A stretch of 64,000 nt of DNA. Origin: Eubacterium sp. (GTDB lineage Bacteria; Bacillota; Clostridia; Lachnospirales; Lachnospiraceae). Numbering within the stretch: the first letter of the stretch is position 1; every line of letters begins with the position of its first letter. The stretch covers positions 2,739-66,738 of the forward strand of contig JAFUPY010000004.1 of the NCBI GenBank assembly GCA_017472565.1, given 5' to 3'. The notes beneath the pieces were generated by a model. It was not told the origin of the DNA. It worked only from the letters and a program-made list of their open reading frames with translations, and did not search any database. Below, one piece after another: positions 1-64,000 of this stretch. The translations under genes and the position numbers were made by a program.

Positions 1-324
1 AAACGCCCGGTTCCAGAGCTGGCATCCAGTAATTTCATGCAGCGTTCTTTCGGCGAGCGAATCGCCATGAACTCTTCAATTCAGGGAACCGCAGCAGACA
101 TTATCAAGATTGCCATGAACCGCGTCCGCGCTCGTCTGCTGGCAGAAGGTTTGCAGTCCAGGCTGATTTTACAGGTGCACGATGAACTTCTTGTGGAAAC
201 CTGTCTGGAAGAAAAAGAACAGGTGCGCAAAATTTTAAATGAGGAAATGCAGGCGGCAGCCACATTGGAAGTTAAATTGGAAACAGATACCAATGAAGGT
301 GACACTTGGTATGATGCACATTAA
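1..324 (+). CDS. polA: DNA polymerase I, C-terminal part (gene starts before the window)
   Basis: Frame open from base 1; family A polymerase motifs ERIAMNSSIQGTAADIIK and LQVHDELL; followed by coaE as in Firmicutes. Confidence 0.97.
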   Translation, partial: KRPVPELASSNFMQRSFGERIAMNSSIQGTAADIIKIAMNRVRARLLAEGLQSRLILQVHDELLVETCLEEKEQVRKILNEEMQAAATLEVKLETDTNEGDTWYDAH

Positions 325-384
325 AAAAGGATAACTGCCTGATGTCATATGGCATCAGGCGTAGCAATAATAGAGGAATAACGC

Positions 385-1080
385 ATGTTATTTATAGGAA
401 TCACCGGCGGTGTTGGCGCCGGCAAATCAGAAATCTTAAACTATTTAAGAACCAGCTACAACAGTAAAGTCATGTTGACAGATGAAATCGCTCACGATGT
501 GATGGAGCCTGGCACAGACTGCTACAACCGGTTAAAAGAAATCTTTGCGACTGAAAAGCTGGCAAAAGATCCGGCGATGAGCCCATTGTTTGCAGAAGAT
601 GCGGGTTTTAGCGTATATAACGAAGATGGTACCTTTCACCGTCCAAATCTGGCAAAGGTCATTTTCTCAGATGATAAAATGCGTGAGGCACTCAATGCTA
701 TCGTTCATCCAGCGGTAAAGCAGTACGTGATTGACCAGTATGAGATAGAGAAAGACGCGAGCGCAGCAAATGACATAAATAAAGCACCACTGGACCTATT
801 GGTGGTGGAATCTGCTCTTTTGATCGATGACAACTATGGCGCCATTTGTGAAGAAATGTGGTACATCTACACCACAGAGGAAAATAGACGCGCCCGTCTG
901 AAGGCTTCCCGTGGATATTCTGATGAAAAGATTCAGAATATCTTTGATAGTCAATTGTCAGAGACAGCTTTCCGTGCAGCTTGTCAGGAAGTGATTGACA
1001 ACAATCAGACACCAGAGGAGGCTTTTGCGCAAATTAAAGAAATTTTGTCTGCAAAGGGCATAAGACAACTCTGTAATTAA
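385..1080 (+). CDS. coaE: Dephospho-CoA kinase
   Basis: N-terminal IGITGGVGAGKS P-loop, LNAIVHP, VIDNN; directly after polA. Confidence 0.95.
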   Translation: MLFIGITGGVGAGKSEILNYLRTSYNSKVMLTDEIAHDVMEPGTDCYNRLKEIFATEKLAKDPAMSPLFAEDAGFSVYNEDGTFHRPNLAKVIFSDDKMREALNAIVHPAVKQYVIDQYEIEKDASAANDINKAPLDLLVVESALLIDDNYGAICEEMWYIYTTEENRRARLKASRGYSDEKIQNIFDSQLSETAFRAACQEVIDNNQTPEEAFAQIKEILSAKGIRQLCN

Positions 1081-1102
1081 AGAAGGAAAATGATAAGAAT
1101 AT

Positions 1103-1900
1103 ATGAAATTATGTAGTATTGCCAGCGGCAGCAGCGGCAACTGTATCTATGCAGGAACAGATACAAGCCACATTCTGATTGATGCTGGTATTAGTGGAAA
1201 GAAAATAGAAGAGGGGCTGCATTCCATTGATCTGAAGGCAGAGGAAATGCAGGGGATTCTAATTACCCACGAACACCTGGATCATATTAAGGGGCTGGGG
1301 GTTCTGGCGAGAAGATATGGGATTCCCATCTATGGAACGGCAGGCACCATTGAATACATGCAAAGTCATGACTGCATCGGTAAGGTGGATGAAAGTCTAT
1401 TTCAGATCATCACGCCAGATGAGGATTTTACCATTGGGGATATGACGATCACGGCCATGTCCACATCTCATGATGCAGCGGACCCGGTGGCTTATGTGAT
1501 AAAGAAACAGCAAAAATCCATGGCGGTTATCACTGACCTTGGTACTTACGATGATTTTCTGGTAGACAAGCTACAGGGTCTCGATGTATTATTGTTGGAA
1601 GCCAATCATGATGTACATATGCTGCAGGCCGGCGCATATCCATATTATTTGAAGCGCCGTATCTTAGGGGACAAGGGGCATCTGTCCAATGAATTGTCCG
1701 GACAGCTTCTTGGCAGACTGCTTCATGACAATTTCAAGCATGTTTTGCTTGGTCATTTAAGTCAGGAAAACAATTTCCCGGAACTGGCTTATGAGACGGT
1801 GAAGCTGGAAGTCACTCTTGGAGACAATCCATACAGAGGCACAGATTTTCCAATTGAGGTGGCAAAACGAGATGAAGTGTCACCACTGATTACGCTGTAA
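1103..1900 (+). CDS. Metallo-beta-lactamase-fold hydrolase, YycJ/WalJ-like
   Basis: SGSSGNC start, THEHLDH, SHDAADP, GHLSN and GHLSQENN motifs. Confidence 0.88.
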   Translation: MKLCSIASGSSGNCIYAGTDTSHILIDAGISGKKIEEGLHSIDLKAEEMQGILITHEHLDHIKGLGVLARRYGIPIYGTAGTIEYMQSHDCIGKVDESLFQIITPDEDFTIGDMTITAMSTSHDAADPVAYVIKKQQKSMAVITDLGTYDDFLVDKLQGLDVLLLEANHDVHMLQAGAYPYYLKRRILGDKGHLSNELSGQLLGRLLHDNFKHVLLGHLSQENNFPELAYETVKLEVTLGDNPYRGTDFPIEVAKRDEVSPLITL

Positions 1901-2002
1901 GATAGGTTAACCTATTTTATATAAAAGGTATTAAAGCAAAAAATGTAAAAGTAAGGGTTACTATAACGAGAGGAGAGCACGTACTGCGTGCGACATGAAA
2001 AC

Positions 2003-2284
2003 ATGGAAAAAGCAAACAAAACAATCATTACTGTAGTAGGCAAAGACACCGTTGGTATTATTGCAAAGGTTTGTACTTACCTTTCTGAAAACCAGATCAA
2101 CGTTCTTGACATTTCCCAGACAATCGTGCAGGGATATTTTAACATGATGATGATCGTTGATATGCAGGCTGCAACCAAACCATTTGCGGATTGCGCAACA
2201 GAGTTAGAATGCTTAGGCGAAGAGATCGGCGTATCTATCAAATGCCAGAGAGAAGAAATCTTCGACATGATGCACCGTATCTAA
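2003..2284 (+). CDS. ACT domain protein (UPF0237 type)
   Basis: IITVVGKDTVGIIAKV...DISQTI...EEIFDMMHRI; paired with the UPF0210 gene. Alternative GTG start at 1988. Confidence 0.9.
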   Translation: MEKANKTIITVVGKDTVGIIAKVCTYLSENQINVLDISQTIVQGYFNMMMIVDMQAATKPFADCATELECLGEEIGVSIKCQREEIFDMMHRI

Positions 2285-2318
2285 GAAAGACTTTTTTGTA
2301 ACAAGGAGTACATAAGCA

Positions 2319-3683
2319 ATGATTAATATGTTTGAAGTTAACGAGACCAATCATATGATTGAGCAGCAGAACCTGGATGTACGTACGATCACACTGGGTA
2401 TCAGCTTAATGGACTGTATCGATGCGGATCTCGGCAGATTAAATGAAAAGATTTACAACAAGATTACCACAGTTGCAAAAGACCTGGTAAAAACAGGGGA
2501 AGAAATCGAAAGAAAGTATTGTATCCCTATCGTAAATAAAAGAATTTCTATCACTCCAATTGCGCTGGTTGGCGCAGCAGCATGTAAAACATCCGCTGAC
2601 TTTGTGACAATTGCAAAGACACTGGATCGTGCAGCAAAAACCGTTGGTGTTAACTTTATCGGTGGTTATTCTGCACTGGTTTCCAAGGGCATGACAAAGG
2701 CCGATGAGCTTTTGATTCGTTCTATTCCAGAAGCATTGTCTTCCACAGATTTGATCTGCAGCTCTATCAACCTTGGTTCCACCAAGACAGGTATCAACAT
2801 GGATGCGGTCAAGCTGATGGGTGAAATCATTGTGGAAACCGCAGAATACACCAAGGACAATGACTCTATTGGATGTGCAAAACTGGTAGTATTCTGCAAT
2901 GCACCAGATGACAACCCATTCATGGCAGGTGCCTTCCACGGCGTGACAGAGGCAGATGCCATCATCAATGTTGGTGTCAGCGGTCCTGGTGTAGTAAAAA
3001 AAGCGTTAGAGCAGGTACGCGGTGAAAACTTTGAAGTTCTCTGCGAAACCATCAAGAAAACAGCTTTCAAGATCACACGAGTTGGTCAGTTGGTTGCAAA
3101 GGAAGCGTCCGAGAGAATGGGCATTCCATTCGGTATTATCGACTTATCCCTGGCTCCAACTCCGGCAGTTGGCGACAGTGTGGCTGAGATTTTAGAGGAA
3201 ATCGGTCTGGAATACGCAGGCGCGCCAGGCACAACAGCAGCACTGGCACTTCTCAATGACCAGGTGAAAAAGGGCGGTATTATGGCATCCTCCTACGTAG
3301 GCGGATTAAGTGGGGCATTTATTCCGGTCAGCGAAGACCAGGGTATGATCGATGCGGTATTAGCGAACGCGCTGACACTGGAAAAATTAGAAGCTATGAC
3401 ATGTGTATGCTCCGTAGGACTTGACATGATCGCAATCCCAGGAGATACCACACCAGCAACCATTTCCGGTATTATCGCAGACGAAATGGCCATCGGCATG
3501 ATCAACCAGAAGACAACCGCCGTTCGTCTCATTCCGGTTATTGGAAAAACCGTAGGAGATCAGGCAGAGTTCGGCGGCTTACTTGGCTATGCGCCAATTA
3601 TGCCAGTGAACAACTATTCCTGCGAAGCATTTATCAAGCGTGGCGGCAGAATCCCTGCTCCGGTACACAGCTTCAAAAACTAA
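2319..3683 (+). CDS. UPF0210/DUF711 (PFL-like) family protein
   Basis: [51 protein letters not shown] end. Confidence 0.92.
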
Positions 3684-3705
3684 TAGAATCTTAATAAATC
3701 TGTCA

Positions 3706-3734
3706 TTGACAATAAAATGTCAGAGTATTAAAAT
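3706..3734 (+). promoter_or_regulatory. Sigma-A promoter driving the riboswitch leader
   Basis: TTGACA (3706-3711), 17 bp, TAAAAT (3729-3734), just before the riboswitch P1. Confidence 0.8.
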
Positions 3735-3741
3735 AAACCTA

Positions 3742-3832
3742 ACAAAAGGGAGTAGCGGCGTATTTTATACGTTTCGAAGTCGTCATAACGGTGTTTTTAC
3801 ACCCGGTTAGAATGAAACAGCAAGACTTTTGT
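3742..3832 (+). ncRNA. yybP-ykoY manganese riboswitch
   Basis: ACAAAAG-GGAGTAGC...GTCGTCATAACGG...CCGG...AGCAAGA-CTTTTGT has the GGGAGUAGC, CGUCA and AGCAAGAC hallmark segments; P1 ACAAAAG/CTTTTGT; overlapping terminator downstream. Confidence 0.88.
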
Positions 3833-3861
3833 CATACAATGTGTGGCAGAAGTCTTTTTTT
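3822..3861 (+). terminator. Riboswitch expression-platform terminator
   Basis: AAGACTTTTGTCATAC / GTGTGGCAGAAGTCTT stem with G-U pairs and a T-run. The 5' arm overlaps the aptamer P1 3' strand, which is ON-switch logic. Confidence 0.82.
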
Positions 3862-3906
3862 CACATAATGAGATTCCCTGCCATGTAAAAGAAAAGGAGG
3901 TTTTCC

Positions 3907-4074
3907 GTGTTCTGGGATTTTATTATTTTAGCATTGATACTGGTAGGTATCGGTCTGTTCGGCAGAATATTCTTCAATATGGCATTAATCGCAACGATTT
4001 TCATGTTCTTGTTTGCTGGTTTGGTCATTATCATTGCATTTTTCTTTTTGACTATGAGTCTGGCATTGATGTAA
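3907..4074 (+). CDS. Small hydrophobic membrane protein, 55 aa (not in ORF track)
   Basis: AAGGAGG RBS at 3894-3900, GTG start; MFWDFIILALILVGIGLFGRIFFNMALIATIFMFLFAGLVIIIAFFFLTMSLALM; two hydrophobic stretches. Confidence 0.8.
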   Translation: MFWDFIILALILVGIGLFGRIFFNMALIATIFMFLFAGLVIIIAFFFLTMSLALM

Positions 4075-4152
4075 ATTGGCGAATGATTGCTGATGAAGAA
4101 TAGGATATAAAGGTATGAGATTGCTTTTAGGTTAGTTTTTAGAAGGAAAGGA

Positions 4153-6120
4153 GTGTGTGCCGCAAACATTTTAATGGCACACGATAAAGATATGTTTGGT
4201 AGAAAGACAGCAGGAGCGAAGCGTTATCGCAACTGTGAAGTGGATCCGGAAGAGTTTGTAAATGCTGGAAATCAGAAGCAGAAAAAGAAGACAAAGCGTA
4301 TGAAACGGAATAAAAGGGAAAAAACAATGTACCACAAACCGGCACAGGCCAGTGGCTGGAATGGAAAATCTATCTTAATTGCAGCCATTGTGACGGCAGT
4401 GATACTTGCTTTGATCTATTACTTTGGATTGTTTGCCATCAACCTGCATTCCCAGGGCTTTTGGGGCGTGATCATCCTGGGATGCTTCTTGTTCTTTGGC
4501 GTAAAGTCCATTGCATACTGGGCATTTTCCATGACCAAGGGCATCAGCGCCACAGAAGTAGAGTATCAGAATCATAAAAATATGAAGATGTTCTATGTGC
4601 CATTTGCCATCATTGGTATTGTGATCGTGATCTCTATCGCAGGCGCAACCATTTTCAATGCAGGAAGATATGCGTCCATCATGACAGTAGAAGAGGGCGT
4701 GTTTGAAGAGGATCTGGCAGAAACACTGAGTACAGACTCCATCGCGCTGATGGATACGTATTCCGCGCAGATGCTGGGTGACCGTGAGATTGGCTCTCTT
4801 TCCAATGTAGTCAGCCAGTATAACGTATCGGATTCTTACACACAGATTGATAAGAATGGTGCGCCACTGAAGGTAGCAGCCCTTGATTATGCCGGCTTTT
4901 TCAAATGGATCAATAACAAGTCGGAAGGGGTTCCGGGCTATGTTACCGTAAGTCCGGTCAATATGTCTGCGGAATATGTAACAAGCGAAAAAGGTATGAT
5001 TTATGTGCCATCTGCATATCTTGCACAGGATTTGTATCGCCACATTCGATTTGGGTATCCAACGGCGATTTTTGGAAATGTGCATTTTGAGATTGATGAA
5101 GAGGGCAATCCATACTATATTGCCACTGTTTATAAAAAGACCATTGCACTTTTTAATGGGCAGACAGTCAAAGGGGCGATTATCGTAGATCCAACCGATG
5201 GTTCTATGGAATACTATGATGTGGCAGATATCCCACAGTGGGCTGATGTAATCTTTCCAGGAGATCTGCTCTGTACCCAGTATGACTGGTATGGGAAGCT
5301 GTCCAATGGCTTTATCAACAGCGTTATTGGTAAAAAGGGCTGCAAACAGGTAACCCAGTATCTGGGAGATGAAGAGTCTGCAAGTGCATACGATGCGGTA
5401 CCATTGAATGATTATGGCTACATCGTAATGGGTGGAGACGTTTGGATCTATACAGGTGTAACATCTGTCAATGGTGACAGCTCCAACATCGGTTTCCTGC
5501 TGGCAAATGAAAGAACCGGTGAGACACATTATTATCCAGTAGCCGGCGCAGATGAAAAGTCTGCTATGGCAGCGGCAGAAGGGGAAGTGCAGGAAAAGGG
5601 TTATCAGGCAAGTTTCCCATCTCTGATCAATGTGGATGGTCAGCCGACCTATATCATGGTATTGAAGGATGCCAGCGGCCTGGTAAAACTGTATGCAGCG
5701 GTTAACGTGGAGCAGTACAACCTGGTAACAACCGCTACCACACAGGCAGAATGTATCCAGAAGTATCGTACTTTGATTGGTACAGGCGGACTTGAAGATG
5801 GAACTGGCAGTGATGGTTCCCAGAATATAGACCAGAATGCAGGTCAGAATGGAAACCAGAATGCAGGTCAGTCAGGTGTATCCACTCAGGAGCCAATCGT
5901 TGCAACGGATTCTAAAACAATCACCATCAGTGATATCAAGTATATTGACATTGACGGCAACACCTATGTATATCTGATTGATGGTGAACAGAATATTTAC
6001 CGTCAGAAGGTGGCGGACAACGATGCGTTGTTATTCCTGCAAGTGGGAGAAAACTTGAATATTGCTTACAATGGTAAGGAATTGGTATCCTTTGAGGTAG
6101 TTCCAGAGGTTGCCGATTAA
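4153..6120 (+). CDS. Conserved hypothetical membrane-anchored protein (about 3 N-terminal TM helices plus a large extracellular domain)
   Basis: Long ORF with host-like codon usage, hydrophobic N-terminal segments and a G/N/Q-rich linker near the C-terminus. Start uncertain (4153, 4174 or 4327). Confidence 0.8.
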   Translation: MCAANILMAHDKDMFGRKTAGAKRYRNCEVDPEEFVNAGNQKQKKKTKRMKRNKREKTMYHKPAQASGWNGKSILIAAIVTAVILALIYYFGLFAINLHSQGFWGVIILGCFLFFGVKSIAYWAFSMTKGISATEVEYQNHKNMKMFYVPFAIIGIVIVISIAGATIFNAGRYASIMTVEEGVFEEDLAETLSTDSIALMDTYSAQMLGDREIGSLSNVVSQYNVSDSYTQIDKNGAPLKVAALDYAGFFKWINNKSEGVPGYVTVSPVNMSAEYVTSEKGMIYVPSAYLAQDLYRHIRFGYPTAIFGNVHFEIDEEGNPYYIATVYKKTIALFNGQTVKGAIIVDPTDGSMEYYDVADIPQWADVIFPGDLLCTQYDWYGKLSNGFINSVIGKKGCKQVTQYLGDEESASAYDAVPLNDYGYIVMGGDVWIYTGVTSVNGDSSNIGFLLANERTGETHYYPVAGADEKSAMAAAEGEVQEKGYQASFPSLINVDGQPTYIMVLKDASGLVKLYAAVNVEQYNLVTTATTQAECIQKYRTLIGTGGLEDGTGSDGSQNIDQNAGQNGNQNAGQSGVSTQEPIVATDSKTITISDIKYIDIDGNTYVYLIDGEQNIYRQKVADNDALLFLQVGENLNIAYNGKELVSFEVVPEVAD

Positions 6121-6264
6121 ATGAAGTATAGTTTTTATCGGAGAATATCTGTCAAATGAAGGATATAGAAATCTAATTAGTATAACTAATAAAAGTTAGT
6201 AGATAATTTAATGTGGATTATAAGACGGATTCGTTGTAAAAATAAGATTCACATGATAAACTCT

Positions 6265-6294
6265 AAGGTGGAGAACAAGTTTCTCCACCTTTTT
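6265..6294 (+). terminator. Intrinsic terminator-like hairpin upstream of purO
   Basis: AAGGTGGAGAA-caagt-TTCTCCACCTT followed by TTT. Confidence 0.65.
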
Positions 6295-6376
6295 GCATGC
6301 GTAAAGGTCACAAGTGACGCATGGATTTTAGTTAGAGATGAGTGTAAAAAGATATATTTTAAGGAGGATTTTCCCA

Positions 6377-7090
6377 ATGAAGATGATGTCAATCGAAACA
6401 GTATTAAAAGAAAATGCTTACCCAGGCCGTGGTATTATTATTGGTAAAACAAAAGACGCGACCAAGGCAGTGGCTGCTTACTTTATCATGGGCAGAAGCT
6501 CAAACAGCCGCAATCGTGTTTTCGTAGAAGACGGTGAAGGTATCCGTACACAGGCCTTTGATCCATCCAAATTAGAAGATCCAAGTCTGATCATTTACGC
6601 ACCAGTTCGCGTACTTGGAAACAAGACAATCGTAACAAACGGCGATCAGACAGATACTATTTATGAAAATATGGACATGCAGATGACATTTGAACAGTCC
6701 TTAAGATGCAGAGAGTTCGAGCCAGACGGTCCTAACTACACACCAAGAATTTCCGGTATCATGCATATTGAAAATGGCGGATTCAGCTATGCCATGTCTA
6801 TCTTAAAGAGCAACAACGGCAATCCGGAATGCTGCAATCGCTACACATTCGCATATGAAAAACCAGTAGCTGGCGAAGCTCGTTTTATTCATACATATAT
6901 GAACGATGGCAATCCACTGCCAAGCTTTGAAGGCGAACCAGAATTGGTAGATGTTGCAGATGATATCGATACTTACACAGATCTTCTCTGGAATAGCTTA
7001 AACGAAGAAAACAAAGTATCTTTGTTTGTTCGTTATATTGATATCGCAACAGGCGAATACGAAACAAGAATCGTGAATAAAAATCAGTAG
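6377..7090 (+). CDS. purO: IMP cyclohydrolase, stand-alone PurO-like
   Basis: YPGRGII, YFIMGRS, NGDQTD, EPDGPNYTPRISG, IHTY motifs; AAGGAGG RBS before ATG 6377; next to the AICAR transformylase gene. Confidence 0.88.
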   Translation: MKMMSIETVLKENAYPGRGIIIGKTKDATKAVAAYFIMGRSSNSRNRVFVEDGEGIRTQAFDPSKLEDPSLIIYAPVRVLGNKTIVTNGDQTDTIYENMDMQMTFEQSLRCREFEPDGPNYTPRISGIMHIENGGFSYAMSILKSNNGNPECCNRYTFAYEKPVAGEARFIHTYMNDGNPLPSFEGEPELVDVADDIDTYTDLLWNSLNEENKVSLFVRYIDIATGEYETRIVNKNQ

Positions 7091-7199
7091 AAATCTGTTG
7101 GTTAGTACTTAAACAAGATAGATTAGAAATATATATAGATTTCCAGTTTTAGCAGTTGAGTTGTATTGTAAAGAAACGAGTTGTAACGGAGGATTAATA

Positions 7200-8375
7200 A
7201 TGAAAGAATTGGCTTTAAAGTATGGATGTAACCCAAATCAGAAACCATCCAGAATCTATATGAATGAAGGAGAACTTCCAATCAAGATTTTATGCGGCAA
7301 ACCAGGTTATATCAACCTGTTAGATGCGTTCAATGGCTGGCAGTTGGTAAAAGAATTAAAACAGGCGACAGGACTTCCTGCTGCAACTTCTTTTAAACAT
7401 GTTTCCCCAGCCGGCGCTGCAGTAGGTCTGCCACTGACAGATGTGGAAGCAAAAATCTACTGGGTAGACGACCTTGGAGAACTATCTCCACTGGCCTGTG
7501 CCTATGCAAGAGCAAGAGGCGCTGACCGTATGTCATCCTTTGGTGATTTTATTTCTTTGTCCGATGTTTGTGATGCTGATACAGCAAAGCTGATCAAACG
7601 TGAAGTTTCTGATGGTGTAATTGCTCCGGGCTACACAGAGGAAGCGCTTGAAATCTTAAAACAGAAAAAGAATGGCAATTACAATGTGATTGAAATCGAT
7701 CCAGAGTACGTGCCAGATCCGGTAGAACACAAAGAAGTATTTGGCGTTGTATTCGAACAGGGCAGAAATGAACTGAAAATCGATAAAGATATGCTGACAA
7801 ACTTTGTGACAGAAAACAAAGAATTTCCAGAATCTGCACAAATCGACCTTATGATCGCGCTGATTACATTAAAATATACACAGTCCAACTCTGTATGCTA
7901 TGCAAAAGGCGGACAGGCTATTGGTATCGGTGCAGGACAGCAGTCCCGTATTCACTGTACACGTCTGGCAGGACAGAAGGCAGATAACTGGTTCCTTCGT
8001 CAGGCTCCACAGGTTCTGAACCTTCCATTCGTAGATGGTATCAAACGTGCAGATCGTGACAATGCCATCGACCTTTACATCGGTGAAGAATATATGGATG
8101 TACTTGCAGATGGCGCATGGGAACGTATTTTCAAGGAAAAACCACCAGTATTCACGGCAGAAGAAAAACGTGCATGGTTAGATCAGAATAAAGATGTTGC
8201 ACTTGGTTCTGATGCATTCTTCCCATTCGGTGACAATATCGAACGTGCGAAGAAGAGCGGTGTAAAATATATTGCACAGCCAGGCGGCTCTGTTCGTGAT
8301 GACAATGTAATCGAAACCTGTGATAAATACGGCATGGCAATGTGCTTTACAGGAATTCGTCTGTTCCATCACTAA
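7200..8375 (+). CDS. purH: AICAR transformylase (PurH transformylase domain only)
   Basis: LKYGCNPNQ, SFKHVSPAG, KYTQSN, GAGQQSR, SDAFFPF, QPGGSVRD, RLFHH; no N-terminal cyclohydrolase/MGS domain. Confidence 0.93.
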   Translation: MKELALKYGCNPNQKPSRIYMNEGELPIKILCGKPGYINLLDAFNGWQLVKELKQATGLPAATSFKHVSPAGAAVGLPLTDVEAKIYWVDDLGELSPLACAYARARGADRMSSFGDFISLSDVCDADTAKLIKREVSDGVIAPGYTEEALEILKQKKNGNYNVIEIDPEYVPDPVEHKEVFGVVFEQGRNELKIDKDMLTNFVTENKEFPESAQIDLMIALITLKYTQSNSVCYAKGGQAIGIGAGQQSRIHCTRLAGQKADNWFLRQAPQVLNLPFVDGIKRADRDNAIDLYIGEEYMDVLADGAWERIFKEKPPVFTAEEKRAWLDQNKDVALGSDAFFPFGDNIERAKKSGVKYIAQPGGSVRDDNVIETCDKYGMAMCFTGIRLFHH

Positions 8376-8490
8376 GCTGCCATCCCAAAACGGTACATTG
8401 CTGGCACGCTGTTTGGTAAAATGATAAAAAAGTTTGTATTTTGTATACATGAAATATAGTAAAATACAGCCGCTAGTGTTATAATTATGT

Positions 8491-8579
8491 GAGAAAAGCT
8501 TTGTGATTTATCGCAGAGTTTTCATCTAATACTCTATACTATTGAAATAGGAGTCCGAAAGGGCTCCTGTTTCGTTTTT
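8491..8579 (+). ncRNA. Candidate small RNA (~90 nt)
   Basis: Extended -10 TGtTATAAT (8477-8485), 12-bp 5' hairpin (8495-8522), unpaired linker, strong terminator; no ORF. Confidence 0.4.
8544..8579 (+). terminator. Intrinsic terminator
   Basis: GAAATAGGAGTCC-gaaa-GGGCTCCTGTTTC followed by GTTTTT. Confidence 0.8.
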
Positions 8580-8745
8580 CTGCCCTCAATCGGCGTCTGC
8601 TTTGAATGAAACTTTTCTTTACACATATTTAACGTAATTTTTATGGATCGCAGATAGTAGCACACAATTAGATATGATACAATTTAATAAGAGCATGGGG
8701 TTTTTAGCGGGAAAAAGTTTCATTACAATAAAAAAGTCTTTCTTT

Positions 8746-8773
8746 ACCCCAGTTTTTAAAATATTGATTCGTA
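8746..8773 (+). promoter_or_regulatory. SigI-type promoter of sigI (autoregulatory)
   Basis: ACCCC-19 bp-CGTA, matching the sigma-I -35 C-tract and -10 CGWA layout; same layout recurs at 10519. Confidence 0.7.
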
Positions 8774-8798
8774 ATCTATAGACAGTGGAGAAGTATAT

Positions 8799-9515
8799 AT
8801 GAGAGAAGAACATGTAATTGTCCAGCAGATTTTAGAGGCTCAGCAGAATGTGGACGTGGCAGACCGTTTTATCCGGCAATATATGCCATATATCAAGTCT
8901 GAAACAGCAAAGTTTATCAAACGCGTTCCTGTGGAAGGTCATGACGAAGAACTGAATATTGCCATGTTTGCCTTTTACGAGGCCATGCGAGCATATTGTG
9001 CTGATAAGGGTGCATTTCTTCCGTTGGCATCAATGACGATCAAAAATCGTCTCATTGATCACTATCGCAAGGAACAGCGCCATGCAGGGGTGATTTACTA
9101 TGACAAAAACATCAGTGATGAGGATGAAGAAACCACATTTCTTGATGGGCTGGCAAATGAAGTAGATGAATATGAGGCCATGACATTGCGTGAGGCTACC
9201 AAGGATGAGATTGCTCATTTCACATCTGAGTTGGCAGATTTTGGTCTGTGCCTTTCTGATGTGGCAGATAGTTGTCCAAAGCAGGAACGCACCTTACAGT
9301 CCTGTATGAAAGTATTGGCTTATGCCAAATCTCATCCAGAGATTATAGAACTGATGCTGGGGAGCAAAAAGCTTCCGATTACGGCATTGGCACAGGGAGC
9401 TGGCGTGGAAAAGAAGACCTTAGAGCGTCATAGAAAATATGTGCTGGCAATTCTTCTTGCTTTTACCAATGGATTTGAGATTATCCGTGGTCATTTATAT
9501 CAGCTGCAAAAATAG
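8799..9515 (+). CDS. sigI: RNA polymerase sigma-I factor
   Basis: DEELNIAMFAFYEA, KGAFL...IKNRLIDHYRKE, FGLCLSDVADSCPK, KKLPI, KTLERHRKY; followed by rsgI. Confidence 0.9.
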   Translation: MREEHVIVQQILEAQQNVDVADRFIRQYMPYIKSETAKFIKRVPVEGHDEELNIAMFAFYEAMRAYCADKGAFLPLASMTIKNRLIDHYRKEQRHAGVIYYDKNISDEDEETTFLDGLANEVDEYEAMTLREATKDEIAHFTSELADFGLCLSDVADSCPKQERTLQSCMKVLAYAKSHPEIIELMLGSKKLPITALAQGAGVEKKTLERHRKYVLAILLAFTNGFEIIRGHLYQLQK

Positions 9516-9545
9516 GGATTGTTTGACAGTGGAATGGAGAGAACT

Positions 9546-10343
9546 ATGAAATATCTGGTAATGGAATGTCATGTTGGTTACGCTGTTGTGCTGGACGAAG
9601 AAGGCAGATTTTTAAAAGTTGCTAATCTGAATTACGAAGTCGGCCAGACAGTTACAGATGTAATTCAAGAAACACTTCCAATAGAATATGAAACTTGTAT
9701 GGAATATAAAAATGAAGTGGATTCGGAGAAACCAATGGAAGTGGAAGAATCGATTTCCATCAATTCACCGAAAATCCACAAAATGAATCGCTGGATGAAA
9801 CCGCTGGTTGCAGCAGCGGCATGCCTGTGCTTCCTTGTTATTGTGGGCGGACAGATGTTGCTTACACCATACGGTTCGGTAGAAATGGTCATCAATCCAG
9901 ATGTTATGATTGAAGTAAATCGATTGGACTATGTCATTGACGTAGAAGGTCTGAACCAGGATGGCCAGGATCTGGTGGCAGATTATGAACATCGATTTAA
10001 GAAGATTGATCAGGTTTCTGACGAACTGGCAGACAGAGCTGTCGAGATGGGCTATCTGACCGAAGGCGGCACGATTCATCTGATTGTAACCGGTGGTAAA
10101 GAAGAGTGGAAAGTAGCAACCGAAGAACGTCTTGTGATCGAATTAGAAGTCCATATGGGAGATACCTATGTTATCGAAGTAGATGAATTCAGAGAAGATG
10201 TTGTTGATCCAAACAGCGGTAAGATCATAATACCGATTGACAATGATTGGGATGACGATGATGATAGTGATGATGCGGACGATGACGACAACGAAGATGA
10301 TGGCTATGATGATGCGGATGATGACGACGGCAGCGAAGATTAA
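9546..10343 (+). CDS. rsgI: Anti-sigma-I factor RsgI with acidic C-terminal tail
   Basis: RsgI_N-like AVVLDEEGRFLKV...YEVGQ, TM AAAACLCFLVIVGG, periplasmic domain INPDVMIEVN...VEGLNQDG, poly-Asp tail. Confidence 0.88.
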   Translation: MKYLVMECHVGYAVVLDEEGRFLKVANLNYEVGQTVTDVIQETLPIEYETCMEYKNEVDSEKPMEVEESISINSPKIHKMNRWMKPLVAAAACLCFLVIVGGQMLLTPYGSVEMVINPDVMIEVNRLDYVIDVEGLNQDGQDLVADYEHRFKKIDQVSDELADRAVEMGYLTEGGTIHLIVTGGKEEWKVATEERLVIELEVHMGDTYVIEVDEFREDVVDPNSGKIIIPIDNDWDDDDDSDDADDDDNEDDGYDDADDDDGSED

Positions 10344-10363
10344 GTGAATATGATGATAAGAGG

Positions 10364-10408
10364 TGTTAGGTCTATACAGAAAAATTAGTTGTGCAGACCT
10401 AACATTTT
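10364..10408 (+). terminator. Probable terminator after rsgI
   Basis: TGTTAGGTCT...AGACCTAACA stem followed by TTTT. Confidence 0.5.
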
Positions 10409-10518
10409 CTGTTTTTTGTGTATCTGACATTTAAAATATTGTGCATAGACCTAATAGGAAGTGTTTTTTTATAAAAAAGTGGTATTTTTGTATCTCAAGT
10501 AAAAATTTTTTCGCATAG

Positions 10519-10546
10519 ACCCCATTTTTATATTTTGACCTCCGTA
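10519..10546 (+). promoter_or_regulatory. SigI-type promoter of the lipoprotein gene
   Basis: ACCCC-19 bp-CGTA; ACCCCAnTTTT shared with the sigI promoter. Confidence 0.7.
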
Positions 10547-10649
10547 TACTGTAACTATAAGGAAGAGAAAAGCACCTTATAGAGAAAAGATGCATCAAAA
10601 ATAAAAACCGGAAACAAGAAATTAGAATTATAAGCAGGAGGAAAACAAA

Positions 10650-11546
10650 ATGAAAAAGAATAAACTTAGAACATTGGTGGCAGTTGGATTGGCAGCAGCT
10701 TTAGTAGCAGGAATGGCAGGATGCGGAACAACCAATAATGAAGGTCAGGGAGCAAGTGCAAGTCATACATCTCAGGGCGGTAATGGAGAGAGCTTGTCCG
10801 CAGGAGCAGAGAATAATGGCATACAGACAATGGCGGCAGGAACCCTTCTTCTCAGCGTAAATCCTGAAATCGAGATTGATTATGACAACAACGGAAGAGT
10901 ATTAGAAATTGAGGGGCGAAATGAAGATGCAAAGGCTCTTTTAAAAGCACTGGAATCATACGAGGGAGAGGAATGCAGTGTGGCAGTAGCCAATTTGGTA
11001 GATGCTATCTATGACGCAGGCTACTTCAGTGAAACATTAGATGGTCAGACCAAGAACATCGTGGTGAAGCTAAATGCTGGCTCCACATATCCAAGTGAAG
11101 ATTTCCTGGAAGGAATCGCGCATTCTGTAAAAACTTCTGTTGATGCCAATAAAGTAGATTCCAGACCAATGGTAGTAGAACAGAAAGATCTTGACAGCAA
11201 TGGTTACATTGGTATCGACAAGGCAAAGGATTTGGTAATGGCACATCTTAGAGTATCCGATGCAAAGTTCAATGACCATGAACAGGAACTGGATGATGGA
11301 AAATATGAATTCGAACTGGTTGCAAACGGTGTAGAATACGAATATGAAGTTCATGCAGTAACAGGAAAAATCATGGAAGTTGACGTAGACAATGATGATT
11401 GGGACGATAGAGATGACTGGGATGACTGGAACGATAGACACGATGATGACTGGGATGACAGATACGATGATGACTGGGATGACAGATACGATGACGACTG
11501 GGATGACAGATATGATGACGACTGGGATGACAGATATGATGATTAA
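10650..11546 (+). CDS. Lipoprotein with RsgI-like periplasmic domain, PepSY domain and acidic DDDWDDRY repeats
   Basis: Lipobox MAG-C; LLLSVNPEIEIDYD...IEGRNEDA resembles the RsgI domain; IGIDKAKDLV...YEYEVHAVTGKI is PepSY-like. Confidence 0.85.
   Translation: MKKNKLRTLVAVGLAAALVAGMAGCGTTNNEGQGASASHTSQGGNGESLSAGAENNGIQTMAAGTLLLSVNPEIEIDYDNNGRVLEIEGRNEDAKALLKALESYEGEECSVAVANLVDAIYDAGYFSETLDGQTKNIVVKLNAGSTYPSEDFLEGIAHSVKTSVDANKVDSRPMVVEQKDLDSNGYIGIDKAKDLVMAHLRVSDAKFNDHEQELDDGKYEFELVANGVEYEYEVHAVTGKIMEVDVDNDDWDDRDDWDDWNDRHDDDWDDRYDDDWDDRYDDDWDDRYDDDWDDRYDD
11391..11543 (+). repeat. 24-bp coding tandem repeat (DDDWDDRY)
   Basis: Four near-perfect GATGAYGACTGGGATGACAGATAY units plus degenerate upstream units. 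Confidence 0.92.
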
Positions 11547-11553
11547 TAAAATA

Positions 11554-11573
11554 GAGGGTCCGCAAGGACCCTC
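11554..11573. terminator. Bidirectional terminator between the lipoprotein gene and pyc
   Basis: GAGGGTCC-gcaa-GGACCCTC flanked by A- and T-rich runs, between convergent genes. Confidence 0.75.
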
Positions 11574-11590
11574 AAATTTTTTGGAAAAAA

Positions 11591-14500
11591 TTATTTTTCT
11601 TCGATTACGAAGGAGATGAGCAGGTCGTTCTGTGCAACAGAATCGCCAGCTGCAACGTATACTTTGTCAACTTTACCATTTACTTTAGATACAACGGTTG
11701 TTTCCATCTTCATTGCTTCTACTGTCATCAGTGGCATGTTCACTGTTACAGTGTCGCCTTCTTTTACAAGTACTTTACCAACAGTACCTGGGATAGAAGA
11801 ACCAAGGTGACCTGGGTTAGACTTGTCAGCTTTCAGTCTTCTGTCAGACTTGATTTCAAGGTTCTTATCCTGGATCTTAACTGTACGTAAGGAACCGTTT
11901 ACAGAGAATGTCAGGATTCTGATACCATCTTTGTCTGGCTCGCTCATTTCCAGATACTTGATCAGAACCACTTTACCTTCGCCAAGTGTCAGGTATGTTT
12001 CTTCCCCTTTACGTAAGCCGTAGAAGTATACGTGAGATTCCAGACGTGTTACGTCGTTGTACATCTCGAAGTGTTCACAGTAATCTTCGTATACCTTTGG
12101 ATACAGAGCGTAGCTGATGGCTTTCTGTTCCATATCATCTGCGGATCTGTCTTCGTAGTGATATTTTTCAATCAGATATCTCTTGATACCTTCCAGATCA
12201 ACAGGTGGTAAATGTTTACCTGGGCGATCTGTTAATGGTTCGATATCTTTTAATACAATCTTCTGCAGTTCTTTCGGGAATCCGCCATCAGGCTGACCCA
12301 TCATACCCTGGAAGTAGGATACCACAGAGTCTGGATAAGCAAGACCAACACCTTTTTCAAGAATGTTTTCTTTTGTCAGTTCATTCTTGAACATGAAGAT
12401 TGCAAGGTCACCAACTGCTTTGGATGTAGGTGTTACTTTTACGATGTTGCCAAGCAGGTCGTTTGCATCTTTGTAAAGTGCTTTGATGGATTCGAATTCG
12501 TCTGCTGAACCCATGCTTGTTACCTGGGATAACAGGTTGGAGTACTGACCACCTGGGATTTCGTATTTGTAGATTTCTGCATTTGGAGCCTTCATATCAG
12601 ATTCAAATGCTGCGTAAACCTTACGAATACGTCCATAGTAACGGCTCAGTTCGTCTAATTCTTCGAAATCAAGGCCTGTATCACGTTCTGTTCCACGAAG
12701 TGCTTCTACAACAGCGTTCATGGATGGCTGACTTGTCAGGGAAGCCATAGATTCGATTGCTAAGTCAACGATGTCTACGCCAGCTTCTGCAGCCATGAGA
12801 ACGGTACTTACACCGTTACCTGTGGAGTCATGTGTATGTAAGTGAAGTGGAATGTTCACTTCTTCTTTTAATGTTGTGATCAGCTTTTTCGCTGCAAGTG
12901 GTTTTAACAGACCAGCCATGTCTTTGATAGCGAGAGAGTGGCAGCCTAAAGCTTCCAGTTCTTTTGCTTTCTTCACATAGTAGTCTAATGTGTATTTTAC
13001 TTCGTTAGGGCTGTTAACATCACCTGTGTAGCAGATAGTACCTTCAACGATTTTACCTGTTTTCAGTGCTTCTTCGATAGGCATCTTCATATTTTCTACC
13101 CAGTTCAAGGAGTCGAAAATACGGAACACGTCAACGCCTTTATCTGCTGCAATGCGGATGAATTCCTGAACCACATTGTCTGGGTAGTTGCTGTAACCAA
13201 CGGCGTTGGAAGCACGAAGCAGCATCTGGATCAATGTGTTAGGCATTCTTTCACGAAGCAGTGTGAGACGTTTCCATGGAGACTCTTTTAAGAATCTGTA
13301 AGCAGTATCGTAGGTAGCACCGCCCCATGCCTCAACAGAGAATGCGTTCTGCATAAATGCGTTTGTCGCGTATGCAGCACCACAAAGGTCTTTACTACGC
13401 ATACGTGTTGCCATCAGAGACTGCTGACCATCACGCATGGTTGTATCTGTTACATAGAGTTTCTTATCGTTTTTGATTTTCTGCATGAAGCCTTCAGCAC
13501 CGAGTTTTAGGAATTCATCTCTTGCGCCGTAAACCAATGCAGTTTTGTCGTATACAGGAAGTACACGGTTTTCGAACTGTGGTTTTACGCCAGATGCATT
13601 GGAGTTAACAATCTTGTCACCGATGAATTCGATGATCTTTGTTGCTCTGTCCTGGCTGCGTTCTAATTCGAACAGTTCTGGTGTTTCCTCAATAAATGTT
13701 GTATAGCATTCACCGCTTACAAATGTTGGGTGATGTAATACGTTGATCAGGAATGGGATGTTTGTCTTTACACCACGAACACGCATTTCGCGAAGGGCAC
13801 GGATAGATTTTCTAACTGCGCCTGCAAAAGTACGGTCATGGGAACAAGCCTTTACAAGGAGACTGTCATAGTATGGAGAAATAACAGCGCCTGTGTAAGC
13901 ATTACCACCATCAAGACGGATACCATTACCGGAGCCGGAACGATAAACAGTGATTTCACCTGTGTCTGGAAGGAAGTTATTGCTTGGATCTTCTGTAGTA
14001 ACTCGTGTCTGGATAGAGTAGCCTGTACACTGAATGGATTCCTGAGACTTGATGTTGATCTCGTCTGAGTTCAGTGGATAGCCCATAGCTGCCAGAATCT
14101 GAGACTGTACAAGGTCAATACCTGTAACCATTTCAGTAACAGTATGTTCTACCTGGATACGAGGGTTCATTTCAATAAAGTATGGGTTGTTGTCTGCATC
14201 AACAAGGAACTCTAAAGTACCAGCGTTTCTGTAGCCAACGTTTTTGGAAAGACGAATCGCACTGTCAAAGATGATCTGTCTTGTTTTTTCTGGAATAGAA
14301 AAAGCAGGAGCGTATTCAACAACTTTCTGATGACGACGCTGTACGGAACAATCACGGTCAAATAGATGTACAACGTTTCCATAGTTATCCCCGATCACCT
14401 GAACTTCGATGTGTTTCGGGCTGCGCAGATATTTTTCGATAAAGATCTTGTCATCACCGAATGCTTTTTTAGATTCGTTTTTCGCTTCTTCAAATTCTTT

Positions 14501-15058
14501 TGGAAGGTCTTCTAAGCAGTTAACGATACGCATACCACGTCCGCCGCCACCGTTGGAAGCTTTTAACATGACAGGGAAGCCAACTTCCACTGCGATTTTC
14601 TTTGCAACTTCCAAATCTTTGATTGCATAGTCAACACCAGGGATGATTGGTACCTGTGCGTCAATCGCCATTTTTTTGGAGGAAATCTTATCGCCCATTG
14701 CGCGCATCAAATCGCTGGATGGTCCGATAAAAGTGATGCCGTTTCTTTCGCAGGCATCTACGAAATCTGGATTTTCAGATAAGAATCCGTAACCTGGATG
14801 GATAGCGTCAACGCCAGCGTCCAGAGCAATCTTGATAATCTTGTTGATGTCAAGATATGCATCGATAGGTCCCTTGTCAGGATCCAGTGGATAGGACTCA
14901 TCTGCTTTTGCACGGAAGAGTGCCAGTCTGTCCTGTTTGGAGAAGATGCTGACAGATGTGATGCCGAGCTCGTTTAACGCACGGAATACACGAATGGCAA
15001 TCTCGCCACGGTTTGCTACCAGTACCTTTTTAAAAGGTTTGATTGTAGGTTCGCTCAT
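11591..15058 (-). CDS. pyc: Pyruvate carboxylase
   Basis: Biotin carboxylase ANRGEIA and HPGYGFLSE, carboxyltransferase DTTMRDGQQS and HLHTHD, biotin site EAMKME; 1155 aa. Confidence 0.98.
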   Translation of the reverse strand: MSEPTIKPFKKVLVANRGEIAIRVFRALNELGITSVSIFSKQDRLALFRAKADESYPLDPDKGPIDAYLDINKIIKIALDAGVDAIHPGYGFLSENPDFVDACERNGITFIGPSSDLMRAMGDKISSKKMAIDAQVPIIPGVDYAIKDLEVAKKIAVEVGFPVMLKASNGGGGRGMRIVNCLEDLPKEFEEAKNESKKAFGDDKIFIEKYLRSPKHIEVQVIGDNYGNVVHLFDRDCSVQRRHQKVVEYAPAFSIPEKTRQIIFDSAIRLSKNVGYRNAGTLEFLVDADNNPYFIEMNPRIQVEHTVTEMVTGIDLVQSQILAAMGYPLNSDEINIKSQESIQCTGYSIQTRVTTEDPSNNFLPDTGEITVYRSGSGNGIRLDGGNAYTGAVISPYYDSLLVKACSHDRTFAGAVRKSIRALREMRVRGVKTNIPFLINVLHHPTFVSGECYTTFIEETPELFELERSQDRATKIIEFIGDKIVNSNASGVKPQFENRVLPVYDKTALVYGARDEFLKLGAEGFMQKIKNDKKLYVTDTTMRDGQQSLMATRMRSKDLCGAAYATNAFMQNAFSVEAWGGATYDTAYRFLKESPWKRLTLLRERMPNTLIQMLLRASNAVGYSNYPDNVVQEFIRIAADKGVDVFRIFDSLNWVENMKMPIEEALKTGKIVEGTICYTGDVNSPNEVKYTLDYYVKKAKELEALGCHSLAIKDMAGLLKPLAAKKLITTLKEEVNIPLHLHTHDSTGNGVSTVLMAAEAGVDIVDLAIESMASLTSQPSMNAVVEALRGTERDTGLDFEELDELSRYYGRIRKVYAAFESDMKAPNAEIYKYEIPGGQYSNLLSQVTSMGSADEFESIKALYKDANDLLGNIVKVTPTSKAVGDLAIFMFKNELTKENILEKGVGLAYPDSVVSYFQGMMGQPDGGFPKELQKIVLKDIEPLTDRPGKHLPPVDLEGIKRYLIEKYHYEDRSADDMEQKAISYALYPKVYEDYCEHFEMYNDVTRLESHVYFYGLRKGEETYLTLGEGKVVLIKYLEMSEPDKDGIRILTFSVNGSLRTVKIQDKNLEIKSDRRLKADKSNPGHLGSSIPGTVGKVLVKEGDTVTVNMPLMTVEAMKMETTVVSKVNGKVDKVYVAAGDSVAQNDLLISFVIEEK

Positions 15059-15355
15059 GTTTACACTCCTTATTTAGTCTTGTTTTCTAAATATCAACAC
15101 GCCATGTTAAAAAAATAAAAATGGTCCCCTCAGACCATAAATATCAAAAGCATAGCAATACATAATAATTATAGGCGATATGACAATGAGATGCAAGAAG
15201 AAAAAAGAAAAAATGCAAAAATTGACAAAAAATTTATCTTGTTAAGAAAATAACAGATAAAAATGAAGGATTTTTATTCAAAACCTGCAAAAATTCGGGA
15301 TGTAATGACGTAGAATCAAGCAAAAAGCAGAAAAAATGAATGAATACGAAAAGAA

Positions 15356-15397
15356 TCTCCCATATTGCATACAAAATGCAATATGGGAGAAGAAAAA
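15356..15397 (-). terminator. Hairpin after tmcAL, probable terminator
   Basis: TCTCCCATATTGCA-N7-TGCAATATGGGAGA perfect stem just past the tmcAL stop; U-tail on the minus strand is short. Confidence 0.65.
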
Positions 15398-15401
15398 GTT
15401 A

Positions 15402-16721
15402 CTATAAATAGACTAATGGGGTCCGGTATTCATTTTTTTCAATAGAAAGACCACTTTTGTTTATTTTCATAAGATTGTAAATATGGGCACTGGAAATATC
15501 CAATTGCAATAAGCGCAGTGCTGTGTCATTTAACCCTTTTTTGTCTTTTGCAAGCTGTGCCACTACTGGAATTGAACTGTTTTTTAGTTTGTTCAGCAGC
15601 AGGGAAGAAGACTTGCGAAAACCAAGAACCCGGATGTATGGTGCATAGTTTGACGAAGTCAAATCGTTCATGTGTGATTTTTTGATATCCAGTAATATAT
15701 GAAGAAGTGCCCGACTCACATTGGTATAGGTCATGTTTTTGGTTTTGATTTCATCAATAAAAACTGTAAATGAGACATAGCTTTCCTGCAAATTCAGGAT
15801 GCGGTTTGCCAAGTCATCTTTTACATCAGAATAGTTACGAAAATCATTTTGTTCCAAATATAACTTGTAATGGAGCAGGCTGGAAAAATCATTTTCGATG
15901 ATAGGAGGGCATAACTTTAAGGATTCGAGCAATGTGTCCAAGCAAATCTGTGGGATATATTTCAGAAGGAGATTTTCGTATTCCATCGTAGATACCTCTA
16001 ATTCCAGCATATTTCTTCTGATTGCAGTGGCAGAAGAAATACTTCCAGATAGATCTTCGTCATGGTAATGATTTCCCTGGCGAAGGATAGGACAAGGTTT
16101 GATGGTGGAGTTAATCTGTTTCAATGCCTTCAAATATTCGATGGCAAGGATGTTGTTCGGATTATTTAGTGTGGCTTCAATATTTAAGGTGTTATCAATA
16201 ATTCCATCTGCATATACGTTGTGCGTTGAATTCCTATTTGTGATAGAAGTGTCAGCAACAAACTTTTGAAAATACTCCCCAGCTGCCTTGGCTCTGGCAG
16301 CAGGATAGGAGAGTCCTTCCTTCAAATAAGAAGAAAGCAATTCCTGATATTCCTTTGGTTCCTCTACAAACAAGTTGGCTAGTGCATGTAACAGTTCCAG
16401 ATCATCGGTCTCACAACCAAATCCAAGATGGGTCACCACGCCTATGGAATTGAGAATGGCTACACCACATCTGGCAAAAGTCTCTGCGCTGGCAGTAGCA
16501 GCAACAACTGGCAGTTCAATTACCAGATCTGCACCGCCAAGGAGCGCCATTTTTGTACGAGTGTATTTGTCTACAATCGCAGGACCACCACGCTGGACAA
16601 AGTTGCCACTCATGATAGCAATGATATAATCAGCCCCAGTTTTTTTTCGGACTTCTTCTATATGATATGCATGTCCATTGTGAAATGGATTGTATTCAGC
16701 GATAATGCCGGCAACTTTCAT
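15402..16721 (-). CDS. tmcAL: tRNA(Met) cytidine acetate ligase (YlbM/HIGH nucleotidyltransferase)
   Basis: GIIAEYNPFHNGH, MSGNFVQRG, PNNILAIEY, SATAIR; divergent from ackA as in Clostridia. Confidence 0.92.
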   Translation of the reverse strand: MKVAGIIAEYNPFHNGHAYHIEEVRKKTGADYIIAIMSGNFVQRGGPAIVDKYTRTKMALLGGADLVIELPVVAATASAETFARCGVAILNSIGVVTHLGFGCETDDLELLHALANLFVEEPKEYQELLSSYLKEGLSYPAARAKAAGEYFQKFVADTSITNRNSTHNVYADGIIDNTLNIEATLNNPNNILAIEYLKALKQINSTIKPCPILRQGNHYHDEDLSGSISSATAIRRNMLELEVSTMEYENLLLKYIPQICLDTLLESLKLCPPIIENDFSSLLHYKLYLEQNDFRNYSDVKDDLANRILNLQESYVSFTVFIDEIKTKNMTYTNVSRALLHILLDIKKSHMNDLTSSNYAPYIRVLGFRKSSSLLLNKLKNSSIPVVAQLAKDKKGLNDTALRLLQLDISSAHIYNLMKINKSGLSIEKNEYRTPLVYL

Positions 16722-17044
16722 GGTGGAGTTCTCCTCTCATAACTTTTAATGACAGTGTACTGACCGCTGGTCAATTCCTGTATTCTATAAGGAAGTATAT
16801 CTGATTTTAAAATCGGTGTCTACGAAGATTTGCAGTAGCTTTTGGCAAAAGATTGTGAAGAAAAAAACTAATGATTTTTTGGGAAAAGGGGCTTGTCTTT
16901 TTTTGAGGCTGTTCATATAATGATTATGTATGCGACAATGCGGGAGTCTGTGTTTTCTGCATTTGTTCGACAGGGTATAATATAAAAGTAATAGGAACGT
17001 TTCGGGCACGATTTCTATTATCCAAAAATGAAGGGAGTACAATA

Positions 17045-18232
17045 ATGAACGTATTAGTAATCAACTGTGGTAGTTCTTCACTGAAATATCAGCTGATCAA
17101 CTCTGAATCTGAAGCAGTATTAGCAAAAGGTCTTTGCGAAAGAATCGGTATCGATGGTGTTCTTACATACCAGAAAGCTGGTCTTGACAAAGAAGTAACA
17201 GAAGCTGCTATGCCAACACACAAAGAAGCTATCAAATTAGTATTAGATGCTTTGGTAAATGACAAAACAGGTGCAATCGCTTCCTTAGAAGAAGTTGGTG
17301 CTGTAGGTCACAGAATCGTACACGGCGGCGAGAAATTTGCTTCTTCCGCAGTTATCACAGATGAAATGTTAGCAACAGTAGAAGAATGTAATGAACTTGC
17401 TCCATTGCACAACCCAGCAAACTTAATCGGTATCAACGCATGTAAAGACTTAATGCCAGGTGTACCAATGGTTGGTGTATTCGATACAGCTTTCCATCAG
17501 ACAATGCCAGAAAAAGCATACCTTTACGGCTTGCCACACGAATATTATGAAAAATACGGTGTAAGAAGATACGGCTTCCACGGCACAAGCCACAGCTTCG
17601 TATCCAAACATATGGCAGACTTCCTTGGTATGGATATCAACAACAGTAAGATCATCGTTGCTCACCTTGGAAACGGTTCTTCCATCTCTGCTGTATTAAA
17701 CGGCAAATGTGTAGACACATCTATGGGTCTTACTCCATTAGAAGGTCTTCCAATGGGAACACGTTCCGGTGATATCGATCCAGCCATCATGGAATTCATC
17801 GCTAAGAAAGAAGACCTTGATATCGCAGGCGTTATGAACGTATTAAATAAAAAATCTGGTGTACTTGGTATCTCCAAAGTTTCCAGCGACTTCCGTGATC
17901 TGGAAGACGGCATGGCAGAAGGCAACAAGCTTTGCGAAGCAGCAATCGAAGTATTCAGCTACAAAGTTGCAAAATACATCGGTTCTTACGTAGCAGCAAT
18001 GAACGGTGTTGACGCAATCGCATTCACAGCAGGCGTTGGCGAAAACGCTCCAATCGTTCGTGAAAAAGTTATGGGTTACCTTGGATACCTTGGTATCGCT
18101 GTTGACGCAGAAGCTAACAGCAAACGTGGTAAAGACCTTGTAATCTCTACTCCAGATTCCAAAGTTAAAGTTTGTATCATTCCTACAAACGAAGAACTTG
18201 CAATCGCTAGAGAAACAGTTGCATTAGTATAA
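17045..18232 (+). CDS. ackA: Acetate kinase
   Basis: INCGSSSLK, GHRIVHGG, APLHNPAN, FDTAFH, HLGNGSS, TNEEL. Confidence 0.98.
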   Translation: MNVLVINCGSSSLKYQLINSESEAVLAKGLCERIGIDGVLTYQKAGLDKEVTEAAMPTHKEAIKLVLDALVNDKTGAIASLEEVGAVGHRIVHGGEKFASSAVITDEMLATVEECNELAPLHNPANLIGINACKDLMPGVPMVGVFDTAFHQTMPEKAYLYGLPHEYYEKYGVRRYGFHGTSHSFVSKHMADFLGMDINNSKIIVAHLGNGSSISAVLNGKCVDTSMGLTPLEGLPMGTRSGDIDPAIMEFIAKKEDLDIAGVMNVLNKKSGVLGISKVSSDFRDLEDGMAEGNKLCEAAIEVFSYKVAKYIGSYVAAMNGVDAIAFTAGVGENAPIVREKVMGYLGYLGIAVDAEANSKRGKDLVISTPDSKVKVCIIPTNEELAIARETVALV

Positions 18233-18250
18233 AATAAATAGAAAAAAACG

Positions 18251-18279
18251 TTGACAAACAGTATGCCGCTGTGTATAAT
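18251..18279 (+). promoter_or_regulatory. Consensus sigma-A promoter of rpmF
   Basis: TTGACA-17 bp-TATAAT. Confidence 0.88.
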
Positions 18280-18355
18280 CATCTGAGTGTGATTAAAAGC
18301 CAGGACACGTGGTTTGATCAATATAGCTATATTGTTTGTAAACGGAGGTGTAAAC

Positions 18356-18535
18356 ATGTCTATTTGTCCAAAGAATAAATCTTCTAAAGGAAGAAGAGAT
18401 AGAAGAAGAGCAAACTGGAAAATGAGTGCTCCAACTTTAGTAAAATGTTCTAAATGTGGCGAACTTATGGTTCCACACAGAGTTTGCAAAAACTGTGGTT
18501 CTTACAATAAAAAAGAAATCATCACAGTTGAATAA
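18356..18535 (+). CDS. rpmF: 50S ribosomal protein L32 (Zn-ribbon form)
   Basis: MSICPKNKSSKGRRDRRRA...CSKC...HRVCKNCGSY; GGAGG RBS. Confidence 0.97.
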   Translation: MSICPKNKSSKGRRDRRRANWKMSAPTLVKCSKCGELMVPHRVCKNCGSYNKKEIITVE

Positions 18536-18546
18536 TTTCAAAAAAA

Positions 18547-18587
18547 GCGGCAAGCCTTTAAAATCAAAGGTTTGCCGTTATTTTTTT
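18547..18587 (+). terminator. rpmF terminator
   Basis: GCGGCAAGCCTTT...AAAGGTTTGCCGT followed by a T-run. Confidence 0.8.
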
Positions 18588-18693
18588 GCAGATTCATTCT
18601 TATTATACACCCGTTGAAATTAAATATGGTGGAATCAAAGAAACAAGAAACGTACAACGGATATTATTTTGGTCTGGTGATTTACTGCAAAAT

Positions 18694-18708
18694 TGGCGCG
18701 AGATTTGC
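18694..18708 (+). promoter_or_regulatory. Sigma-54 promoter (BKACE gene)
   Basis: TGGCGCG-AGAT-TTGC with correct GG-N10-GC spacing. Confidence 0.8.
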
Positions 18709-18775
18709 GTACAGATACTGTGACTATCACAAATAGATAGGAATAATATGTTCAGTGAAAAAGGAGACAAACGAA

Positions 18776-19621
18776 ATGAAAAGAAAAACAATTATCACTG
18801 CAGCAGTAACTGGTGCATGGCCGAAAAAAGAGAACAATCCAAATGTACCGATGACGCCTTCTGAAATTGCAGATGATGTATATGCATGTTGGAAAGCTGG
18901 TGCCGCCATTGCGCATCTGCATATGCGTGATGAAAATGGCAACGGAACCATGAACACAGAAAAGTTCCGTGAGACAGTAAATCTGATTCGTACAAGATAT
19001 CCAGAGTGTGATATTATTCTGAATCTTACAACATCTGGAGATATTAATGCAGATGATGCTATTCGAATGGCACACATTAAAGAGTTAAAACCAGAAATGG
19101 CGTCTTATGACTGTGGTTCCATGAACTGGTTGCATAGCGGGGTGTTTTTAAATACACCACCATTTTTAGAAGAATGCGGATATCTGTTCCAGGAAACAAA
19201 TACCAAACCGGAAATCGAAGCCTTTGATCCAGGTATGATTGCAAATGCGGCCTACTATCTGAAAAAAGGCGTGTTAAAAGCACCACTTCATTTTCAGTTC
19301 TGTATGGGCTGCGCGAATGGTATTCCTGGTAACATGAAAAATCTTCTTTTTATGAAAGAGACTATGGATGCACTTTGTCCTGGCTCTACATGGTCCTGCT
19401 TTGGCGTTGGGCATAGCGCATTGGAAATGTTGTATGGTGCGGTTGCATTGGGCGGACATATTCGTGTAGGGATGGAAGATAATGTTATGTATGCAAAGGG
19501 GGTTCTTGCTGAAAGCAATGCGCAGTTTGTAGAAAGAGCAGCTCGTGTCATCAGAGAATATGGTAATGAAGTTGCTACACCAGCGGATGCTCGTGAAATA
19601 CTTGGATTAATAGAGAAATAA
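18776..19621 (+). CDS. Beta-keto acid cleavage enzyme (BKACE/DUF849, Kce family)
   Basis: IITAAVTGA, NPNVPMTPSEIA, AGAAIAHLHMR, PEIEAFD, GGHIRVGMEDN, ATPADAREILGL. Confidence 0.93.
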   Translation: MKRKTIITAAVTGAWPKKENNPNVPMTPSEIADDVYACWKAGAAIAHLHMRDENGNGTMNTEKFRETVNLIRTRYPECDIILNLTTSGDINADDAIRMAHIKELKPEMASYDCGSMNWLHSGVFLNTPPFLEECGYLFQETNTKPEIEAFDPGMIANAAYYLKKGVLKAPLHFQFCMGCANGIPGNMKNLLFMKETMDALCPGSTWSCFGVGHSALEMLYGAVALGGHIRVGMEDNVMYAKGVLAESNAQFVERAARVIREYGNEVATPADAREILGLIEK

Positions 19622-19717
19622 ACTAGTCAAGAAAAAATAATACAATTACAAAAACCTGTTTAGAAAAAGAGATATTATTCACTTTTAGTGGAAATATCTC
19701 TTTTTTGTTGCAAAGGC

Positions 19718-19735
19718 TGTTGTAGTTTTGCAACA
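19718..19735. promoter_or_regulatory. Putative enhancer site for the sigma-54 activator
   Basis: TGTTGTA-N4-TGCAACA pseudo-palindrome; related copies at 24141, 28925 and 35742. Confidence 0.6.
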
Positions 19736-19826
19736 ACATGTATAGCAGATTGAGATGATAGAGATATTTTTCCTCATACAAGAGAGAAAAATAGTAGAAA
19801 CATAAGACTTTTTCACTTGAAAAAAT

Positions 19827-19841
19827 TGGCACAGGTTTTGC
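19827..19841 (+). promoter_or_regulatory. Sigma-54 promoter (cyclase operon)
   Basis: TGGCACA-GGTT-TTGC. Confidence 0.85.
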
Positions 19842-19906
19842 GTACTATGAAGTTGACTATTAAAAATCCGTAAGGAAACAATTTTTTATGTAAAGGAGAT
19901 ACAAAC

Positions 19907-20725
19907 ATGGGAAAACAGATTTTAGTAGACTTATCACATCCATTTGGCAGAGGCAATCCATTATGGCCATCTAACGGAGACTTCCACATCGACAGAGTAC
20001 AGCATATGCCAATGCATTACAGATTATTACAGACATTTAATGACTTCCATATGCACAACAGTACGCATGCAGATTCCCCATCTCACGTTATTCCTGAAGG
20101 TGCGTTCACACATGAACTTCCACTGGAAAATTACTATGGGGAAGCAATCTGTCTTGATATCCCAAAAGGGAAATGGGAACTGATCACACCAGAAGAAATC
20201 GAAGAGGCTGCAGCAAAAATCGAAGGTGGATTAAAAGAAGGTGATTGGGTATGTATTTGTACAGGTATGCATAAACGTTGGGGCGAAAATGATGATTATT
20301 TCGCATACAGCCCAGGGCTTTCCATCGATGCTGCAAAATTCTTAGTAGAAAAGAAAGTAAAAGGTGTTGCCTTAGATATGCAGGCACTGGATCACATTCT
20401 TTATACATATGCTGCGCAGCACGGCCCTGGTCCATATGTGCCAAGAATTGTAGAAGAATACAGAAAACAGTTTGGACATGATCCATTAGAAGATTTCCCA
20501 GAATGGGAACCATGTCATGATATCCTTCTTAGAAACAACGTAATGGGTATCGAAAACCTTGGTGGTGACATTGAAAAAGTAAAAGGACAGAGATTCATGT
20601 TCTGTGCATTCCCGCTGAGATGGTACATGGGTGATGGCACAATCGTTCGTGCGGTTGCATTTATTGATGAAGATAAGATCAATAAAGACGTGCCAGATCG
20701 TGTTTACAAATACGGCGTATATTAA
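19907..20725 (+). CDS. Cyclase family metal-dependent hydrolase (kynurenine formamidase-like)
   Basis: DLSHP, HNSTHADSPSH metal motif, PGLS, IENL, PLR...GDGTIVRAVA. Confidence 0.88.
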   Translation: MGKQILVDLSHPFGRGNPLWPSNGDFHIDRVQHMPMHYRLLQTFNDFHMHNSTHADSPSHVIPEGAFTHELPLENYYGEAICLDIPKGKWELITPEEIEEAAAKIEGGLKEGDWVCICTGMHKRWGENDDYFAYSPGLSIDAAKFLVEKKVKGVALDMQALDHILYTYAAQHGPGPYVPRIVEEYRKQFGHDPLEDFPEWEPCHDILLRNNVMGIENLGGDIEKVKGQRFMFCAFPLRWYMGDGTIVRAVAFIDEDKINKDVPDRVYKYGVY

Positions 20726-20810
20726 GAACTACAGATAACTGCAGATAGTAATCACTTGCTGTCTGCAGTTGTACTTTATCACATATATGGCAAGAAATGA
20801 GGAAGCAAAA

Positions 20811-21755
20811 ATGGCTGATAAAAAAAGAGTAGCAGTGTTAGGTGCCGGCAAGATGGGTTTAGGTATCGCTTTGCTGTTCGCTATGAAAGGGCACGAAGTA
20901 AAAGTTATTTATGTATATGATGACAAGATCCGTTGCGATGCACGTGCTGTCATCAAAGCGAACTTACGTGTGTTGGTAGATAATGACGTTGTTACTGCAG
21001 AGGATGCGGATGCAGCAATAGATAGAGTTGGGTTTGTGGATGCAATCGAAGAAGTCGCAGATTTTGCAGATATTGTGTTTGAAGGAATCATTGAAGATCT
21101 TGCTATTAAACAGGACTATTTCGCAAAGATGGATGCAATCTTTCCAGTCACAACTATTTTAGCGACCAATACATCCGCTATCAGTATAACGGAAATCGCA
21201 GAAAAAAGTGTTCACAAAGAACGCATTATAGGAACTCATTACTGGGATCCTGCATACTTGATTCCACTGGTAGAAGTAATCAAAACAAAATATGTTTCAG
21301 AAGAAACCGTAAAAACAACTTATGATCTTTTGAAAGAAGCTGGTAAAAGACCAGTTATTGTAAAAAAAGATGTGCCAGGATTTTTGGCAAATCGTATGCA
21401 GCATGCATTGTTCAGAGAAGCATTATCTATCGTAGAGAACGATATTGCAGATCCTAAGGATGTGGATGATGCGATTAAATACGGATTTGGCATGCGACTT
21501 GGTGTTCGCGCACCAATCGAAGTTATGGATATGGGTGGCGTGGATCTTACTTATTGGATTCATGAATATCTATTCCCACACATCGAAAGCTCTACCACAC
21601 CATCCAGATTGTTGACAGAAAACATGGAAAAAGGCAATCTTGGAGCCAAAACCGGACAGGGCATTATGACCTGGTCAGAAGAAGATGTAAAAGAATCAAA
21701 TGAGAGATTGATTGAAGGTCTTATCAAGGTTGCAAAAGCACTGGATCGTATTTAG
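20811..21755 (+). CDS. 3-hydroxyacyl(-CoA) dehydrogenase family protein
   Basis: GAGKMGLGIA Rossmann motif, EDLAIK, TNTS, GTHYWDP...LVEV, GFLANR, LGAKTGQG. Confidence 0.9.
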   Translation: MADKKRVAVLGAGKMGLGIALLFAMKGHEVKVIYVYDDKIRCDARAVIKANLRVLVDNDVVTAEDADAAIDRVGFVDAIEEVADFADIVFEGIIEDLAIKQDYFAKMDAIFPVTTILATNTSAISITEIAEKSVHKERIIGTHYWDPAYLIPLVEVIKTKYVSEETVKTTYDLLKEAGKRPVIVKKDVPGFLANRMQHALFREALSIVENDIADPKDVDDAIKYGFGMRLGVRAPIEVMDMGGVDLTYWIHEYLFPHIESSTTPSRLLTENMEKGNLGAKTGQGIMTWSEEDVKESNERLIEGLIKVAKALDRI

Positions 21756-21781
21756 CACAGATAGAAGATTGGAGAAAAGAA

Positions 21782-22960
21782 ATGAGAAATGTAGTAATCG
21801 TAGCTGGTTGCCGTACACCAATAGGAACCATCGGTGGTCAGTTCAAATCCCTTACGTCCCTGGATTTATCAATTCCTGTAATGCAGAATCTGATTCAGCG
21901 TTCAGGCATTGATCCAGCTATGATCGAAGATGTTATCTGGGGCTGTAATTATCAAAGAACTTACAAAGAAAATAATCTTGCGCGTGTTGCTGCTGTGAAA
22001 GCAGGTCTTCCAGTAACAGTTCCAGGAATTACCATTCATAGAAACTGTACATCGTCTATGTCTGCGGTACAGATGGGATTTTATCAGATTAAATCCGGTG
22101 AAGCAGACTGTATTATGGCAGGTGGTGCAGATAGTATGAGTACTGCTCCACATATGGTATTTAATGCAAGATATGGTCAGAAATATGGACATATGGAAAT
22201 GCGAGACTCTATGTGGGATTCCTTGACGAATCTTGGTGTAGGGCCAGCAATGGGGATTACAGCTGAAAACGTGGCTGAAAAATATGATGTAACTCGTGAA
22301 CAGATGGATGCATATTCCCTTCGTTCACAGAAACGTGCAGTAGAAGCAATGGACGCAGGAAGATTTGAAGAAGAAATCATTCCAGTAGTCGTATCTTCCA
22401 GAAAAGGAGACATTGCCTATACGGTAGATGAATATCCAAAGAGGGATGCGACAATCGAAGGATTACAAAAGTTAAAACCTGCATTTAAAGAGGGCGGAAA
22501 AGTAACTGCAGGAAATGCCTCAGGTATGAATGACGCGTCTTCAGGTGTAATTTTGATGGAAGAAGAAAAAGCAAAAGAACTGGGTGTACCTATCTTGGCA
22601 AGAGTCGTAAGTGTTGCAACAACTGGTGTAGAGCCTGAATTAATGGGAATCGGCCCTATCAGCGCAACACAAAAGGCATTGGAAAAAGCAGGGCTGACCA
22701 TTGAGGATATAGACCTTTTTGAAATCAATGAAGCGTTTGCTTCTCAGTGTCTGGCTTGTCAGAAGGCGTTGGGAATTCCAGATGAAAAATTAAATGTAAA
22801 CGGTGGCGGAATTTCTCTTGGACATCCAGTAGGAGCGACTGGCTCTCGTATCATCATTTCCCTAATGTATGAAATGAGAAGACGAGGTAATCGCTATGGT
22901 GTTGCAACACTTTGTGCAGGCGGTGGCATGGGTACAGCTGTGATTATCGAAGCATGCTAA
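21782..22960 (+). CDS. Thiolase (acetyl-CoA C-acyltransferase)
   Basis: RTPIG, catalytic RNCTSS, TAGNASGMND, EINEAF, GHPVGATG, LCAGGGMG. Confidence 0.95.
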   Translation: MRNVVIVAGCRTPIGTIGGQFKSLTSLDLSIPVMQNLIQRSGIDPAMIEDVIWGCNYQRTYKENNLARVAAVKAGLPVTVPGITIHRNCTSSMSAVQMGFYQIKSGEADCIMAGGADSMSTAPHMVFNARYGQKYGHMEMRDSMWDSLTNLGVGPAMGITAENVAEKYDVTREQMDAYSLRSQKRAVEAMDAGRFEEEIIPVVVSSRKGDIAYTVDEYPKRDATIEGLQKLKPAFKEGGKVTAGNASGMNDASSGVILMEEEKAKELGVPILARVVSVATTGVEPELMGIGPISATQKALEKAGLTIEDIDLFEINEAFASQCLACQKALGIPDEKLNVNGGGISLGHPVGATGSRIIISLMYEMRRRGNRYGVATLCAGGGMGTAVIIEAC

Positions 22961-22976
22961 AAGCTAGGAGTGAAAC

Positions 22977-24143
22977 ATGAAAGATTTTGTATTTTCTTTC
23001 CCAACTAAAATTATCTTTGGAAAATGTGCGGAAGATAATATAGGACAGATGACTGCATTGTACGGAAAACATGCGTTGATATTGTATGGCAGCAGTCGTA
23101 TTGAAAAAAATGGATTACTGAACAAGATAACAAAGTTATTGGAAGATAATAATGTGTCTTATGAAACATATGGCGGTATTTGTGAGAATCCGTTGCTATC
23201 AGATGCACGGGCTGCTTGTGACATTGTAAAAGAAAAAAACATCGACTGTTTGATTGCTGTTGGCGGCGGAAGTGTAATAGATACCGCAAAGACGGTCGCT
23301 ATAGGGAGCTGTACAGAAACGCCTATTTGGGATTTCTTTGAAGGAAAGATGGTTCCAGAACGAGCGTTACCAATCGGTGTTGTGTTAACAATGGCAGCCA
23401 CAGCCAGCGAGGCAAACGGTGTAGCTGTGCTTACCAATGAGAAAGAAAAGAAAAAAACCATGCTGTTTTCACCGCATTTTTACCCAAAGTTTGCTTTGTT
23501 GAATCCGGAATTGACTTATACTGTACCAGCGAAACAGACCGCTATTGGAGCAGTTGATATCTTTGCTCATGCGTTTGAACGCTATTTTGATCTGGAGCAA
23601 AAAAATACACTGCGCAATCATCTTTGTGTATCGGTCATGAAAACGGTTCTGGAAGAACTTCCAAAAGTGCAGAATCAATTAGATGATTATGCAAGTCGCA
23701 GTCAATTGATGTGGTCTGCCACCATGGCACATAGTGACATGATTGGTGCAGGCGGAGTGTTTGTCTGTCATGAAATCTCGCATATCCTGACAGAGGAATA
23801 CGGGATTCCACATGGGCTTGCATTGGGAATTTTAATGCCGGCATGGTGCAAATATATGTTGCTGACAAATGCAGGTGATATCGCTAGGTTTGCAGAGGAT
23901 GTATTTGATGTGATGAAAGATGTAAAAACAGACCAGGCGATAGCACAAGAGGGGATTTCAAAAATGCAGCAATCTATATGTGACGCTGGTCTGCCGGTTA
24001 CGCTCAGAGAAGCAGGCATTATGTTTGTGAATAGTAAGATCCTTGCCCGTAAGGTACTGTCAGGGGATACGACCATTGGGAATTGCTTCCGAGCATTATC
24101 GCTTCATGATATAGAAGCCATCATTGAGCTTGCAAAAGGGTAG
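22977..24143 (+). CDS. Iron-containing alcohol dehydrogenase
   Basis: PTKIIFG, AVGGGSVIDTAK, DIFAHAFERY, HEISH...PHG metal ligands. Confidence 0.9.
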   Translation: MKDFVFSFPTKIIFGKCAEDNIGQMTALYGKHALILYGSSRIEKNGLLNKITKLLEDNNVSYETYGGICENPLLSDARAACDIVKEKNIDCLIAVGGGSVIDTAKTVAIGSCTETPIWDFFEGKMVPERALPIGVVLTMAATASEANGVAVLTNEKEKKKTMLFSPHFYPKFALLNPELTYTVPAKQTAIGAVDIFAHAFERYFDLEQKNTLRNHLCVSVMKTVLEELPKVQNQLDDYASRSQLMWSATMAHSDMIGAGGVFVCHEISHILTEEYGIPHGLALGILMPAWCKYMLLTNAGDIARFAEDVFDVMKDVKTDQAIAQEGISKMQQSICDAGLPVTLREAGIMFVNSKILARKVLSGDTTIGNCFRALSLHDIEAIIELAKG

Positions 24144-24179
24144 TGCAAGTATGCAACAAATAAATTCAAAATTGCAACA
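24141..24179. promoter_or_regulatory. Tandem putative enhancer sites upstream of the DUF362 operon
   Basis: Two TGCAACA half-sites (24152, 24173) 21 bp apart. Confidence 0.6.
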
Positions 24180-24246
24180 AAGAGGCGTTAAAACATAAAA
24201 AAATTTAAATTTTTTGGAAAAATTGAGAGTTGTTTCGTGAAAAAGT

Positions 24247-24261
24247 TGGCATGGCGATTGC
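24247..24261 (+). promoter_or_regulatory. Sigma-54 promoter (DUF362 operon)
   Basis: TGGCATG-GCGA-TTGC. Confidence 0.85.
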
Positions 24262-24313
24262 GTATTACTAGGATGCAATCGTCATGCAAAAGAAAAAATA
24301 GGAGGAAAAATAA

Positions 24314-25603
24314 ATGTCTAAAAAATCAGTAGTAGCACTTGCGAAGGGACTGGACGTACAGGAAAATGTCACTCGCGTGTTTGATTTAATGGGTGGTGTT
24401 ACAAATGTTATTCGTAAAGGTTCCATCGTTGTATTAAAACCAAATGCAGGTCATGCGGAACCACCAGAAACTTCTGTTTGCACAAATCCAGAAGTAGTTC
24501 GTGCGGTTATCCGTGAAGTAAAAAAAGCAGAACCGAAAAAGATTATTATTGCAGAAGCAGCAGCGATTGGATGCGACACAGAAGAATGCTTCAGAGTAAG
24601 CGGAATTGAAGCAGTAGCGTTGGAGGAAGGCGTTGAATTACGCGACATCAAACGTGATAAGGAATTAGTAAACGTTGCTGTACGTGATTTTAAATCTAAC
24701 ATTGATCATGTGTTGCTGCCAAGATTCTTGATGGAGGCAGATCACTTAATCAATCTCCCAATTTTGAAAGCACATGCAAGTATGGTATTTTCAGGAGCAC
24801 TGAAAAATATCAAAGGTGTAGTTCAGGATAAAGTACATATGCAGATGCATCAGCACAATTTGACAATGGCGATGATGGATGTATGGAGTGCATGCCGCGC
24901 AGATATCAATATTATGGATGCAATGCGTGCGGCAAGTGGATATAGCCCACATATGCCAGTGCCAATTGAAACAAATATGATTCTTGGATCAAAAGATCCC
25001 GTTGCAATCGACCGCGTAGCTTGTGAAGTAACAGGTATTGACACAAGCTGTGTAGATTATTTTAAAGTGGCTGAAGAAACAGGACTTGGCAAATATGCAA
25101 TGGAAGATATTGAAGTTGTTGGTGATTCTATTGAAGACTGTTACAAGAAGATGTGGATTCCATACATTGGCGATATGAGCACTCGCTGGCCGGAATATGA
25201 TGTGAAATGTGAAGGCGCATGCTCCAGCTGCCAGGCACTTCTTGCAATCAACATGGAAGAATTAAAAGCGGTGGATGAGTATGATAAAAATGCAGGAATG
25301 ACAATTGTTATTGGACCAAAAAATGAGATTCCAAAAGACATTCCAGATGAAAAAATCGTACTTCATGGTAACTGTACAAGAAAATATCTCAAAGATCATC
25401 CAAACGCATTTTGGATTTTAGGATGTCCTCCAAACGAGCCAGCTCTTTATCTGACTGTTCAGAGAAAAGAAATCATTAATGGTATGGGCGATCAGGAAGA
25501 AGAAATCATCCGTCCTTGTATGGCAAGAGATGCAGCCGTGTGGCGTGACTATGTATTCAAAGCAGCAGATAAGTATTATGAGGAACATCCGGAGGATAGA
25601 TAA
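24314..25603 (+). CDS. DUF362 domain iron-sulfur protein
   Basis: VVLKPN, TNPEVV, ADHLINLPILKAH...SGALKN.KG, DPVAID; C-terminal CSSC...GNC...GCPP cluster ligands. Confidence 0.88.
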   Translation: MSKKSVVALAKGLDVQENVTRVFDLMGGVTNVIRKGSIVVLKPNAGHAEPPETSVCTNPEVVRAVIREVKKAEPKKIIIAEAAAIGCDTEECFRVSGIEAVALEEGVELRDIKRDKELVNVAVRDFKSNIDHVLLPRFLMEADHLINLPILKAHASMVFSGALKNIKGVVQDKVHMQMHQHNLTMAMMDVWSACRADINIMDAMRAASGYSPHMPVPIETNMILGSKDPVAIDRVACEVTGIDTSCVDYFKVAEETGLGKYAMEDIEVVGDSIEDCYKKMWIPYIGDMSTRWPEYDVKCEGACSSCQALLAINMEELKAVDEYDKNAGMTIVIGPKNEIPKDIPDEKIVLHGNCTRKYLKDHPNAFWILGCPPNEPALYLTVQRKEIINGMGDQEEEIIRPCMARDAAVWRDYVFKAADKYYEEHPEDR

Positions 25604-25884
25604 TGGATGGATACGTATATGTTGAAATGGATGAAAAATGCAAAAGTCTATTAAATACAATTTTTACAGACGAGTTCATGCAGGAAAACACAAATTTTAC
25701 AAACTTTGAAGGATTCCAGTATTCCAGTGCAGTTATTACCAATTGGAGGGCTGAACATATGGTGTATGCCCAGCTTTTGATGGATAATTTTGTAAAGGAA
25801 AGCACACGCTTTTCTTCATGGGAAGAAATGGTAATGATTGCTACAGATGAAAAGTTTGGCAAGTTTATGGCAAATCCTGTATAA
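25603..25884 (+). CDS. Small hypothetical protein, 93 aa
   Basis: TAATG overlap with the DUF362 stop and a GGAGG RBS; internal duplication FMQENTNF / FVKESTRF. Confidence 0.8.
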   Translation: MDGYVYVEMDEKCKSLLNTIFTDEFMQENTNFTNFEGFQYSSAVITNWRAEHMVYAQLLMDNFVKESTRFSSWEEMVMIATDEKFGKFMANPV

Positions 25885-25905
25885 TCGTTGAAAAGGAGAA
25901 TGAAA

Positions 25906-27204
25906 ATGGGAAATAATACACAGAAAATTGAAAGTGAAAATATGAAAATGAATTTCTCCAAAGGCTGGGGAATCATCATTTACTGTGCAGCAATGTTTTT
26001 CTTCCTGATTGGTTTTTCCATCGATGGATTAAATATTATTGCACCAGCATTTGCTGAAAAAACAGGTATCGAATATGCAACTGTTCTTAGTATGTCAACA
26101 GTTGCAGGATTAGTGGGTATCATTGCATATATTATTATTTCTAGGGTTGTTATCAAAGCGGGAGCACGTATGGTTTCTGGTATTTGCTTAATTGCAGCTA
26201 GTTTATCTTATGTTGCATTGGGACATTCTAATACATTAGTTGCTTATGCGATTTGTTTAACATTAGTAACATGTTTCATCAATGGCGCCGCATACATTGC
26301 AGGTGGTGCACTTGTAGCACAGTGGTTCCCTAAGAAAAAAGGTCTCGCAAATGGTTTTACAACTATGGGACATAACAGTGGATCCGCATTCTATGTACCA
26401 TTGATTGGTTTCTTATTAGGCGCATTAGGATTTGCAAATGGTATGACAGTAACTGCTATTGCAGGCGCAATCCTTGGTGTGATAGGTTTGATTTTTGTTC
26501 GTAACACTCCACAGGAAATGGGTATGCTGCCAGATAACGTTACACAGGAAGTATATGACAGAGAGTACTTTGAAGGTGACTCTGATGAAAAGGGTGGATG
26601 GACAGTTGGTAAGCTGTTGAAAACAAAAGAAATGTGGCTTTGCGCATTAGTAGTAGGTATTAACCAGTTAGTTACAACAGGTGTTATGTCTCAGCTTGTA
26701 GTTCGTAACACACAGATTGGTTTTGAACAGTCCAAAGCAGTTGCTTTAATGACAGTTGCGGCTTTGATCGGTCTTGTTGGTTCTTATATCTTTGGTGCAC
26801 TGGATCAGAAACTCGGCGTAAAGAAGGCAATTTTAATCTTCTTGGCATGGTATGCAGTAGCATTGTTAGTTAACTGTTCCAACACAATGATTGGTGTTTA
26901 TATCTCCGTATTTATGATTGGTATCTCTGTAGGTGCGGCTGCTAACTTTATCGTATCATTACCGGCATCTGTTTTCGGGCGACATGGATTTGCCACTGTT
27001 AACTCTGTCTTCTTCCCATTAATGCAGGTTGTATTAATGATGAATTATCTTGTAAATGCAGCAGCATTAAAACTTACAGGCAGCTTAAGAGGTGCATATT
27101 TCGTATTTGTTGGCTTGCTGATTGTGAATATGATTCTGATTGCTGTAATAAACACACGTAAATACAACAAAGATTACCAGAAAGAAGATAGCTTAAGAGC
27201 TTAA
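25906..27204 (+). CDS. MFS transporter
   Basis: About 12 hydrophobic segments, WFPKKKGLANG, GALDQKLGVK motif A-like loop, VFGRHGF. Confidence 0.9.
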   Translation: MGNNTQKIESENMKMNFSKGWGIIIYCAAMFFFLIGFSIDGLNIIAPAFAEKTGIEYATVLSMSTVAGLVGIIAYIIISRVVIKAGARMVSGICLIAASLSYVALGHSNTLVAYAICLTLVTCFINGAAYIAGGALVAQWFPKKKGLANGFTTMGHNSGSAFYVPLIGFLLGALGFANGMTVTAIAGAILGVIGLIFVRNTPQEMGMLPDNVTQEVYDREYFEGDSDEKGGWTVGKLLKTKEMWLCALVVGINQLVTTGVMSQLVVRNTQIGFEQSKAVALMTVAALIGLVGSYIFGALDQKLGVKKAILIFLAWYAVALLVNCSNTMIGVYISVFMIGISVGAAANFIVSLPASVFGRHGFATVNSVFFPLMQVVLMMNYLVNAAALKLTGSLRGAYFVFVGLLIVNMILIAVINTRKYNKDYQKEDSLRA

Positions 27205-27267
27205 TTGTTGGATATTACATAATAGAAATATAAGAAACTCTTTCATATAATTTACAAAGACCAAAAC

Positions 27268-27311
27268 CGAAGCGGTATATCTGAATGCAACATTACAGAT
27301 ATACCGCTTCG
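27268..27311. terminator. Bidirectional terminator
   Basis: CGAAGCGGTATATCTG / CAGATATACCGCTTCG perfect 16-bp stem between convergent genes. Confidence 0.8.
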
Positions 27312-27317
27312 ATTGTT

Positions 27318-28835
27318 TTAGATATCTTTTTTCCCAGAATAATCAATCTGATACTGTTTGATTTTTCTGGAAATGGTAGATGCGTTTATGTTAAGTTTTT
27401 CTCCTGCTTCACGAAGATTGCTGGATTCTCGTAAAACACTTTCTAATAGCTGCTTTTCAAAGTGAGCCACTGCTGTATTGAAATCCATATTTGTTGGCAG
27501 AGCTTCGTGTTCAGAAGAGATGTCTAACAGACTTGTGATGACGCTGTCATCAATGCTTCCGATACCAGAACTGCATAAAATCAGATATTCCATGAAGTTT
27601 TCCAATTCACGGATGTTACCAGGCCACTGATAGTCTCTTAGATATTGAAGTTGCTGTTCTGACAGTTCAAAGGAACATTCATACTTTTTACAAAACCGGT
27701 TAATAAAGTGATTGCACAATGGTTCAATATCCACGACACGTTCTCTCAGTGGTGGAACGTAGATTGGAATTACATTCAAACGATAGTATAGATCCTGTCG
27801 GAAGGTTCCTTCTGCAATCTTTTCTTTTAAATTACTATTGGTCAGAGCCAGGAAACGAATATCCAGTTTGATTGGCTTGGTACCGCCGATGCGAGTGATT
27901 TCCTGCTGCTGGATGGCACGCAATAGCTTTACCTGAAGATCCATTGGCATATCGCCGATTTCATCTAACATTAAAGTTCCGTGATTAGCCAGTTCAAATA
28001 ATCCTGGTTTGCCCTTTGCGCTTGCACCGGAAAACGCTCCTTTTTCATATCCAAAGAGCTCGGATTCAAGCAGATGGGCAGGAATGGAAGCACAGTTAAT
28101 CTTTACAAAAGGTTCTTTGCTTCGCTTGCTGTTTTTGTAAATTTCGTCTGCAATGACTTCTTTACCAGCACCGGATTCACCAGTGATCAATACGGTTGCA
28201 TCAGATTTTGCTACATGATTAATCAACGTCCATATATTGGCCAAAGAAGTGTCCTTACCTATCATGTCAGAAGATAAATGATCTTCTGATTTTTTTTCGA
28301 TGGTTTTATTGTTAAGACCGTGGATTTCTTTTAAGAAATCATCAAAGTCCTGTTTTAACGATTTTAAAGTAACGATTGGACGGCTGCAGGCAACTACCTG
28401 ATATAATTCACCTTTGTCGTCAAAAATTGGTGTTCCGATGGAGTATCCTGTCAGTGGTTTGCCATCTGTATAGGTTGTTGACAGTCGAAAAGCAGGCTTT
28501 TTGTGCTTTAACACATCCATAATGGACCCGCCCGTATACACTTTATCCTTTCCAATCAAGTCAGCTACATTCTTATTTAAAACTCGTTCCGCAGAAACTC
28601 CAGTATTTTTGGAATATGCAGGATTCACGTAAAGAACATTTCCCTGATTGTCTGTGATAAATATACTATCGTCTATTTCGTCCACTACCTGTTTAAAGTC
28701 GATACCGTGTTTTAAAAAGAGCAAGAGATACTGATCAATCTCTTCCAATTCATTGTAAATAGGTGTGTTTTCTATTTTTTTCATTGTATTCAAGAGCATA
28801 TCTCGAATCTTACAAATGGCTAAATATTGATTCAT
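27318..28835 (-). CDS. Sigma-54-dependent transcriptional activator (PAS, AAA+, Fis-type HTH)
   Basis: PAS IFITDNQGNVLYVNPAY; GESGAGKE, ESELFGYEKGAFSGA, LDEIG, FRQDLYYRLNV, WPGNIREL. Confidence 0.96.
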   Translation of the reverse strand: MNQYLAICKIRDMLLNTMKKIENTPIYNELEEIDQYLLLFLKHGIDFKQVVDEIDDSIFITDNQGNVLYVNPAYSKNTGVSAERVLNKNVADLIGKDKVYTGGSIMDVLKHKKPAFRLSTTYTDGKPLTGYSIGTPIFDDKGELYQVVACSRPIVTLKSLKQDFDDFLKEIHGLNNKTIEKKSEDHLSSDMIGKDTSLANIWTLINHVAKSDATVLITGESGAGKEVIADEIYKNSKRSKEPFVKINCASIPAHLLESELFGYEKGAFSGASAKGKPGLFELANHGTLMLDEIGDMPMDLQVKLLRAIQQQEITRIGGTKPIKLDIRFLALTNSNLKEKIAEGTFRQDLYYRLNVIPIYVPPLRERVVDIEPLCNHFINRFCKKYECSFELSEQQLQYLRDYQWPGNIRELENFMEYLILCSSGIGSIDDSVITSLLDISSEHEALPTNMDFNTAVAHFEKQLLESVLRESSNLREAGEKLNINASTISRKIKQYQIDYSGKKDI

Positions 28836-28924
28836 GGTAATCTTCTCCTTTGCATTTCTTCCTAAGAAACCTCTTTTAAAATTATATCAAAACTGTCATT
28901 TTATGTAAATGAAATACAGGAGAA

Positions 28925-28963
28925 TATTTCTGATTTGCAACAGATAAAAACTAAACTGCAACA
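28925..28963. promoter_or_regulatory. Tandem putative enhancer sites upstream of the lar operon
   Basis: Two TGCAACA half-sites (28936, 28957) 21 bp apart, at the same offsets from the promoter as at 24152/24173. Confidence 0.62.
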
Positions 28964-29030
28964 AGTGGAGTGAAAAAGCTTTGATAAGGCTCAAAAGGCA
29001 GGTCAAAAAGTGAAAGGAAAGCTCAAAAAG

Positions 29031-29045
29031 TGGCATGAAAATTGC
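29031..29045 (+). promoter_or_regulatory. Sigma-54 promoter (lar operon)
   Basis: TGGCATG-AAAA-TTGC. Confidence 0.85.
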
Positions 29046-29104
29046 TTTTTATTAGGTTAGAAAAGGGAGAACAAAATCTATGCAAGTTGCAAGGAGGGTT
29101 TTAC

Positions 29105-29857
29105 ATGGATGTAGCATATTTGGAAGAATTGTTAGGAAAAGTATCCCGACAGGAAACAAGTACTGTTGAGGCATTAGAAATATTGAAACATCTGCCATAT
29201 GAAGATATTGGCTGTGCCAATATTGATCAGCATAGAAATATTCGAACAGGTCAGGCAGAAGTGATTTTTGGACAGGGAAAAACACCAGAACAGATTGCTA
29301 AGATTATTTCCTGCATGAAAAAGGGGAATGAACGCATTTTGGTAACAAGAGCATCAAATGAGGCTTATGAAGCAGTTTTGGAAGTGGCGCCAGAGGCCGT
29401 ATATGATAAATTGGCAAGATTGATTATGGTTGGAGAAAAACCAGTACCAGTAGATACAAAAGGACCAATTGCAGTCCTGACGGCTGGTACCGCAGATATC
29501 CCTGTTGCGGAAGAAGCGGCTTTGTGTGCTGAGTACTTCGGCAATCGTGTTGATCGTATCTATGACGTAGGTGTGGCGGGAATTCATCGTTTGTTTGATC
29601 GTATTGACCGTATTCGCCAGGCAGAGGTCATCATTGTTATTGCCGGCATGGAAGGTGCGTTAGCCAGTGTGGTAGGTGGGCTTGTAAATGTACCAGTCAT
29701 CGCTGTACCTACCAGCGTAGGATATGGAGCCAGCTTTGGTGGTGTGGCAGCTTTATTGGCTATGTTGAACTGCTGTGCAAATGGAGTCGGAGTTGTAAAT
29801 ATCGATAACGGATATGGAGCAGCTTGTCTGGCATCCAAGATTCACATTGGAAAATAA
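29105..29857 (+). CDS. larB: Nickel-pincer cofactor biosynthesis protein LarB
   Basis: DQHR...EVIFGQGKT, AGTADIPVAEEA, DVGVAGIHR, AGMEGAL, PTSVGYGA, MLNCCANG, VNIDNGYGA. Confidence 0.96.
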   Translation: MDVAYLEELLGKVSRQETSTVEALEILKHLPYEDIGCANIDQHRNIRTGQAEVIFGQGKTPEQIAKIISCMKKGNERILVTRASNEAYEAVLEVAPEAVYDKLARLIMVGEKPVPVDTKGPIAVLTAGTADIPVAEEAALCAEYFGNRVDRIYDVGVAGIHRLFDRIDRIRQAEVIIVIAGMEGALASVVGGLVNVPVIAVPTSVGYGASFGGVAALLAMLNCCANGVGVVNIDNGYGAACLASKIHIGK

Positions 29858-29899
29858 ATAGATTTATAGTAGGGAACGAAGCAGAAAGGAGTGGAAACT

Positions 29900-30262
29900 A
29901 TGTGTGAAAAATTCTATGACCATGAGCATTCCCATGTACACACTCATAATATATGTGAACATCAGCATACGCATGAGCATCATTCTCATGAACATGGACA
30001 TTCTCACCCAAATGCCAAAGCGGTATCCAATCGCCTGGCAAAAGCAATCGGCCACCTGGAAGCAGTAAAACGAATGGTAGATAGAGGAGAAGACTGTGCC
30101 CAGGTATTGACTCAGCTTGCAGCGGTAAAATCTGCAATTAACAATGCGGGAAAGGTGGTTTTAATGGATCATCTCAATCATTGTATCGTTGAGGCTGTGG
30201 AAGAGAATGATTTTCAAAAGATTGAACAGTTTGGTTCAGCAATTAAGCAGTTTGTTAAATAA
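29900..30262 (+). CDS. CsoR/RcnR-family metal sensor with His-rich N-terminus (InrS-like)
   Basis: NRLAKAIGHL...DCAQVLTQLAAV...DHLNHC; N-terminal His tract ending HGHSHP. Confidence 0.9.
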   Translation: MCEKFYDHEHSHVHTHNICEHQHTHEHHSHEHGHSHPNAKAVSNRLAKAIGHLEAVKRMVDRGEDCAQVLTQLAAVKSAINNAGKVVLMDHLNHCIVEAVEENDFQKIEQFGSAIKQFVK

Positions 30263-30280
30263 AGATACCTGGAGGTTACA

Positions 30281-31123
30281 ATGAAAGAAAAAATTTTATA
30301 TTTAGAATGCAAAACCGGTGCAGCCGGAGATATGTTAATGGCAGCACTTTATGATGTAATGAATGAGGAACAAAAAGCAGTTTTTCTGGAGACAATGAAT
30401 GGCTTAGTTGAATCCGTAACGGTTGCTGCGGAGAAAAAAGTGTCTCGTGGAATTGCAGGCGTACATATGAAGGTTACTGTGCAGGGTGAAGAGGAAGGAG
30501 AACACCTTGACGGTCATGACCATGAGCATCACCATCATCATGAACATGGCCACGAACATCACCATCGCCATGAGCATAATCATTGCCATGAGCATACTCA
30601 CTTCCATCATGTGCATGTGAGCTATAAAGACCTTTTAGCACATATTATGGAACTTCCTGTCAGCAACCAGGTAAAACAGAATGCATCAACAGTATATCAG
30701 CTTCTTGGAATGGCAGAAAGTAAAGTTCATGGAACGGATATTGAGCAAATCCATTTTCATGAAGTGGGAAGTCTGGATGCTCTAGTAGACATCGTAGGAT
30801 GTGCCCTGGCAATGGAAATGATTGCACCGGATAAGATTTATGCAGCACCAGTCTGTGTCGGCAATGGAACGGTCAGATGTGCCCATGGTGTGCTTCCAGT
30901 TCCAGCACCTGCTACCGCAGAACTGATCAAAGGAATGCCGACCTATAGCAGTAAGTTTGATGGAGAATTATTGACTCCTACTGGTGCAGCTGTGTTAAAG
31001 CACTATGTGCAAAATTACACAAAAGAAATTAGCATGGAAATCAAAGACATTGGCTATGGGATGGGAACCAAAGAATTTGAACAGCCAAGCTTTGTAAGAG
31101 CTTTTGTGGGCTGGACTTCCTAA
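30281..31123 (+). CDS. larC: LarC N-terminal part (LarC1) with His-rich Ni-binding tract
   Basis: GAAGDM, poly-His, AESKVHG...HFHEVG..D..VDI, CAHGVLPVPAPAT, ELLTPTGAA, GYGMG. Confidence 0.95.
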   Translation: MKEKILYLECKTGAAGDMLMAALYDVMNEEQKAVFLETMNGLVESVTVAAEKKVSRGIAGVHMKVTVQGEEEGEHLDGHDHEHHHHHEHGHEHHHRHEHNHCHEHTHFHHVHVSYKDLLAHIMELPVSNQVKQNASTVYQLLGMAESKVHGTDIEQIHFHEVGSLDALVDIVGCALAMEMIAPDKIYAAPVCVGNGTVRCAHGVLPVPAPATAELIKGMPTYSSKFDGELLTPTGAAVLKHYVQNYTKEISMEIKDIGYGMGTKEFEQPSFVRAFVGWTS

Positions 31124-31136
31124 AGGAGGGTGCCCG

Positions 31137-31958
31137 ATGACAGATGCTAAATTAGAATTTAAATTAAGAAAATTAAAATCCTACATAAAAGAACTGGGAA
31201 GCGTAGCGGTTGCATTTTCAGCTGGTGTGGATTCCACCTTTTTGCTGAAGGTGGCTCATGAAGTGTTAGGCGACAAGGTTGTTGCTGTGACCGCCAATAC
31301 AAGTTCCTTTACAGAACAGGAATTGCAGGAGGCCACCCTTTTTTGTCAAAAATATGGAATTGTCCATGTGATCTGTGAAATTGATAACCTGAGTTTGCCG
31401 GAGTTTGCAAACAATGCTGTGGATCGTTGTTACCATTGTAAGAAAATGATTTTCAATGAGGTAAAAACATACGCAATCACACATGGTTTTAATGCTGTTG
31501 TTGAGGGTGCAAATAAGGATGATGAAGCTGATTTTAGACCAGGTCATCGTGCAATAGAAGAACTAAAGATTGAGAGTCCACTGCGAATGGCTAGTTTAAC
31601 AAAAGAAGAAATACGGACACTGGCCCGAACTATGGGGCTTGAAGTGTGGAAGAAACCTTCCTGCGCCTGCTTGGCATCCAGATTTGTGTATGGAGAATCG
31701 ATTACAAGAAAAAAGTTAAAAATGGTTGAATGTGCAGAACAGTATCTATCGGAGATTGGATGCACACAATATCGAGTGAGAATGCATGGAATGATGGCTC
31801 GTATTGAAATCATGCCAGAAGATTTTTCACTGTTATTGCAGGAAGATACTCGAATACAGCTAATTGCAGATATGCACAAATTGGGCTTCCAATACGTATC
31901 CTTAGATTTGATGGGGTTTCGTACAGGAAGTATGAATGAAGCGTTACTCATAAAGTAA
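31137..31958 (+). CDS. larE: ATP-dependent sulfur transferase LarE
   Basis: PP-loop AFSAGVDST, RCYHCKK, DFRPG, KPSCACLASR, RVRMH, GFRTGSMN. Confidence 0.96.
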   Translation: MTDAKLEFKLRKLKSYIKELGSVAVAFSAGVDSTFLLKVAHEVLGDKVVAVTANTSSFTEQELQEATLFCQKYGIVHVICEIDNLSLPEFANNAVDRCYHCKKMIFNEVKTYAITHGFNAVVEGANKDDEADFRPGHRAIEELKIESPLRMASLTKEEIRTLARTMGLEVWKKPSCACLASRFVYGESITRKKLKMVECAEQYLSEIGCTQYRVRMHGMMARIEIMPEDFSLLLQEDTRIQLIADMHKLGFQYVSLDLMGFRTGSMNEALLIK

Positions 31959-31997
31959 AAGAAGCTCTTTAGGATTGGCTTGGAGAAAAGTGAAACT

Positions 31998-32444
31998 ATG
32001 AAGGATATCATTATAAAGCTAGAAAGCAATATAGACGACAGTACAGGAGAAATGCTGGGTTATGTGATGGACTTGCTCTTGAAGGCAGGGGCATGCGATG
32101 TTTACTATACACCGATCTATATGAAAAAGAATCGACCAGCCTGGCAGTTGAATGTGCTTTGCAAAGAGGAAAATATTGCAGCGTTAGAAGAGATCATTAT
32201 TTTGAATACCACTACTATTGGAATTCGCCGATGTGTCATGCAGCGTACTATATGTGACAGAGAGATACAGGATGTTACTACTCCATACGGAATGGCAAAA
32301 GTAAAGGTATGTTTGTTTCATGAGCATCTGCGCATATATCCAGAATATGAAAGTGTGATTGCTATTTGTCAAAAAGAAAACTTATCATATTCGGAAGTGT
32401 ATCAAATGATTGTTAATACATATAAAAAAATACTACAACCATAA
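31998..32444 (+). CDS. larC: LarC C-terminal part (LarC2)
   Basis: LESNIDD, GACDVYYTPIYMKKNRP, TTTIGIR, PEYES. Confidence 0.93.
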   Translation: MKDIIIKLESNIDDSTGEMLGYVMDLLLKAGACDVYYTPIYMKKNRPAWQLNVLCKEENIAALEEIIILNTTTIGIRRCVMQRTICDREIQDVTTPYGMAKVKVCLFHEHLRIYPEYESVIAICQKENLSYSEVYQMIVNTYKKILQP

Positions 32445-32460
32445 ATACTCTCCCCCAAAA

Positions 32461-32497
32461 AATAGAAATGATTCCAAACAATGGAATCATTTCTATT
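32461..32497. terminator. Bidirectional terminator between larC2 and rpoN
   Basis: AATAGAAATGATTCCA / TGGAATCATTTCTATT inverted repeat. Confidence 0.75.
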
Positions 32498-32525
32498 GTA
32501 AGCAACAATATTTGTTCTATTAATA

Positions 32526-33908
32526 CTACAACGCGGATAAGCTTTTTCGACCGCTCTTATCAGGGATTCCCAGTTCCAATCTGTATTTGGTAACTGTTCT
32601 TCGGGAAATGTGAATGCCCAGTATTTCTAATTGTTCGGAAATTTTATTATCGCTGTAAGGTTTGTTTTTATTTTCTTGTGAAACAATACTTTTTATAGCT
32701 TCTTTGGCTTTGTCTGGTGTTTGGGACTCGCCGGTGGCTGTAAATTGTTTGTTTAATGAAGCGGTTAAAAAGAAATTCAGTGGAAACAACCCCCATGTGC
32801 ACTGTAAATATTTACCCTTCATTGCCCTGCTGATGGTAGATTCATGCAGATCCAACCTGTCTGCCAGGTCTACCAGACGCAGTGGTTTTTTTGATAATGG
32901 CCCATAAAGAAAGAAATCGTGTTGTTCTTCCACAATTGCGTGAGCCACGCGTGACAGGGTAGAAATACGCTGTGTAATGCAGTTCTGTACCCATTCTGCT
33001 TGAGATACTTTCTTTTTCAGGTAATCATAGACTTCTTTGTCTGGAGCATCTTCCATTAAGCTTTTATAATACGCATTGATGTTAAAGGTAGGATACGAGG
33101 ATTCATTAACGAGAATTTCGAATTTTTCTTCCAGTTTTACGACAACAATATCAGGCACAATATAGCGCATCTGTTCCCGGTTGCTAAAGGAACTGCCTGG
33201 TTTTGGATTCATCTGTTTGATTTCATTGCATGCTTCGGTAACTTCATCTAAGGAAACTCCCAGCTTTCTGGCAATAATAGATAAGTGGTTCTTTCCGACG
33301 TCACTTAAATAATGCTTGATAATCTCTTCGGTGACAGGAGAGTAGGCTGGCTTTCTATAAAGCTGTAGCAACAGACATTCAGAAAGATTGCGTGCTCCAA
33401 CGCCAATTGGTTCCAGAGACTGAATTGTTTGCAATATACGCTCTGCGTGTTCATAGGAAATATGTAACTGGCTGGCAATATCAGACAGATCTTCTGTTAA
33501 ATATCCTTTGGAATCTAAAAGAAGGATCATATATTTTAACGCTTTTTGGTCGAAGTCAGAAAACTCTGTAGTAAGTAGCTGAGAAAATAAATATTCGCTG
33601 AGAATTTCTTCCGTTTCATAGGTCCGATGCCATTGTTCTTGAGAATAGTCCGCTTCGCGTTCCTGCTTGTAATAGACTCTATTCTGATAATCGCTGGATT
33701 CCAGCCACTGTAGTTTGCGCTGTATTTCGTCATTGATTGGTTCAGAGGTGGTACCTTTGTCAAAATCAATATCAATAACAGGATTATCTAAGGCAAGATT
33801 TTCAATATAAGATTCTAACTCTATAGAATTCATTTGCAAAATATCTGTGGATTGTAGCATTCGTTGTGACAGCGTTTGCTTTTGAACTAATTCCATTGAA
33901 AGATTCAT
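32526..33908 (-). CDS. rpoN: RNA polymerase sigma-54 factor
   Basis: Q/L-rich region I, EPIGVGARNLSECLLLQL, LHESTISRA HTH, RpoN box SRRTVTKYR. Confidence 0.96.
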   Translation of the reverse strand: MNLSMELVQKQTLSQRMLQSTDILQMNSIELESYIENLALDNPVIDIDFDKGTTSEPINDEIQRKLQWLESSDYQNRVYYKQEREADYSQEQWHRTYETEEILSEYLFSQLLTTEFSDFDQKALKYMILLLDSKGYLTEDLSDIASQLHISYEHAERILQTIQSLEPIGVGARNLSECLLLQLYRKPAYSPVTEEIIKHYLSDVGKNHLSIIARKLGVSLDEVTEACNEIKQMNPKPGSSFSNREQMRYIVPDIVVVKLEEKFEILVNESSYPTFNINAYYKSLMEDAPDKEVYDYLKKKVSQAEWVQNCITQRISTLSRVAHAIVEEQHDFFLYGPLSKKPLRLVDLADRLDLHESTISRAMKGKYLQCTWGLFPLNFFLTASLNKQFTATGESQTPDKAKEAIKSIVSQENKNKPYSDNKISEQLEILGIHISRRTVTKYRLELGIPDKSGRKSLSAL

Positions 33909-34012
33909 AAAAACACCCCGTTTTGCTTCTGTTAATCAAATGGCAGAAGCTCTTTTTTATTGTATCAAATAATGTGTGCAAAAACTATGTGTTAATCCTG
34001 AAAATAATACCC

Positions 34013-34049
34013 AAATCAGAGAAAGCCTGCATTTGACTTTCTCTGATTT
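34013..34049 (-). terminator. Hairpin after abfD
   Basis: AAATCAGAGAAAG...CTTTCTCTGATTT inverted repeat. Confidence 0.65.
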
Positions 34050-34084
34050 TCTAAGAGGTATATGGGAGTAAAAAGGGGTACTAT

Positions 34085-35536
34085 TTATTCATGGATCTTG
34101 GCAATTGTTTTTGCCAATTCTTTTTTCATTTCAAGATTGCCCTGTCTGGAAATCATGATTCTCTGTGCCTGTGGAGAACCTGCTCCGTGCATAGATTCTG
34201 TACGATATCCAACAGCAGCTGTTCCAAGTGTGAGATTTTCAATTAATCTCATGATCTTTAATCTGTTTTCAGTACTTATGTTTGCAACACCTTTGAAATA
34301 TTTATCAATCACTGGTCCGATTACTGGATCTTTAAAATCTTTCTCAGATGGAGCTGTTACCATAAGCCCGCCAGCAAGATCTTCTGCTAAACGTGCAATT
34401 TCGTATGGATAGCGTGTTACGTTTTGTTTACATACGTTAGCGAGTAGCAGGTTAATCAGATAGTTACCGGATGCTGTTTTGCTTCCTTCTGCAGAACATG
34501 CAATACCACAGCAGAATAAAGTTTCGTTCAAGTGTGTCATTTCAATTAATTTATCTTTTACATGAGATGCTTTCTGAGCACCATTGTAATCAGCAGCAAC
34601 GGCAGCAGCGCCAATCAATACATCACCAACACCAACTTTACATCCGCCGTAAGACTGACGATGATAGCCTGCAAATCTTTCGACAAGCATTCCGGAGAAA
34701 TCATATTCGCCGTCCATGAAGATTCTGTCATTTGGAACGAATACGTCATCAAATACAACCAGTGCTTCCATGCCACCAAATTCAGAATTTCCCACATCTA
34801 AGTCACCGCCCTCCAATTTTCTTGTGTCGCAGGACTGACGGCCGATAATCATGAAAATGCCCTCTGCGTCAACTGGAACAGCGAAGGAAACAGCATAGTC
34901 TTTATCTGCTTCGCCCATTGCGATGGTTGGCATAACAATAACTTCGTGAGAGTTAACGATACCGGTTTGGTGTGCTTTTGCGCCTCTTACCACAATACCA
35001 TCCTCTCTACGTTCTACAACGTGAAGGAACAGATCAGGATCTTCCTGTGCGTGAGGCGCTTTGGAACGATCTCCCTTTGGGTCTGTCATTGCACCATCGA
35101 TAGTAAGATCGTTATTCTGACAATAGGTTAAAAATGTTTTAAAGTTATCGTGGTAGTGTGTGCCATGAGCCTGATCGCATTCATATGTAGTGCTGTATAC
35201 TGCGTTGAAAGCGTCCATACCTACACAGCGTTGGAAGCATGCAGCGGTTTTCTGACCACAAAGACGCTGCATCTTTACTTTTTTCATAAGGTCATCTGTG
35301 CTCTGATGAATGTGAGTAAAACGGTTAATTTTTTCTCCTGTAATGTGAGAAGTTGTAACCATCAGATCTTCATGTTCAGGCATCTGTGCAAGATCATAAG
35401 TCATTTTAACGGAGTTCAATGATGGACGAAGAATTGGGTGATCTACTGGATTCTCAATTTTTTCTCCAAACATGTATACCTGCATATTCATTTTTCGAAT
35501 ACTTTCAACGTATTCTTCACCTGTCATAAGTGCCAT
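34085..35536 (-). CDS. abfD: 4-hydroxybutyryl-CoA dehydratase / vinylacetyl-CoA isomerase
   Basis: CFQRCVGMDA, GAMTDPKGDR, GAKAHQTG, YHRQSYGGCKVG ([4Fe-4S] ligands), ESMHGAGSPQAQ; closely resembles clostridial AbfD. Confidence 0.95.
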   Translation of the reverse strand: MALMTGEEYVESIRKMNMQVYMFGEKIENPVDHPILRPSLNSVKMTYDLAQMPEHEDLMVTTSHITGEKINRFTHIHQSTDDLMKKVKMQRLCGQKTAACFQRCVGMDAFNAVYSTTYECDQAHGTHYHDNFKTFLTYCQNNDLTIDGAMTDPKGDRSKAPHAQEDPDLFLHVVERREDGIVVRGAKAHQTGIVNSHEVIVMPTIAMGEADKDYAVSFAVPVDAEGIFMIIGRQSCDTRKLEGGDLDVGNSEFGGMEALVVFDDVFVPNDRIFMDGEYDFSGMLVERFAGYHRQSYGGCKVGVGDVLIGAAAVAADYNGAQKASHVKDKLIEMTHLNETLFCCGIACSAEGSKTASGNYLINLLLANVCKQNVTRYPYEIARLAEDLAGGLMVTAPSEKDFKDPVIGPVIDKYFKGVANISTENRLKIMRLIENLTLGTAAVGYRTESMHGAGSPQAQRIMISRQGNLEMKKELAKTIAKIHE

Positions 35537-35637
35537 AGTGTAATTCCCTTTCTTACTTGTTTAAGATTTATTGAATGTATATATTTACAGAAAATCTGAA
35601 ACAAAATATAGATTTCTGCGTTATACCATAATATAAA

Positions 35638-35652
35638 GCAAAAACCGTGCCA
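35638..35652 (-). promoter_or_regulatory. Sigma-54 promoter (abfD)
   Basis: Minus strand TGGCACG-GTTT-TTGC, perfect consensus. Confidence 0.9.
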
Positions 35653-35741
35653 AAAAAATATTTAAAAAAAGAGGCCAAAGCATGCTTTTTTATAGAAAAA
35701 ACGCTGTAGAATTTCATAAAAGAAACGTATTCATGAATAAA

Positions 35742-35759
35742 TGTTTCCATTTTGCAACA
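35742..35759. promoter_or_regulatory. Putative enhancer site between divergent sigma-54 promoters
   Basis: TGTTTCC-N4-TGCAACA. Confidence 0.55.
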
Positions 35760-35806
35760 AAAGGGATGCAAAACCGAAGAGATAAAGAGAATAGAGCGCA
35801 TATAAA

Positions 35807-35821
35807 TGGCATGATTTTTGC
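35807..35821 (+). promoter_or_regulatory. Sigma-54 promoter (NifU-like gene)
   Basis: TGGCATG-ATTT-TTGC. Confidence 0.85.
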
Positions 35822-35885
35822 GTGTTATTATAATTAACAATAGTCAGTTAGGCAGAAGTATTTTTAAACGTGGAGGAGAAAGCAT

Positions 35886-36185
35886 ATGGAAGAAATAGCA
35901 TTGGTAAAACAGATAGAAATAGTTTTGGAAGAGAAAGTCAGACCAATCTTGTTGGAGCATGATGGAAATGTACAATTAATTTCGGTAGAAGATGGAATTT
36001 GCCGGGTGAAGTTAGAAGGGAAGTGTGCAGGGTGTCCATCAGCCAACTTGACAAAGGAAGAGATTATCGGAAAAGAAATCATGGAGACAATTCCTGCCAT
36101 AAAAGATGTTATATTAGTGCAGGAAGTAAGTACAGAATTGTTGGATTTCGCAAAGAAAATACTGAGGTATAAGGTAACGCAATGA
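35886..36185 (+). CDS. NifU/Nfu-type Fe-S carrier protein
   Basis: VRPILLEHDGNVQL...LEGKCAGCPSA. Confidence 0.92.
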   Translation: MEEIALVKQIEIVLEEKVRPILLEHDGNVQLISVEDGICRVKLEGKCAGCPSANLTKEEIIGKEIMETIPAIKDVILVQEVSTELLDFAKKILRYKVTQ

Positions 36186-36322
36186 AAGTTGGAGTTAAGT
36201 ATTGTGGCGGATGCCAATCGGCGTGTGTTGATACAAAACATTTAATAGCAATAAAGACAATTTTTGCTTTGAAGAATAAAGAAGAATTTGACGAGATAAA
36301 AAATTGTTTAAGAAGATTTTAG
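36182..36322 (+). CDS. 46-aa Cys-rich ORF coupled to the nifU-like gene, possibly an internally deleted remnant
   Basis: ATGA overlap; MKVGVKYCGGCQSACVDTKHLIAIKTIFALKNKEEFDEIKNCLRRF. Confidence 0.55.
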   Translation: MKVGVKYCGGCQSACVDTKHLIAIKTIFALKNKEEFDEIKNCLRRF

Positions 36323-36342
36323 AAGGGGCGAATAGCCCCTTC
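36322..36342. terminator. Hairpin between convergent genes
   Basis: GAAGGGGC-gaata-GCCCCTTC. Confidence 0.65.
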
Positions 36343-36344
36343 AA

Positions 36345-37337
36345 TTATTTGGAAAATACTTCCGGATAGAAATCTGCCGCCATAGATTCTACTGCATATG
36401 CCATTCGATTTCCAGGAAGGACACTTTCCAATGTAATTACTGCAAACCGTTCATTCTTTACGCAGTCAAGTTGTGAAAGGGTTGGGTTGGACTTGATTTC
36501 TTCAATCTTTTTTTCAATAGAAGGAGAGTCGTAATCGTGAATTAAGATTACATCAGGGTTGCGTGTAAGGACTTCCTCGTAGCTTACGGTTATCCATTGC
36601 TTGTCTGTTAAATCTGCAAACAGGTTTTCTCCACCGGCAAGTTCGATTAATTGCGACTCGAAGTTAATACCAGAGCATGTGAAAACACCATTCGTTCCGC
36701 TGTCATAGACTAACACTTTTACAGGTTCTTCATCTTTGATAATATCCTGAACGGCAGCAATGCGAGATTGCTGATCTGTAACAAAGGCCTTTGCTTTGTC
36801 TTCTGCATCAAAGATTTTTCCAATATCAAGAATCTCCTGATACTGTTGTTCTATAGTTGTAGCAGAGTTGACATATACATTCATGCCATAGGTGCCAACT
36901 TCTTCGATGTTGCATCCAGCATCGCCGATTTCCCAATCCAGGGTGTAGATAAAATCTGCGTCGCTGGTCAGAATTGATTCTCGTGTGGCAGATGCGTGGT
37001 TCAATTCAGGGATGGCATTCACGGCATCTGCGTATTCGTCCAATGGACCACGGCTATGATTTACCAGAGAGCGGCCGATGACATAGTCTTCCAGACCGAG
37101 AGCAACGAACAATTCTGTACAGTTTGGACCTAATGTCAGGACTTTTGTAGGCTTTTGGGTGATGGTGACCTCTCTGCCGTAATTATTTACGGTTACAGGA
37201 TAGCGCTCAGTGTTTTCGGAAGTTACTTCTGAACTTGCCTGAATTGTATCCTGCTGAACACTATCTTGAGGAGCACATGCTGTTATTGTAGACAGGGCGA
37301 GGGTGGCGATAAGCAGGGGAATAAGTTTTCTTTTCAT
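36345..37337 (-). CDS. ABC transporter substrate-binding lipoprotein (iron-chelate/cobalamin type)
   Basis: AAGGAG RBS, lipobox ITA-C, YPVTVNNYG...PTKV, ELAGGEN, SYEEVLTRNPDVI. Confidence 0.9.
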   Translation of the reverse strand: MKRKLIPLLIATLALSTITACAPQDSVQQDTIQASSEVTSENTERYPVTVNNYGREVTITQKPTKVLTLGPNCTELFVALGLEDYVIGRSLVNHSRGPLDEYADAVNAIPELNHASATRESILTSDADFIYTLDWEIGDAGCNIEEVGTYGMNVYVNSATTIEQQYQEILDIGKIFDAEDKAKAFVTDQQSRIAAVQDIIKDEEPVKVLVYDSGTNGVFTCSGINFESQLIELAGGENLFADLTDKQWITVSYEEVLTRNPDVILIHDYDSPSIEKKIEEIKSNPTLSQLDCVKNERFAVITLESVLPGNRMAYAVESMAADFYPEVFSK

Positions 37338-38139
37338 GTCGTTCTCCTTTTCTTGGGCGATATACTTTTTTGTCTTCAGATGGCAGGAATGTGATAGAGG
37401 TTTTGCCGGTAACATGATGTTTTGCTACACAGCTTCGAACACCGTAGATATTGTAGATATTCTCTTCTGTAAGGACCTCTTCAGGAGCTCCTTCTAAAAT
37501 AACTTTTCCGTCTTTTAAAACATAGATTCTGTCACAGTATAATGCTGCCAGATTTAAGTCATGGATGGCGGACAGAACCGTTACATCCAGATGTTTGATG
37601 AAATCAAAAATCTGCATCTGGTGGCTGATGTCCAGATGGTTCGTAGGCTCATCCAGAATAAAGAAATCACTTTCCTGAGCCAGTGCTCTGGCGATCAGAG
37701 TTCTCTGCTTCTCTCCGCCAGATAGGTTTAAAAAATTCTTGTCTGCTAGTTCATCCAGGCCAAGCTGTTTTAGTGCACTGGAAACAATCTCTTTGTCATG
37801 TTTGTTGTCAAAGTCAAACAGACCTTTATGTGGGGATCTGCCCATGGCTACAATCTCTTCTACAGAGAAGTCGTATGCCATGTCATTTTCCTGCCCAACA
37901 ACAGCTATTTTTCGGGCGGATTTTTTATATGACATGCCGTGCAGATTCTCTCCATCAAGTAATATTTGACCCTGATTTGGTCTCAGAGCTCTGTATGTAT
38001 TTTTTAACAGAGTGGACTTTCCACTACCGTTAGGTCCGATGATTCCAACAAATTCCCCAATGTTTACGTGGAGAGACACATTGTCAACATCGTTCTTTTT
38101 TCCATATGAATAGGTAACATTTTCAATATTTAAACGCAT
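37261..38139 (-). CDS. ABC transporter ATP-binding protein (FecE/BtuD type)
   Basis: GPNGSGKST, LSGGEKQR, LDEPTNHLD, HDLNLA. Confidence 0.93.
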   Translation of the reverse strand: MRLNIENVTYSYGKKNDVDNVSLHVNIGEFVGIIGPNGSGKSTLLKNTYRALRPNQGQILLDGENLHGMSYKKSARKIAVVGQENDMAYDFSVEEIVAMGRSPHKGLFDFDNKHDKEIVSSALKQLGLDELADKNFLNLSGGEKQRTLIARALAQESDFFILDEPTNHLDISHQMQIFDFIKHLDVTVLSAIHDLNLAALYCDRIYVLKDGKVILEGAPEEVLTEENIYNIYGVRSCVAKHHVTGKTSITFLPSEDKKVYRPRKGERHEKKTYSPAYRHPRPVYNNSMCSSR

Positions 38140-38155
38140 AGTTACAATCCCCTTT

Positions 38156-39217
38156 CTAACCCTTCTTTCCATTGCTTCTTTTTAACATCCAGATAAAGAT
38201 CGGTCCGCCGATGACTGCAGTGAGAACGCCAACTGGAAGTTCTTCCGGTGCGATTAGCATACGAGCCACAACGTCTACCCAGACAACCAGGATGCCACCT
38301 AACAGAGCGGAAATCGGTAGTAGTTTTTGGTGGTTTCCGCCTACCAGTAACCGGGTGAAATGAGGTACCATCAATCCGACAAATCCAATGGTTCCGCTGA
38401 CAGCGATGGTAACGCCTGTCATCAGAGAAGCAATCAGGATCAGTAATTTGTGAAATCTATTTACATTGACACCTAAGGTGCCAGCACTTTCTTCTCCAAG
38501 TAAAAGTAGGTTCAGACTGCGATAGTTGATCATCAGAACGAACATACAGATGATTAAAATAATGAGAGGGAGTTTTAAATATTCCCATCTTGCCCCTGCA
38601 AGACTGCCCGCCATCCAGAACTCTGCGTTGTGCAGCCCAAGTGCATTTGGTGCACTAAGTTTTATTATGCTTGTTACACCATCTAGAATCATTGCAACAA
38701 CAACACCGGAGAGAAGCAATTGTGTGATATTGATACGGCCTTTTACTTTGGATAACACGTACACAAAAATAATTGTTATTGCAGAACCGATAAATGCTGC
38801 AATGGAAATAGAAAATGTTCCCAAAAATGCAAACACACCAAACAGCATTTCCAATGTGGCAAAGGTTGCTGCGCCAGAAGAAACACCAAGAATAAATGGA
38901 TCTGCCAGTGTGTTTCGGACCAGTACCTGCATGGTAACACCACAGATAGAAAGAGAAGCACCAACCACCATTCCTAGGCATACACGTGGCAAACGGAGAT
39001 TGAGAATGATGTTTTCGTCTAGCTGTGTCCAGGTGGGTAAGATGCTAGTACCAATAGTTGGTATTTTACTGAAAAGGATTTTTGCTGTTGTAATAGGTGC
39101 TATTGTACTTGAACCTAGGCCAGTAGCGGTTAGAATGGAGAATGACGCTACTATAATTAAAATGATTATAACTATTACAAAGCGAGATGTAGTTGATGAA
39201 CATTTTCTTGTATTCAT
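38156..39217 (-). CDS. ABC transporter permease (FecCD/BtuC type)
   Basis: LRLPR, RNTLADPFILGVSSGA, GTIGFVGLMVPH, ELPVGVLTAVIGGP. Confidence 0.93.
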   Translation of the reverse strand: MNTRKCSSTTSRFVIVIIILIIVASFSILTATGLGSSTIAPITTAKILFSKIPTIGTSILPTWTQLDENIILNLRLPRVCLGMVVGASLSICGVTMQVLVRNTLADPFILGVSSGAATFATLEMLFGVFAFLGTFSISIAAFIGSAITIIFVYVLSKVKGRINITQLLLSGVVVAMILDGVTSIIKLSAPNALGLHNAEFWMAGSLAGARWEYLKLPLIILIICMFVLMINYRSLNLLLLGEESAGTLGVNVNRFHKLLILIASLMTGVTIAVSGTIGFVGLMVPHFTRLLVGGNHQKLLPISALLGGILVVWVDVVARMLIAPEELPVGVLTAVIGGPIFIWMLKRSNGKKG

Positions 39218-39504
39218 GTTATGCTCTCCAATCTGTGTTTTTTGTTCGCTCCTAAGTTTAGACTAACAGACAATAAAATGTGTCACAAGCAGGGGTGGGG
39301 GATATATTTTTGAAAAATTGCGAATCAATTTTAAAGGTCAAATGAAAAAGTAAATTCTACCCCAATCCCCCCCAAACATCCCCAAATCGACTCCAAATTC
39401 AGTCTCTTTTAGAAGGATGAAATAGGATGCTACAAAGTTTTGTAATTAGAAAATCTTCATATTAAATTAATGGTAATATTACATTCCATGCGTTATAATA
39501 TTGT

Positions 39505-39843
39505 AAGGATTATGGATTGCGGGAACCACTTTTTGAAGAATTTGGAAATGGATTCAGGGTTGTAATGTACAGAAAAGCGGTCAACAATTTTGAAAAAGGA
39601 GCCGAAAAAGGAGCCGAAAAAGGAGCCGAAAAAGGAGCCGAAAAAGGAGCCGAAAAAGGAGCCGAAAGGAAACAGAAAATTTTAGCATTGTTAATTGATA
39701 ATCCTGAAATAACACAGACCAAAATGGCAGAAGAACGTGATTTGTCAAGAAAACAGGTGCAGAATGCGATGAAAGAATTGCAGAATGATAATTTGATTGG
39801 CAGAGAAGGTTCAAATAGAAGTGGGAAGTGGATTGTGTACTAA
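39505..39843 (+). pseudogene. 3' fragment of an ATP-binding/winged-HTH regulator gene
   Basis: YGLREPLFEEFGNGFRVVMYR, repeat linker, then wHTH NPEITQTKMAE...REGSNRSGKW; no N-terminal domains and no convincing RBS. Confidence 0.65.
39592..39663 (+). repeat. 12-bp perfect tandem repeat, 6 copies (EKGA)
   Basis: GAAAAAGGAGCC repeated six times. Confidence 0.97.
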
Positions 39844-40038
39844 GCAGTACTAAAACGGTACTAAAAACCTAAACAGCCAAAATAACGCGCATTCTTTTTT
39901 TGTGAATATGTGGATCAACTTGTTTTTGAAGATGAAATCGATTGCAGGGATTTGTTTGATGGCGGGGATGCCAGAGAGCGGATTGTAGTGTTTGCGATGT
40001 ATCACTTGTAGAAAATATCAGCACAGATGGTTTATTTG

Positions 40039-40158
40039 TGGTATACCGTGGGTTTAAAAGTGGTGTAAAGTGTGTTTAAAACTGGCACACGTTTATGCCA
40101 TAGATAGATTCATAATCTGCATAACTGAATTACTGCCTTTGCATAAGTACGATATAAT
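40039..40158 (+). promoter_or_regulatory. Conserved upstream boxes and promoter of peptide gene 1
   Basis: TGGTATACC, CTGGCACACG, AGATAGATTCA-N5-TGCATAACTGAATTACTGC; TTACTG-17 bp-TATAAT; duplicated at 41257. Confidence 0.65.
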
Positions 40159-40225
40159 AAACACAACAAGAAGAGATGCGGCATCAGTCGCAAACAAAAC
40201 AGTCTTAGAAAAGGAGGACAATATT

Positions 40226-40324
40226 ATGGCAAGAATGAGTTTATTATACGCAGGTGGATTATTCAGAGGAGCATTAGCATTAAACAGATCTGTCCTCAAA
40301 GTGACACAGTTATTAGTGAAATAA
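40226..40324 (+). CDS. Small cationic peptide 1, 32 aa
   Basis: AAGGAGG RBS; MARMSLLYAGGLFRGALALNRSVLKVTQLLVK; own terminator; paralog at 41440. Confidence 0.85.
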   Translation: MARMSLLYAGGLFRGALALNRSVLKVTQLLVK

Positions 40325-40357
40325 GTAATACCTTATATACAATCTAAACAAAGCATT

Positions 40358-40394
40358 GGAGTCGCAGCAGAAACTGTTGCGACTCCTTTTTTTT
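40358..40394 (+). terminator. Terminator of peptide gene 1
   Basis: GGAGTCGCAGCAG-aaa-CTGTTGCGACTCC followed by T8. Confidence 0.9.
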
Positions 40395-40448
40395 CGTACT
40401 ATAATAGACAGGATACAAGCAAAATAAATAGATAAGGTTGGTATGTAG

Positions 40449-41195
40449 ATGAAAAAAATAACTTATATTTCCCACAGTGGATTTGTAATTGAATTGGACA
40501 AGGTATGTATGTTATTCGACTACTGGAAGGGCGATATGCCAGAGTTTCCGGCAGATAAGGCGCTGGTTGTATTTTCCAGTCATCATCACCCGGATCACTA
40601 CAATCCGGAAATCTGGGATCTGGCGAAAAAATATGAAAACGTGTATTACGTGCTTGGCAGTGATATTGTTGTATCTGAGGAAGACAAGGCGCAGTACGGT
40701 ATTGATGAGGCAACATGGGCGCATACATTGACAGTTAAGGGCAACAAGCACTTTGAACTGCAGGCGGAAAAGGGCGATATTTCCGAAACCGTAGTGATTG
40801 ATACCATGCATTCCACCGATGAAGGGGTGGCTTTTTATGTGACATGTGAAGGGACAGAGATCTTCTATGCAGGTGATCTGCATCTGTGGAAATGGCCAGG
40901 CGAAGATCCGGGCATCAATGACTTTATGCAGAAGTCCTTTGAAAAACGAACCAGATTTTTACAGGATAAAGAGCCGGATATGGCATTTGTGCTGATTGAT
41001 CCACGTATCGAGAACTATATGTTTGAAGGTATGGACTATTATATGGATCTCATGCAGCCAAAGCATATCTTTGTAATGCATATCTGGGATCGTTATGACT
41101 TGATTCAGGAGTACAAGCTTACCCGCAAGGAACATCCAATGGCGGATCGCATTGTGGATATTGCTGATGTGGGACAGGTGTTTGAAGTAGAATAA
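40449..41195 (+). CDS. Metallo-beta-lactamase-fold hydrolase
   Basis: HSGF, SHHHPDH, STDEGV, YAGDL, MH motifs. Confidence 0.88.
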   Translation: MKKITYISHSGFVIELDKVCMLFDYWKGDMPEFPADKALVVFSSHHHPDHYNPEIWDLAKKYENVYYVLGSDIVVSEEDKAQYGIDEATWAHTLTVKGNKHFELQAEKGDISETVVIDTMHSTDEGVAFYVTCEGTEIFYAGDLHLWKWPGEDPGINDFMQKSFEKRTRFLQDKEPDMAFVLIDPRIENYMFEGMDYYMDLMQPKHIFVMHIWDRYDLIQEYKLTRKEHPMADRIVDIADVGQVFEVE

Positions 41196-41213
41196 AAAAA
41201 TATTGTAACATGA

Positions 41214-41245
41214 GAATGGGAAGTGGAAAGACTTCCCGTTTTTTT
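41214..41245 (+). terminator. Terminator after the MBL gene
   Basis: ATGGGAAGT-ggaaag-ACTTCCCGT followed by a T-run. Confidence 0.8.
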
Positions 41246-41256
41246 GGGCTTTTGGC

Positions 41257-41377
41257 TGGTATACCACGCGTCAACAATTCGTATAGCGGGTGGTTTTTTG
41301 CTGGCACACGATGATTCCTAAGACAGATGCAACTTTTGCATTACTGAATTACTGCTTGACAAAATTTATTATATATT
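41257..41377 (+). promoter_or_regulatory. Conserved upstream boxes and promoter of peptide gene 2
   Basis: TGGTATACC, CTGGCACACG, AGACAGATGCA-N5-TGCATTACTGAATTACTGC; TTACTG-17 bp-TATATT. Confidence 0.65.
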
Positions 41378-41439
41378 AATATCAGAAAGAGAGAGGCACA
41401 GCCTGGTAAATATATAAGAATTTTAAGGAGGAACAAATC

Positions 41440-41541
41440 ATGTCAAGAGCATTCAGTTTATTATGTGTAGGTGGATTATACAGAGGCACAGTAGCATTAA
41501 ACAGATCCGTACTGAAGATTGGTGAATTGTTCATTCGATAA
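41440..41541 (+). CDS. Small cationic peptide 2, 33 aa (not in ORF track)
   Basis: AAGGAGG RBS; MSRAFSLLCVGGLYRGTVALNRSVLKIGELFIR; paralog of 40226..40324. Confidence 0.85.
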   Translation: MSRAFSLLCVGGLYRGTVALNRSVLKIGELFIR

Positions 41542-41625
41542 TCATAGAGCTATTTGAAGATACGTTTGCAATACTCAATACCTCACCCCTGGTTTTTCAA
41601 ATATAAAATTAAGAGTTGTAAAAAG

Positions 41626-41666
41626 GAAAGTCGTGATGGCAGATGCTGTCACGATTTTCTTTTTTT
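41626..41666 (+). terminator. Terminator of peptide gene 2
   Basis: GAAAGTCGTGATGGC-agat-GCTGTCACGATTTTC followed by a T-run. Confidence 0.8.
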
Positions 41667-41816
41667 CTTTCTTGAGGAAATTCCTTTGAAACCCATAACA
41701 ATTCTTGCGAAAGCCCCCACAGTGGTGTATGATAGGAATGGTGAGTTCCGTTCAGGAGTCAGCTGTTTTCCATGTGAGATTACAGACAGGGAATACATGG
41801 ATAAAGGGTAAAAAAA

Positions 41817-43256
41817 ATGAGTAAAAAAGAACACAAGATTTTTTCAATAGAAAAAGGCAGTATTGCAGAAGAACTTGGATTGGAGCCAGGGGACATACTT
41901 TTGACCATCAATGGACAGGCTATGGAGGATATCTTTGACTATCATTTCCTTTGCAGTGATGAGAATCTGTCCCTGCTGGTGCGAAAAACCTGTGGGGAAG
42001 AGCAGGAGTGCTTTATCGAAAAGGATTATTCTGAGGATCTTGGCATTGGATTTGAGAATGGTCTGATGGATGAGTATCGTTCCTGTAGAAACAAGTGTAT
42101 TTTCTGCTTCATTGATCAGATGCCTCCGAATATGCGTGAGACGCTGTATTTTAAGGATGATGATTCCAGACTTTCCTTTTTACAGGGCAATTACATCACA
42201 TTGACCAATCTGTCAGACGAAGATGTGGACCGTATTGTCCGCTATCATCTGGCGCCGATCAATGTGTCTGTCCATACCACCAATCCGGAACTTCGCTGCA
42301 AGATGCTGAACAATCGGTTTGCAGGGGATGCGTTAAATAAGATTCAGAAGTTTTACGATGCTGGTATCGAGATGAATGGGCAGATCGTTCTGTGTAAGGG
42401 TATCAATGACGGGGTTGAACTGGAGAAAAGTATCAGAGATCTGATGCAGTATCTTCCATATTTCCAGAGTCTGTCTGTGGTTCCTGTTGGGTTGACCAAA
42501 TATCGTGAGGGGCTGTATCCATTGGAGCCTTTTACCAGGGAAGATGCAATTCAGGTACTGGATATCATTCATAAATATCAAATGCAGTGTAAGGCAGAAC
42601 ATGGTATCAACTTTGTTCATGCTGGAGACGAATGGTATCTGCTGGCAGAGCAGGAGTTTCCGCCAGAGGAAAGATACGATGATTATGTCCAGTTGGAAAA
42701 TGGTGTTGGCATGATGCGCCTGTTGCAGGAAGAATTTATGGCCTGCGACGCAGAGCGCCGGGAAATGGCAGAAAATCATAAGCTGGGATTTCGAGCGTTT
42801 CTAAAGTCTCAAAAACTGCAAAAACAGCAGAAACGGGCAATGCAAACCGATTTTATGGCCATGGAAGCAGCTCCAATGCGTGCTCCGGCAAGAGAAGTGG
42901 AGAAAAAACTTACCATTGCAACCGGCAAGCTGGCAGCGCCGTTGATGCGAAAGCTGTCGGCTATGTTTATGACCATCCATCCAGAAACAGAGATTCAGGT
43001 CATTCCGATTCACAATGATTTCTTCGGGGAACGAATCACGGTTTCCGGACTGATTACCGGACAGGATCTGGCTTTGCAGTTGGCAGGGATTGATCTGGGA
43101 GACAAGCTGTTATTGCCTTGCAATATGATGCGAAGTGGTGAACGCATTTTCCTGGATGATGTGACCGTAGAGGAATTGGAAAAAACTTTACAAGTACCAA
43201 TTCATATTGTAAAATCAGACGGGCAATCCTTATACGAAGCTCTTCTGGATCGATAG
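41817..43256 (+). CDS. DUF512 / PDZ-containing putative radical SAM protein
   Basis: PDZ-like GSIAEELGLEPGD, CRNKCIFC, YFKDDDSRLSFLQGNY, QLENGVG; upstream of der. Confidence 0.9.
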   Translation: MSKKEHKIFSIEKGSIAEELGLEPGDILLTINGQAMEDIFDYHFLCSDENLSLLVRKTCGEEQECFIEKDYSEDLGIGFENGLMDEYRSCRNKCIFCFIDQMPPNMRETLYFKDDDSRLSFLQGNYITLTNLSDEDVDRIVRYHLAPINVSVHTTNPELRCKMLNNRFAGDALNKIQKFYDAGIEMNGQIVLCKGINDGVELEKSIRDLMQYLPYFQSLSVVPVGLTKYREGLYPLEPFTREDAIQVLDIIHKYQMQCKAEHGINFVHAGDEWYLLAEQEFPPEERYDDYVQLENGVGMMRLLQEEFMACDAERREMAENHKLGFRAFLKSQKLQKQQKRAMQTDFMAMEAAPMRAPAREVEKKLTIATGKLAAPLMRKLSAMFMTIHPETEIQVIPIHNDFFGERITVSGLITGQDLALQLAGIDLGDKLLLPCNMMRSGERIFLDDVTVEELEKTLQVPIHIVKSDGQSLYEALLDR

Positions 43257-43373
43257 GATTGTTTTTTTCTGCAGTAATCCCACGCTGCAGAGAATGTTGG
43301 AACTGTAAGATCAGACAAAACAGAAATAGAAAAAGTACTCTTATATAATATAGTAGAAAGATGAGGGAGAACT

Positions 43374-44699
43374 ATGAGTAAACCAGTAGTAGCAGTGGTT
43401 GGCCGTCCAAATGTTGGTAAGTCCACACTGTTTAACGCTCTGGCCGGCGAACGTATTTCCATCGTACAGGATACCCCTGGGGTAACCCGTGACCGTATTT
43501 ATGCAGACGTGGAATGGCTGAATCAGGGTTTTACAATGATTGATACTGGCGGTATTGAGCCAGATTCCAAAGATATTATTTTATCTCAGATGAGAGAACA
43601 GGCGGAAATCGCCATGGCCACAGCAGATGTTATTATTTTTATGGTGGATGTGCGCCAGGGGCTTACCGATGCAGATGGCAAAGTGGCAGATATGCTGCGT
43701 CGTTCTCACAAACCAGTGATTCTGGTTGTAAACAAGGTAGATAGTTTTGAAAAATACATGGCTGACGTGTATGAATTTTATAACTTAGGGATTGGTGATC
43801 CAATTCCAATCTCTGCAGCGTCCAGACTTGGTCTTGGCGACATGCTGGAAGAAGTGGTGAAGCACTTCCCACATCAGGCAGGTGAGTTAGAAGAAGACGA
43901 AAGACCAAAGGTTGCCATTGTTGGAAAGCCAAACGTTGGAAAGTCTTCTCTGGTCAACAAGCTTTGCGGCGAAAATCGTTGTATCGTTTCTGATATTGCA
44001 GGAACTACCCGTGATGCTATCGACCAGGTAGTAAAATACGATGGCAGAGAATATGTATTTATTGATACTGCAGGTCTTCGCAGAAAGAGCAAGATTAAGG
44101 AAGAAATCGAACGTTACAGTATTATCCGTGCCGTAACTGCGGTGGAACGTGCGGACGTTGTTTTGATCGTCATCGATGCTACGGAAGGTGTTACTGAGCA
44201 GGATGCTAAGATTGCCGGTATCGCCCATGAGCGCGGCAAGGGTATCATCATTGTGGTGAACAAATGGGATGCCATTGAAAAGGATGACAAGACCATCTAT
44301 AAGCATACCAACAAGATCCGTGAGATCTTAAGCTTTATGCCATATGCAGAGATTATGTTTGTATCGGCTGTAACAGGTCAGCGTCTGCCAAAGATGTTCG
44401 ACATGATTGATATGGTCATCGAAAACAACTCCATGCGTGTGCAGACCGGTGTGTTAAATGAGATTATGACAGAGGCCGTTGCAATGCAGCAGCCACCATC
44501 AGATAAAGGAAAACGTTTGAGACTTTACTACATTACTCAGGTTGCAGTAAAGCCTCCAACATTCGTAATTTTCGTAAATGATAAGGAATTGATGCATTTT
44601 TCCTATACCAGATATCTGGAAAATCGTATCCGTGAGGCATTTGGCTTCAAGGGCACTGCATTGAAATTCATTATCAGAGAGAGAAAGGAAGACAAATAA
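43374..44699 (+). CDS. der: Ribosome biogenesis GTPase Der (EngA)
   Basis: Two GTPase domains GRPNVGKS and [20 protein letters not shown]. Confidence 0.98.
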
Positions 44700-45361
44700 T
44701 GATTGCAGTTTCCTCCATAGTATTGATTCGTGTAATCTGCCTAGTGATTGGATATGCGTTCGGTCTGTTCCAGACAGGGGTAATCTACGGAAAATTAAAC
44801 AACTTTGATCTTCGCAAGTCCGGAAGCGGCAACTCTGGTATGACCAATGCCATCCGTACCAAGGGCTGGAAGGTGGGCATTATTGTTTTCCTTGGGGACA
44901 GTTTAAAATGTGTGGCGGCCATCGTTATCGTATGGCTGTTGTTCAAAAATACATTCCCGGAGATGGTGAAATTATTTGAACTGTATGCAGCACTGGGGGT
45001 TATCCTTGGCAATAACTTCCCATTTTATCTGAAGTTCAAGGGTGGAAAAGGTATCGCATGTTCTGTTGGTATGGTATTTTCCACTTATGTATTTATGGTA
45101 CCAATCTGTGCAATCCTGTTTTTTGCAACGGTTGTACCAACCGGATTTATCTCCATCGGTTCCCTGATGATCATTAGTTCTTATCTGGTACAGATGATTG
45201 TGTTTGGTCAGTTGGGATATTTGGGCATTGCTTCTGCATTTTTGGTGGAAGCGTACATAGTGACCGCGATCATTACAGCCATCGGTTTTATCCGACACAA
45301 AGACAATATCAAACGTCTGGCAACAGGTACTGAGAAAAAATTTATCAATAAAAAGAAATAG
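44699..45361 (+). CDS. plsY: Glycerol-3-phosphate acyltransferase PlsY
   Basis: GSGNSGMTN, FKGGKG, HKDNIKRLATGTE; der-plsY-gpsA synteny. Confidence 0.94.
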   Translation: MIAVSSIVLIRVICLVIGYAFGLFQTGVIYGKLNNFDLRKSGSGNSGMTNAIRTKGWKVGIIVFLGDSLKCVAAIVIVWLLFKNTFPEMVKLFELYAALGVILGNNFPFYLKFKGGKGIACSVGMVFSTYVFMVPICAILFFATVVPTGFISIGSLMIISSYLVQMIVFGQLGYLGIASAFLVEAYIVTAIITAIGFIRHKDNIKRLATGTEKKFINKKK

Positions 45362-45428
45362 ATTGGTAGTTATTTATTGGAAATTTCAAGGAATTGAAGT
45401 TTTGGAATAAGTAAATGAGGAATATCAT

Positions 45429-46445
45429 ATGGCTAAAGTAAGTGTAATTGGCGCAGGAAGCTGGGGAACAGCCCTTGCCATTGTTTTACAGAAAAATAAC
45501 CACAATGTGACAGTTTGGTCTATTATCGAGGACGAAATCAAGATGCTGGATGAAAAAAGAGAGCACCTCGACAAGCTTCCTGGCATCAAGCTTTCCGAAA
45601 AAATGATGTTTACCACAGATCTGGAAGCTGCTATTAAGGGGAAGGATATGATCGTGCTTGCGGTTCCATCTCCATTTATTCGTAATACTGCAAAAAATAT
45701 GGCACCATATGTGGCAGAAGGACAGTTGATCGTAAATGTGTCCAAAGGGATTGAAGAAGATACGCTGATGCCGTTGCCACAGATCATTGAGGAAGAGATT
45801 CCACAGGCAAAGGTAGCGGTTTTGTCCGGCCCAAGTCATGCGGAAGAGGTTGGCAGAGGCATTCCAACAACGGTAGTTGCCGGCGCAAAAAAGAAGGAGA
45901 TTGCGGAGTTCATTCAGGAAGTATTCATGAATGATACCTTCCGTGTCTATACAAGTCCTGATATGCTTGGCATCGAACTGGGTGCAGCTTTGAAAAACGT
46001 GATCGCATTGGCAGCGGGTATGGCAGACGGACTTGGCTATGGTGACAATACCAAGGCAGCTTTGATTACCCGTGGCATCAAGGAGATTTCCCGTCTGGCA
46101 TTGGCCATGGGCGCAAGCGCAGATACCCTGTCAGGTCTTTCTGGTATCGGCGATCTGATCGTAACCTGTGCAAGTAAACATAGCCGTAACCGCAAGGCAG
46201 GCATGCTGATGGGTCAGGGCTATACCATGAAGGAAGCCATGACAGAGGTTAAGATGGTAGTAGAAGGTGTGTATTCTGCAAAAGCCGCTATGGGTCTCGC
46301 AAAAAAGTATAATGTTTCCATGCCAATCATTGAACAGGTAAATGCAGTATTAGTTGACGACTATCCGGTGAAGGATGCGGTCGTGAACTTAATGCTTCGT
46401 GATAAAAAGACAGAGCATGAAGATGCGCTCTGGGAACAGGAGTAG
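45429..46445 (+). CDS. gpsA: NAD(P)H-dependent glycerol-3-phosphate dehydrogenase
   Basis: GAGSWGTALA, SKGIE, SGPSHAEEV, LKNVIA, GDLIVTC...SRN. Confidence 0.97.
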   Translation: MAKVSVIGAGSWGTALAIVLQKNNHNVTVWSIIEDEIKMLDEKREHLDKLPGIKLSEKMMFTTDLEAAIKGKDMIVLAVPSPFIRNTAKNMAPYVAEGQLIVNVSKGIEEDTLMPLPQIIEEEIPQAKVAVLSGPSHAEEVGRGIPTTVVAGAKKKEIAEFIQEVFMNDTFRVYTSPDMLGIELGAALKNVIALAAGMADGLGYGDNTKAALITRGIKEISRLALAMGASADTLSGLSGIGDLIVTCASKHSRNRKAGMLMGQGYTMKEAMTEVKMVVEGVYSAKAAMGLAKKYNVSMPIIEQVNAVLVDDYPVKDAVVNLMLRDKKTEHEDALWEQE

Positions 46446-46448
46446 GAT

Positions 46449-46883
46449 ATGCCACAGATTAGAATCAAGTATTTTACAGACAAAATCGACAAGTTAGAAT
46501 ATATTGCAGGAAAGTCCGACTGGATCGATCTTCGAGCTTCTGAGGAAGTGGAACTGAAGGCAGGGGACTTTAAGTTGATTCCACTGGGCGTAGCCATGGA
46601 ACTTCCACAGGGTTATGAAGCCCATCTGGTTCCAAGAAGCTCCACCTTCAAAAATTATGGTATCCTTCAGACAAACAGCTGCGGCATCATCGACTGCACC
46701 TACTGCGGTGATGAAGATATGTGGCGCATGCCAGTTTACGCAACAAGAGACACAGTGATTCATGTCAATGACAGAATCTGTCAGTTCCGTATCGTAGAAA
46801 ATCAGCCAAAGATTGTATTTGACGAAGTAGCATCTCTTGGCAATGCAAACAGAGGCGGTTTCGGAAGTACAGGAAAGCAGTAG
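46449..46883 (+). CDS. dut: dUTP diphosphatase
   Basis: [30 protein letters not shown]. Confidence 0.94.
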
Positions 46884-46971
46884 GATGAGTCTGTTTTGGG
46901 GAATGCGTAAGGCCTATGTACAGGCAAGGCGCAAAAGAGCAAGATACAGTGGAGAAAGGAAGGGTAATACC

Positions 46972-47556
46972 ATGAACAAAGAAGATTTTTTAATGAGACA
47001 GATTGATGAGTTTAGAGATAAAGCAAAACAGCTCCAGTTGCTTTTAAAAGCAAAAGAACACCAGGTAAACGAGCTGGAAAGCATGGTAAATGACCGAGAA
47101 GCCAAGGCAGTAGAACTGGAAGAACTTCTGCAGGTGAGAAAGTCTGAGGCGGATCAGCTGGTAACAGAAACTTCTATCCAGATTCAGCAGATGATTCAGG
47201 CATTGGATCGTCAGATGGAGCAGTTCAACGCTTCTGTTGGTGATCAGGTACAGGGCGTGAATGCACAGTTCGGAGAAAAAGTTCAGTCACTGGAAGAAAA
47301 GCTGGATGCCATTAAGGCAGATATCTGTGATAAAGTACATACAGAAGACGTAAAATGTTATCGTAACATGAAGAGTCTGATTGAAGGACAGGACGAAAAA
47401 TTTAACAAGGTAAAATTATCAGAAGAAAGCCTTACCTCCATCAGAAAATCTTTCAAAGGCTTAAAGTTCTTAGCATTCTTTGCCTTTGTTGACTTTATTT
47501 TATTAGTTCTCATGGGACTGTACATGGCAGGCCTGTTTGATAGATTTATGTTTTAA
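46972..47556 (+). CDS. Hypothetical coiled-coil protein with C-terminal TM anchor
   Basis: Q/E/K heptad-rich body, DKVHTEDVKCYRN, hydrophobic tail; RBS before ATG 46972. Confidence 0.78.
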   Translation: MNKEDFLMRQIDEFRDKAKQLQLLLKAKEHQVNELESMVNDREAKAVELEELLQVRKSEADQLVTETSIQIQQMIQALDRQMEQFNASVGDQVQGVNAQFGEKVQSLEEKLDAIKADICDKVHTEDVKCYRNMKSLIEGQDEKFNKVKLSEESLTSIRKSFKGLKFLAFFAFVDFILLVLMGLYMAGLFDRFMF

Positions 47557-47682
47557 CTAGAATTATTTCTGAGGCGGGATTTTCCCGCTTCATTTTTTTT
47601 GCGCAACCAAGTATAATAGTTATGCTTAGTAGTAAAAGGTATCTAATAACGACATGGATGTAGAAAAGGTTGTTTTATAATT

Positions 47683-49341
47683 ATGGCAGAAAAAGTAAAA
47701 AAAGTCTGGGTGGTAGGCCACAAAAATCCAGATACAGATTCTATCTGTGCAGCGATTGCCTACGCCAATTTGAAAAATGCGAAAGCTTCAGCGCAAGTTG
47801 TCTATGAGGCAAAACGAGCAGGCGAGATCAACGAAGAAACTAAATATGTTTTAAATTATTTTAATCAAAAGCGACCTCACCGCATTACCGATGCAGGTGC
47901 ACAGATTAAAGATATTGAGATTCGAAAGACAGTAGGTGTCAGTGGTAAGATTTCTATGAAAAAAGCATGGGAAATGATGAAACAGCTGAATGTTGCCACA
48001 TTGCCAATTACAGACGCCAACAATAAATTGGAGGGAATCATTACAACTGGTGATATTGCAACGTCTTACATGGATATTTATGACAATCATGTTGTGTCCA
48101 GAGCCAAAACTCCGTACCGCAACATTATTGAGACGATTGAAGGAACGTTGCTGGTGGGAAATGAACATGCTTATTTTCAGGATGGAAAGGTTCTGGTGGC
48201 AGCAGCCAATCCCGATATGATGGAAGAGTATATCGAGGATAATGATCTGGTTATTATTGGAAATCGTTATGAATCCCAGCTTTGTGCATTGGAGATGAAT
48301 GCCAGCTGTATGATTGTGTGTTCTGGTGCGAAGGTAACTAAGACCATTCAGAAGATGGCTCAGGATCGTGATTGCGTATTGATTTCTACCAATTATGACT
48401 CTTATACCGTAGCCCGTCTGATCAATCAGAGTATTCCAATCAAGTTCTTTATGGTTGAAGAAGATGTGGTCTCATTTAAATCAGAAGATTACGTGGAAGA
48501 TGTTCGTGAGATCATGTTAAAAGAAAAATATCGTGATTTCCCTGTGTTGGATAATGAAGGTAAATATGCAGGTATGATTTCCCGAAGAAATCTGCTGAAC
48601 ACCAAGAAAAAACAGTTGATTCTGGTGGATCACAACGAGCGTTCTCAGGCCATTGACAATGTGGATGCGGCGGAAATTATCGAGATTATTGACCACCATC
48701 GTATCGGCAGCTTAGAGACCATGTCACCGGTATTTTTCAGAAATCAGCCGCTGGGTTGTACTGCAACGATCGTGTACCAGATGTACCGTGAGCAGGGTGT
48801 GGAGATTACAAAGGATATCGCAGGATTGCTGTGCGCAGCCATTCTTTCAGACACACTGATGTATCGTTCTCCAACCTGTACAGAGATTGACAAGATTGTG
48901 GCAGAAGAGCTGGCAATCATTGCAGGTATTGATACCGAAACCTTTGCCAAGGAGATGTTCCAGGCAGGAAGTGATTTTAGTGCAAAAAGTGCGGAAGAAA
49001 TCTTTTATCAGGATTTCAAAGCCTTTGTTTCCAACGGCATCGAATTTGGCGTGGGCCAGATCAGTGCCATGAGCCGACAGGAACTTGGAATGGTTCGCGA
49101 AAAGCTGCTTCCATATATGGAACAGGTTATGTTTGAACGTAAAATTCCAATGGTGTTTATCATGCTGACCAATATTTTGGAAGAAAACACATACATGATC
49201 TGTGCAGGGGAAGGTGCATCTAAGCTGATTGAAGATGCCTACCATGTACAGGAAAAGGACGGTTATTATCTGTTAAAAGGTGTGGTATCACGTAAGAAAC
49301 AGCTGATTCCAAAATTCATGGCAGCGTTACAGGAGCAGTAG
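47683..49341 (+). CDS. ppaC: Mn-dependent inorganic pyrophosphatase with CBS-DRTGG insert
   Basis: GHKNPDTDS, LVDHNE, IDHH, AILSDT, SRKKQ; CBS/DRTGG region between. Confidence 0.94.
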   Translation: MAEKVKKVWVVGHKNPDTDSICAAIAYANLKNAKASAQVVYEAKRAGEINEETKYVLNYFNQKRPHRITDAGAQIKDIEIRKTVGVSGKISMKKAWEMMKQLNVATLPITDANNKLEGIITTGDIATSYMDIYDNHVVSRAKTPYRNIIETIEGTLLVGNEHAYFQDGKVLVAAANPDMMEEYIEDNDLVIIGNRYESQLCALEMNASCMIVCSGAKVTKTIQKMAQDRDCVLISTNYDSYTVARLINQSIPIKFFMVEEDVVSFKSEDYVEDVREIMLKEKYRDFPVLDNEGKYAGMISRRNLLNTKKKQLILVDHNERSQAIDNVDAAEIIEIIDHHRIGSLETMSPVFFRNQPLGCTATIVYQMYREQGVEITKDIAGLLCAAILSDTLMYRSPTCTEIDKIVAEELAIIAGIDTETFAKEMFQAGSDFSAKSAEEIFYQDFKAFVSNGIEFGVGQISAMSRQELGMVREKLLPYMEQVMFERKIPMVFIMLTNILEENTYMICAGEGASKLIEDAYHVQEKDGYYLLKGVVSRKKQLIPKFMAALQEQ

Positions 49342-49351
49342 AGGAGGAAAC

Positions 49352-49939
49352 ATGGGAAGAGAATATTGGAAACCGGGAAATATGTTATATCCAGTGCCGG
49401 CTGTGATGGTCAGTTGTCAGCGACCAGGAGAAAAACCAAATATCATCACCATTGCATGGGCAGGAACCATCTGTTCCGATCCTGCCATGGTGTCAATCTC
49501 CATTCGTCCAGAGCGACATTCCTATGATATTATCAAGGAAACGAAAGAATTTGTCATCAATCTGACCACCAAGGACATTACCTTTGCCACAGATTACTGT
49601 GGAGTAAAGTCTGGTCGAGATGTGGATAAATTCAAAGAGATGAAGCTGACACCACTTGTATCCAAAGAAGTGTCTGCTCCAGGAATTGCAGAAAGTCCGG
49701 TAAACATCGAATGCAAGCTAAAGGAAATCATCCAGTTGGGTTCGCATGACCTGTTCATCGCAGAAGTCGTGGCTGTATCTATCGATGATTCTCTTATGGA
49801 TGAGAACAACAAGTTCCATCTCAACGATGCGGGACTGGTAGCATATTCCCACGGGGAGTATTACCTGCTTGGGGAAAAGCTGGGCAAGTTCGGATACAGC
49901 GTGGCGAAGAAAAAGCCAACAAAAAAGAGAAAGAAATAA
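49352..49939 (+). CDS. Flavin reductase family protein
   Basis: LYPVPAVMV, EFVINL, CGVKSGRDVDKF, ESPVNIEC, SHDLFIAEV. Confidence 0.9.
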   Translation: MGREYWKPGNMLYPVPAVMVSCQRPGEKPNIITIAWAGTICSDPAMVSISIRPERHSYDIIKETKEFVINLTTKDITFATDYCGVKSGRDVDKFKEMKLTPLVSKEVSAPGIAESPVNIECKLKEIIQLGSHDLFIAEVVAVSIDDSLMDENNKFHLNDAGLVAYSHGEYYLLGEKLGKFGYSVAKKKPTKKRKK

Positions 49940-49943
49940 AAAT

Positions 49944-50012
49944 GAGGCCGGAAAAAAATTGCCTCGAGCAAACCGTTTTAAGGTTTGTAAGAGCCAATTT
50001 TTTTCCGGCCTC
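49944..50012. terminator. Long bidirectional hairpin between convergent genes
   Basis: GAGGCCGGAAAAAAATTG...CAATTTTTTTCCGGCCTC. Confidence 0.75.
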
Positions 50013-50022
50013 CTGTAATATA

Positions 50023-50538
50023 TTAGCGAACCAGCTGATCCATCAAAAGTGCATACACATTGTCACTTTCCACGTTCCAATTGCGACACACCGCCTGCGC
50101 CTGTTCCTTGGACGGCACATGAAGTGTCAGGTCGATGATAGAGCGTTCTTTTTCCTTAATCTGACAGCGAACAGCATAGTCACCGTTTGTTGTCTTATAG
50201 TAGTCAGAAACAATGGATGTCTCATTCTTTAACTCATACTGATTATCTTTGAAATAATCTGCAATGTCAGTTTTGATGCCATCAGAAATCTTGTTTCCGA
50301 AAAATGTTAACGCCTGTTTGCCTGCATCGGTGATGCGGTACAGGGTGTTGTTGTGGGTGGACTCTGCTGTGATCAATTCGGAGTCCAGCAGTTCAGAGAA
50401 AGTCTGCTGAATCGTAAAGTAGGAAGTGTAATCCTTTTCCAGAATAAAGTTTGTAATCTGGGTGTTGGTCAGCGGGAAGTCTACCTTGTCCAGCATGTAC
50501 AACACAATCAGACGATAAAGTGTATATGTTTCAGACAT
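50023..50538 (-). CDS. DUF4364 family protein
   Basis: TLYRLIVLYMLDKVDFPLTN, YFTIQQ, YRITDAG; downstream of the TIGR01212-type gene as is usual. Confidence 0.85.
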   Translation of the reverse strand: MSETYTLYRLIVLYMLDKVDFPLTNTQITNFILEKDYTSYFTIQQTFSELLDSELITAESTHNNTLYRITDAGKQALTFFGNKISDGIKTDIADYFKDNQYELKNETSIVSDYYKTTNGDYAVRCQIKEKERSIIDLTLHVPSKEQAQAVCRNWNVESDNVYALLMDQLVR

Positions 50539-50545
50539 CTTGTCA

Positions 50546-51475
50546 TTAAACTCCTTTATAATATTTTCCCTGCCAGGTGTCTTGCAGACGAAATTCACTC
50601 TGAATCGTGTTCAACACCCGTTTTTTATCAGTACTCCACCATGGTGCAAGCAAGAGGGGGCGAGGACCGTCACCAGTGATTCGATGAATCACCATGTTTT
50701 CTGGTAAACGACCAATGCATTCTACAATTAGTTTACAATATTCCTCCATAGAAAAAACAGGAAATGGTTCCCTTTCAAACATATTTGCCATGGCAGTGTG
50801 TTTTAACACGTGCAAAAGCTGTAGCTTAATACCATGAATGCCGCTGTGAGCGATATAGTCTACGGTTTTCAACATCATTTCGCTGGTTTCGCCAGGAAGC
50901 CCTAAAATAATATGGGTCACTACAGTGAGACCGTTCTGCAGCAATTGTTCTACACAATTCTCATAGCAGGAGAGGGTAAATCCTCTGCGAATCAAGTCTG
51001 CCGTTTGCTCGTGCATGGTCTGTAATCCCAACTCAATCCAGACAGGCTTGATCTGATTCAATTCCTCCAAAAGAGCAAGAATTTCATCATCAATACAGTC
51101 AGGGCGGGTAGCGATGGACAATACCACAATATCATCCCGCATAATCGCCTCGGTAAAAATGCTTCGCAGATAGGCGACTGGCGCATAGGTATTGGTATAG
51201 GCCTGAAAGTAGGCGATAAACTTTTCGCAGTTTGATTTGTTCTGCAGCTTTTTCTTTCCCAGTTCAATCTGTTCCGAAATAGAAAGTGCTGCATTTTCTG
51301 CAAAATCGCCAGAACCACCTTCGCTGCAAAAAATACAGCCGTCAGAACCAATGGTGCCGTCCCGGTTGGGACAGGTCATACCGCCATTTAAAGAAATGCG
51401 GTACACTTTTTCGCCGAAGGTCTCTTTTAAGTGATAGTCAAGAGAGTGATATCTTTTATCATTCCATGTTTTCAT
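50546..51475 (-). CDS. TIGR01212/YhcC family radical SAM protein
   Basis: TCPNRDG...GCIFC, YFQAYTNTY, ATRPDC, ELGLQT, HRITGD. Confidence 0.93.
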   Translation of the reverse strand: MKTWNDKRYHSLDYHLKETFGEKVYRISLNGGMTCPNRDGTIGSDGCIFCSEGGSGDFAENAALSISEQIELGKKKLQNKSNCEKFIAYFQAYTNTYAPVAYLRSIFTEAIMRDDIVVLSIATRPDCIDDEILALLEELNQIKPVWIELGLQTMHEQTADLIRRGFTLSCYENCVEQLLQNGLTVVTHIILGLPGETSEMMLKTVDYIAHSGIHGIKLQLLHVLKHTAMANMFEREPFPVFSMEEYCKLIVECIGRLPENMVIHRITGDGPRPLLLAPWWSTDKKRVLNTIQSEFRLQDTWQGKYYKGV

Positions 51476-51532
51476 AGCTGTTACATTCCTGATTGCTGTG
51501 AATATTAGGTGCAGGCAGGGACAGGATCCCTG

Positions 51533-52678
51533 TTAAATGTGTGCTTTTACCGCCTGGCTGACAACCTCTGCAACGCGAGGGTCAAATGGTTCTGGCATGA
51601 TGAAGTCTTCGTGAAGTTCTTCGTCACTTACCAGACCGGCAATGGCTTCTGCGGCAGCAAGCTTCATTTCCTCTGTAATCTGTGGTGCACGGCCTTCCAG
51701 AGCACCCTTGAAGATACCAGGGAAAGCGATTACGTTGTTTACCTGATTAGGGAAGTCGCTTCGACCAGTTCCAACGACGCGGGCACCGGCAGCTTTTGCT
51801 ACGTCAGGCATGATTTCTGGAACAGGATTTGCCATTGCAAACAGAATGGCGTCCTGATTCATAGAAGCCACCATCTCAGAAGTTACAATGTTTGGAGCAG
51901 AAACACCAACAAAGATGTCAGCGCCGCGTAATGCGTCTGCAAGAGTACCGGTCTTGTTTTCCAGGTTGGTAACTTCGGTCATCTTTTCCTGCATCCAGTT
52001 CAGGTCAGGATATGCTTTGCTGATAATCCCCAGCTTGTCGCACATTGTGACATGTTTAAATCCATATGTTAAAAGCAGTTTTGTGATGGCGATGCCGGCA
52101 GAACCAGCACCATTTACAACTACTTTACAGTCTTCTTTTTTCTTGCCGGTAACACGAAGTCCATTGATGACGCCTGCCAAAACAACGATGGCAGTGCCGT
52201 GCTGGTCATCATGGAAAACCGGAATGTTCAGCATCGCTTTTAAGCGTTCTTCGATTTCAAAACACCTTGGTGCGGAGATGTCTTCCAGATTGATACCGCC
52301 AAAGGTAGGTGCCAGATTGGCCACCGTTTTGATGATTTCTTCCGTATCTTGCGTATCTAAAACAATTGGCACCGCATTTACGCCGGCAAATTCTTTGAAT
52401 AGCACACATTTGCCTTCCATAACAGGCATAGCAGCCAGAGCACCGATATTTCCAAGACCTAAAACAGCACTGCCGTCAGAGATAACAGCTACGGTATTTG
52501 CTTTCATTGTATATGTATAAGCTGCTTCCGGATCTTTGGCAATTACCTTACAAGGGTCTGCCACACCAGGAGTGTAAGCCATGGAAAGATCCTCTCTTGT
52601 TTTTACCGGGGATTTGGCAACCACATTTAACTTGCCGTTCCATTCTGCATGCAGCTGAAGTGCTTTTGTGTTTTCCAT
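51533..52678 (-). CDS. NAD(P)-dependent malic enzyme
   Basis: AYTPGVA, PVMEGK, NLEDISAPRCF, HDDQHGTA, GAGSAG, GRSDFPNQVNN. Confidence 0.95.
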   Translation of the reverse strand: MENTKALQLHAEWNGKLNVVAKSPVKTREDLSMAYTPGVADPCKVIAKDPEAAYTYTMKANTVAVISDGSAVLGLGNIGALAAMPVMEGKCVLFKEFAGVNAVPIVLDTQDTEEIIKTVANLAPTFGGINLEDISAPRCFEIEERLKAMLNIPVFHDDQHGTAIVVLAGVINGLRVTGKKKEDCKVVVNGAGSAGIAITKLLLTYGFKHVTMCDKLGIISKAYPDLNWMQEKMTEVTNLENKTGTLADALRGADIFVGVSAPNIVTSEMVASMNQDAILFAMANPVPEIMPDVAKAAGARVVGTGRSDFPNQVNNVIAFPGIFKGALEGRAPQITEEMKLAAAEAIAGLVSDEELHEDFIMPEPFDPRVAEVVSQAVKAHI

Positions 52679-52872
52679 AATAATCAATCTCCTTTTTTAT
52701 TCTTTCTCAGAACAGAGTAATCATAGCACTAAATTTTTCCCAAATCAAGGAAAAAGGGGGTTCCATTTTAACTAGATTTGTAGTAGTATATTAGCAGAAA
52801 TCGTTTATCGTTATCACATTTTCCTGTCAGTTCTGACGCCGGAATCCGTGTTTTATTTTAAGGAGAAATTGA

Positions 52873-54420
52873 ATGAGAGCAAAATATGAATCATTATCTT
52901 TGGCTGTATTGAAAGATTTAGCAAAAGCCAGAGGATTAAAAAGAACATCCACACTTAAGAAAGCAGAGTTGATTGAAGTCATGCTTCAGGAAGATGCCCG
53001 TGTTGCAGCACTTGAAGCCGCAAAAGAGCAGCCAGAAGAAGCGAAAGAACAGCCTGCAGCAGAACATGCAAAAAAGGAAACAGCGTCTGCTGCTGAAGGG
53101 AAGGAAGAAAAACAGGCTCCAGTAGAAGCGAAAGAACTTGCAGAAAAGCCAGAACTGGCAGCAAAACCGGAACCTATAGAAAAGAAAGAGGCTGCAGAAC
53201 AAAAAGAGAAGAAAACCTACGAAGAAAGACTGGATGGAGAAAAAAATACCGATGCGGTGAACGAAGCGGTGAAGCTGGATGAAGCTGCATTAGACAGCGG
53301 TATTCAGGCAAATGGTATCCTGGAAGTTATGCCGGATGGATTTGGATTTATCCGCTGCGAGAATTATCTTCCGGGAGAGAATGACGTTTATGTGGCACCA
53401 TCACAGATTCGTCGTTTTAACTTAAAGACCGGAGATATTATCGTTGGTAACAAACGAATCAAGTCCCAGCAGGAAAAGTTCAGTGCCCTGTTGTATGTTT
53501 CCACCGTAAATGGCTTCCATCCAAACGAAGCGATCCGCAGAAAAGCATTTGAGGATCTGACACCAATTTTCCCAAATGAACGGTTGCGTCTGGAACGCCC
53601 GGGCAGCAGCGTGGCAATGCGAATCGTAGACCTGGTTTCCCCAATCGGTAAGGGACAGCGAGGTATGATCGTGGCACAGCCAAAGGTTGGTAAGACAACC
53701 CTGTTAAAAGAAATTGCTAACTCTGTAAAGAGAAACAATCCGGAAATGCATCTGATCATCTTGCTGATTGACGAACGTCCGGAAGAAGTAACCGATATCA
53801 AAGAAGCCATCGAAGGCGGTAATACAGAGGTTATTTACTCCACATTCGATGAATTGCCAGAACATCACAAACGTGTATCGGAAATGGTAATTGAACGTGC
53901 AAAACGTCTGGTGGAACACAAAAAAGACGTTATGATCCTGATTGACAGCATCACACGTCTTGCCAGAGCATACAACCTGGTGGTACCACCAAGTGGACGT
54001 ACCCTGTCCGGTGGTCTTGACCCGGCAGCTCTTCACATGCCAAAACGATTCTTTGGTGCAGCCAGAAATATGCGTGAAGGCGGCAGTTTGACCGTACTTG
54101 CAACTGCACTTGTAGAAACCGGAAGCAAAATGGACGATGTGGTATATGAAGAATTCAAGGGAACTGGCAACATGGAGCTGGTGCTTGATCGTAACTTATC
54201 CGAAAAACGTATCTTCCCGGCCATTGATATTCAGAAATCCGGCACAAGAAGAGAAGACTTGCTGTTGACCAGAGAAGAGTTGGATGCCATGTACATCATG
54301 CGCAAGAGCATGAATGGGATGAAGGCAGATGATGCGGTAGAAAGCATTCTGAACATGTTCCTTCATACCAAGAATAATCATGAGTTTGTACAGCAGATCA
54401 AGAGAAGAAAACTATTCTAA
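52873..54420 (+). CDS. rho: Transcription termination factor Rho with N-terminal insertion
   Basis: [50 protein letters not shown]. Confidence 0.97.
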
Positions 54421-54605
54421 GAAACAGCCGAAATTTGCCTGAAAAACCTGCATAATTTTTTCACTTTTCTACTTGCAAAGCTACTTGCAGTGTGATAATA
54501 TAATAGAGCTGTTTATCGGAATTAGTCCGAGTTTATTAACAAGTTTATTGTTTTTGATAGACGTAACGTAAAAAACAAAGAAATTTGGTATGAGAGGTGA
54601 AAATA

Positions 54606-54806
54606 ATGAGAGAAGGAATCCATCCAGACTATCATCAGGCTACTGTTACATGTAACTGTGGTAACACATTCGTAACAGGATCCACAAAAGAGTCTATCCA
54701 CGTAGAAATCTGTTCTAAATGCCATCCATTCTACACAGGACAGCAGAAAGCAGCTCAGGCTCGTGGACGTATTGATAAGTTCAACAAAAAATACGGCATT
54801 AACTAA
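54606..54806 (+). CDS. rpmE: 50S ribosomal protein L31 (Zn-binding form)
   Basis: GIHPDY...CNCGN...[10 protein letters not shown]. Confidence 0.98.
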
Positions 54807-54929
54807 TATGAACTCTAAAAATAAGGTTGAGGTTGCAAAATCTCAACCTGTTTTTGTATGAGCCTTTCTGTTAAAATAGTTAACAGAAGTTACAGTATAG
54901 ATGTGCTTGCATATTTTACGAGGTGTTTT

Positions 54930-55964
54930 ATGAAATATTCAGGTATTGGCGGTCAGGCTGTTATGGAAGGCGTTATGATGCGTAATGGTGACAAGTATGC
55001 CATCGCAGTCCGCAAGCCAGATCAGGAAATTATTGTTGAGAAAAAAGAATACAAGGGAATTGCTAATTCCAAGTGGGCAAAAGTTCCGCTGGTTCGAGGT
55101 GTGATCAGTTTTGTTGATTCGCTGGTTCTCGGAATGTCTACGCTGATGTTTTCTGCATCTTTCTTCGAAGAAGAGGAAGAAGAACAGCCTAAGAAGAAAA
55201 AGGGAAAACAGGCAGAAGAAAAAGTGCTGACCAAAGAGGAAATAAAAAAAGCGGAAGCCAAAGCTGCAAAGCAGGAAAAGGCTATGATGACAGGTGTTAT
55301 GGTTGTTGCCATCATTTTGGCAGTGGCAATCTTTATGATTCTGCCATATTATCTGTCTGCTGCGCTTCAAAAGGTAGTGGATAACCAGACTGTGGTTGCC
55401 ATTTTTGAAGGTGTGATTCGTCTTGTGATTTTTATTGCATATATCTTACTGATTTCACGAATGAAAGATATCCAGCGTGTATTTATGTATCACGGTGCAG
55501 AGCACAAGTGCATTAACTGTATTGAACATGGTCTGGATCTGAATGTGGAAAACGTTAAGAAAAGCTCCAAAGAGCACAAACGTTGCGGAACAAGCTTTCT
55601 TGTTTTCGTTGTGGTAATCAGTATTATTTTATATCTGTTCATTCGTGTGGATTCCCATGCCTTGAAGGTTATTATCCGAATCCTTTTGATTCCGGTTATT
55701 GCAGGTGTTTCTTACGAATTGCTCCGTGCAGCTGGAAGATATAACAATCCAATTATCAACCTGCTCAGCAAACCAGGTTTGTGGATGCAGCAGTTGACAA
55801 CCAAAGAACCTGACGAAGATATGATTGAAGTTGGGATTGCTTCTGTAGAAGCGATTTTTGACTGGAAAGCATATCAGAAGGAAAACTTTGGAAAAGAGTT
55901 TCCGGAAGAGTCGGTTGTTTCAGAGGAAGTTGCAGTGGAACCAGAACCAGTTGTAGAGGAATAA
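54930..55964 (+). CDS. DUF1385 membrane protein
   Basis: GGQAVMEGVMM, YHGAEHK, HKRCGTSF, TTKEPD; rpmE-DUF1385-prmC-prfA synteny. Confidence 0.9.
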   Translation: MKYSGIGGQAVMEGVMMRNGDKYAIAVRKPDQEIIVEKKEYKGIANSKWAKVPLVRGVISFVDSLVLGMSTLMFSASFFEEEEEEQPKKKKGKQAEEKVLTKEEIKKAEAKAAKQEKAMMTGVMVVAIILAVAIFMILPYYLSAALQKVVDNQTVVAIFEGVIRLVIFIAYILLISRMKDIQRVFMYHGAEHKCINCIEHGLDLNVENVKKSSKEHKRCGTSFLVFVVVISIILYLFIRVDSHALKVIIRILLIPVIAGVSYELLRAAGRYNNPIINLLSKPGLWMQQLTTKEPDEDMIEVGIASVEAIFDWKAYQKENFGKEFPEESVVSEEVAVEPEPVVEE

Positions 55965-55966
55965 CC

Positions 55967-56806
55967 ATGACATATAGAGAGTTGTGTCAGTTTGCGACCC
56001 AGCAGATGAGCAGTGCACAGATTGAAAATGCATCGGTGGATGCATGGTTGTTACTGGAAGCGGTCTGTCAGATTAACAGAAGTTTTTTCCTGGTGCACGG
56101 GGATGAACATGTGCCATGTGAGCAGGAAGATGCGTATCTGGATTTGCTAAAAAAACGTTGTACCCATATTCCGCTTCAATATTTGATTGGAGAGCAGGAA
56201 TTTATGGGGATTCCATTCAAAGTAACACCAGATGTGCTGATTCCAAGACAGGACACCGAAAGTTTGGTGGAGGAAGCGTTAAAATATTTAAAGCCAGGAC
56301 AGAAAGTGCTGGACATGTGTACCGGTTCTGGATGTATCGCCATCAGTCTGAAGTCCTTTGTGCCAGAAGCAGAAGTGACAGCAGTGGATGTTTCTGAAGG
56401 TGCACTTGCAGTTGCAAAAGAAAATAGTGAAAAGAATGAATTGCCGGTAACACTGATCCATAGCGATTTGTTTTGCCAGGTTTCAGATAAGTATGATATG
56501 ATAGTATCCAATCCGCCCTATATTCCATCGGCAGTGATTGCAACATTGATGCCAGAGGTTCGGGACCACGAACCAATGCAGGCATTGGATGGCACGGAAG
56601 ACGGATTGTACTTTTACGAAAAGATAACAAGGGATAGCATTTTGTTTTTAAAGGAAGGCGGAATGCTGCTTTATGAGATTGGTCACGACCAGGGGCAGGC
56701 GGTGTCAGAGATGATGACAGCGGCAGGGTATGTGAATGTCCGCGTCATTCAGGACTTGGCAGGTTTAGACCGTGTGGTTGTGGGAAGGAGAAAAGAAAAT
56801 GTTTGA
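55967..56806 (+). CDS. prmC: Release factor glutamine methyltransferase
   Basis: [30 protein letters not shown]. Confidence 0.96.
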
Positions 56807-57872
56807 TAAATTAGAAGATCTTGTCCTTCGTTTAAATGAGGTTTTAAACGAATTAAGTGAACCAGGTGTGTCAAATGATCAGAACCGTTTCCGTAAACTG
56901 ATGAAGGAACAGAGTGATCTGACACCAATCGTAGAAGCTTACAACGAATACAAAGAATGTAAGCAGACAATCGAAGACAGCCTGGAAATGCTTCAGGAAG
57001 AAACAGATGAAGATATGCGTGATCTTTTGAAGGAAGAGTTGAATGATTCCAAAGCTCGTGTAGAAGAACTGGAAAATGAGTTAAAAATCTTACTTCTTCC
57101 AAAAGACCCTAATGATGATAAAAACGTTATCGTGGAAATCCGTGCAGGTGCAGGTGGTGACGAAGCAGCCCTTTTTGCAGCAGAAATCTATCGTATGTAT
57201 GTACATTACGCAGAGTCACGCCGTTGGAAAGTAGAGACCATGGAATGCGAAGAAATCGGTATTGGTGGTATGAAGAACGTAAGTTTCATGGTAACAGGCC
57301 AGGGCGCATACTCTGTACTGAAGTACGAATCCGGTGTACACCGTGTACAGCGAGTTCCAGAAACAGAATCCGGCGGACGTATCCACACATCCACTATCAC
57401 AGTGGCTATCATGCCAGAAGCAGAGGAAGTAGACGTACAGATCGATATGAACGACTGTAAGTTCGACGTATTCCGTGCATCCGGTAACGGTGGACAGTGC
57501 GTAAATACAACAGACTCTGCAGTACGTCTGACCCATATTCCAACAGGTATTGTCATTTCCTGTCAGGACGAAAAGTCACAGCTTAAGAACAAAGACAAAG
57601 CACTGAAAGTACTTCGTGCAAAACTGTATGACTTAGAATGTCAGAAAGCACACGATGCAGAAGCAGAGGCAAGAAGAAGCCAGGTCGGAACCGGCGACAG
57701 ATCCGAAAAGATCCGTACCTACAACTTCCCACAGGGCCGTGTCACAGACCACCGTATCAAGCTGACATTATACAAATTAGAATCCATCATGAATGGAGAT
57801 ATTCAGGAAATTATCGACAGCCTTATCGCAGCAGATCAGGCAGCGAAGTTGGCAAACATGAACGAAAATTAG
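56799..57872 (+). CDS. prfA: Peptide chain release factor 1
   Basis: GAGGDEA, RVPETES (PxT), GGQ, RTYNFPQ. Confidence 0.98.
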
Positions 57873-57875
57873 GAT

Positions 57876-57904
57876 AAAGCCTTCCCTTGATAAGGGAAGG
57901 TTTT
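57876..57904 (+). terminator. prfA terminator
   Basis: AAAGCCTTCCCTT-gat-AAGGGAAGGTTTT. Confidence 0.75.
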
Positions 57905-57931
57905 GTTATATGAAGAATACGGAGATAAGTT

Positions 57932-58555
57932 ATGATCAACCGCGACGATATGCTGGAATTGACCAGAAGAATGACCCCATCCCGAAGCTGTTTTGACAGA
58001 ATCGCAGGGGCATATATAGATGATATGGGAGCGTTGGATGAGACTTTCAACATCCATTTTGGAAAGCTATCCGGCTCAGATAAGGCAAAAAACCTGGAAC
58101 TGGCAAAAACGGTTCCCTTTGCAAAAACAAATGTGCAGTTAAAAGAATATACATTTCCTGAGGAAGCAAAAGGCAGAGACAGCATGTTCCAGTTGCTGAA
58201 TGCAATCCAGCAATGTGGCCTGAAAAACGATGCTCTGATGGAAGTGTTATATGAGCAGATTGCAGACGGATATCCTGTAGATCATGAGTTTGCAGTGTTC
58301 GTATTTCACGGTGTATACGATGTGCCGTTAAAAGGCAAGGACAAGGAAAGTCTGTGGGAGTCAGAAGAAGTGTATGATTTTATCATTTGTACGGTAAGTC
58401 CTATGCGAGCGCAGTATGAACCGGCAGAGCCAGTCTTTGGGTTTTTGTATCCTGCATTTTCAGATCGAAGTGCGGATAAAGATAAGATCGATGTTTTCCA
58501 TGTTGATCCTGAAAAGATGGAAGATGGACTGATGTATAAATTATTTGGAAAGTAA
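57932..58555 (+). CDS. DUF4317-like protein
   Basis: RIAGAYID, HGVYDVP, SEEVYDFIICTVSP, GFLYPAFSDRS. Confidence 0.78.
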   Translation: MINRDDMLELTRRMTPSRSCFDRIAGAYIDDMGALDETFNIHFGKLSGSDKAKNLELAKTVPFAKTNVQLKEYTFPEEAKGRDSMFQLLNAIQQCGLKNDALMEVLYEQIADGYPVDHEFAVFVFHGVYDVPLKGKDKESLWESEEVYDFIICTVSPMRAQYEPAEPVFGFLYPAFSDRSADKDKIDVFHVDPEKMEDGLMYKLFGK

Positions 58556-58634
58556 TATGGTGGGAATTTTGATTGAAATTAAACACCAGTAGTAGTATAC
58601 TTGTTTAAAACTAAACCGTTCACGGAGAGTGTAT

Positions 58635-59075
58635 ATGAACATTGATAAATCCGTCCAGGCTTTGCTGCATGGACTTCAATATAAGAAATTATTAGAAAAT
58701 AGAATTATTTCGATTCAAGAGAAATACGACTTGCGAAAGGTGGATATCGAAGTGCTATATTTTTTAGCACATTGTGGTGAACACAATACCGCCCGGGATA
58801 TTCGTGCGGATATGAATCTAACGAAGGGACACATTTCTCAGTCGGTTGATCGTTTGCAGAAGATGGGACTTGTGATGCAGGTTCCAGACAAAGAGGATCG
58901 CAGATATATTCATTTGGCTCCTACGGAACAGGCGAAAACATTGATGGATGAGATTTTGGATGCATGGGATTCGCTAAATCAATCTGTTTTTGCAGGAATT
59001 ACAGAAGATGAAGTGCAGGTTTTGAAAACAGTTGCGCAGAAAATTAAAAACAATTTAGAAAAAGAATTAAAATAA
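58635..59075 (+). CDS. MarR family transcriptional regulator
   Basis: wHTH TKGHISQSVDRL...DKEDRR. Confidence 0.9.
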   Translation: MNIDKSVQALLHGLQYKKLLENRIISIQEKYDLRKVDIEVLYFLAHCGEHNTARDIRADMNLTKGHISQSVDRLQKMGLVMQVPDKEDRRYIHLAPTEQAKTLMDEILDAWDSLNQSVFAGITEDEVQVLKTVAQKIKNNLEKELK

Positions 59076-59253
59076 TATAAAGTCCATTGACGTGGACTTT
59101 ATTTATCGTACAATGGTTTAATATTAAACTGGATAAATAAAAATTTAACAAAACTTTACTTCCTATAGACATGCCGTCTATGGTACGATATAGGAGTAAC
59201 ATAGGGATTCTTTTTGGAATGTACTGTGACAAAGTATTTTTTGAGGTGATACA

Positions 59254-60774
59254 TTGAAATTATGGAATTCAAAATTACAAGGTAAATTGAAAGAAGCGGT
59301 AGTAGCTGTTGTTCCAATTATTGTAATTGTGTTGATTTTAAGTTTTAGCATCGCACCGTTGACGCCAAGTATTATTTTAAGCTTTTTGATGGGTGCGTTA
59401 ATGGTTATCGTGGGAATGATGTTCTTTACCCTTGGGGCGGAGACCTCTATGACACCAATCGGTGAAAAAGTTGGTGCCAAGATGACACAGAGTAAAAATA
59501 TTATTCTGATTGTGAGCCTGGCATTTTTGCTGGGTGTGATGATTACCATTTCTGAGCCGGATCTTCAGGTGTTGGCAAGTCAGGTTCCATCCATTCCCAA
59601 TATGACGCTGATCCTTGCGGTGGCTCTGGGTGTAGGTGTTTTCCTTGTGGTGGCTATTCTTCGAATCCTGTTTGGAATTCCGTTGGCAAAACTGCTTGTG
59701 ATTTGTTATATTGCAGTTTTTGTTTTAGCGTTTCTGGTGCCGGCAGATTTTAGAGCGATGGCTTTTGATTCTGGCGGGGTTACCACAGGCCCGATGACGG
59801 TTCCATTTATCATGGCTCTTGGTGTTGGTATTGCTGCAATTCGAAACGATAAGAGTGCGGCGGACGATAGTTTCGGTCTGGTTGCATTGTGTTCTGTTGG
59901 ACCAATCCTTGCAGTGTTGCTTCTTGGAATGGTGTTTCATCCAACGGAAAGCAGTTATTCAGTGACGCAGATTCCACAGGTGGAAGATACGGTGGAGCTG
60001 TGGCATATGTTTGCTCACGAAATACCACATTACATGGGAGAAATGGCCATTTCTCTGCTTCCAATCGTTGTGTTTTTTGCAATTTTCCAGATCATCTCTT
60101 TGCGTTTGACAAAGCGAAGTCTCAGCAAGATCATTACTGGTCTGGTTTACACATATATCGGTCTGGTACTTTTCCTGTGCGGTGCCAATGTTGGATTTAT
60201 GCCAGCAGGTAATTACTTAGGAGGTGTGCTTGCAGGCAGTGAATTTAAGTTCCTGCTGATTCCACTCGGTGCGCTGATTGGTTTCTTTATTGTTCGAGCT
60301 GAGCCTGCAGTATATGTATTGAATCATCAGGTTGAGGAAATCACAGATGGCCGTATCTCCGCAAGAGCTATGGGCATGGCACTTTCCCTTGGTGTGGCAG
60401 CCTCTGTAGCGCTGGCGATGACTCGAGTTATTACAGGTATTCCGGTATTATATTTCCTGATTCCAGGCTATGCGATTGCAATTATTCTGTCCTTTAAAGT
60501 ACCAAGAATCTTTACCGCCATCGCATTCGACTCCGGTGGTGTTGCTTCCGGTCCGATGACAGCCACTTTCCTGCTGCCACTGGCACAGGGTGCATGTCTG
60601 GCAGTTGGCGGCAATCTGGTGGCAGATGCCTTTGGTGTAGTAGCCATGGTTGCTATGACGCCATTGATTACCATTCAGATCATGGGTGCGGTTCAGATGA
60701 TGAAACAGAACAAACCAACCCCTGCAGAACATGCTTTGGCTGCGTTTGATGATGATGCAATTATCGAACTCTAG
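59254..60774 (+). CDS. DUF1538 tandem-domain membrane protein
   Basis: Two repeats with EPDL/EPAV and AFDSGGVTTGPMT/AFDSGGVASGPMT; TTG start after GAGGTG. Confidence 0.9.
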   Translation: MKLWNSKLQGKLKEAVVAVVPIIVIVLILSFSIAPLTPSIILSFLMGALMVIVGMMFFTLGAETSMTPIGEKVGAKMTQSKNIILIVSLAFLLGVMITISEPDLQVLASQVPSIPNMTLILAVALGVGVFLVVAILRILFGIPLAKLLVICYIAVFVLAFLVPADFRAMAFDSGGVTTGPMTVPFIMALGVGIAAIRNDKSAADDSFGLVALCSVGPILAVLLLGMVFHPTESSYSVTQIPQVEDTVELWHMFAHEIPHYMGEMAISLLPIVVFFAIFQIISLRLTKRSLSKIITGLVYTYIGLVLFLCGANVGFMPAGNYLGGVLAGSEFKFLLIPLGALIGFFIVRAEPAVYVLNHQVEEITDGRISARAMGMALSLGVAASVALAMTRVITGIPVLYFLIPGYAIAIILSFKVPRIFTAIAFDSGGVASGPMTATFLLPLAQGACLAVGGNLVADAFGVVAMVAMTPLITIQIMGAVQMMKQNKPTPAEHALAAFDDDAIIEL

Positions 60775-60829
60775 TCAGAATGATAGTGCAATGGAAGGTT
60801 AGAAGCATTGGTAAAGTAGGAGAATAACA

Positions 60830-61513
60830 ATGAGTGAATTATTTATGATGGTTACGATCATCGAACGTAAACATACAAGAAAGTTTCATACCTTTTATGA
60901 AGAGATGGGCCTTCCTGTTTCTGTGGTCACCTTAGGAATGGGAACCGCGGCCAGTGAGATACTGGATTACTTCGGGTTGGATGGATCAGAAAAAGGTGTA
61001 ATGTTCCATTTTGTCACAAGAGAAAAATGGAAAGAAGTGAAACGCCAGCTGCAGTTGAAGATGAAGATTGATGTTCCGGGCATTGGCATTGCATTCATCG
61101 TTCCGATCAGCAGCATTGGTGGTAAGAAAACATTGAATTATCTGACCGCAGGTCAGGACTTTGTAAAAGGGGAGGAATCCACATTGAAGGATACGAAATA
61201 TGAATTACTGGTGGTAATCGCCAACCAGGGATATGTTGAACAGATTATGGATGCAGCCAGAAAAGTCCAGGCCGCAGGTGGTACAGCTATTCATGCGAAA
61301 GGAACCGGCGGCACACAGGCAGAGAAGTTCCTGGGTGTAACTTTAGTGCCGGAAAAAGAGATGGTATTTATCGTGGCTCGTACCGATACCAAAAATGCAA
61401 TCATGAAGTCCATCATGGACGAAGCCGGTGTAGGAACGAAAGCAGGTGCTATTGTGTTTTCCCTGCCTGTTACAGAGACAGCAGGTATGAGACTGATGGA
61501 AGACATTGAATAA
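60830..61513 (+). CDS. Tandem PII-like domain protein
   Basis: Two PII-like halves (GMGTA...EK...GIAFIVPI; AAGGTAIHAKGTG...EKE...AIVFSLPV); follows DUF1538. Confidence 0.85.
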   Translation: MSELFMMVTIIERKHTRKFHTFYEEMGLPVSVVTLGMGTAASEILDYFGLDGSEKGVMFHFVTREKWKEVKRQLQLKMKIDVPGIGIAFIVPISSIGGKKTLNYLTAGQDFVKGEESTLKDTKYELLVVIANQGYVEQIMDAARKVQAAGGTAIHAKGTGGTQAEKFLGVTLVPEKEMVFIVARTDTKNAIMKSIMDEAGVGTKAGAIVFSLPVTETAGMRLMEDIE

Positions 61514-61566
61514 CTAACTGTATCAAATAAAGTAAAAGATTCAGAGATTGAGAATTTTAGTGTAAA

Positions 61567-61611
61567 AAAATCACTTCCATGTACACGAGAGTGCATATGG
61601 AAGTGATTTTT
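61567..61611 (+). terminator. Terminator after the PII-like gene
   Basis: AAAATCACTTCCAT...ATGGAAGTGATTTT. Confidence 0.78.
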
Positions 61612-61735
61612 ATTATGTATGTCATTTGTTTTGGAAAATTCCATGGTATGTTGGGGGATATGACAAACAAGACCATAAGTGGCTTGCTTTATCATCCTGT
61701 ATAGTTTATCATGAGAAAAGATATTACAAAAGTGA

Positions 61736-61765
61736 ATATTTCGCATGTTAAGTATGCGAAAATAT
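61736..61765. promoter_or_regulatory. Inverted repeat upstream of the LysR gene, possible operator
   Basis: TTTCGCAT-N7-ATGCGAAA. Confidence 0.5.
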
Positions 61766-61818
61766 CATATGTAGTAGAACGTTATTTTTTTCTAATAATG
61801 AAACAGGAGTGACAATTT

Positions 61819-62694
61819 ATGGATATCAATATCCAAAAAATAAAAGCATTTATCAAAACGGTTGAGCTTGGAAGTATCTCCAAAGCCGCAGATAGTTTGG
61901 CTTATTCCCAGTCAGGAATCAGCCGTATGATCCAGGATCTGGAAAGAGAGTGGAAGGTTACGTTGTTGGAGCGTGGAAAAGGCGGTGTGCGTCTTACTTC
62001 AGATGGATACAAGCTGCTTCCTCACGCAAAAAGTATCTGCGAAGAGTTTGAAAAGCTGCAGATACAGGTGGATGAACTGAATGGTCTGGAATCCGGCCTG
62101 ATTCGTATCGGTACCTTTACCAGTGTGGCCACCCATTGGTTTCCGAATATTATTAAGGAGTTTCAGAAGGACTATCCCAATATTGATTACGAATTGCTGC
62201 TGGGGGATTATACGGAGATTGCAGATTGGATTTTGGAAGGCCGTGTGGACTGTGGTTTTTTGCCGCTGCCGACACATCCGGATCTGGAGACCATCTTTTT
62301 GGAACAAGATCCACTGCTTGCAATCATACCAGAGAATCACCCATTGGTGGATGCAGAAGCCTTTCCACTGAAGGCGTTGTGTGATGGACCGTTCATGCTG
62401 TTGGAAAAGGGCGGTAAGGGTGCGATTTCGAACATTTTTGAGCGCAATTACCTGACACCAAATGTACAGTTTACCACATGGGACGATTACGCCATCATGT
62501 CTATGGTAGAAAATGGTCTTGGCGTAAGCATATTGCCCCAGCTGATTATGCGACGGGCTCCATATCGTGTGGTGGCAAAACCATTGGATGTAGCCGCCAG
62601 CAGAGATATCGGATTTGTATTAAAGAGTGAGAAACATGCCTCCGTTGCAGTGAAAAAATTTATGAAGTATCTGAAATATCGCAATCCGATGTAG
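61819..62694 (+). CDS. LysR family transcriptional regulator
   Basis: GSISKAADSLAYSQSGISRMIQDLE HTH, LTSDG, substrate-binding domain, MVENGLGVSILP. Confidence 0.95.
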   Translation: MDINIQKIKAFIKTVELGSISKAADSLAYSQSGISRMIQDLEREWKVTLLERGKGGVRLTSDGYKLLPHAKSICEEFEKLQIQVDELNGLESGLIRIGTFTSVATHWFPNIIKEFQKDYPNIDYELLLGDYTEIADWILEGRVDCGFLPLPTHPDLETIFLEQDPLLAIIPENHPLVDAEAFPLKALCDGPFMLLEKGGKGAISNIFERNYLTPNVQFTTWDDYAIMSMVENGLGVSILPQLIMRRAPYRVVAKPLDVAASRDIGFVLKSEKHASVAVKKFMKYLKYRNPM

Positions 62695-62755
62695 AAAATC
62701 ACAGTGCTAGAAGCTATTATAGGAATAAGAAAAATAGCGTGAAAAGAGGTAGAAA

Positions 62756-63226
62756 ATGAAATTAAAAAATATGCTCATTGTTGTAGATGATATAGAACTA
62801 TCCAAAAAATTTTATAAGGAACTGTTTGGTCTGGATATCGTTGTTGATTTTGACGGAAATGTGATCCTCACCGAAGGACTTGTACTTCAGGATAGAAAAA
62901 TCTGGGAGAAATTTTTGGGAAGGGAAGTTACCTACGGTCACCATGACGCAGAACTTTACTTTGAAGAAAACCAGATGGATGCCTTTGTAGAACGTTTGAA
63001 AAACAGCTCTTTTGAGATTCAGTATGTGAACCCATTGATGGAACATGACTGGGGGCAGAGAGTGGTGCGCATCTACGATCCTGATATGCATGTGATAGAA
63101 GTGGGAGAGACCATGGAGTATGTAGCTCGGAGATTTTTAGTGCAGGGTCTGTCAGTAGAAGAAACGGCAGCCAAAACACAGCTGCCGTTATCTATGGTTG
63201 AATTGATTGCTACAACATCTGAATAA
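62756..63226 (+). CDS. Glyoxalase/VOC family protein
   Basis: VDDIELSKKFYKELFGL, WGQRVVRIYDPDMHVIEV. Confidence 0.9.
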   Translation: MKLKNMLIVVDDIELSKKFYKELFGLDIVVDFDGNVILTEGLVLQDRKIWEKFLGREVTYGHHDAELYFEENQMDAFVERLKNSSFEIQYVNPLMEHDWGQRVVRIYDPDMHVIEVGETMEYVARRFLVQGLSVEETAAKTQLPLSMVELIATTSE

Positions 63227-64000
63227 TACTTGCCCCCACGATCATCACAACCAAACCAATAATGCGGTTTGGCGTAAGGGCTTTTTTGGAAACACCTAAG
63301 AGACCTGCGGTGTCCAGCACAAGGCTGCCGCCCATCTGTCCGATCAGTGTTAAAATAACGGCCATTCCAGTGCCAATAGTCTGTGCAAGATAAACATTGC
63401 CCACCATGAAGATGGTGCCGATGATACCGCCAAGCCAGATCCACCATGGGAAGCGGGTGTTGCTCTGATTGCGAATCTGGAACCTGGAACGTGTTGCAAG
63501 AATCAGAATGATCAGGAAAACAATACCTACAATATTGGCAAGGAGGGCAGCTTTAAATGGGGACGCAAGGACTGCACCCACATATCCGTTGACTGCTGTC
63601 TGACAGGCACTTGCAACACCGGCGCAGATTGCTACCAGGCGGAATAACCACTGGCGCAATACATGAGATTTGCCTGCTTCGTCGAAGCTGGCATTCTGAG
63701 AAGTTTTCTTGCCCATAGCAACCACGATCAGAACCCCGGCAAGTACAATGACAGCACCGATCACTCTGGCTGCTGTCAGCGGATTCTGCAGGGAATAAAA
63801 CAGGGAGAAATGGTCGATGATCAGTCCCGTTACAAGCATACCAAGTACAGTCATGATGACAGTCTGTACGCTTCCGATATGAGGCATGGCAACAATACTT
63901 CCAGCCACGCAGATGACACCGAAAATACCACTGAGCCATACCCAGGCCGGATCCTGCGTCAGTGCGCCAAAGCCCATCACAGGACTGTGATTAAATGCCA
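63210..64000 (-). CDS. DMT family (YdcZ/DUF606-like) transporter, 5' end beyond the window
   Basis: Frame open to the window edge; PAWVWLSGIFG / PWWIWLGGIIG repeats, QTAVNG, IIDHF. Confidence 0.85.
   Translation of the reverse strand, partial: AFNHSPVMGFGALTQDPAWVWLSGIFGVICVAGSIVAMPHIGSVQTVIMTVLGMLVTGLIIDHFSLFYSLQNPLTAARVIGAVIVLAGVLIVVAMGKKTSQNASFDEAGKSHVLRQWLFRLVAICAGVASACQTAVNGYVGAVLASPFKAALLANIVGIVFLIILILATRSRFQIRNQSNTRFPWWIWLGGIIGTIFMVGNVYLAQTIGTGMAVILTLIGQMGGSLVLDTAGLLGVSKKALTPNRIIGLVVMIVGASIIQML

Follow-up and report, generated by a model that had tools for sequence, protein, structure and literature searches.

The window, the whole stretch of 64,000 nucleotides of Eubacterium sp. DNA that we analysed, carries on its plus strand a promoter, a yybP-ykoY-type aptamer and an overlapping terminator, followed by a gene for a 55-residue hydrophobic protein and a gene for a large membrane-anchored protein. 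We confirmed that the riboswitch unit at 3706-3861 is present with each of its elements in place, and we found the following features in this region.

3706..3734, plus strand: sigma-70-type promoter, with TTGACA at 3706-3711, a 17-nt spacer and TAAAAT at 3729-3734
3742..3832, plus strand: three-way-junction yybP-ykoY-type aptamer (own covariance model, covariation, motif counts and mgtA-type features)
3742-3748 with 3826-3832, plus strand: P1.1, aptamer helix
3749-3754, plus strand: 5' side of L1 (GGAGUA)
3755-3756 with 3820-3821, plus strand: P1.2, aptamer helix
3758-3772, plus strand: P2 hairpin
3773-3778 with 3807-3812, plus strand: P3.2
3780-3782 with 3804-3806, plus strand: receptor pairs
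3783-3789, plus strand: L3 bulge (UCAUAAC)
3790-3803, plus strand: P3.1 hairpin
3813-3817, plus strand: UGAAA in place of P4
3822-3825, plus strand: 3' side of L1 (AAGA)
3822..3861, plus strand: intrinsic terminator, with a 16-bp stem at 3822-3856, a 3-nt loop and a T-run to 3861 (terminator scan)
3894..3900, plus strand: ribosome binding site AAGGAGG, 6 nt ahead of the GTG start, read from the sequence
3907..4074, plus strand: gene for a 55-aa protein with two hydrophobic segments (from the ORF list; GTG start at 3907, stop codon ending at 4074)
4153..6120, plus strand: gene for a membrane-anchored protein of an undescribed family, with possible starts at GTG 4153, ATG 4174 and ATG 4192

The promoter matches the consensus at 11 of 12 positions. 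Its layout, TTGACA followed by 17 nt, TAxxAT and then 8-10 nt to P1.1, is kept in all five loci of the genus, among which the -35 hexamer is invariant and the sequence of the spacer varies.

The aptamer was assessed with our own covariance model, R1, which was built from the five genus loci and which matches in 60 of the 151 genomes of the family. In an alignment of 35 R1 matches, itself fitted to that model, 22 of the 27 pairs have changed on both sides and 95.3% of cells are paired; none of 500 shuffled controls reached the observed pairing and covariation, and slid controls gave 8-11 pairs changed on both sides. The compensatory changes in these 35 sequences support each of the helices P1.1, P1.2, P2, P3.2 and P3.1. 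GGGAGUA, CGUCA and AGACUU are each found in every one of the 35 aligned sequences and U[G/U]AAA in 27 of them, and the receptor pairs, C-G in alignment columns 109/154 and G-C in 110/153, do not vary in any of the 35. The window copy has GGGAGUA at 3748-3754, CGUCA at 3781-3785 and AAGAC at 3822-3826, while UGAAA or UUAAA occupies the P4 position in the sister loci of the genus. Judged from this sequence evidence, the RNA at 3742-3832 is a real, conserved aptamer of the yybP-ykoY type in its three-way-junction form.

This form is that of the mgtA riboswitch of S. pneumoniae. As that riboswitch is described in PMC6649816, the two have in common three helices with UNAAA (N = U or G) in place of P4, the 5' side of L1, AGA in the 3' side of L1, a CGUCA with metal-coordinating C and A, and a C-G receptor pair that takes an A-minor contact from L1. 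They are also alike in having a terminator hairpin and U-run directly after the aptamer and a transcriptional ON logic, which is predicted here. They differ in what they control, since the mgtA cargo is a PII-type Mn2+/Ca2+ ATPase, while the cargo here consists of a 55-aa membrane protein and a large anchored protein, neither of a known family. The alx riboswitch of E. coli, in the account given in PMC12153347, is likewise a yybP-ykoY three-way junction that has lost one of four helices; however, alx lacks P2 and acts on translation, whereas the window RNA lacks P4 and has an intrinsic terminator.

With the canonical four-way-junction Mn2+ riboswitches (Lactococcus lactis yoaB and E. coli mntP; RF00080), as presented in PMC12153347, the window RNA shares the two-legged form in which L1 docks on L3, the use of P1.1 as the switch helix and the metal-binding loop sequences. 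It differs from this four-way form in having no P4 and in its score against RF00080, 25.2 bits compared to a gathering threshold of 45 (E 5.1e-5 in a 551-nt search), so the Rfam covariance-model check that a preliminary description of this DNA had proposed missed its threshold. Indeed, no Rfam family was reached anywhere in the 64-kb window at gathering thresholds. The two best Rfam matches to the window leader, both sub-threshold, are RF00080 and RF02617 (SSRC10, Streptococcus sRNA 10), the latter with 30.5 bits over the full model (1-113), a gathering score of 56 and E 8.2e-4 (551 nt). Membership in SSRC10 was rejected, with the score below gathering and the likeness being that of a streptococcal leader with the same motifs. 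RF00080 scored 24.4 bits on locus L002 and gave no match at E <= 1 across the window's own genome; on 14 control genomes it gave a signal in nine, and because only two of those nine passed the cut-off, the model as run is insensitive. In the consensus printed for RF00080, the L1 side has no pairing and a long hairpin is expected at the 3' end, a hairpin that the window RNA does not have. We attribute the sub-threshold score to RF00080 being a poor model for the three-helix form, in which UNAAA stands for P4.

Both the 3' side of L1 and the P1.1 3' strand fall within the 5' arm of the terminator, such that 3822-3832 are shared with the aptamer, and this overlapping arrangement is the same in all five genus loci. 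In folding calculations, the terminator hairpin alone has an energy of -19.5 kcal/mol and terminator-containing folds range from -29.1 to -37.2, compared to -13.9 for the aptamer fold. The unit at 3706-3861 is thus predicted from its sequence to be a metal-triggered transcriptional ON switch, with Mn2+ as the most likely ligand. With no metal bound, the much more stable terminator would capture the 3' strand of P1.1 and transcription would end at about 3861. A metal that bridges L1 and L3 would keep P1.1 in place and block the terminator, and RNA polymerase would read through both genes; read-through is expected to reach both because no terminator was found between them, the scan of the plus strand from 3857 to 4153 having yielded no terminator-like site. 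The preliminary description had named the promoter, a yybP-ykoY-like aptamer at 3742-3832 and a terminator overlapping P1, and all of these stand on the promoter consensus and layout, on the R1 matches, covarying pairs and mgtA-type features, and on the shared 16-bp stem and T-run.

The same description had the ribosome binding site followed by a GTG ORF whose product is almost wholly hydrophobic, with one Asp and one Arg, and this is accurate: the GRAVY value of the protein is 2.30, and its charged residues are D4 and R20. The ribosome binding site is a strong one, and in the sister species the same AAAGGAGG lies ahead of an ATG start. For the dN/dS test that had been proposed, comparison with the sister species gave pN 0.12 and pS 0.74, with 12/5/26 differences by codon position. 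This constraint matches that of the large neighbouring gene (pN 0.103 and pS 0.733 for its 642-aa version). Nucleotide identity to the sister species is 74% in the ORF compared to 46-57% in the flanking spacers, and in a strain variant the changes are one that is synonymous and one from I to V. Five homologues of the protein, at 76-85% identity, have 55 aa, and a further two that are more diverged have 55 and 56. None of the eight known relatives falls outside 55-56 aa, and at identities as low as 44% the eight still share 12 residues without change.

A profile search of 1.84 billion representative proteins found three 50%-identity clusters only, all of 55-56 aa, and no longer form of the protein. 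The concern, raised beforehand, that the ORF is the truncated start of a longer transporter can be set aside on these lengths. The protein matched no family in Pfam or NCBIfam, and the best ESM Atlas score was 0.85, to clusters that are unnamed. Membership in, or descent as a fragment from, a known Mn exporter family (MntP, TerC, P-type ATPase, CDF or UPF0016) was rejected, there being no profile match and no longer relative. Further DNA copies of the small gene were found only in the contig of the sister species among genome contigs, and none were found in a scan of metagenome contigs; the linkage of riboswitch and small gene thus concerns two DNA loci. By its pattern of substitution and its constant length, the 55-aa ORF is a real, selected gene for a very hydrophobic protein and not the stub of a longer transporter. 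The protein would insert as a two-helix hairpin with the loop bearing R20 in the cytoplasm, and is itself unlikely to be a transporter.

The large protein has a basic N-terminal tail, in which a YRNCEV motif occurs, and three hydrophobic segments. Its ectodomain, of ~487 aa, is acidic, and the C-terminal part is an OB-like barrel. The gene caller's version, of 606 aa, starts later than the three candidate starts listed above. A weak promoter-like site (9/12) at 4048-4077 could give the gene some independent expression. More than 3500 homologues exist, with no Pfam domain, and the protein reached no Pfam or NCBIfam family at cut-off. The ESM Atlas clusters nearest to it (0.97) carry the automatic name 'CvpA family protein'; such names are not functional evidence, and when 41 members were scanned with Pfam, CvpA was missing from the 25 weak matches that recurred most often. 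The commonest weak match in these scans is DUF4271, in 8 of the 41 and always below cut-off.

The structure model of the large protein was likewise compared with solved structures. Residues 451-517 of 642 superpose on the PepSY-like chain 4exr_A (Z 7.0, rmsd 2.1, 62 residues) and on YpmB, 2gu3_A (Z 6.0), although values of Z <8 may reflect a common arrangement only. The C-terminal residues 567-641 form an OB-like barrel with Z of about 9 to SSB and PriB chains. VIA-align found no match to the ectodomain model at Z >= 5 outside its residues 300-366, no Foldseek row for the whole model reached E <= 0.001, and a PDB search with the sequence profile of the large protein had no match below E 0.17. 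A propeller fold was rejected for the ectodomain model, because the Foldseek rows were propeller-like but had a TM of about 0.2 and an rmsd of 11-19 Å. Bacillus subtilis YybP was also rejected as a relative of the small or the large protein: it is a 148-aa DUF6376 lipoprotein, as PMC13598126 describes it, and neither protein here matches that family at curated thresholds. Outside the cell, the large protein would expose an acidic, beta-rich ectodomain that includes a PepSY-like module as well as the OB-like barrel. It is likely to be an envelope protein supplied in step with high metal levels, through cation binding or metal dependence; this role is a guess from location, charge and regulation, because the ectodomain matched no solved fold convincingly.

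The riboswitch lies upstream of the large gene in all five genus genomes that have it, and in two sister species it directly adjoins the large gene. The small ORF is absent in two of the five species, and in a third (G004) its place is taken by an unrelated ORF of 49 aa that is comparable in length and hydrophobicity. This 49-aa ORF was rejected as a homologue of the 55-aa family (hhalign probability 0.3) and has one near-identical relative only. Because it is absent from two of the five species, the 55-aa ORF cannot be essential to the unit, and the conserved partner of the riboswitch across the genus, as gene order indicates, is the large membrane-anchored gene rather than the 55-aa ORF. The preliminary description had remarked in passing that the large gene may be co-regulated, and both this linkage and the terminator-free stretch from 3857 to 4153 agree with that remark.

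If the riboswitch and the large-protein family were linked beyond the genus, we would expect R1 matches near the homologues in other genera and families. There were none among 43 such loci, and the riboswitch and the large-protein family, which occur together in 34 family genomes, come no closer to each other there than 89 kb; we therefore rejected a link outside the genus. At 29 loci of other genera, the R1 cargo is a P-type ATPase in 16, OAD_beta in four, Na_Ca_ex in three, Band_7 in two, Na_Pi in one, an ABC transporter in one and something else or nothing in two, and a small hydrophobic ORF follows the riboswitch in none of them. A second copy of the riboswitch in the window's own genome lies upstream of a PII-type cation P-type ATPase.

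We read the conserved promoter, aptamer and overlapping terminator as a metal-triggered ON switch for a two-gene transcript that covers 3907-4074 and continues to 6120, with a probability of about 0.7. This reading builds on what is observed: the elements, their conservation and covariation, the mgtA-type match, the purifying selection on the ORF and the genus-wide linkage to the large gene. The metal could be another one: in this lineage a genuine aptamer might sense chiefly Ca2+, or some other divalent cation, instead of Mn2+ and would then act as a calcium or general cation stress switch, a version that we regard as unlikely. According to PMC6649816, the three-way-junction mgtA aptamer binds Ca2+ more tightly than Mn2+, yet Mn2+ activates read-through far more strongly, and PMC7266159 considers it probable that some yybP variants sense other divalent ions. 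The family loci at which the same RNA precedes Na_Ca_ex (3/29) or PII-type ATPases (16/29) would suit such a switch, but the metal-contacting residues of L1 and L3 are unchanged here, lying in the GGGAGUA and CGUCA that every aligned sequence retains.

The remaining alternatives concern the 55-aa protein. It is doubtful that this protein regulates a riboswitch-controlled P-type ATPase encoded elsewhere in the genome. Because the second riboswitch copy precedes the gene for such an ATPase, the two genes would be co-induced by the same signal, and the small protein MntS of E. coli is implicated in regulating the exporter MntP, as reported in PMC8632737. However, the ATPase and riboswitch are a common pair in the family and none of the 29 riboswitch loci has such a small ORF, the 55-aa family consists of three clusters only, and we see no sequence or structural sign of contact with an ATPase. 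The likeness to MntS is that of a small protein with a part in manganese homeostasis and a larger membrane protein as its presumed target, and goes no further: mntS is normally off at high Mn (both points as given in PMC8632737), while the 55-aa gene would be switched on, and we found no sequence relation.

Very unlikely, in our estimate, is a role for the ORF that lies in its translation as such, as a leader or spacer by which ribosomes would stay on the long 5' region and so protect the large-gene transcript or let it be completed. The ORF does sit between the riboswitch and its conserved cargo, with another ORF, comparable in length and hydrophobicity, at that position in G004 and no ORF there in two other species. 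But the amino-acid constraint on the ORF equals that on the large gene, and a pure spacer would not keep 12 invariant residues across eight relatives. Moreover, the candidate starts of the large gene lie 79 to 118 nt beyond the ORF, and translational coupling is therefore unlikely. The proposal in the preliminary description that the protein is an oligomeric mini-exporter, forming a minimal Mn2+ exporter or channel, fared worse and is highly improbable. It has in its favour two hydrophobic segments with one acidic (D4) and one basic (R20) residue, and the position of the ORF behind a class of riboswitch that usually controls exporters. Against it, D4 varies as D, E or G among relatives, the helices have no polar or metal-liganding residues, the protein matches no family, and the ORF is dispensable in the genus, where it is missing from two of five species and replaced by an unrelated ORF in one, and has no counterpart at the other 29 riboswitch loci.

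Under the metal-triggered ON switch that we prefer, the 55-aa protein would be a membrane accessory that is dispensable and confined to this lineage, and its most likely partner would be the three-helix anchor of the large protein encoded on the same transcript; that the two proteins are physically linked is something that we purely infer. We also suggest, tentatively, how the unit arose. The riboswitch may have been recruited before a widespread surface-protein gene in one genus, and the new leader may then have bred two unrelated two-helix hydrophobic ORFs in different species. Purifying selection on the 55-aa one now equals that on the large gene, and its product would be a membrane subunit induced by metal. 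The leader would, in that case, be a birthplace of membrane microproteins, a possibility to which we lend limited credence.

The riboswitch itself is ordinary; its cargo is unusual and lineage-restricted, and the pairing is found in one genus only. A literature search, whose scope did not extend to the gene-association tables of Dambach 2015 and Price 2015, returned no report of a small membrane protein under a Mn riboswitch. The three-helix Mn-type form is missed by the current Rfam model, and this is an annotation gap, given R1 matches in such a share of the family's genomes. For the unnamed family of gut Clostridia to which the large protein belongs, with its >3500 members and no Pfam domain, the predicted induction by high divalent metal is a first regulatory clue. 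The 55-aa gene encodes an unannotated small membrane protein that is under selection, is present in few close lineages and is tied to a defined signal, and it thus offers a tractable case for the origin and function of microproteins.

The promoter, terminator, RBS and GTG-initiated ORF claimed in the preliminary description are each present on reading the sequence; they are listed here with the mgtA-type elements of the aptamer (3742-3832).

Elements of the riboswitch and the small ORF
3706-3734, + strand: promoter TTGACA-17-TAAAAT, 11 of 12 consensus positions
3748-3754, + strand: GGGAGUA, 5' side of L1, mgtA-type feature
3781-3785, + strand: CGUCA, L3, mgtA-type feature
3813-3817, + strand: UGAAA, in the place of P4, mgtA-type feature
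3822-3826, + strand: AAGAC, 3' side of L1, mgtA-type feature
3822-3856, + strand: terminator-like hairpin with a 16-pair stem; a T-run continues to 3861 (terminator scan)
3894-3900, + strand: AAGGAGG (RBS), six bases 5' of the GTG at 3907
3907-4074, + strand: small ORF of 55 residues from the GTG, with D4 and R20 as its only charged residues (ORF list)

The terminator scan lists no terminator-like site on the + strand from 3857 to the next long ORF at 4153, as had been stated for the region ahead of the large gene (4153..6120), which encodes a membrane-anchored protein. We consider it likely, with a probability of roughly 0.7, that a two-gene transcript is driven here by a transcriptional ON switch triggered by metal, most likely Mn2+. 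A weak promoter-like site where the small ORF ends (TTGACT-18-TAAATT, 9/12, 4048-4077) could provide riboswitch-independent expression of the large gene; the corresponding hexamers in the sister species, TTTACA and TGATAA, look weaker by eye. The flanking genes, an ACT-domain protein and DUF711 (UPF0210) pair upstream (1988-3683) and, downstream (6338-8375), a gene resembling IMP cyclohydrolase and then a 404-aa ORF, have no evident link to metal handling.

The window RNA has every listed feature of the mgtA riboswitch of S. pneumoniae, a three-way-junction member of the yybP-ykoY family. In the mgtA riboswitch, P4 gives way to UNAAA (N = U or G), which is invariant, the 5' side of L1 is conserved and its 3' side contains an invariant AGA, L3 contains an invariant metal-coordinating C and A, a C-G pair accepts an A-minor contact, and a terminator hairpin is followed by a U-run (PMC6649816). 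A covariance model, R1, built from five loci of the genus with the three-way-junction structure imposed, has matches at E ≤ 0.01 in 60 of the 151 Lachnospiraceae genomes in the sample. When 35 matches were aligned to R1, standard pairs occupied 95.3% of cells, in a model-fitted alignment that favours the structure, and both-sided changes were found in 22 of 27 pairs, a large margin for an alignment fitted in this way. The pairing and covariation values were reached in 0 of 500 shuffles, and only 8–11 both-sided pairs were left when the partner was shifted by 1–3 columns. GGGAGUA, CGUCA and AGACUU each occur in 35/35 sequences, and U[G/U]AAA in 27/35. We class the window RNA as a putative Mn2+ riboswitch of the three-way-junction form. 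At one locus of the genus (L005, in G004), the aptamer carries an insertion of ∼45 nt in P2 with all other elements unchanged, which fits P2 as a peripheral helix that tolerates change.

The proposed assignment to the Rfam yybP-ykoY model was not borne out at Rfam's own threshold. No family reached its gathering score anywhere in the 64-kb window. When 3650-4200 was scanned permissively, two models matched best, each at full model length over 3735/3743-3861: RF00080 (Manganese; E 5.1e-5, 25.2 bits, gathering score 45) and the streptococcal sRNA SSRC10 (RF02617; E 8.2e-4, 30.5 bits, gathering score 56). RF00080 found nothing at E ≤ 1 across the whole genome, and four sister loci were likewise sub-threshold (best 24.4 bits). 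Among 14 well-known control genomes, RF00080 gave a signal in nine and passed the cut-off in only two (Rfam 15, as run); given this low sensitivity, the sub-threshold score is weak evidence against membership. The printed RF00080 consensus leaves the L1 side unpaired, and three-helix members are systematically missed by this model.

The 5' arm of the terminator (3822-3837) takes in all of the P1.1 3' strand (3826-3832) together with the 3' side of L1. Since the terminator-containing folds (−29.1 to −37.2 kcal/mol, computed) are far more stable than the aptamer secondary structure (−13.9 kcal/mol), termination would be the default state, and holding P1.1 would take an L1-L3 dock stabilised by metal. 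Such ON logic is the one described for the yybP-ykoY family (PMC12153347; PMC6649816). The ligand might instead be something other than Mn2+: variants that sense other ions are expected, according to a review (PMC7266159), and the mgtA aptamer is reported to bind Ca2+ more tightly than Mn2+, yet Mn2+ activates better (PMC6649816). Mn2+ is the ligand we favor. The genes behind 29 R1 matches from other genera are as expected for a divalent-cation switch: P-type ATPases (16/29), OAD_beta (4/29; L020, L029, L031, L037), Na_Ca_ex (3/29), Band_7 (2/29; L017, L028), a Na_Pi cotransporter with PhoU (1/29; L021), an ABC transporter (1/29; L032) and other or none (2/29). Some of these, OAD_beta (the beta subunit of Na+-pumping decarboxylases), SPFH/Band_7, Na_Pi plus PhoU and ABC, are not classical Mn exporters; L036, outside the two scanned Band_7 loci, is also SPFH-like in appearance, and at L029 and L037 an ORF of 47–48 aa with one hydrophobic stretch follows OAD_beta.

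The suggestion that the large gene is co-regulated gains support from the genus, as the riboswitch is found in four of five other species, each time directly upstream of the large-gene orthologue; in the fifth, whose genome is 73% complete, neither was found. Between the two lies the 55-aa ORF in the window's genome (G000) and in G002, no ORF in G003 or G005, and in G004 a 49-aa ORF, likewise with two hydrophobic segments. This 49-aa ORF has a single, near-identical relative, and hhalign relates it to the 55-aa family with a probability of just 0.3, so no relation is detectable. At the DNA level the 55-aa gene is represented by two copies (G000, G002). In the other genera, none of the 29 riboswitch loci has a small hydrophobic ORF with an RBS ahead of the first gene. 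The conserved cargo is not the small ORF.

The 55-aa ORF is a genuine gene. Five further 55-aa homologues share 76–85% identity, and searching 1.84 billion representatives with a profile added two more distant relatives, of 55 and 56 aa, and no longer one; the ORF is therefore not a transporter stub, and the truncated-transporter alternative raised earlier is ruled out, since the relatives are all 55–56 aa. Comparison with the sister species bears out a preserved frame under constraint, with 43 differences (codon positions 12/5/26), pN 0.12 and pS 0.74; the adjacent large gene gives 0.103 and 0.733. A strain variant in a public run has one synonymous and one I-to-V change within the ORF. Identity is 74% in the small ORF and 84% in promoter plus aptamer, but only 46–57% in the spacers flanking the ORF. 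The rival reading, a translated spacer, is unlikely at these pN values.

No Pfam or NCBIfam family matches the 55-aa protein. We read it as a true membrane protein with two predicted helices and as a probable accessory specific to this lineage. Our preferred guess, from co-transcription alone, is that it associates with the membrane anchor of the large protein. Less probably, it could regulate a co-induced P-type ATPase; a second, weaker and more divergent riboswitch copy in the same genome (on another contig, C64, L038 2484-2593, − strand, 30.4 bits with R1) has a terminator and precedes the gene for a PII-type cation ATPase, which is cut off by the contig end. A mini-exporter is an unlikely alternative; 12 residues are invariant over the eight relatives, including an N-terminal MFW and a central GRIF, and D4 lies outside them.

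The large protein has >3500 relatives; all lack a Pfam domain, and the few that are named are called hypothetical. They occur in 68/151 family and 44/201 order genomes. Its N-terminal tail is basic (17 K/R versus 5 D/E) and is followed by three hydrophobic segments (residues 55–87, 89–112 and 129–159 of the 642-aa form) and a 487-aa ectodomain with 65 D/E versus 28 K/R. In structure models (mean pLDDT 72 for the whole protein, 77 for the ectodomain), three parts are predicted: a beta-rich domain with no accepted structural match, a possible PepSY-like module (4exr_A, Z 7.0; 2gu3_A, Z 6.0) and, at the C-terminus, an OB-like barrel (Z about 9). In the ESM Atlas, the nearest clusters carry the automatic name CvpA family protein, for which there is no profile support. 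The motif GGAAAGGAGUG..GCCGCA upstream of the gene is conserved in two species (window 4140-4200; L002/L053). The GTG overlapping this RBS-like motif shares the reading frame of the large ORF in the window but opens just an 8-codon ORF in the sister species, with a stop before the ATG, so the start is ambiguous. The database's 606-aa version would start past a conserved cytoplasmic tail motif, Y-[KR]-N-C-E-V (window 4222-4242 and L002-L005), present in 5/5 genus orthologues; 14 homologues from other genera lack it at their N-termini. The motif appeared in the same lineage as the riboswitch acquisition.

Control of the large anchored protein is probably what the riboswitch was recruited for. 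In the 34 family genomes with both, the nearest pair of riboswitch and large-gene relative is 89 kb apart (read from match tables). R1 had no match at any of 43 loci that carry a large-gene homologue in other genera and families, and at 14 of these there was no small hydrophobic ORF upstream and the upstream neighbors varied. As the riboswitch never adjoins the large-protein family outside the genus, their linkage is an innovation of this genus.

Follow-up and report, generated by a model that had tools for sequence, protein, structure and literature searches.

The window, the whole stretch of 64,000 nucleotides that was analysed, contains an island of catabolic genes and genes for the nickel-pincer cofactor (NPN); features lie on the forward strand unless stated otherwise. 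The island begins with a BKACE gene (18776..19621, with 18776 as the likely start), followed by genes for a cyclase-family hydrolase (19907..20725), a 3-hydroxyacyl dehydrogenase (3HCDH, 20811..21755, likely start 20811), a thiolase (21782..22960) and an iron-containing alcohol dehydrogenase (Fe-ADH, 22977..24143). The next gene encodes a DUF362 protein of 429 amino acids (24314..25603), and its stop is overlapped by the start of a 93-aa conserved protein of no known family (25603..25884), which precedes an MFS transporter (25888..27204). A PAS-domain sigma-54 enhancer-binding activator with a GAFSGA loop is on the reverse strand (27318..28835). The cofactor genes comprise larB (29105..29857, likely start 29105; 295.5 bits, cut-off 175), the His-rich larC1 (30281..31123; 200.6 bits, cut-off 90), larE (31137..31958, likely start 31137; 314.8 bits, cut-off 150) and larC2 (31980..32444; 148.6 bits, cut-off 50), and a His-rich metal sensor of the CsoR/RcnR family (29891..30262) lies between larB and larC1. 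The remaining genes are rpoN, encoding sigma-54 (32526..33908, reverse strand), abfD, encoding 4-hydroxybutyryl-CoA dehydratase (34085..35536, reverse strand), and a gene for a NifU/NfuA-like Fe-S carrier (35886..36185). All the gene families named in an earlier, sequence-only reading of this DNA were found as stated; the PAS activator, rpoN and the 93-aa frame, which its list lacked, are also part of the island.

AbfD matches the Clostridium aminobutyricum enzyme (1U8V) over its full length (residues 3-481) with 825 bits. In LarE, C109/C112 and C187/C189 fit the CxxC...C motif of the [4Fe-4S]-dependent type (PMC9283937). The genome has a complete larB, larE and larC1/larC2 set, all four models scoring above cut-off; the larB, larC and larE of the island are the only ones found in the assembly, and its rpoN is the single copy found there. 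For comparison across genomes, we used a carrier set of 43 genomes, or loci, that have the island DUF362 protein, a set which spans more than one family and includes kin that are not independent. The 93-aa protein is present in 42 of the 43 loci; it has no Pfam match, and the ESM Atlas returned unnamed clusters only. The G+C content of the island, 0.394, is slightly lower than the values of 0.418 and 0.426 it was compared with, and we make no argument from it for recent transfer. A search of sequencing runs listed no RNA run containing the island, a result without bearing on its expression.

Shared promoters and heptamers

Sigma-54 -24/-12 sites precede BKACE (18694..18708), the cyclase-3HCDH-thiolase-FeADH unit (19827..19841), the DUF362-small ORF-MFS unit (24247..24261), larB (29031..29045), abfD (35638..35652, reverse strand) and the nifU-like gene (35807..35821). 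A heptamer, TGCAACA, is found as an inverted pair at 19706..19735, likely a binding site of the activator, twice each at 24152..24179 and 28936..28963, and at 35753..35759 between the divergent abfD and nifU promoters. The 1,683 bp of intergenic DNA of the island were scanned with the motif TGGC[AG][CT]-N5-TTGC, which gave 6 sites against a mean of 0.005 and a maximum of 1 in 2,000 shuffles; in the same DNA there are 8 heptamers against a shuffle mean of 0.27 and a maximum of 3. By these counts the promoter and enhancer motifs that had been described as shared are real, with the exception that in the BKACE intergenic region no heptamer accompanies the sigma-54 site. The co-regulation of lar and catabolic genes is well backed by the same counts. 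Furthermore, a sigma-54 site precedes 19 of 27 cyclase orthologues and 9 of 13 larB orthologues.

Predicted structure of the DUF362 protein

In the predicted model, the N-terminal domain of the DUF362 protein (residues about 11-279) has the fold of LarA. All 19 Foldseek matches at E<=0.001, among the matches listed, are LarA-family proteins (E 4e-7 to 5e-5). VIA-align superposed the model onto five LarA-family chains with Z of 14.6-18.0 and an rmsd of 2.8-3.5 over 211-227 residues, the next unrelated match having a Z of 6.1. In LarA, Lys184 is the thioamide tether and His174 an acid/base (PMC7583248); His200 is a nickel ligand and His108 the second catalytic histidine. A profile alignment places H154 of the DUF362 protein on His174 and K164 on Lys184. 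Among 117 distant full-length homologues, K164 and K152 are kept in all 117, H179 in 116 and H154 in 100. By its spacing, H179 at K+15 is a candidate equivalent of LarA His200 at K+16. In the homologue alignment there is no conserved histidine between residues 44 and 154 that could correspond to His108; the conserved polar residue in this stretch is E/D81. LarA residues D72, R75 and K298 are not kept, and the segment K42-P-N44 sits, in a register that we infer, where the DxxR loop of LarA is expected.

At the level of sequence the two families are far apart. The DUF362 protein of the window gives no match to Lar_N (PF09861), its orthologue in genome G020 reaches E 1.4e-4, which is below the cut-off, and a search of PDB sequences gave nothing meaningful. 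Profile-profile comparison is weak (hhalign probability 1.1% over 45 columns), so the link to LarA rests on the predicted structure and the motif, although DUF362 and the LarA superfamily (PMC7583248, PMC11770544) belong to the same Pfam clan, CL0471. The DUF362 protein resembles that superfamily in its N-terminal fold, in the equivalents of His174 and Lys184 and probably in that of His200, but differs in falling below the Lar_N cut-off, in lacking a His108 equivalent, and in that the C-terminal substrate domain is replaced.

The replacing domain (residues about 292-395) has four conserved cysteines in a CxxC...G-x-C...GCPP pattern, kept among the 117 homologues in 112 (C303), 113 (C306), 115 (C354) and 115 (C371). 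It has no Pfam match and no Foldseek match at E<=0.001. Its ten best VIA matches are all chains of the [NiFe]-hydrogenase small subunit or NuoB, but with Z of 6.4-7.6, below 8. The cysteine pattern and, probably, the predicted fold are like those of these proteins; in contrast to them, the domain is fused behind a LarA-like domain, and the island has no large subunit. A hydrogenase-like domain in place of the substrate domain would point to net redox chemistry and not racemisation. From the predicted model and the conserved residues, we regard the DUF362 protein as probably the NPN client of the island, that is, a distant LarA-fold protein with no family-level sequence match to Lar_N. The sequence-only reading had reported that larA is absent from the window and had placed the client inside the island. 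No scanned protein of the region matches Lar_N, and the client is probably inside, as the fold and motifs suggest; yet this client has a LarA-type N-terminal fold and would not be unrelated to LarA.

Distribution in genomes

The lar genes lie inside the DUF362 locus in 18 of the 43 loci, so that they do recur with these catabolic genes; several arrangements of lar genes next to the island-type DUF362 gene occur, and some carriers have, besides a separate set elsewhere, an additional larB or larC1 in the island. We found larC in 41/43 carriers as against 144 of 250 genomes (58%) of the window's family, which served as background, and larE in 5/5 carriers checked. A larC gene with no strong LarA-family match in the same genome occurs in 24/43 carriers. 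In the background, 105 of the 144 larC-positive genomes lack Lar_N, and 77 of these 105 have DUF362; over the 199 Lar_N-negative genomes, the co-occurrence counts of larC and DUF362 are 77/28/27/67. For comparison, PMC11796402 describes NPN synthesis without a LarA client for about 15% of the genomes analysed there. Neither larC nor larB was found in 35 of 147 DUF362-positive family genomes, in several of which the K/H motif persists, and Bacteroides thetaiotaomicron has DUF362 without larC. Lar_N genes without larC occur at a similar rate (12/51), which softens the weight of the DUF362 genomes lacking lar genes but does not remove it. Most carriers also have other DUF362 proteins. Across the 43 loci the island DUF362 protein is more constant than Fe-ADH (26/43) or 3HCDH (33/43), while AbfD (15/43) and BKACE (10/43) are not core.

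The whole genome was also searched for a LarA elsewhere under the same motif. There is a LarA-superfamily hexonate epimerase on contig C101 (NF052594, 630 bits, cut-off 500), whose operon also contains gnd and a mannonate oxidoreductase gene, but no strict sigma-54 site or heptamer lies directly upstream of this operon. The view that all characterised NPN clients belong to the LarA family does not hold: PMC13524815 describes NphT, an NPN-dependent aldo-keto reductase, and cites an NPAD ornithine cyclodeaminase as a further client. As in our case, these were found beside larBCE by means of a His/Lys motif, and they use intermolecular hydride transfer; unlike the DUF362 protein, they have unrelated folds and no Fe-S relay. 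Neither the main text of that paper nor the 12 of its 17 supplementary files that were searched mention DUF362. No aldo-keto reductase is present among the island proteins, and two weak partial matches occur elsewhere in the assembly. In the literature covered, which includes few subscription papers, we found no description of this operon and, by title or abstract opening, no function for DUF362; in one nickel-pincer paper DUF362 serves as the outgroup.

Comparison with the phloroglucinol pathway

The gene set had not been recognised as a described pathway; however, it can be identified as a paralogue set of the route by which Clostridium scatologenes degrades phloroglucinol anaerobically (PGR, DPGC, TfD, TAL and thiolase; PMC10470551). 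Like that pathway, the island has a BKACE protein, cyclase, 3HCDH, thiolase, MFS transporter and regulator. Unlike it, the island lacks PGR, has paralogues as its cyclase and dehydrogenase, and contains in addition DUF362 and the small partner protein, larBCE, AbfD, NifU and Fe-ADH, together with control by sigma-54. The canonical cluster, with PGR, is present separately on contig C117 of the same genome, which rules out that the island is this cluster; the DPGC and TfD of C117 are 91% and 68% identical to the Eubacterium ramulus genes. Judged by its sequence, the island BKACE is an orthologue of triacetate acetoacetate-lyase (TAL), being 89% identical to the TAL of C117 and nesting among canonical TALs in a tree. 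A lysine or carnitine BKACE route was rejected, as the protein is below the Kce cut-off and groups with TAL; a Kce-like gene is on contig C34. The island cyclase is a paralogue of the dihydrophloroglucinol cyclohydrolase DPGC (34-39% identity), in which Trp20 is kept, Tyr22 is replaced by Ser and two DPGC insertions are absent. The 3HCDH is a paralogue of TfD (42% identity).

Canonical DPGC is found in 28/43 carriers as against 13/250 family genomes. A PGR orthologue is absent from the island and from all 43 DUF362 loci (best SDR 30%). A second operon type retains DUF362 together with the small protein, 3HCDH and BKACE, but beta-diketone hydrolases from the family of 6-oxocamphor hydrolase take the place of the cyclase; an environmental DUF362 homologue with 48% identity has the same gene company. 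Plain resorcinol is a less likely substrate, since the 3-hydroxy acid would then have to be reached through an acyl-CoA dehydrogenase or crotonase, neither of which is encoded in the island. A ferredoxin-dependent resorcinol reductase of fermenting clostridia (PMC10470551) is, by its description, a parallel to what we propose for DUF362: it uses low-potential electrons to turn a meta-dihydroxy ring into a cyclic 1,3-dione, and hydrolytic cleavage of the ring follows.

Discussion

The island probably follows a phloroglucinol-like logic, and we lean slightly towards the DUF362 protein being its ring reductase. The full reading, which combines a second phloroglucinol-cleavage copy bearing sigma-54 promoters and lacking the usual reductase with DUF362 as an NPN/[4Fe-4S] enzyme that reduces the ring, is a tentative one, to which we give somewhat less than even chances. 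LarB, LarE and LarC act in the synthesis of NPN, and NifU-like carriers in the supply of clusters. In the proposed mechanism, the MFS transporter would import a phenol sensed by the PAS activator. LarB, the [4Fe-4S] type LarE and LarC1/C2 would make NPN, as their families suggest, and the NifU-like carrier would supply clusters to LarE, AbfD and DUF362. In the DUF362 protein, the fold and residues suggest that Lys164 tethers NPN and His179 lies on nickel, with His154 as the single acid/base; the C-terminal cluster would feed electrons, and a hydride would pass to the keto tautomer of the ring. A substituted phloroglucinol-type ring is thus predicted to become a cyclic 1,3-dione. Homology suggests retro-Claisen opening of the dione by the DPGC paralogue and oxidation of the 3-hydroxy acid by the TfD paralogue; TAL and thiolase would then split off acetoacetate and acetyl-CoA, leaving a 4-hydroxyacyl-CoA for dehydration by AbfD. 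For this island, the ring most likely bears a small additional substituent; 1,2,3,5-tetrahydroxybenzene, for example, would give 4-hydroxy-3-oxobutyryl-CoA, which ordinary butyrate enzymes could convert to 4-hydroxybutyryl-CoA. This example fits both the near-canonical TAL and the near-canonical AbfD, but that the substrate is exactly this compound is improbable. The end point suggested earlier, 4-hydroxybutyryl-/crotonyl-CoA, is plausible, AbfD, found in 15/43 loci, being the one enzyme that points to it.

The evidence from fold, residues and co-occurrence would also suit a DUF362 protein that binds NPN but acts on a hydroxyl of an open-chain or cyclitol intermediate, by oxidation or epimerisation, with its cluster receiving the electrons; PGR would then reduce the ring in trans, or the substrate would not be aromatic. 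PGR is indeed found elsewhere in the genome in 26/43 carriers; the other 17, of which many are incomplete, give no match, and no locus has a PGR of its own. Several loci have sugar ABC transporters, an FGGY kinase, a class II aldolase and polyol dehydrogenases, and in one distant locus 3HCDH is accompanied by a phloretin-hydrolase-like gene but by no recognised ring hydrolase; these loci favour the alternative. On the other hand, loss of the His108 equivalent makes two-base racemisation unlikely, and a cyclic-diketone hydrolase partners DUF362 in two unrelated operon types. We consider this alternative, the one nearest to the sequence-only reading, somewhat unlikely.

It is quite improbable, in our judgement, that the lar genes serve the hexonate epimerase of C101 and that DUF362 is an Fe-S enzyme without NPN. 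The epimerase passes its family cut-off, no larB, larC or larE was found in the assembly outside the island, and the 35 DUF362 genomes without larB and larC would agree with a DUF362 that needs none. However, the C101 operon lacks the island motifs, which larB orthologues keep in 9/13 loci; larC without a strong LarA match occurs in 24/43 carriers; and the varied gene orders beside DUF362 and the extra larB/larC1 copies also speak against it. That Fe-ADH or 3HCDH has swapped NAD for the pincer cofactor has precedent in NphT and the ornithine cyclodeaminase, as described in PMC13524815. Yet both keep ordinary nucleotide-binding motifs (GGGS with the metal-ligand His/Asp, and GxGxxG), both vary more across the loci than DUF362 does, with other subfamilies taking their place from locus to locus, and the island has no aldo-keto reductase; we regard this as very improbable indeed.

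Returning to DUF362 as a ring reductase, a paralogue operon of Flavonifractor plautii contains DUF362, two beta-diketone hydrolases, 3HCDH, BKACE, thiolase and a CoA-transferase, but no AbfD, and is a candidate for catechin A-ring cleavage. Catechin-derived diarylpropanols would there end as 4-hydroxy-5-arylvalerate and phenyl-gamma-valerolactones: reduction and opening of the ring, followed by oxidation and the action of BKACE and thiolase, would yield exactly 4-hydroxy-5-arylvaleryl-CoA. More broadly, DUF362 could be a large overlooked class of NPN/Fe-S oxidoreductases, with a subfamily that dearomatises substituted phloroglucinol A-rings in gut bacteria that break down flavonoids, and with the F. 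plautii operon as the missing catechin route; at this breadth the proposal is unlikely. Such enzymes would wire the pincer hydride to one-electron carriers, as hydrogenase wires nickel to its proximal cluster. The island allows a direct test, with a named protein, a named lysine and its own cofactor genes, and cultured hosts exist in E. ramulus, C. scindens and F. plautii. If true, pincer chemistry would come to include electron-coupled redox besides racemisation and the disproportionation of sugars, a very large protein family, DUF362, would be assigned a function, and nickel would be tied to the breakdown of polyphenols in the gut.

Gene content and shared promoters of the island

Every gene that a sequence-only reading had listed for the island (window 18694..36322) is present, each scoring above its family model, and AbfD is a full-length close match to the C. 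aminobutyricum enzyme. The island also has a PAS sigma-54 activator (window 27318-28835, minus strand), whose loop reads GAFSGA where GAFTGA is usual, the sole rpoN copy found in the assembly, and a 93-aa ORF overlapping, at its start, the stop of the DUF362 gene. Its 1,683 bp of intergenic DNA contain 6 of the 40 strict sigma-54 sites of the 2.1-Mb assembly, compared with a mean of 0.005 (maximum 1) in 2,000 block shuffles. The heptamer TGCAACA occurs 8 times (shuffle mean 0.27, maximum 3); the BKACE promoter has none, although a sigma-54 site is present there. A sigma-54 site is also found upstream of 9 of 13 larB orthologues and 19 of 27 cyclase orthologues. With these counts and this recurrence, the proposed co-regulation of the island genes is well supported at the sequence level.

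A FecCD-type metal ABC importer (window 36345-39217, minus strand) adjoins the island and could supply it with nickel or iron; among island neighbours it was not seen to recur. A short tandem repeat of GAEK units marks a small ORF of winged-helix type (window 39517-39843, plus strand), which is probably the tail of a gene for an ATP-dependent helicase/RecG-like regulator.

Relation to the phloroglucinol pathway

In excerpts of PMC10470551, the phloroglucinol pathway comprises phloroglucinol reductase (PGR), the cyclase-family dihydrophloroglucinol cyclohydrolase (DPGC), the 3HCDH-family dehydrogenase TfD, the BKACE-family triacetate acetoacetate-lyase (TAL) and a thiolase. Five genomes yielded the canonical cluster, with a reductase matching PDB 5G4K, and so did contig C117 of the source assembly (61574-65421), where the identities of PGR, TfD, DPGC and TAL are 85%, 68%, 91% and 86%, respectively. 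The island BKACE shares 89% identity with the C117 TAL and is nested among TALs in the tree. The island cyclase is a paralogue of canonical DPGC (34-39% identity), in which Trp20 is kept and Tyr22 is replaced by Ser, and the island 3HCDH is a paralogue of canonical TfD (42% identity).

A genome scan for the island-type DUF362 protein gave 44 loci; one of them, a fragment, was set aside, and the counts below rest on the other 43. PGR is absent from all 43 loci and is found elsewhere in the genome in 26 of the 43 carriers. Canonical DPGC occurs in 28 of the 43 carriers and 13 of the 250 genomes of the window's family, and the island-type cyclase paralogue in 39 and 2, respectively; one genome is common to both sets. 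The orthologous TAL, the paralogous cyclase and 3HCDH, and the enrichment of DPGC indicate from gene content that the island is a sister pathway to the phloroglucinol route, concentrated in phloroglucinol degraders. Among the carriers are the known flavonoid degraders Eubacterium ramulus, Catenibacillus scindens and relatives of Flavonifractor. The source organism looks like a polyphenol specialist, given the C117 cluster, three phloretin-hydrolase-like genes (contigs C31, C102 and C119), and a further BKACE with a TRAP transporter and a CoA-transferase on C31.

The DUF362 protein as a candidate client of the nickel-pincer cofactor

The window DUF362 protein was modelled with AlphaFold2 (pLDDT 87). 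LarA-family structures rank first in Foldseek (E 4e-7 to 5e-5) and give Z-scores of 18.0, 17.4, 16.4, 16.2 and 14.6 in VIA-align, where the next unrelated match has a Z of 6.1. The two families share one Pfam clan, and DUF362 serves solely as outgroup in the portion seen of PMC11770544. A local profile alignment, weak at 1.1% probability, places H154 on LarA His174 and K164 on Lys184; H179 lies 15 residues past K164, the LarA counterpart spacing being 16 (residue roles from parts of PMC7583248 and PMC12611868). Conservation was assessed in 117 proteins of 350-470 aa out of the 150 best distant matches: K164 and K152 are kept in all 117, H179 in 116 and H154 in 100, and no conserved His corresponds to LarA His108. 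Within residues 292-395, C303, C306, C354 and C371 are kept in 112-115 of the 117. When this segment was folded alone, its ten best VIA matches were, without exception, chains of hydrogenase small subunits or of NuoB (Z 6.4-7.6); Foldseek gave no significant match. The modelled architecture suggests that a pincer site is coupled to an Fe-S cluster, for net redox chemistry with one acid/base and no racemisation.

Other common DUF362 proteins of the family, from two further subfamilies (loci L097-L126; 25 proteins listed), keep the same K-x-H...K-N...H, with two ferredoxin-type motifs instead of the C-domain; several lie directly beside larC, and they are further candidate clients. The literature searched, mostly outside subscription papers, yielded no account of a pincer role for DUF362 or of an island-type operon. 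The earlier statement that only LarA-like clients have been characterised needs updating, as excerpts of PMC13524815 describe NphT and cite a pincer-dependent ornithine cyclodeaminase.

LarA-family proteins and the distribution of lar genes

The sequence-only reading had noted the absence of a larA homologue from the window, which holds by family model for the island proteins scanned; genome-wide, the assembly (68.6% complete) gives one match to the LarA family model Lar_N, on contig C101. Because this 424-aa protein scores 630 bits with the NCBIfam model of NPN-dependent hexonate epimerases (cut-off 500), a conventional client exists in the genome. The group-18 epimerase lies in one run with gnd, a HAD hydrolase and mannonate oxidoreductase (C101 about 14600-19100, equal to L002:6624-11095). 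A larA elsewhere under the island's motif had been named as the competing account of the lar genes, but neither a strict sigma-54 site nor the heptamer lies directly upstream of this operon. The only lar genes found in the assembly are those of the island, under sigma-54 control, and the epimerase would depend on them.

Within the 43 loci, many of them cut off at contig ends, the small protein occurs in 42, thiolase in 37, 3HCDH in 33, the cyclase in 29, Fe-ADH in 26, the activator in 25, MFS in 24, abfD in 15, nifU in 12 and BKACE in 10; any lar gene occurs in 18, bearing out the expected recurrence with catabolic genes. In L003, L004, L005, L016 and L038 the island contributes just a partial set, larB and the metal sensor with or without larC1, and other lar genes lie elsewhere in the genome; such partial sets may serve to raise cofactor or nickel supply on induction.

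Among the carriers, which come from more than one family, are often incomplete and include non-independent kin, larC occurs in 41 of 43, versus 144 of the 250 family genomes. Only 17 of the 43 have a Lar_N match under 1e-30, and 24 have larC without a strong LarA match. In the 26 carriers that lack a Lar_N match under 1e-30, a profile including the C101 protein gave five weak matches that covered the shared motif only, and two of these were confirmed as DUF362 proteins. Family-wide, with the same dependence among kin, larC and DUF362 occur together in 112 genomes, larC only in 32, DUF362 only in 35 and neither in 71; for Lar_N-negative genomes the counts are 77, 28, 27 and 67. Among the 150 DUF362 matches listed, 12 have larC less than 10 kb away. 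The 35 DUF362-only genomes lack larB as well, and the K/H motif persists in several; this counter-evidence is softened by the 12 of 51 Lar_N genomes that are without larC.

Type II operons and candidate substrates

In the genus around the genome of L032 (24 genomes, subfamily threshold at least 65%), the island DUF362 subfamily is found in 9 genomes, with two copies in five. The second copy sits in a run of MFS, DUF362, small protein, 3HCDH, MFS, CoA-transferase, thiolase, crotonase-fold proteins and BKACE at six loci. For the crotonase-fold proteins, the best matches are beta-diketone hydrolase and 6-oxocamphor hydrolase, both of which split cyclic 1,3-diones. These type II operons (L143, L144, L146, L149, L150 and L151) have beta-diketone hydrolases and no AbfD. 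An environmental DUF362 homologue (48%) is accompanied by the same hydrolase, 3HCDH and BKACE. A cyclic-diketone hydrolase, from one or the other of two folds, accompanies DUF362, and PGR never does; this argues for placing DUF362 in the reductase slot. In L150 a stop interrupts the DUF362 gene of the type II operon. In the genome of L148, TAL and abfD of the type I island are fragments only (L148:9254-9849), which suggests that this island is in decay; the type II operon there looks intact.

By carbon counting, a catechin-derived diarylpropanol taken through the type II operon would become 4-hydroxy-5-arylvaleryl-CoA once BKACE and thiolase have acted, which would match products reported for F. 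plautii, and the operon is a candidate route for catechin A-ring cleavage. The enzymes for these products are unassigned in the available text of PMC13515148, and passages of PMC11170127 and PMC10930907 give host context only. Both F. plautii DUF362 paralogues are named in public records.

For the island, since TAL and AbfD are near-canonical, we favour from their sequences a ring with a small substituent that would end as 4-hydroxybutyryl-CoA, for example 1,2,3,5-tetrahydroxybenzene; hydroxyhydroquinone would be an alternative. At some loci, genes for a sugar kinase, an aldolase and phloretin-hydrolase-like proteins hint at C-glycosylated rings as substrates. Beside the island in L010, L012, L023, L024, L030, L037, L042, L072 and L147 there is a recurring accessory module of a PTS-type regulator, FGGY kinase, class II aldolase, 2-hydroxyacid dehydrogenase, second Fe-ADH, Zn-ADH, and old-yellow-enzyme or DAPG-hydrolase-like genes.

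The catabolic island first noticed is therefore real, and can be described more specifically as a variant of a known pathway, which the sequence-only reading had not recognised. The variant itself appears to be new, and the protein in its entry position is a strong candidate for a new class of pincer/Fe-S enzymes.

Follow-up and report, generated by a model that had tools for sequence, protein, structure and literature searches.

A DUF362 protein encoded beside larB, larC and larE genes in a phloroglucinol-type gene cluster of Eubacterium sp. is a candidate NPN- and Fe-S-dependent phenol-ring reductase

The NPN cofactor is known from racemases, from an ornithine cyclodeaminase (cited in PMC13524815) and from a sugar hydride transferase, NphT (PMC13524815). 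Characterised enzymes with the LarA fold are racemases or epimerases (PMC11770544, PMC12393405), and in LarA racemisation His108 and His174 are the alternating acid and base (PMC12393405). NPN synthesis is encoded in hundreds of genomes that have no LarA (PMC13524815). The DUF362 family (PF04015) has been used as an outgroup to LarA because both belong to Pfam clan CL0471, and the kinship of LarA and DUF362 is itself already published (PMC11770544). Fe-S motifs nested within DUF362 have been described (PMC7955657) and are the norm in this family. The phloroglucinol route of Clostridium scatologenes consists of an SDR reductase, a cyclase, a dehydrogenase and a lyase (PGR-DPGC-TfD-TAL; PMC10470551). 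A literature search that left subscription papers mostly out of reach found no paper that puts an NPN role of DUF362, or the cluster described below, to the test, and no case of NPN coupled to an electron chain was found in the literature examined. DUF362 is not mentioned in the searched text and supplement portion of PMC13524815, whose large tables may list it among lar neighbours, nor in the supplement text of PMC10470551.

The stretch of DNA analysed here (the window) comprises 64,000 nt of Eubacterium sp. (GCA_017472565.1, contig JAFUPY010000004.1, positions 2,739–66,738 of the forward strand) and belongs to a genome that is 68.6% complete. It contains a gene (24314..25603, +) for a DUF362 protein of 429 aa and 47.8 kDa, a candidate NPN/Fe-S oxidoreductase composed of a LarA-type N-terminal domain and a four-Cys C-terminal domain. 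Pfam DUF362 (PF04015) matches residues 39-238 with an E-value of 1.9e-48 (165.6 bits, gathering cut-off 24), and a weak Lar_N match to residues 60-182 (E 0.005, 16.4 bits) stays under its cut-off of 23.3. The residues singled out in an initial annotation of this DNA (E141, H154, K164, H179, C303, C306, G352-N-C354 and C371-P-P) are all in place.

The AlphaFold2 model of the protein (pLDDT 86) was compared with LarA structures. In a Foldseek search with the full model, all 14 listed matches with E < 1e-4 are LarA or LarA homologues. VIA comparisons gave Z scores of 14.9-18.4 for 12 LarA-family entries (rmsd 2.7-3.4 Å over ~210 residues), the next fold reaching 5.9; for 5huq, 6d6z and 7s91 the values were Z 16.8-18.4 and rmsd 2.7-2.8 Å over 208-213 residues, the superposition on the LarA cofactor-binding domain covering residues 11-280 (24344..25153, +). 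The alignments to LarA entries span about 210-220 residues, mostly within residues 11-310, and the model of the C-terminal domain alone returned no LarA entry. A LarA-type N-terminal fold is thus supported by the model. The likeness to the LarA superfamily (PF09861/DUF2088; 5HUQ, 6D6Z, 9EIA, 9Q3K) consists of this fold, the key residues and lar genes nearby; the protein differs in its low identity (9-15%), in having no His108 and in the apparent replacement of the LarA C-terminal domain by the four-Cys domain.

In a profile-profile comparison, 101 DUF362 rows matched 16 LarA rows with a probability of 63.9 and an E-value of 6.6e-5. A shallow 48-row profile gave no significant match to the LarA rows (probability 0.6, E 0.089), and PDB sequence searches with the protein, the shallow profile or the deep profile found no LarA match. 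The deep profile alignment pairs H154/K164/H179 (24773..24850, +) with H176/K186/H202 of a reference LarA homologue of 427 aa (L083, which matches PDB 5huq at E 9e-149), equal to LarA 174/184/200, with a one-residue gap ahead of the last His. It also pairs Asn44 with LarA Asp72 and His47 with LarA Arg75, and the position of LarA Ser180 is kept. The alignment that the initial annotation had given, with the last His one residue closer, was thereby recovered, and the profile alignment supports His154, Lys164 and His179 as the likely equivalents of LarA His174, Lys184 and His200. No His occurs at the position of LarA His108, where Cys87 or Ala84 aligns in the profile alignments. Single-His LarA homologues, in contrast, lack His174 and not His108 (PMC12393405).

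The C-terminal domain (residues 293-386; 25190..25471, +) contains Cys303, Cys306, Cys354 and Cys371 in the order CxxC, GxC, GCP, a predicted single Fe-S site. Folded alone it reached a pLDDT of 94.5, and Foldseek found no match at E 0.001 (best E 0.54, TM 0.33-0.39). The two best matches are complex I PSST (E 0.54 and 0.61), and NuoB or hydrogenase small subunits make up 19 of the 48 listed matches, all below significance. Among the weak PDB matches of the deep profile, 21 of 31 come from the NuoB/hydrogenase-small-subunit family. A profile of residues 293-386 places all four Cys opposite those of three Ech-type small subunits (11-16 bits) and of a HydS (7 bits), each score exceeding those of 100 shuffles. 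Pfam PF01058 does not match the domain, and the ESM Atlas holds only unnamed clusters of it, including stand-alone proteins of ~155 aa. Compared with NuoB/PSST and the [NiFe]-hydrogenase small subunit (PF01058), the order and context of the four Cys are the same, whereas the domain is shorter (~90 residues), is fused to a LarA-type domain and has no hydrogenase large subunit in its cluster. Of the NuoB/hydrogenase-small-subunit pattern claimed initially, the co-linear and conserved Cys order holds, while the likeness in fold searches is not significant. The domain is a putative shortened relative of that family with one predicted Fe-S cluster, and we consider the presence of an Fe-S cluster in the protein very probable.

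His154, Lys164, His179 and Cys303/306/354/371 do not vary among 48 close homologues, which share 65-91% identity. In 124 distant representatives (proteins of 350-500 aa from the best 150 search matches) H154 is kept in 106, K164 in 124 and H179 in 123, and the four Cys are kept in 121 (C303), 122 (C306), 123 (C354) and 121 (C371). This conservation is far above chance. Invariant His47 and Cys87 occur in the subfamily of this locus in addition to the generic DUF362 residues.

The initial annotation had read the His/Lys/His motif as the mark of an NPN enzyme. KPN and His-x9-Lys-x14-His are, however, common to this protein and to generic DUF362 proteins, which carry two CxxCxxCxxxC motifs (a ferredoxin domain) where this protein has the CxxC/GxC/GCPP domain. 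DUF362 occurs in 119 of 220 genomes of the class, 65 of the 119 lacking LarC. The 30 best generic loci gave 29 readable proteins; all 29, among them 11 from LarC-negative genomes, have His-x9-Lys and a later His, and all 29 carry two ferredoxin motifs. The two-domain architecture of the protein itself is found at 20-23% identity in 34 other genomes of the class, 17 without LarC and 16 of these without LarB too; the residues are intact in all 14 LarC-negative loci read, and the genomes that have this architecture but no larB and no larC include some with a completeness of 90% or more. The motif was therefore rejected as diagnostic for NPN: it is family-wide and found without the NPN pathway, so the argument of the initial annotation fails to stand alone. 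The fold, the residues and the Cys domain partly support that annotation's inference of an NPN and Fe-S enzyme, but the motif is no marker of NPN users in particular. Confinement of the site to NPN-making genomes does not hold for the wider family and nearly holds for this subfamily (47/50), which further differs from generic DUF362 in having a partner gene for a 93-aa protein and in being closely linked to lar genes and to genes for ring cleavage. In two generic DUF362 proteins (L135, L140) the last His lies 16 residues past the Lys, which is the LarA spacing. Other DUF362 proteins are encoded 2-8 kb from larC in three genomes of the class (G128 C34, G139 C1, G166 C1). Among control genomes, LarC and DUF362 occur without a Lar_N match in Synechococcus elongatus and Haloferax volcanii, and DUF362 occurs without LarC in Bacteroides thetaiotaomicron.

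The persistence of the motif and the four-Cys architecture in these near-complete genomes without larB and larC fits an Fe-S redox enzyme of the pathway that works without NPN, its His/Lys/His site binding another nucleotide or metal cofactor used throughout DUF362 and the lar genes serving the iron-containing alcohol dehydrogenase (Fe-ADH), the dehydrogenase or LarA. Among lar neighbours, many carry an NAD(P)H-oxidoreductase annotation, and NPN binding is shown for one family of this kind (PMC13524815). The genome also has a LarA homologue of its own, L001 (424 aa; C101:17820-19091), which could use the lar genes; SDR and sugar-acid genes are its neighbours. Against this stands that the DUF362 protein is the only protein of the cluster with a LarA fold and the tethering Lys. 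The Fe-ADH, moreover, is present in only 46 of 80 related loci, in two groups.

The case for NPN rests on genomic context and not on the motif. The genes larB-larC-larE lie 3.5 kb downstream of the DUF362 gene: larB (29105..29857, +; NF033503 over cut-off), whose ATG at 29105 follows a ribosome-binding-site-like stretch, a His-rich CsoR/RcnR-family metal-sensing repressor (29891..30262, +), larC1 (30281..31123, +; TIGR00299 over cut-off), larE (31104..31958, +; TIGR00268 over cut-off) and larC2 (31980..32444, +; NF052512 over cut-off). Related loci were compared as the best 80 of 116 (mean length 16.9 kb). larB, larC or larE lies within 36 of the 80, and within 23 of the 44 loci of at least 19 kb; the lar genes stand upstream as well as downstream of DUF362 and in several clades of the tree. 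No lar gene was found in any Flavonifractor/Intestinimonas-type locus among the 80, nor in four loci (two < 2 kb) of metagenome relatives with 46-60% identity, which were found with one 43%-identical protein as query.

Co-occurrence was analysed in 50 genomes with long contigs, one locus per genome, chosen with the gene neighbourhoods already known and with a lar gene inside 27 of the 50 loci. LarC and LarE are each present in 47 of the 50 carriers, and for 21 of the 23 loci without an internal lar gene, LarC is encoded at another place in the same genome. The three carriers without LarC, two of which also lack LarB and LarE, are small, probably incomplete genomes. LarA over cut-off occurs in 21 of the 50; 27 have LarC without LarA, which argues against LarA as the user of the cofactor. 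The background for LarC is 66/220 in the class and 55/90, 35/61 and 22/61 in three host families (36-61%), the last two figures including one or two carriers. LarC is clearly over-represented in carriers, though by less than the class background alone would imply, and related genomes do not count as independent observations; counts are given here because Fisher tests overstate the co-occurrence of related genomes. Stand-alone short larC1 paralogues lie in the cluster of six loci (L025, L028, L029, L032, L060, L016); there are two copies in six genomes, in tandem in five, often with a full larC elsewhere, and they are possibly a dedicated nickel-insertion module. An ABC transporter of the iron-siderophore/cobalamin type (36345-39217, -; family read by eye) adjoins the cluster and could supply nickel or iron.

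Promoter-like motifs also link the DUF362 gene with the lar genes. The window contains seven exact sigma-54-type -24/-12 motifs versus 1.1 expected, and none of 100 shuffles reached seven. Five of them precede the genes for the cyclase (19827), DUF362 (24247..24261, +), larB (29031..29045, +), the HpaB-family protein (35638-35652) and nifU (35807), and a motif with one mismatch precedes the beta-keto-acid cleavage gene (18694). A sigma-54-dependent activator (27318..28835, -) and the sigma-54 factor itself (rpoN; 32526..33908, -) are encoded in the window. Under a relaxed definition, the motif occurs in the 200 nt preceding DUF362 in 52 of 78 loci and in the 200 nt preceding larB in 8 of 15; the background is 0.019 per 200 nt. 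No sigma-54 motif was found in the 1.3 kb before the LarA homologue on C101, which again argues against that protein as the partner of the cluster's lar genes. A perfect sigma-70 consensus is present at 18251-18279 (+), between ackA and the first gene of the cluster.

The adjacent larBCE, the shared sigma-54-type motifs and the genome co-occurrence, none of which the initial annotation had used, rescue the NPN reading. On this evidence the DUF362 protein probably binds NPN, and an enzyme of the cluster that does without it seems unlikely. Also to be considered is a role outside catabolism, as a cofactor carrier or maturation factor for the NPN or Fe-S enzymes of the cluster: the gene travels with larC paralogues, the metal-sensing repressor and nifU. 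It has, however, its own sigma-54 motif, it stays with the genes for the ring hydrolase, the dehydrogenase and the lyase also in loci that have no lar gene nearby, and the subfamily was not shown in most larC-positive genomes of the class. We regard such a role as very improbable.

The genes around DUF362 resemble the phloroglucinol pathway. A beta-keto-acid cleavage enzyme (18755..19621, +), a Cyclase-family hydrolase with a predicted ring-opening function (19907..20725, +), a 3-hydroxyacyl-CoA-dehydrogenase-family enzyme (20769..21755, +), a thiolase (21782..22960, +; Pfam) and the Fe-ADH (22977..24143, +) precede it. It is followed by the gene for the 93-aa protein (25603..25884, +), whose start overlaps the DUF362 stop, and by an MFS transporter (25888..27204, +) whose annotated start probably lies a few codons later. 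The 93-aa protein has no Pfam or NCBIfam family and only unnamed clusters in the ESM Atlas; its predicted complex with DUF362 scored 0.00, control pairs likewise not folding. Further downstream are a protein matching Pfam HpaB only (34085..35536, -), which we take to be 4-hydroxybutyryl-CoA-dehydratase-like, and a NifU-like Fe-S carrier (35886..36185, +; Pfam). Among the 80 loci the 93-aa protein is a neighbour in 79, the thiolase in 65, the MFS transporter in 59, the dehydrogenase in 55, the cyclase in 45, the beta-keto-acid cleavage enzyme in 36 and the HpaB-family protein in 21.

The cluster shares with the C. scatologenes pathway the cyclase, dehydrogenase-like and beta-keto-acid cleavage genes, the MFS transporter and a regulator (PMC10470551). 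It differs in that a PGR-type SDR is missing, the operon thus paralleling ring hydrolase, dehydrogenase and lyase without the NADPH reductase, and in that DUF362, lar genes and the HpaB-family gene are added. No SDR above 32% identity to a PGR-like protein occurs in the 80 loci, three of which have an SDR match at 26-32%. A separate PGR-containing cluster is present in the genome (C117, 60493-65421, -), with a GntR regulator, lyase, cyclase, dehydrogenase and SDR arranged as in the phloroglucinol pathway; its labels were inferred from gene order and families, without direct comparison to the C. scatologenes proteins. The window's beta-keto-acid cleavage enzyme is 89% identical to the TAL-like lyase of C117, suggesting recent duplication or exchange, the cyclase 37% identical to the DPGC-like protein and the dehydrogenase 42% to the TfD-like protein.

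Eight related loci encode a beta-diketone hydrolase of the 6-oxocamphor-hydrolase type, unrelated to the cyclase, and one metagenome locus combines a 48%-identical DUF362 protein with beta-diketone hydrolase, dehydrogenase and lyase. That two unrelated enzymes hydrolysing 1,3-diketones are encoded next to DUF362 suggests that the DUF362 protein forms a cyclic 1,3-diketone. An acetoacetate-CoA ligase is added in one related locus. The window cyclase reads Trp-Pro-Ser at the site of Trp-Pro-Tyr in the C117 protein, as in 20 of 20 matched loci, and Trp20 and Tyr22 are named as substrate positions of the cyclase (PMC10470551); the ring is therefore probably not dihydrophloroglucinol. Given the separate PGR cluster and this difference at a substrate position, plain phloroglucinol was judged an improbable substrate; resorcinol, hydroxyhydroquinone, tetrahydroxybenzene and substituted phloroglucinols are candidate substrates. 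Named hosts of related loci include Eubacterium ramulus and Flavonifractor plautii, both phloroglucinol degraders (PMC10470551).

A phloroglucinol-type cluster that lacks the usual ring reductase and holds NPN genes may encode a new phenol-ring reductase using NPN and an Fe-S cluster. We propose, with a probability of roughly 0.42, that the DUF362 protein is an NPN/[4Fe-4S] oxidoreductase reducing a resorcinol- or phloroglucinol-type ring to a cyclic 1,3-diketone; given NPN and the cluster, ring reduction is its likely reaction. With a meta-dihydroxy phenol as substrate, this reaction would be the first step in a fermentation of the phloroglucinol type. NPN made by the neighbouring LarB, LarE and LarC would be tethered to Lys164, with His179 on nickel. 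Ferredoxin or flavodoxin would deliver two low-potential electrons singly via the Cys303/306/354/371 cluster, and the pincer would store them as a hydride. The ring, in its keto tautomer, would accept this hydride, and His154 would be the single acid, the second histidine that LarA requires for racemisation being absent. The cyclase, or in other loci the beta-diketone hydrolase, would open the diketone; after oxidation of the product by the dehydrogenase, the beta-keto-acid lyase and the thiolase would cleave it into acetoacetate and acyl-CoA.

The resorcinol reductase of fermenting clostridia catalyses the type of reaction proposed here and is ferredoxin-dependent (PMC10470551, discussion), which fits an enzyme carrying its own cluster. 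No sequence for that protein was found in the literature search, and no ferredoxin gene recurs in the related loci. A purified clostridial resorcinol reductase is reportedly a flavoprotein, which would argue against the DUF362 protein being that enzyme. Hydride uptake from H2 by a Ni centre beside a hydrogenase-type cluster would be a very improbable variant of this reading.

If NPN is bound, it might instead serve another step. This could be redox-neutral, a ring-opened hydroxy-oxo acid being racemised, epimerised or isomerised, or it could be the oxidation of a non-aromatic cyclic alcohol to the 1,3-diketone, with electrons leaving via the cluster. The known reactions of LarA-fold enzymes are of the former kind, a cyclitol-like substrate would fit those loci that add a kinase, a class II aldolase and sugar-type dehydrogenases, and the direction of a reaction cannot be read from sequence. 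However, the protein has no counterpart of His108, the substrate-binding C-terminal domain of LarA appears to be replaced in it, its four Cys are near-invariant, ring reduction is the very step missing relative to the phloroglucinol pathway, and its hosts include the two phloroglucinol degraders named above. Such another step is therefore unlikely, and ring reduction is preferred.

The initial annotation had presented net redox chemistry as a new use of NPN. NphT already performs intermolecular hydride transfer (PMC13524815), which takes that novelty away. NphT is a precedent for NPN in a non-LarA enzyme and for net hydride transfer between molecules, and lar-neighbour logic led to its discovery too; it differs from the proposed reductase in its aldo-keto reductase fold (TIM barrel), its sugar disproportionation and in having no Fe-S centre (PMC13524815). 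We tentatively suggest that the DUF362 subfamily may be the first enzyme class to wire NPN to an Fe-S electron chain, a flavin-free one-electron-to-hydride converter dearomatising resorcinol-type phenols in gut anaerobes, and that DUF362 more widely may be a major missing NPN user in larBCE genomes without larA. Whether DUF362, which is large and uncharacterised, uses NPN could be tested concretely and cheaply in this subfamily. The subfamily may also provide the ring-reducing enzyme of a second pathway of polyphenol fermentation in Clostridia of the human gut, the rumen and other guts. For the sister groups without lar genes, the question arises of what occupies this site in genomes that cannot synthesise NPN.

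A variant of the cluster is found in six related loci (L011, L014, L017, L020, L039, L074), which have a class II aldolase, a second Fe-ADH and a 2-hydroxyacid dehydrogenase; some of them add an FGGY kinase, a zinc dehydrogenase or a flavin oxidoreductase. This aldolase-bearing variant is a possible second downstream route.

Follow-up and report, generated by a model that had tools for sequence, protein, structure and literature searches.

Two paralogous genes for basic peptides of 32 and 33 residues lie in the window, that is, the whole stretch of 64,000 nucleotides analysed, which comes from a Lachnospiraceae genome (G000; 2.1 Mb, 68.6% complete). They almost certainly belong to a real translated protein family. 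The peptide is likely to be a small helper of an energy-metabolism machinery rather than an antibiotic or a signal. Judged from sequence, the reading frames are under selection, the genes are stand-alone units with a shared palindrome that is phased with the promoter, and they are linked to, and co-occur with, a Mo-enzyme/Hdr-Flx/quinone cluster. The likely working mode of the peptide has a precedent.

The peptide genes and their family

The two genes and the gene between them are arranged as follows.

40211..40217, plus strand: ribosome-binding site of peptide 1, AAGGAGG by sequence, 8 nt 5' of the ATG
40226..40324, plus strand: peptide 1 reading frame, 32 aa, net charge +5; the G002 orthologue is identical at 31 of 32 residues
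40358..40394, plus strand: intrinsic terminator of peptide 1, 13-bp stem and T-run
40449..41195, plus strand: MBL-fold metallo-hydrolase, 248 aa (PF13483, E = 1.8e-9), with its own sigma70-like site at 40377-40405
41425..41431, plus strand: ribosome-binding site of peptide 2, AAGGAGG by sequence, 8 nt 5' of the ATG
41440..41541, plus strand: peptide 2 reading frame, 33 aa, net charge +4; predicted single helix; an unnamed protein in public collections
41621..41672, plus strand: intrinsic terminator of peptide 2, 20-bp stem and T-run

A preliminary description of this DNA had taken the two frames for paralogues, and the translations agree with this: peptides 1 and 2 are each other's sole significant tblastn match within G000 (reciprocal, E about 7e-10). 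Their upstream regions of about 120 bp are also homologous, with 81 of 121 columns identical, a score reached in none of 1000 shuffles. The AAGGAGG sequence and the terminator assigned to each gene were both located, the latter as a hairpin and T-run 3' of either frame, at 40358-40386 and 41621-41664. The view of the genes as stand-alone transcription units for basic, amphipathic peptides of an uncharacterised family was upheld by the anatomy of the units, by charge and hydrophobic moment, and by the empty library searches.

The gene flanked by the peptides does encode an MBL-fold hydrolase, as had been described. A tie between the two was not borne out: the G005 and G350 peptides lie elsewhere, and four of five same-genus MBL orthologues are found in other surroundings, where no peptide was seen next to them. 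The orthologue is present in all five same-genus genomes, and the peptides adjoin it solely in G002. Because the adjacency is limited to this closest relative, the MBL gene was judged to be a bystander.

The family as found consists of six genes, for peptides of 32-34 residues, in four gut Lachnospiraceae genomes: two in G000, two in G002 with the same synteny, and one each in G005 and G350. An HMM built from five members matched 6 of 401 family genomes, three of which (G000, G005, and G350) are genuine; the matches in G393, G222, and G306 were dropped, as they had no matching start or frame. A pattern scan of a 185,579-species collection gave ten stretches, of which four loci were the known family genes and the remaining six were regarded as chance. 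None of the 19 stretches matched in metagenomes was convincing; among them, L033 is a weak 30-aa look-alike. A peptide-search match in G001 was off-frame inside another gene and was rejected. The family is narrow in distribution, with four genomes found, and it has apparently not been described before.

The preliminary description had proposed dN/dS and conservation in homologues as a check on the frame, and contrasts of codon position, dN/dS, and flanks agree that it is under selection. At codon positions 1, 2, and 3, respectively, 12, 16, and 2 of 28 columns are invariant among the six genes. Of 15 pairs, 13 had a dN/dS value of 0.05-0.40, with 0.05 for the orthologues of peptide 1, and two had 0.75-0.79. 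Between G000 and G002, the coding identity is 93% and 79%, as compared with 44-61% in the flanks. The invariant residues (peptide 1 numbering) are M1, R3, L6, L12, G15, L19, N20, S22, V23, K25, and L29.

Both window copies have exactly 21 residues after GG, as had been noticed, and processing at this site had been considered. GG is, however, found in four of the six members; the same positions are RT in G005 and GS in G350, so that the argument for a 21-mer falls. Double-glycine leaders, such as those of class II bacteriocins and ComC/BlpC, are 15-30 aa long and carry an acidic LSxxEL-type motif. The window copies resemble such precursors in being small cationic frames with GG; they differ in that 9-10 aa precede GG, with no acidic residue or leader motif, and in that GG is missing from two members. 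No peptidase-ABC exporter was found among the flanking genes of the peptide loci read. The peptides do not look like AgrD cyclic autoinducers, which have a ring Cys/Ser, an acidic tail, and an agrB neighbour: no Pfam or NCBIfam match was obtained at E up to 1, Cys is not conserved, and the C-terminus is basic.

Neither peptide matched Pfam, NCBIfam (both at E up to 1), or PHROGs, and no relative was found in PDB sequences or ESM Atlas features. Rfam gave no match for the peptide loci at the gathering score. A search of proteins clustered at 90% returned peptide 2 itself and nothing else. The sole match in a search of 1.84 billion representatives, P0012, was rejected: it is a 490-aa tandem-repeat protein in which five weak stretches are summed. 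The motifs LNRSVLK, LNRSVMK, and LNKSVLK were found in no paper searched; large smORF catalogues and bioRxiv supplements may include the sequence. The core motifs were also absent from the 12 supplements of PMC13376575 that were searched. A likeness between LNRSVL of the peptides and the N-terminus of the Mo enzyme was rejected; it was not among the best 25 HMM matches of about 1,970 G000 frames. A codon-adaptation percentile of 0.80-0.87 was set aside, since the seven genes used as reference were mislabelled in part, with HdrA among them. A Tat-like RR is seen in the G005 peptide only.

The AlphaFold2 model of peptide 2, built with six sequences, is one helix of residues 2-32 (mean pLDDT 77). 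The direction of the hydrophobic moment is steady along the helix, at about 114-127 degrees, with the invariant polar residues alongside. The net charge of +4 or +5, the GRAVY of about 0.6-0.76 in five of six members, the moment of up to 0.68, and the duplicated stand-alone units might also be those of an effector that acts on membranes, as a type I toxin or an antimicrobial peptide does, and that is induced together with this metabolism. Type I toxins (Fst, TxpA, Ldr) are encoded by stand-alone frames of about 30 aa, hydrophobic and basic, which are sometimes duplicated; the peptides are like them in all of these respects. However, the best 19-residue Kyte-Doolittle mean is merely 0.76-1.47 and R/K are located mid-helix. 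This means that there is no clear transmembrane stretch, and the one uncharged transmembrane helix of type I toxins is lacking. No sigma70-like antisense site was seen from -70 to stop+250 at any of the six loci, and sequestration of the ribosome-binding site is not consistent (unpaired probability 0.29-0.73). Searches of 50,697 phages and of 72,556 plasmids gave no peptide match, and an exporter or immunity gene is absent beside every copy examined. The genes are, moreover, tied to a metabolic operator. Invariant N, S, and G residues are unusual in a non-specific membrane killer. A membrane-active effector seems quite unlikely on this evidence.

Promoters, palindrome, and a probable GntR regulon

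The upstream elements of the two genes are listed below.

40039..40048, no strand: operator-like palindrome TGGTATACCG of peptide 1, with one mismatch to TGGTATACCA; predicted GntR/FadR-family site
40061 and 40083, no strand: degenerate copies of the palindrome, peptide 1, at 22-bp steps after 40039..40048
40127..40158, plus strand: predicted promoter of peptide 1, GAATTACTG; TTACTG at 40130-40135, 17 bp, TATAAT at 40153-40158
41257..41266, no strand: perfect palindrome TGGTATACCA of peptide 2, one of four in G000
41346..41377, plus strand: predicted promoter of peptide 2, GAATTACTG; TTACTG at 41349-41354, 17 bp, TATATT at 41372-41377

The promoter that had been ascribed to each gene finds support in part. 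A consensus scan called neither one, because the -35 element is TTACTG, but conserved -10 and -35 elements are present in all six homologues. The common pattern is GAAT(T/A)AC(T/C)(G/A), 17 bp, and TATA(A/T)T; the -35 variants among the six (TTACTG, TAACTG, and TTACCA) are non-consensus. TTGACA at 41356-41361, inside the spacer of the peptide 2 promoter, is an alternative -35. A sigma54 reading of TGGCAC was rejected: in copy 1 the spacing deviates by one base, and copy 2 lacks it.

The palindrome TGGTATACCA lies upstream of all six peptide genes, perfect in four and with one mismatch in two. Between the palindrome and the end of the -10 element there are 120/121 bp in the four genes of G000 and G002 and 98/99 bp in the two genes of G005 and G350. 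The difference between these two classes is 22 bp, i.e., two helical turns, and weaker look-alikes of the palindrome occur at 22-bp steps. When this operator-promoter architecture alone was searched for, 5 of 401 genomes matched, versus one control match. The matches are both window genes, the G005 and G350 peptides, the site upstream of a molybdopterin-binding (MoeA-like) gene in G005, and sites in G396 and G266; the G266 match was read as chance. The G396 match precedes a 48-aa basic frame at the 121-bp phase, divergent from the Mo-enzyme cluster. Homology of this frame to the peptide family is unsupported (hhalign probability 1.6%).

Molybdopterin oxidoreductase operons also carry the palindrome upstream. 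In G002, all five perfect copies are upstream of peptide 1, peptide 2, the gene of an 84-aa protein, and the genes of the 1004-aa and 894-aa Mo enzymes. Three of the four perfect copies in G000 are at peptide 2, the 84-aa gene, and the 894-aa Mo enzyme, and the fourth is between a sugar-binding protein gene and pyrB. Copies with one mismatch are found in G000 at peptide 1, the 1004-aa enzyme, and a UbiD-like gene, which we read as that of a UbiD-type decarboxylase. The palindrome also precedes the 894-aa enzyme in G001, G005, G123, and G396. Its numbers are not enriched (four versus 2.4 expected in G000; five versus five in the control in G005): it is the placement of the palindrome, unlike its count, that departs from chance.

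In G003 and G123, the palindrome lies between the gene of the 1004-aa enzyme and a divergently oriented GntR-FCD gene. GntR relatives were found in four of five genomes tested, G005 having two paralogues, and none was found in G000, which is 68.6% complete. The peptide genes share a putative operator of FadR-subfamily type with the genes beside the GntR-FCD gene, as members of one regulon do. We infer that the palindrome is an operator for a GntR-type regulator. Co-regulation of the peptides with the Mo-enzyme genes is, by the same sites, quite probable.

The core of the E. coli UxuR operator, as given in PMC8092373, is identical to TGGTATACCA. The arrangement at the peptide genes is also similar to that of NanR, which binds GGTATA repeats cooperatively as three dimers (PMC8012715), and to that of LldR, for which control depends on operator spacing and helical orientation (PMC8689689). 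It differs from all three in that the repeats are degenerate, have a spacing of 22 bp, and begin about 100 bp upstream and reach the -35 element, in Lachnospiraceae and with a putative cognate protein and inducer. At the enzyme promoters, the palindrome appears in our reading to be close to the start point. Since it is about 100 bp upstream at the peptides, the sign of control may differ.

Several genomes also have the palindrome before transport genes, sugar-binding ABC genes among them, and it is present in G001 and G004, where the Mo-enzyme cluster was looked for and not found. Therefore, the regulon is broader than the cluster. The peptide might accordingly be a regulated small protein whose target, for example a transporter of the palindrome regulon, lies outside the cluster, or its RNA might have the main function. 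The transport genes speak for this, as does the limited synonymous change of peptide 1 between G000 and G002 (4 of 29 codons). However, a low synonymous rate is shared by other genes (0.12 in etfA; 13 of 130 control windows with four or fewer changes), and with the rate of peptide 1 inside the control range a dual-function RNA is unsupported. The UTRs and terminators of the peptide genes are not conserved in sequence across homologues, and physical linkage and co-occurrence indicate the cluster. A target outside the cluster, or a main function in RNA, seems rather unlikely.

The Mo-enzyme/Hdr-Flx/quinone cluster

The 1004-aa Mo enzyme heads the cluster or sits inside it, depending on the genome. 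The other genes encode an Fe-S subunit, a HepT-like synthase, HdrABC- and Flx-like proteins, UbiE/MenG, a MenA-like prenyltransferase, a radical SAM enzyme (rSAM), and DUF445; the name Hdr-Flx is our reading of the domain matches and the gene order. The closest solved relative of the 1004-aa enzyme, which concerns the context and not the peptide family, is the large subunit of pyrogallol hydroxytransferase (4v4c; E = 1e-287, residues 155-1002). The 1004-aa enzyme differs from it in a 155-aa N-terminal extension, with a weak SCP2-like lead, and in its Hdr-Flx and quinone-synthesis neighbours. Literature searches gave no paper on this cluster.

In G005, the peptide gene is flanked by the 84-aa gene and the Mo-enzyme operon. 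Peptide 1 of G002 is downstream of menA-like/rSAM/DUF445, about 1.2 kb from the rSAM gene, and the G350 peptide is not linked to the cluster. The rSAM of the cluster was found in 6 of 401 family genomes, including G396 and all three of the set that carry the peptide; a sample of 301 genomes from the order added none. G123 and G424 have the rSAM and no peptide. G123 (95% complete) has the entire cluster, GntR, and the palindrome, but the peptide was not found; the core pathway can therefore do without it. The carriers are closely related: the Der identity is 97, 91, and 87%, and G005 (91%) and G350 (87%) are the closest of seven genomes compared. A tree gave no resolved branching. Co-occurrence of the peptide with the cluster is partly kinship, and because of this kinship no independent test of it can be claimed.

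Proximity to the rSAM gene in G002 suits another explanation, in which the peptide would be a precursor, either of a signal for export or of a RiPP on which the radical SAM enzyme or the prenyltransferase of the cluster acts. The small G396 frame, divergent from menA-like/rSAM, is in line with this, and activator-type promoters with 22-bp repeats are also known from peptide quorum systems. The consistent adjacency of a maturase expected of radical SAM RiPPs is, however, not observed: the rSAM is near the peptide in G002 alone, is 14.5 kb away in G005, is unlinked in G350, and has no peptide in the two genomes mentioned above. Neither the lack of GG conservation nor the conservation over the whole length, with no leader/core split, fits such a precursor, and conserved Cys, Trp, or Tyr is absent. 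The regular neighbours of the rSAM are menA-like and DUF445 genes, in clusters with hepT- and ubiE-like genes, which indicates an isoprenoid/quinone substrate. A signal or RiPP precursor is distinctly unlikely.

The 84-aa acidic protein is present in G000, G002, G005, G350, G003, and G396 and was not found in G123, G001, or G004. Among 371 genomes it has three strong matches (G000, G350, and G396); a match in G035 was dropped on inspection. Its model (pLDDT 80.6) gave no clear match to a known fold, the best having Z 7.2, and a match to CdiI_2 was sub-threshold. This protein occurs in all four peptide genomes, is encoded next to the peptide in G005, and, like the peptide, was not found in G123, which would suit a feedback regulator: the peptide might bind GntR, another regulator, or the 84-aa protein and alter transcription, not enzyme activity. 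A monocistronic unit of its own, with a phased operator array placed differently, and invariant polar residues suited to protein contact agree with this. The strong and consistent amphipathy, however, points to the membrane surface. In addition, the 84-aa gene is the final gene of the enzyme operon in G396, which suits a structural role, and in G003 (82% complete) both the enzyme and the 84-aa protein are present, but the peptide was not found. A feedback regulator is considered unlikely.

A possible role of the peptide

The preliminary description had left four roles for the peptide: a signal, an antimicrobial, a membrane-active toxin, or an enzyme modulator. The last is the best fit; the features of a type I toxin were not found, and the 21-mer idea is unsupported. 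What that description had missed is the phased operator-promoter and the link to the Mo-enzyme/Hdr-Flx/quinone regulon. We tentatively prefer a reading to which we give somewhat less than an even chance: the peptide may be an accessory amphipathic helix, co-expressed with the regulon, that binds and tunes one component of the machinery at the membrane surface, as AzuC does.

From the sequences we infer the expression of the peptide, the identity of its regulator, its localisation, its partner, and its effect. The GntR-FCD protein would bind the palindrome, and the degenerate sites at 22-bp steps would extend the contact to the -35 element. Transcription of the peptide would then follow the inducer of the regulon. 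The helix might lie on the membrane surface via the L12-A16-L19-V23-V26-L30 face, and the invariant G15, N20, S22, and K25 could form a specific protein contact. The partner might be the N-terminal, lipid-binding-like domain of the 1004-aa Mo enzyme or else the acidic 84-aa protein, which is distributed like the peptide.

The precedent is AzuC, a 28-aa amphipathic helix that, according to PMC8915982, binds the peripheral membrane dehydrogenase GlpD and increases its activity and membrane association; this is the mode proposed here. Like AzuC as described there, the peptides are basic amphipathic helices of about 30 aa, by predicted structure, moment, and charge, and would have a short transcript of their own and a metabolic regulator. 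AzuC differs in being enteric, CRP-repressed, and encoded by the dual-function AzuCR RNA (PMC8915982), whereas the present family has no sign of a base-pairing RNA function. No library match relates the two; they are likened by features, not by direct sequence comparison.

A more specific, fairly improbable version is that gut Lachnospiraceae have an undescribed electron-transfer module linked to quinone, for which the peptide serves as a regulated membrane tether or activity switch. If this is true, a transhydroxylase-like Mo enzyme with a lipid-binding domain, Hdr-Flx, and a self-made, rSAM-modified quinone would work together with no subunit dedicated to membrane anchoring, and the membrane contact would be provided on demand by the peptide, perhaps jointly with the 84-aa protein.

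The finding also carries a caution for the mining of antimicrobial peptides: a cationic, amphipathic small frame resembles here a member of a metabolic regulon. It brings to notice, in addition, a Mo-enzyme/Hdr-Flx/quinone cluster and a GntR regulon in Lachnospiraceae, which are usually regarded as quinone-free fermenters. One copy of the peptide is located inside the candidate target cluster in a cultured species, Brotonthovivens ammoniilytica (L020). Most of the small proteins known to tune respiratory or metabolic enzymes come from E. coli and B. subtilis, and the peptide family is a concrete candidate for such tuning in gut Clostridia.

Repeat, sigma54 and hairpin elements in the window

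39517-39843: truncated winged-HTH ORF
32526-35536, minus strand: sigma54 gene adjoining an HpaB-family (4-hydroxybutyryl-CoA dehydratase-like) gene
41216-41246: hairpin and T-run 3' of the MBL gene, picked out visually; the scan did not call it

The winged-HTH ORF contains a 12-bp tandem repeat, with EKGA-type units present in six copies, and is probably the tail remnant of a disrupted gene. In run X1, a related strain diverges from the window upstream of 39849. Upstream of the HpaB-family gene lies a sigma54-type site, TGGCAC-N5-TTGC (G000:C5:38390). The hairpin with its T-run would insulate the promoter of peptide 2.

Promoters and small ORFs in other genomes

L044:1428-1693 (G005): two tandem GAATTAC-17-TATAAT promoters upstream of a MoeA-like gene
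L068:14014-14160 (G396): 48-aa basic ORF
L033:4001-4085, minus strand: 30-aa ORF with RBS, metagenome contig

At the first of the two L044 promoters, the palindrome (the predicted GntR/FadR-type operator) is out of phase, at 106 bp. LysR genes in G005 and G350 have similar elements upstream. The 48-aa ORF, with a hydrophobic stretch at its N-terminus, has the phased operator-promoter of the peptide genes and is divergent from the Mo-enzyme/Hdr-Flx cluster; sequence comparison gave no support for homology to the peptide. One close relative was found (P0013). The 30-aa ORF weakly resembles the G-x-x-x-L-N-x-x-x-L-K pattern of the peptide family, probably by chance.

Mo enzymes and the quinone-synthesis genes

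G000:C95:18556-24528, minus strand; L100, L102, L113, L131, L139: 894-aa Mo-enzyme locus
G000:C29:13331-13585, minus strand; L084:11950-12192; L116:1471-1731, minus strand: acidic 84-aa protein gene
G000:C29:343-13585 and C48; L068, L078/L083, L081/L084, L007/L082: rare Mo-enzyme/Hdr-Flx/quinone cluster

The palindrome precedes the 894-aa Mo-enzyme locus, which includes an Fe-S subunit and downstream genes, in six genomes. The conserved 84-aa protein (19 clusters in the protein collection) belongs to no known family; its predicted fold is beta-beta-alpha-alpha (pLDDT 80.6), and fold comparison of the model gave no clear match. Its gene is tied to the same palindrome as the peptide genes and to the same rare cluster.

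In that cluster, Hdr-Flx-like genes accompany a transhydroxylase-like Mo enzyme, whose 155-aa N-terminal extension gave an SCP2-like lead. The quinone-synthesis set comprises HepT-like, MenA-like, UbiE/MenG, radical SAM and DUF445 proteins. No paper on such a cluster was among those listed by our literature searches; the cluster may provide for quinone-linked respiration or a new quinone.
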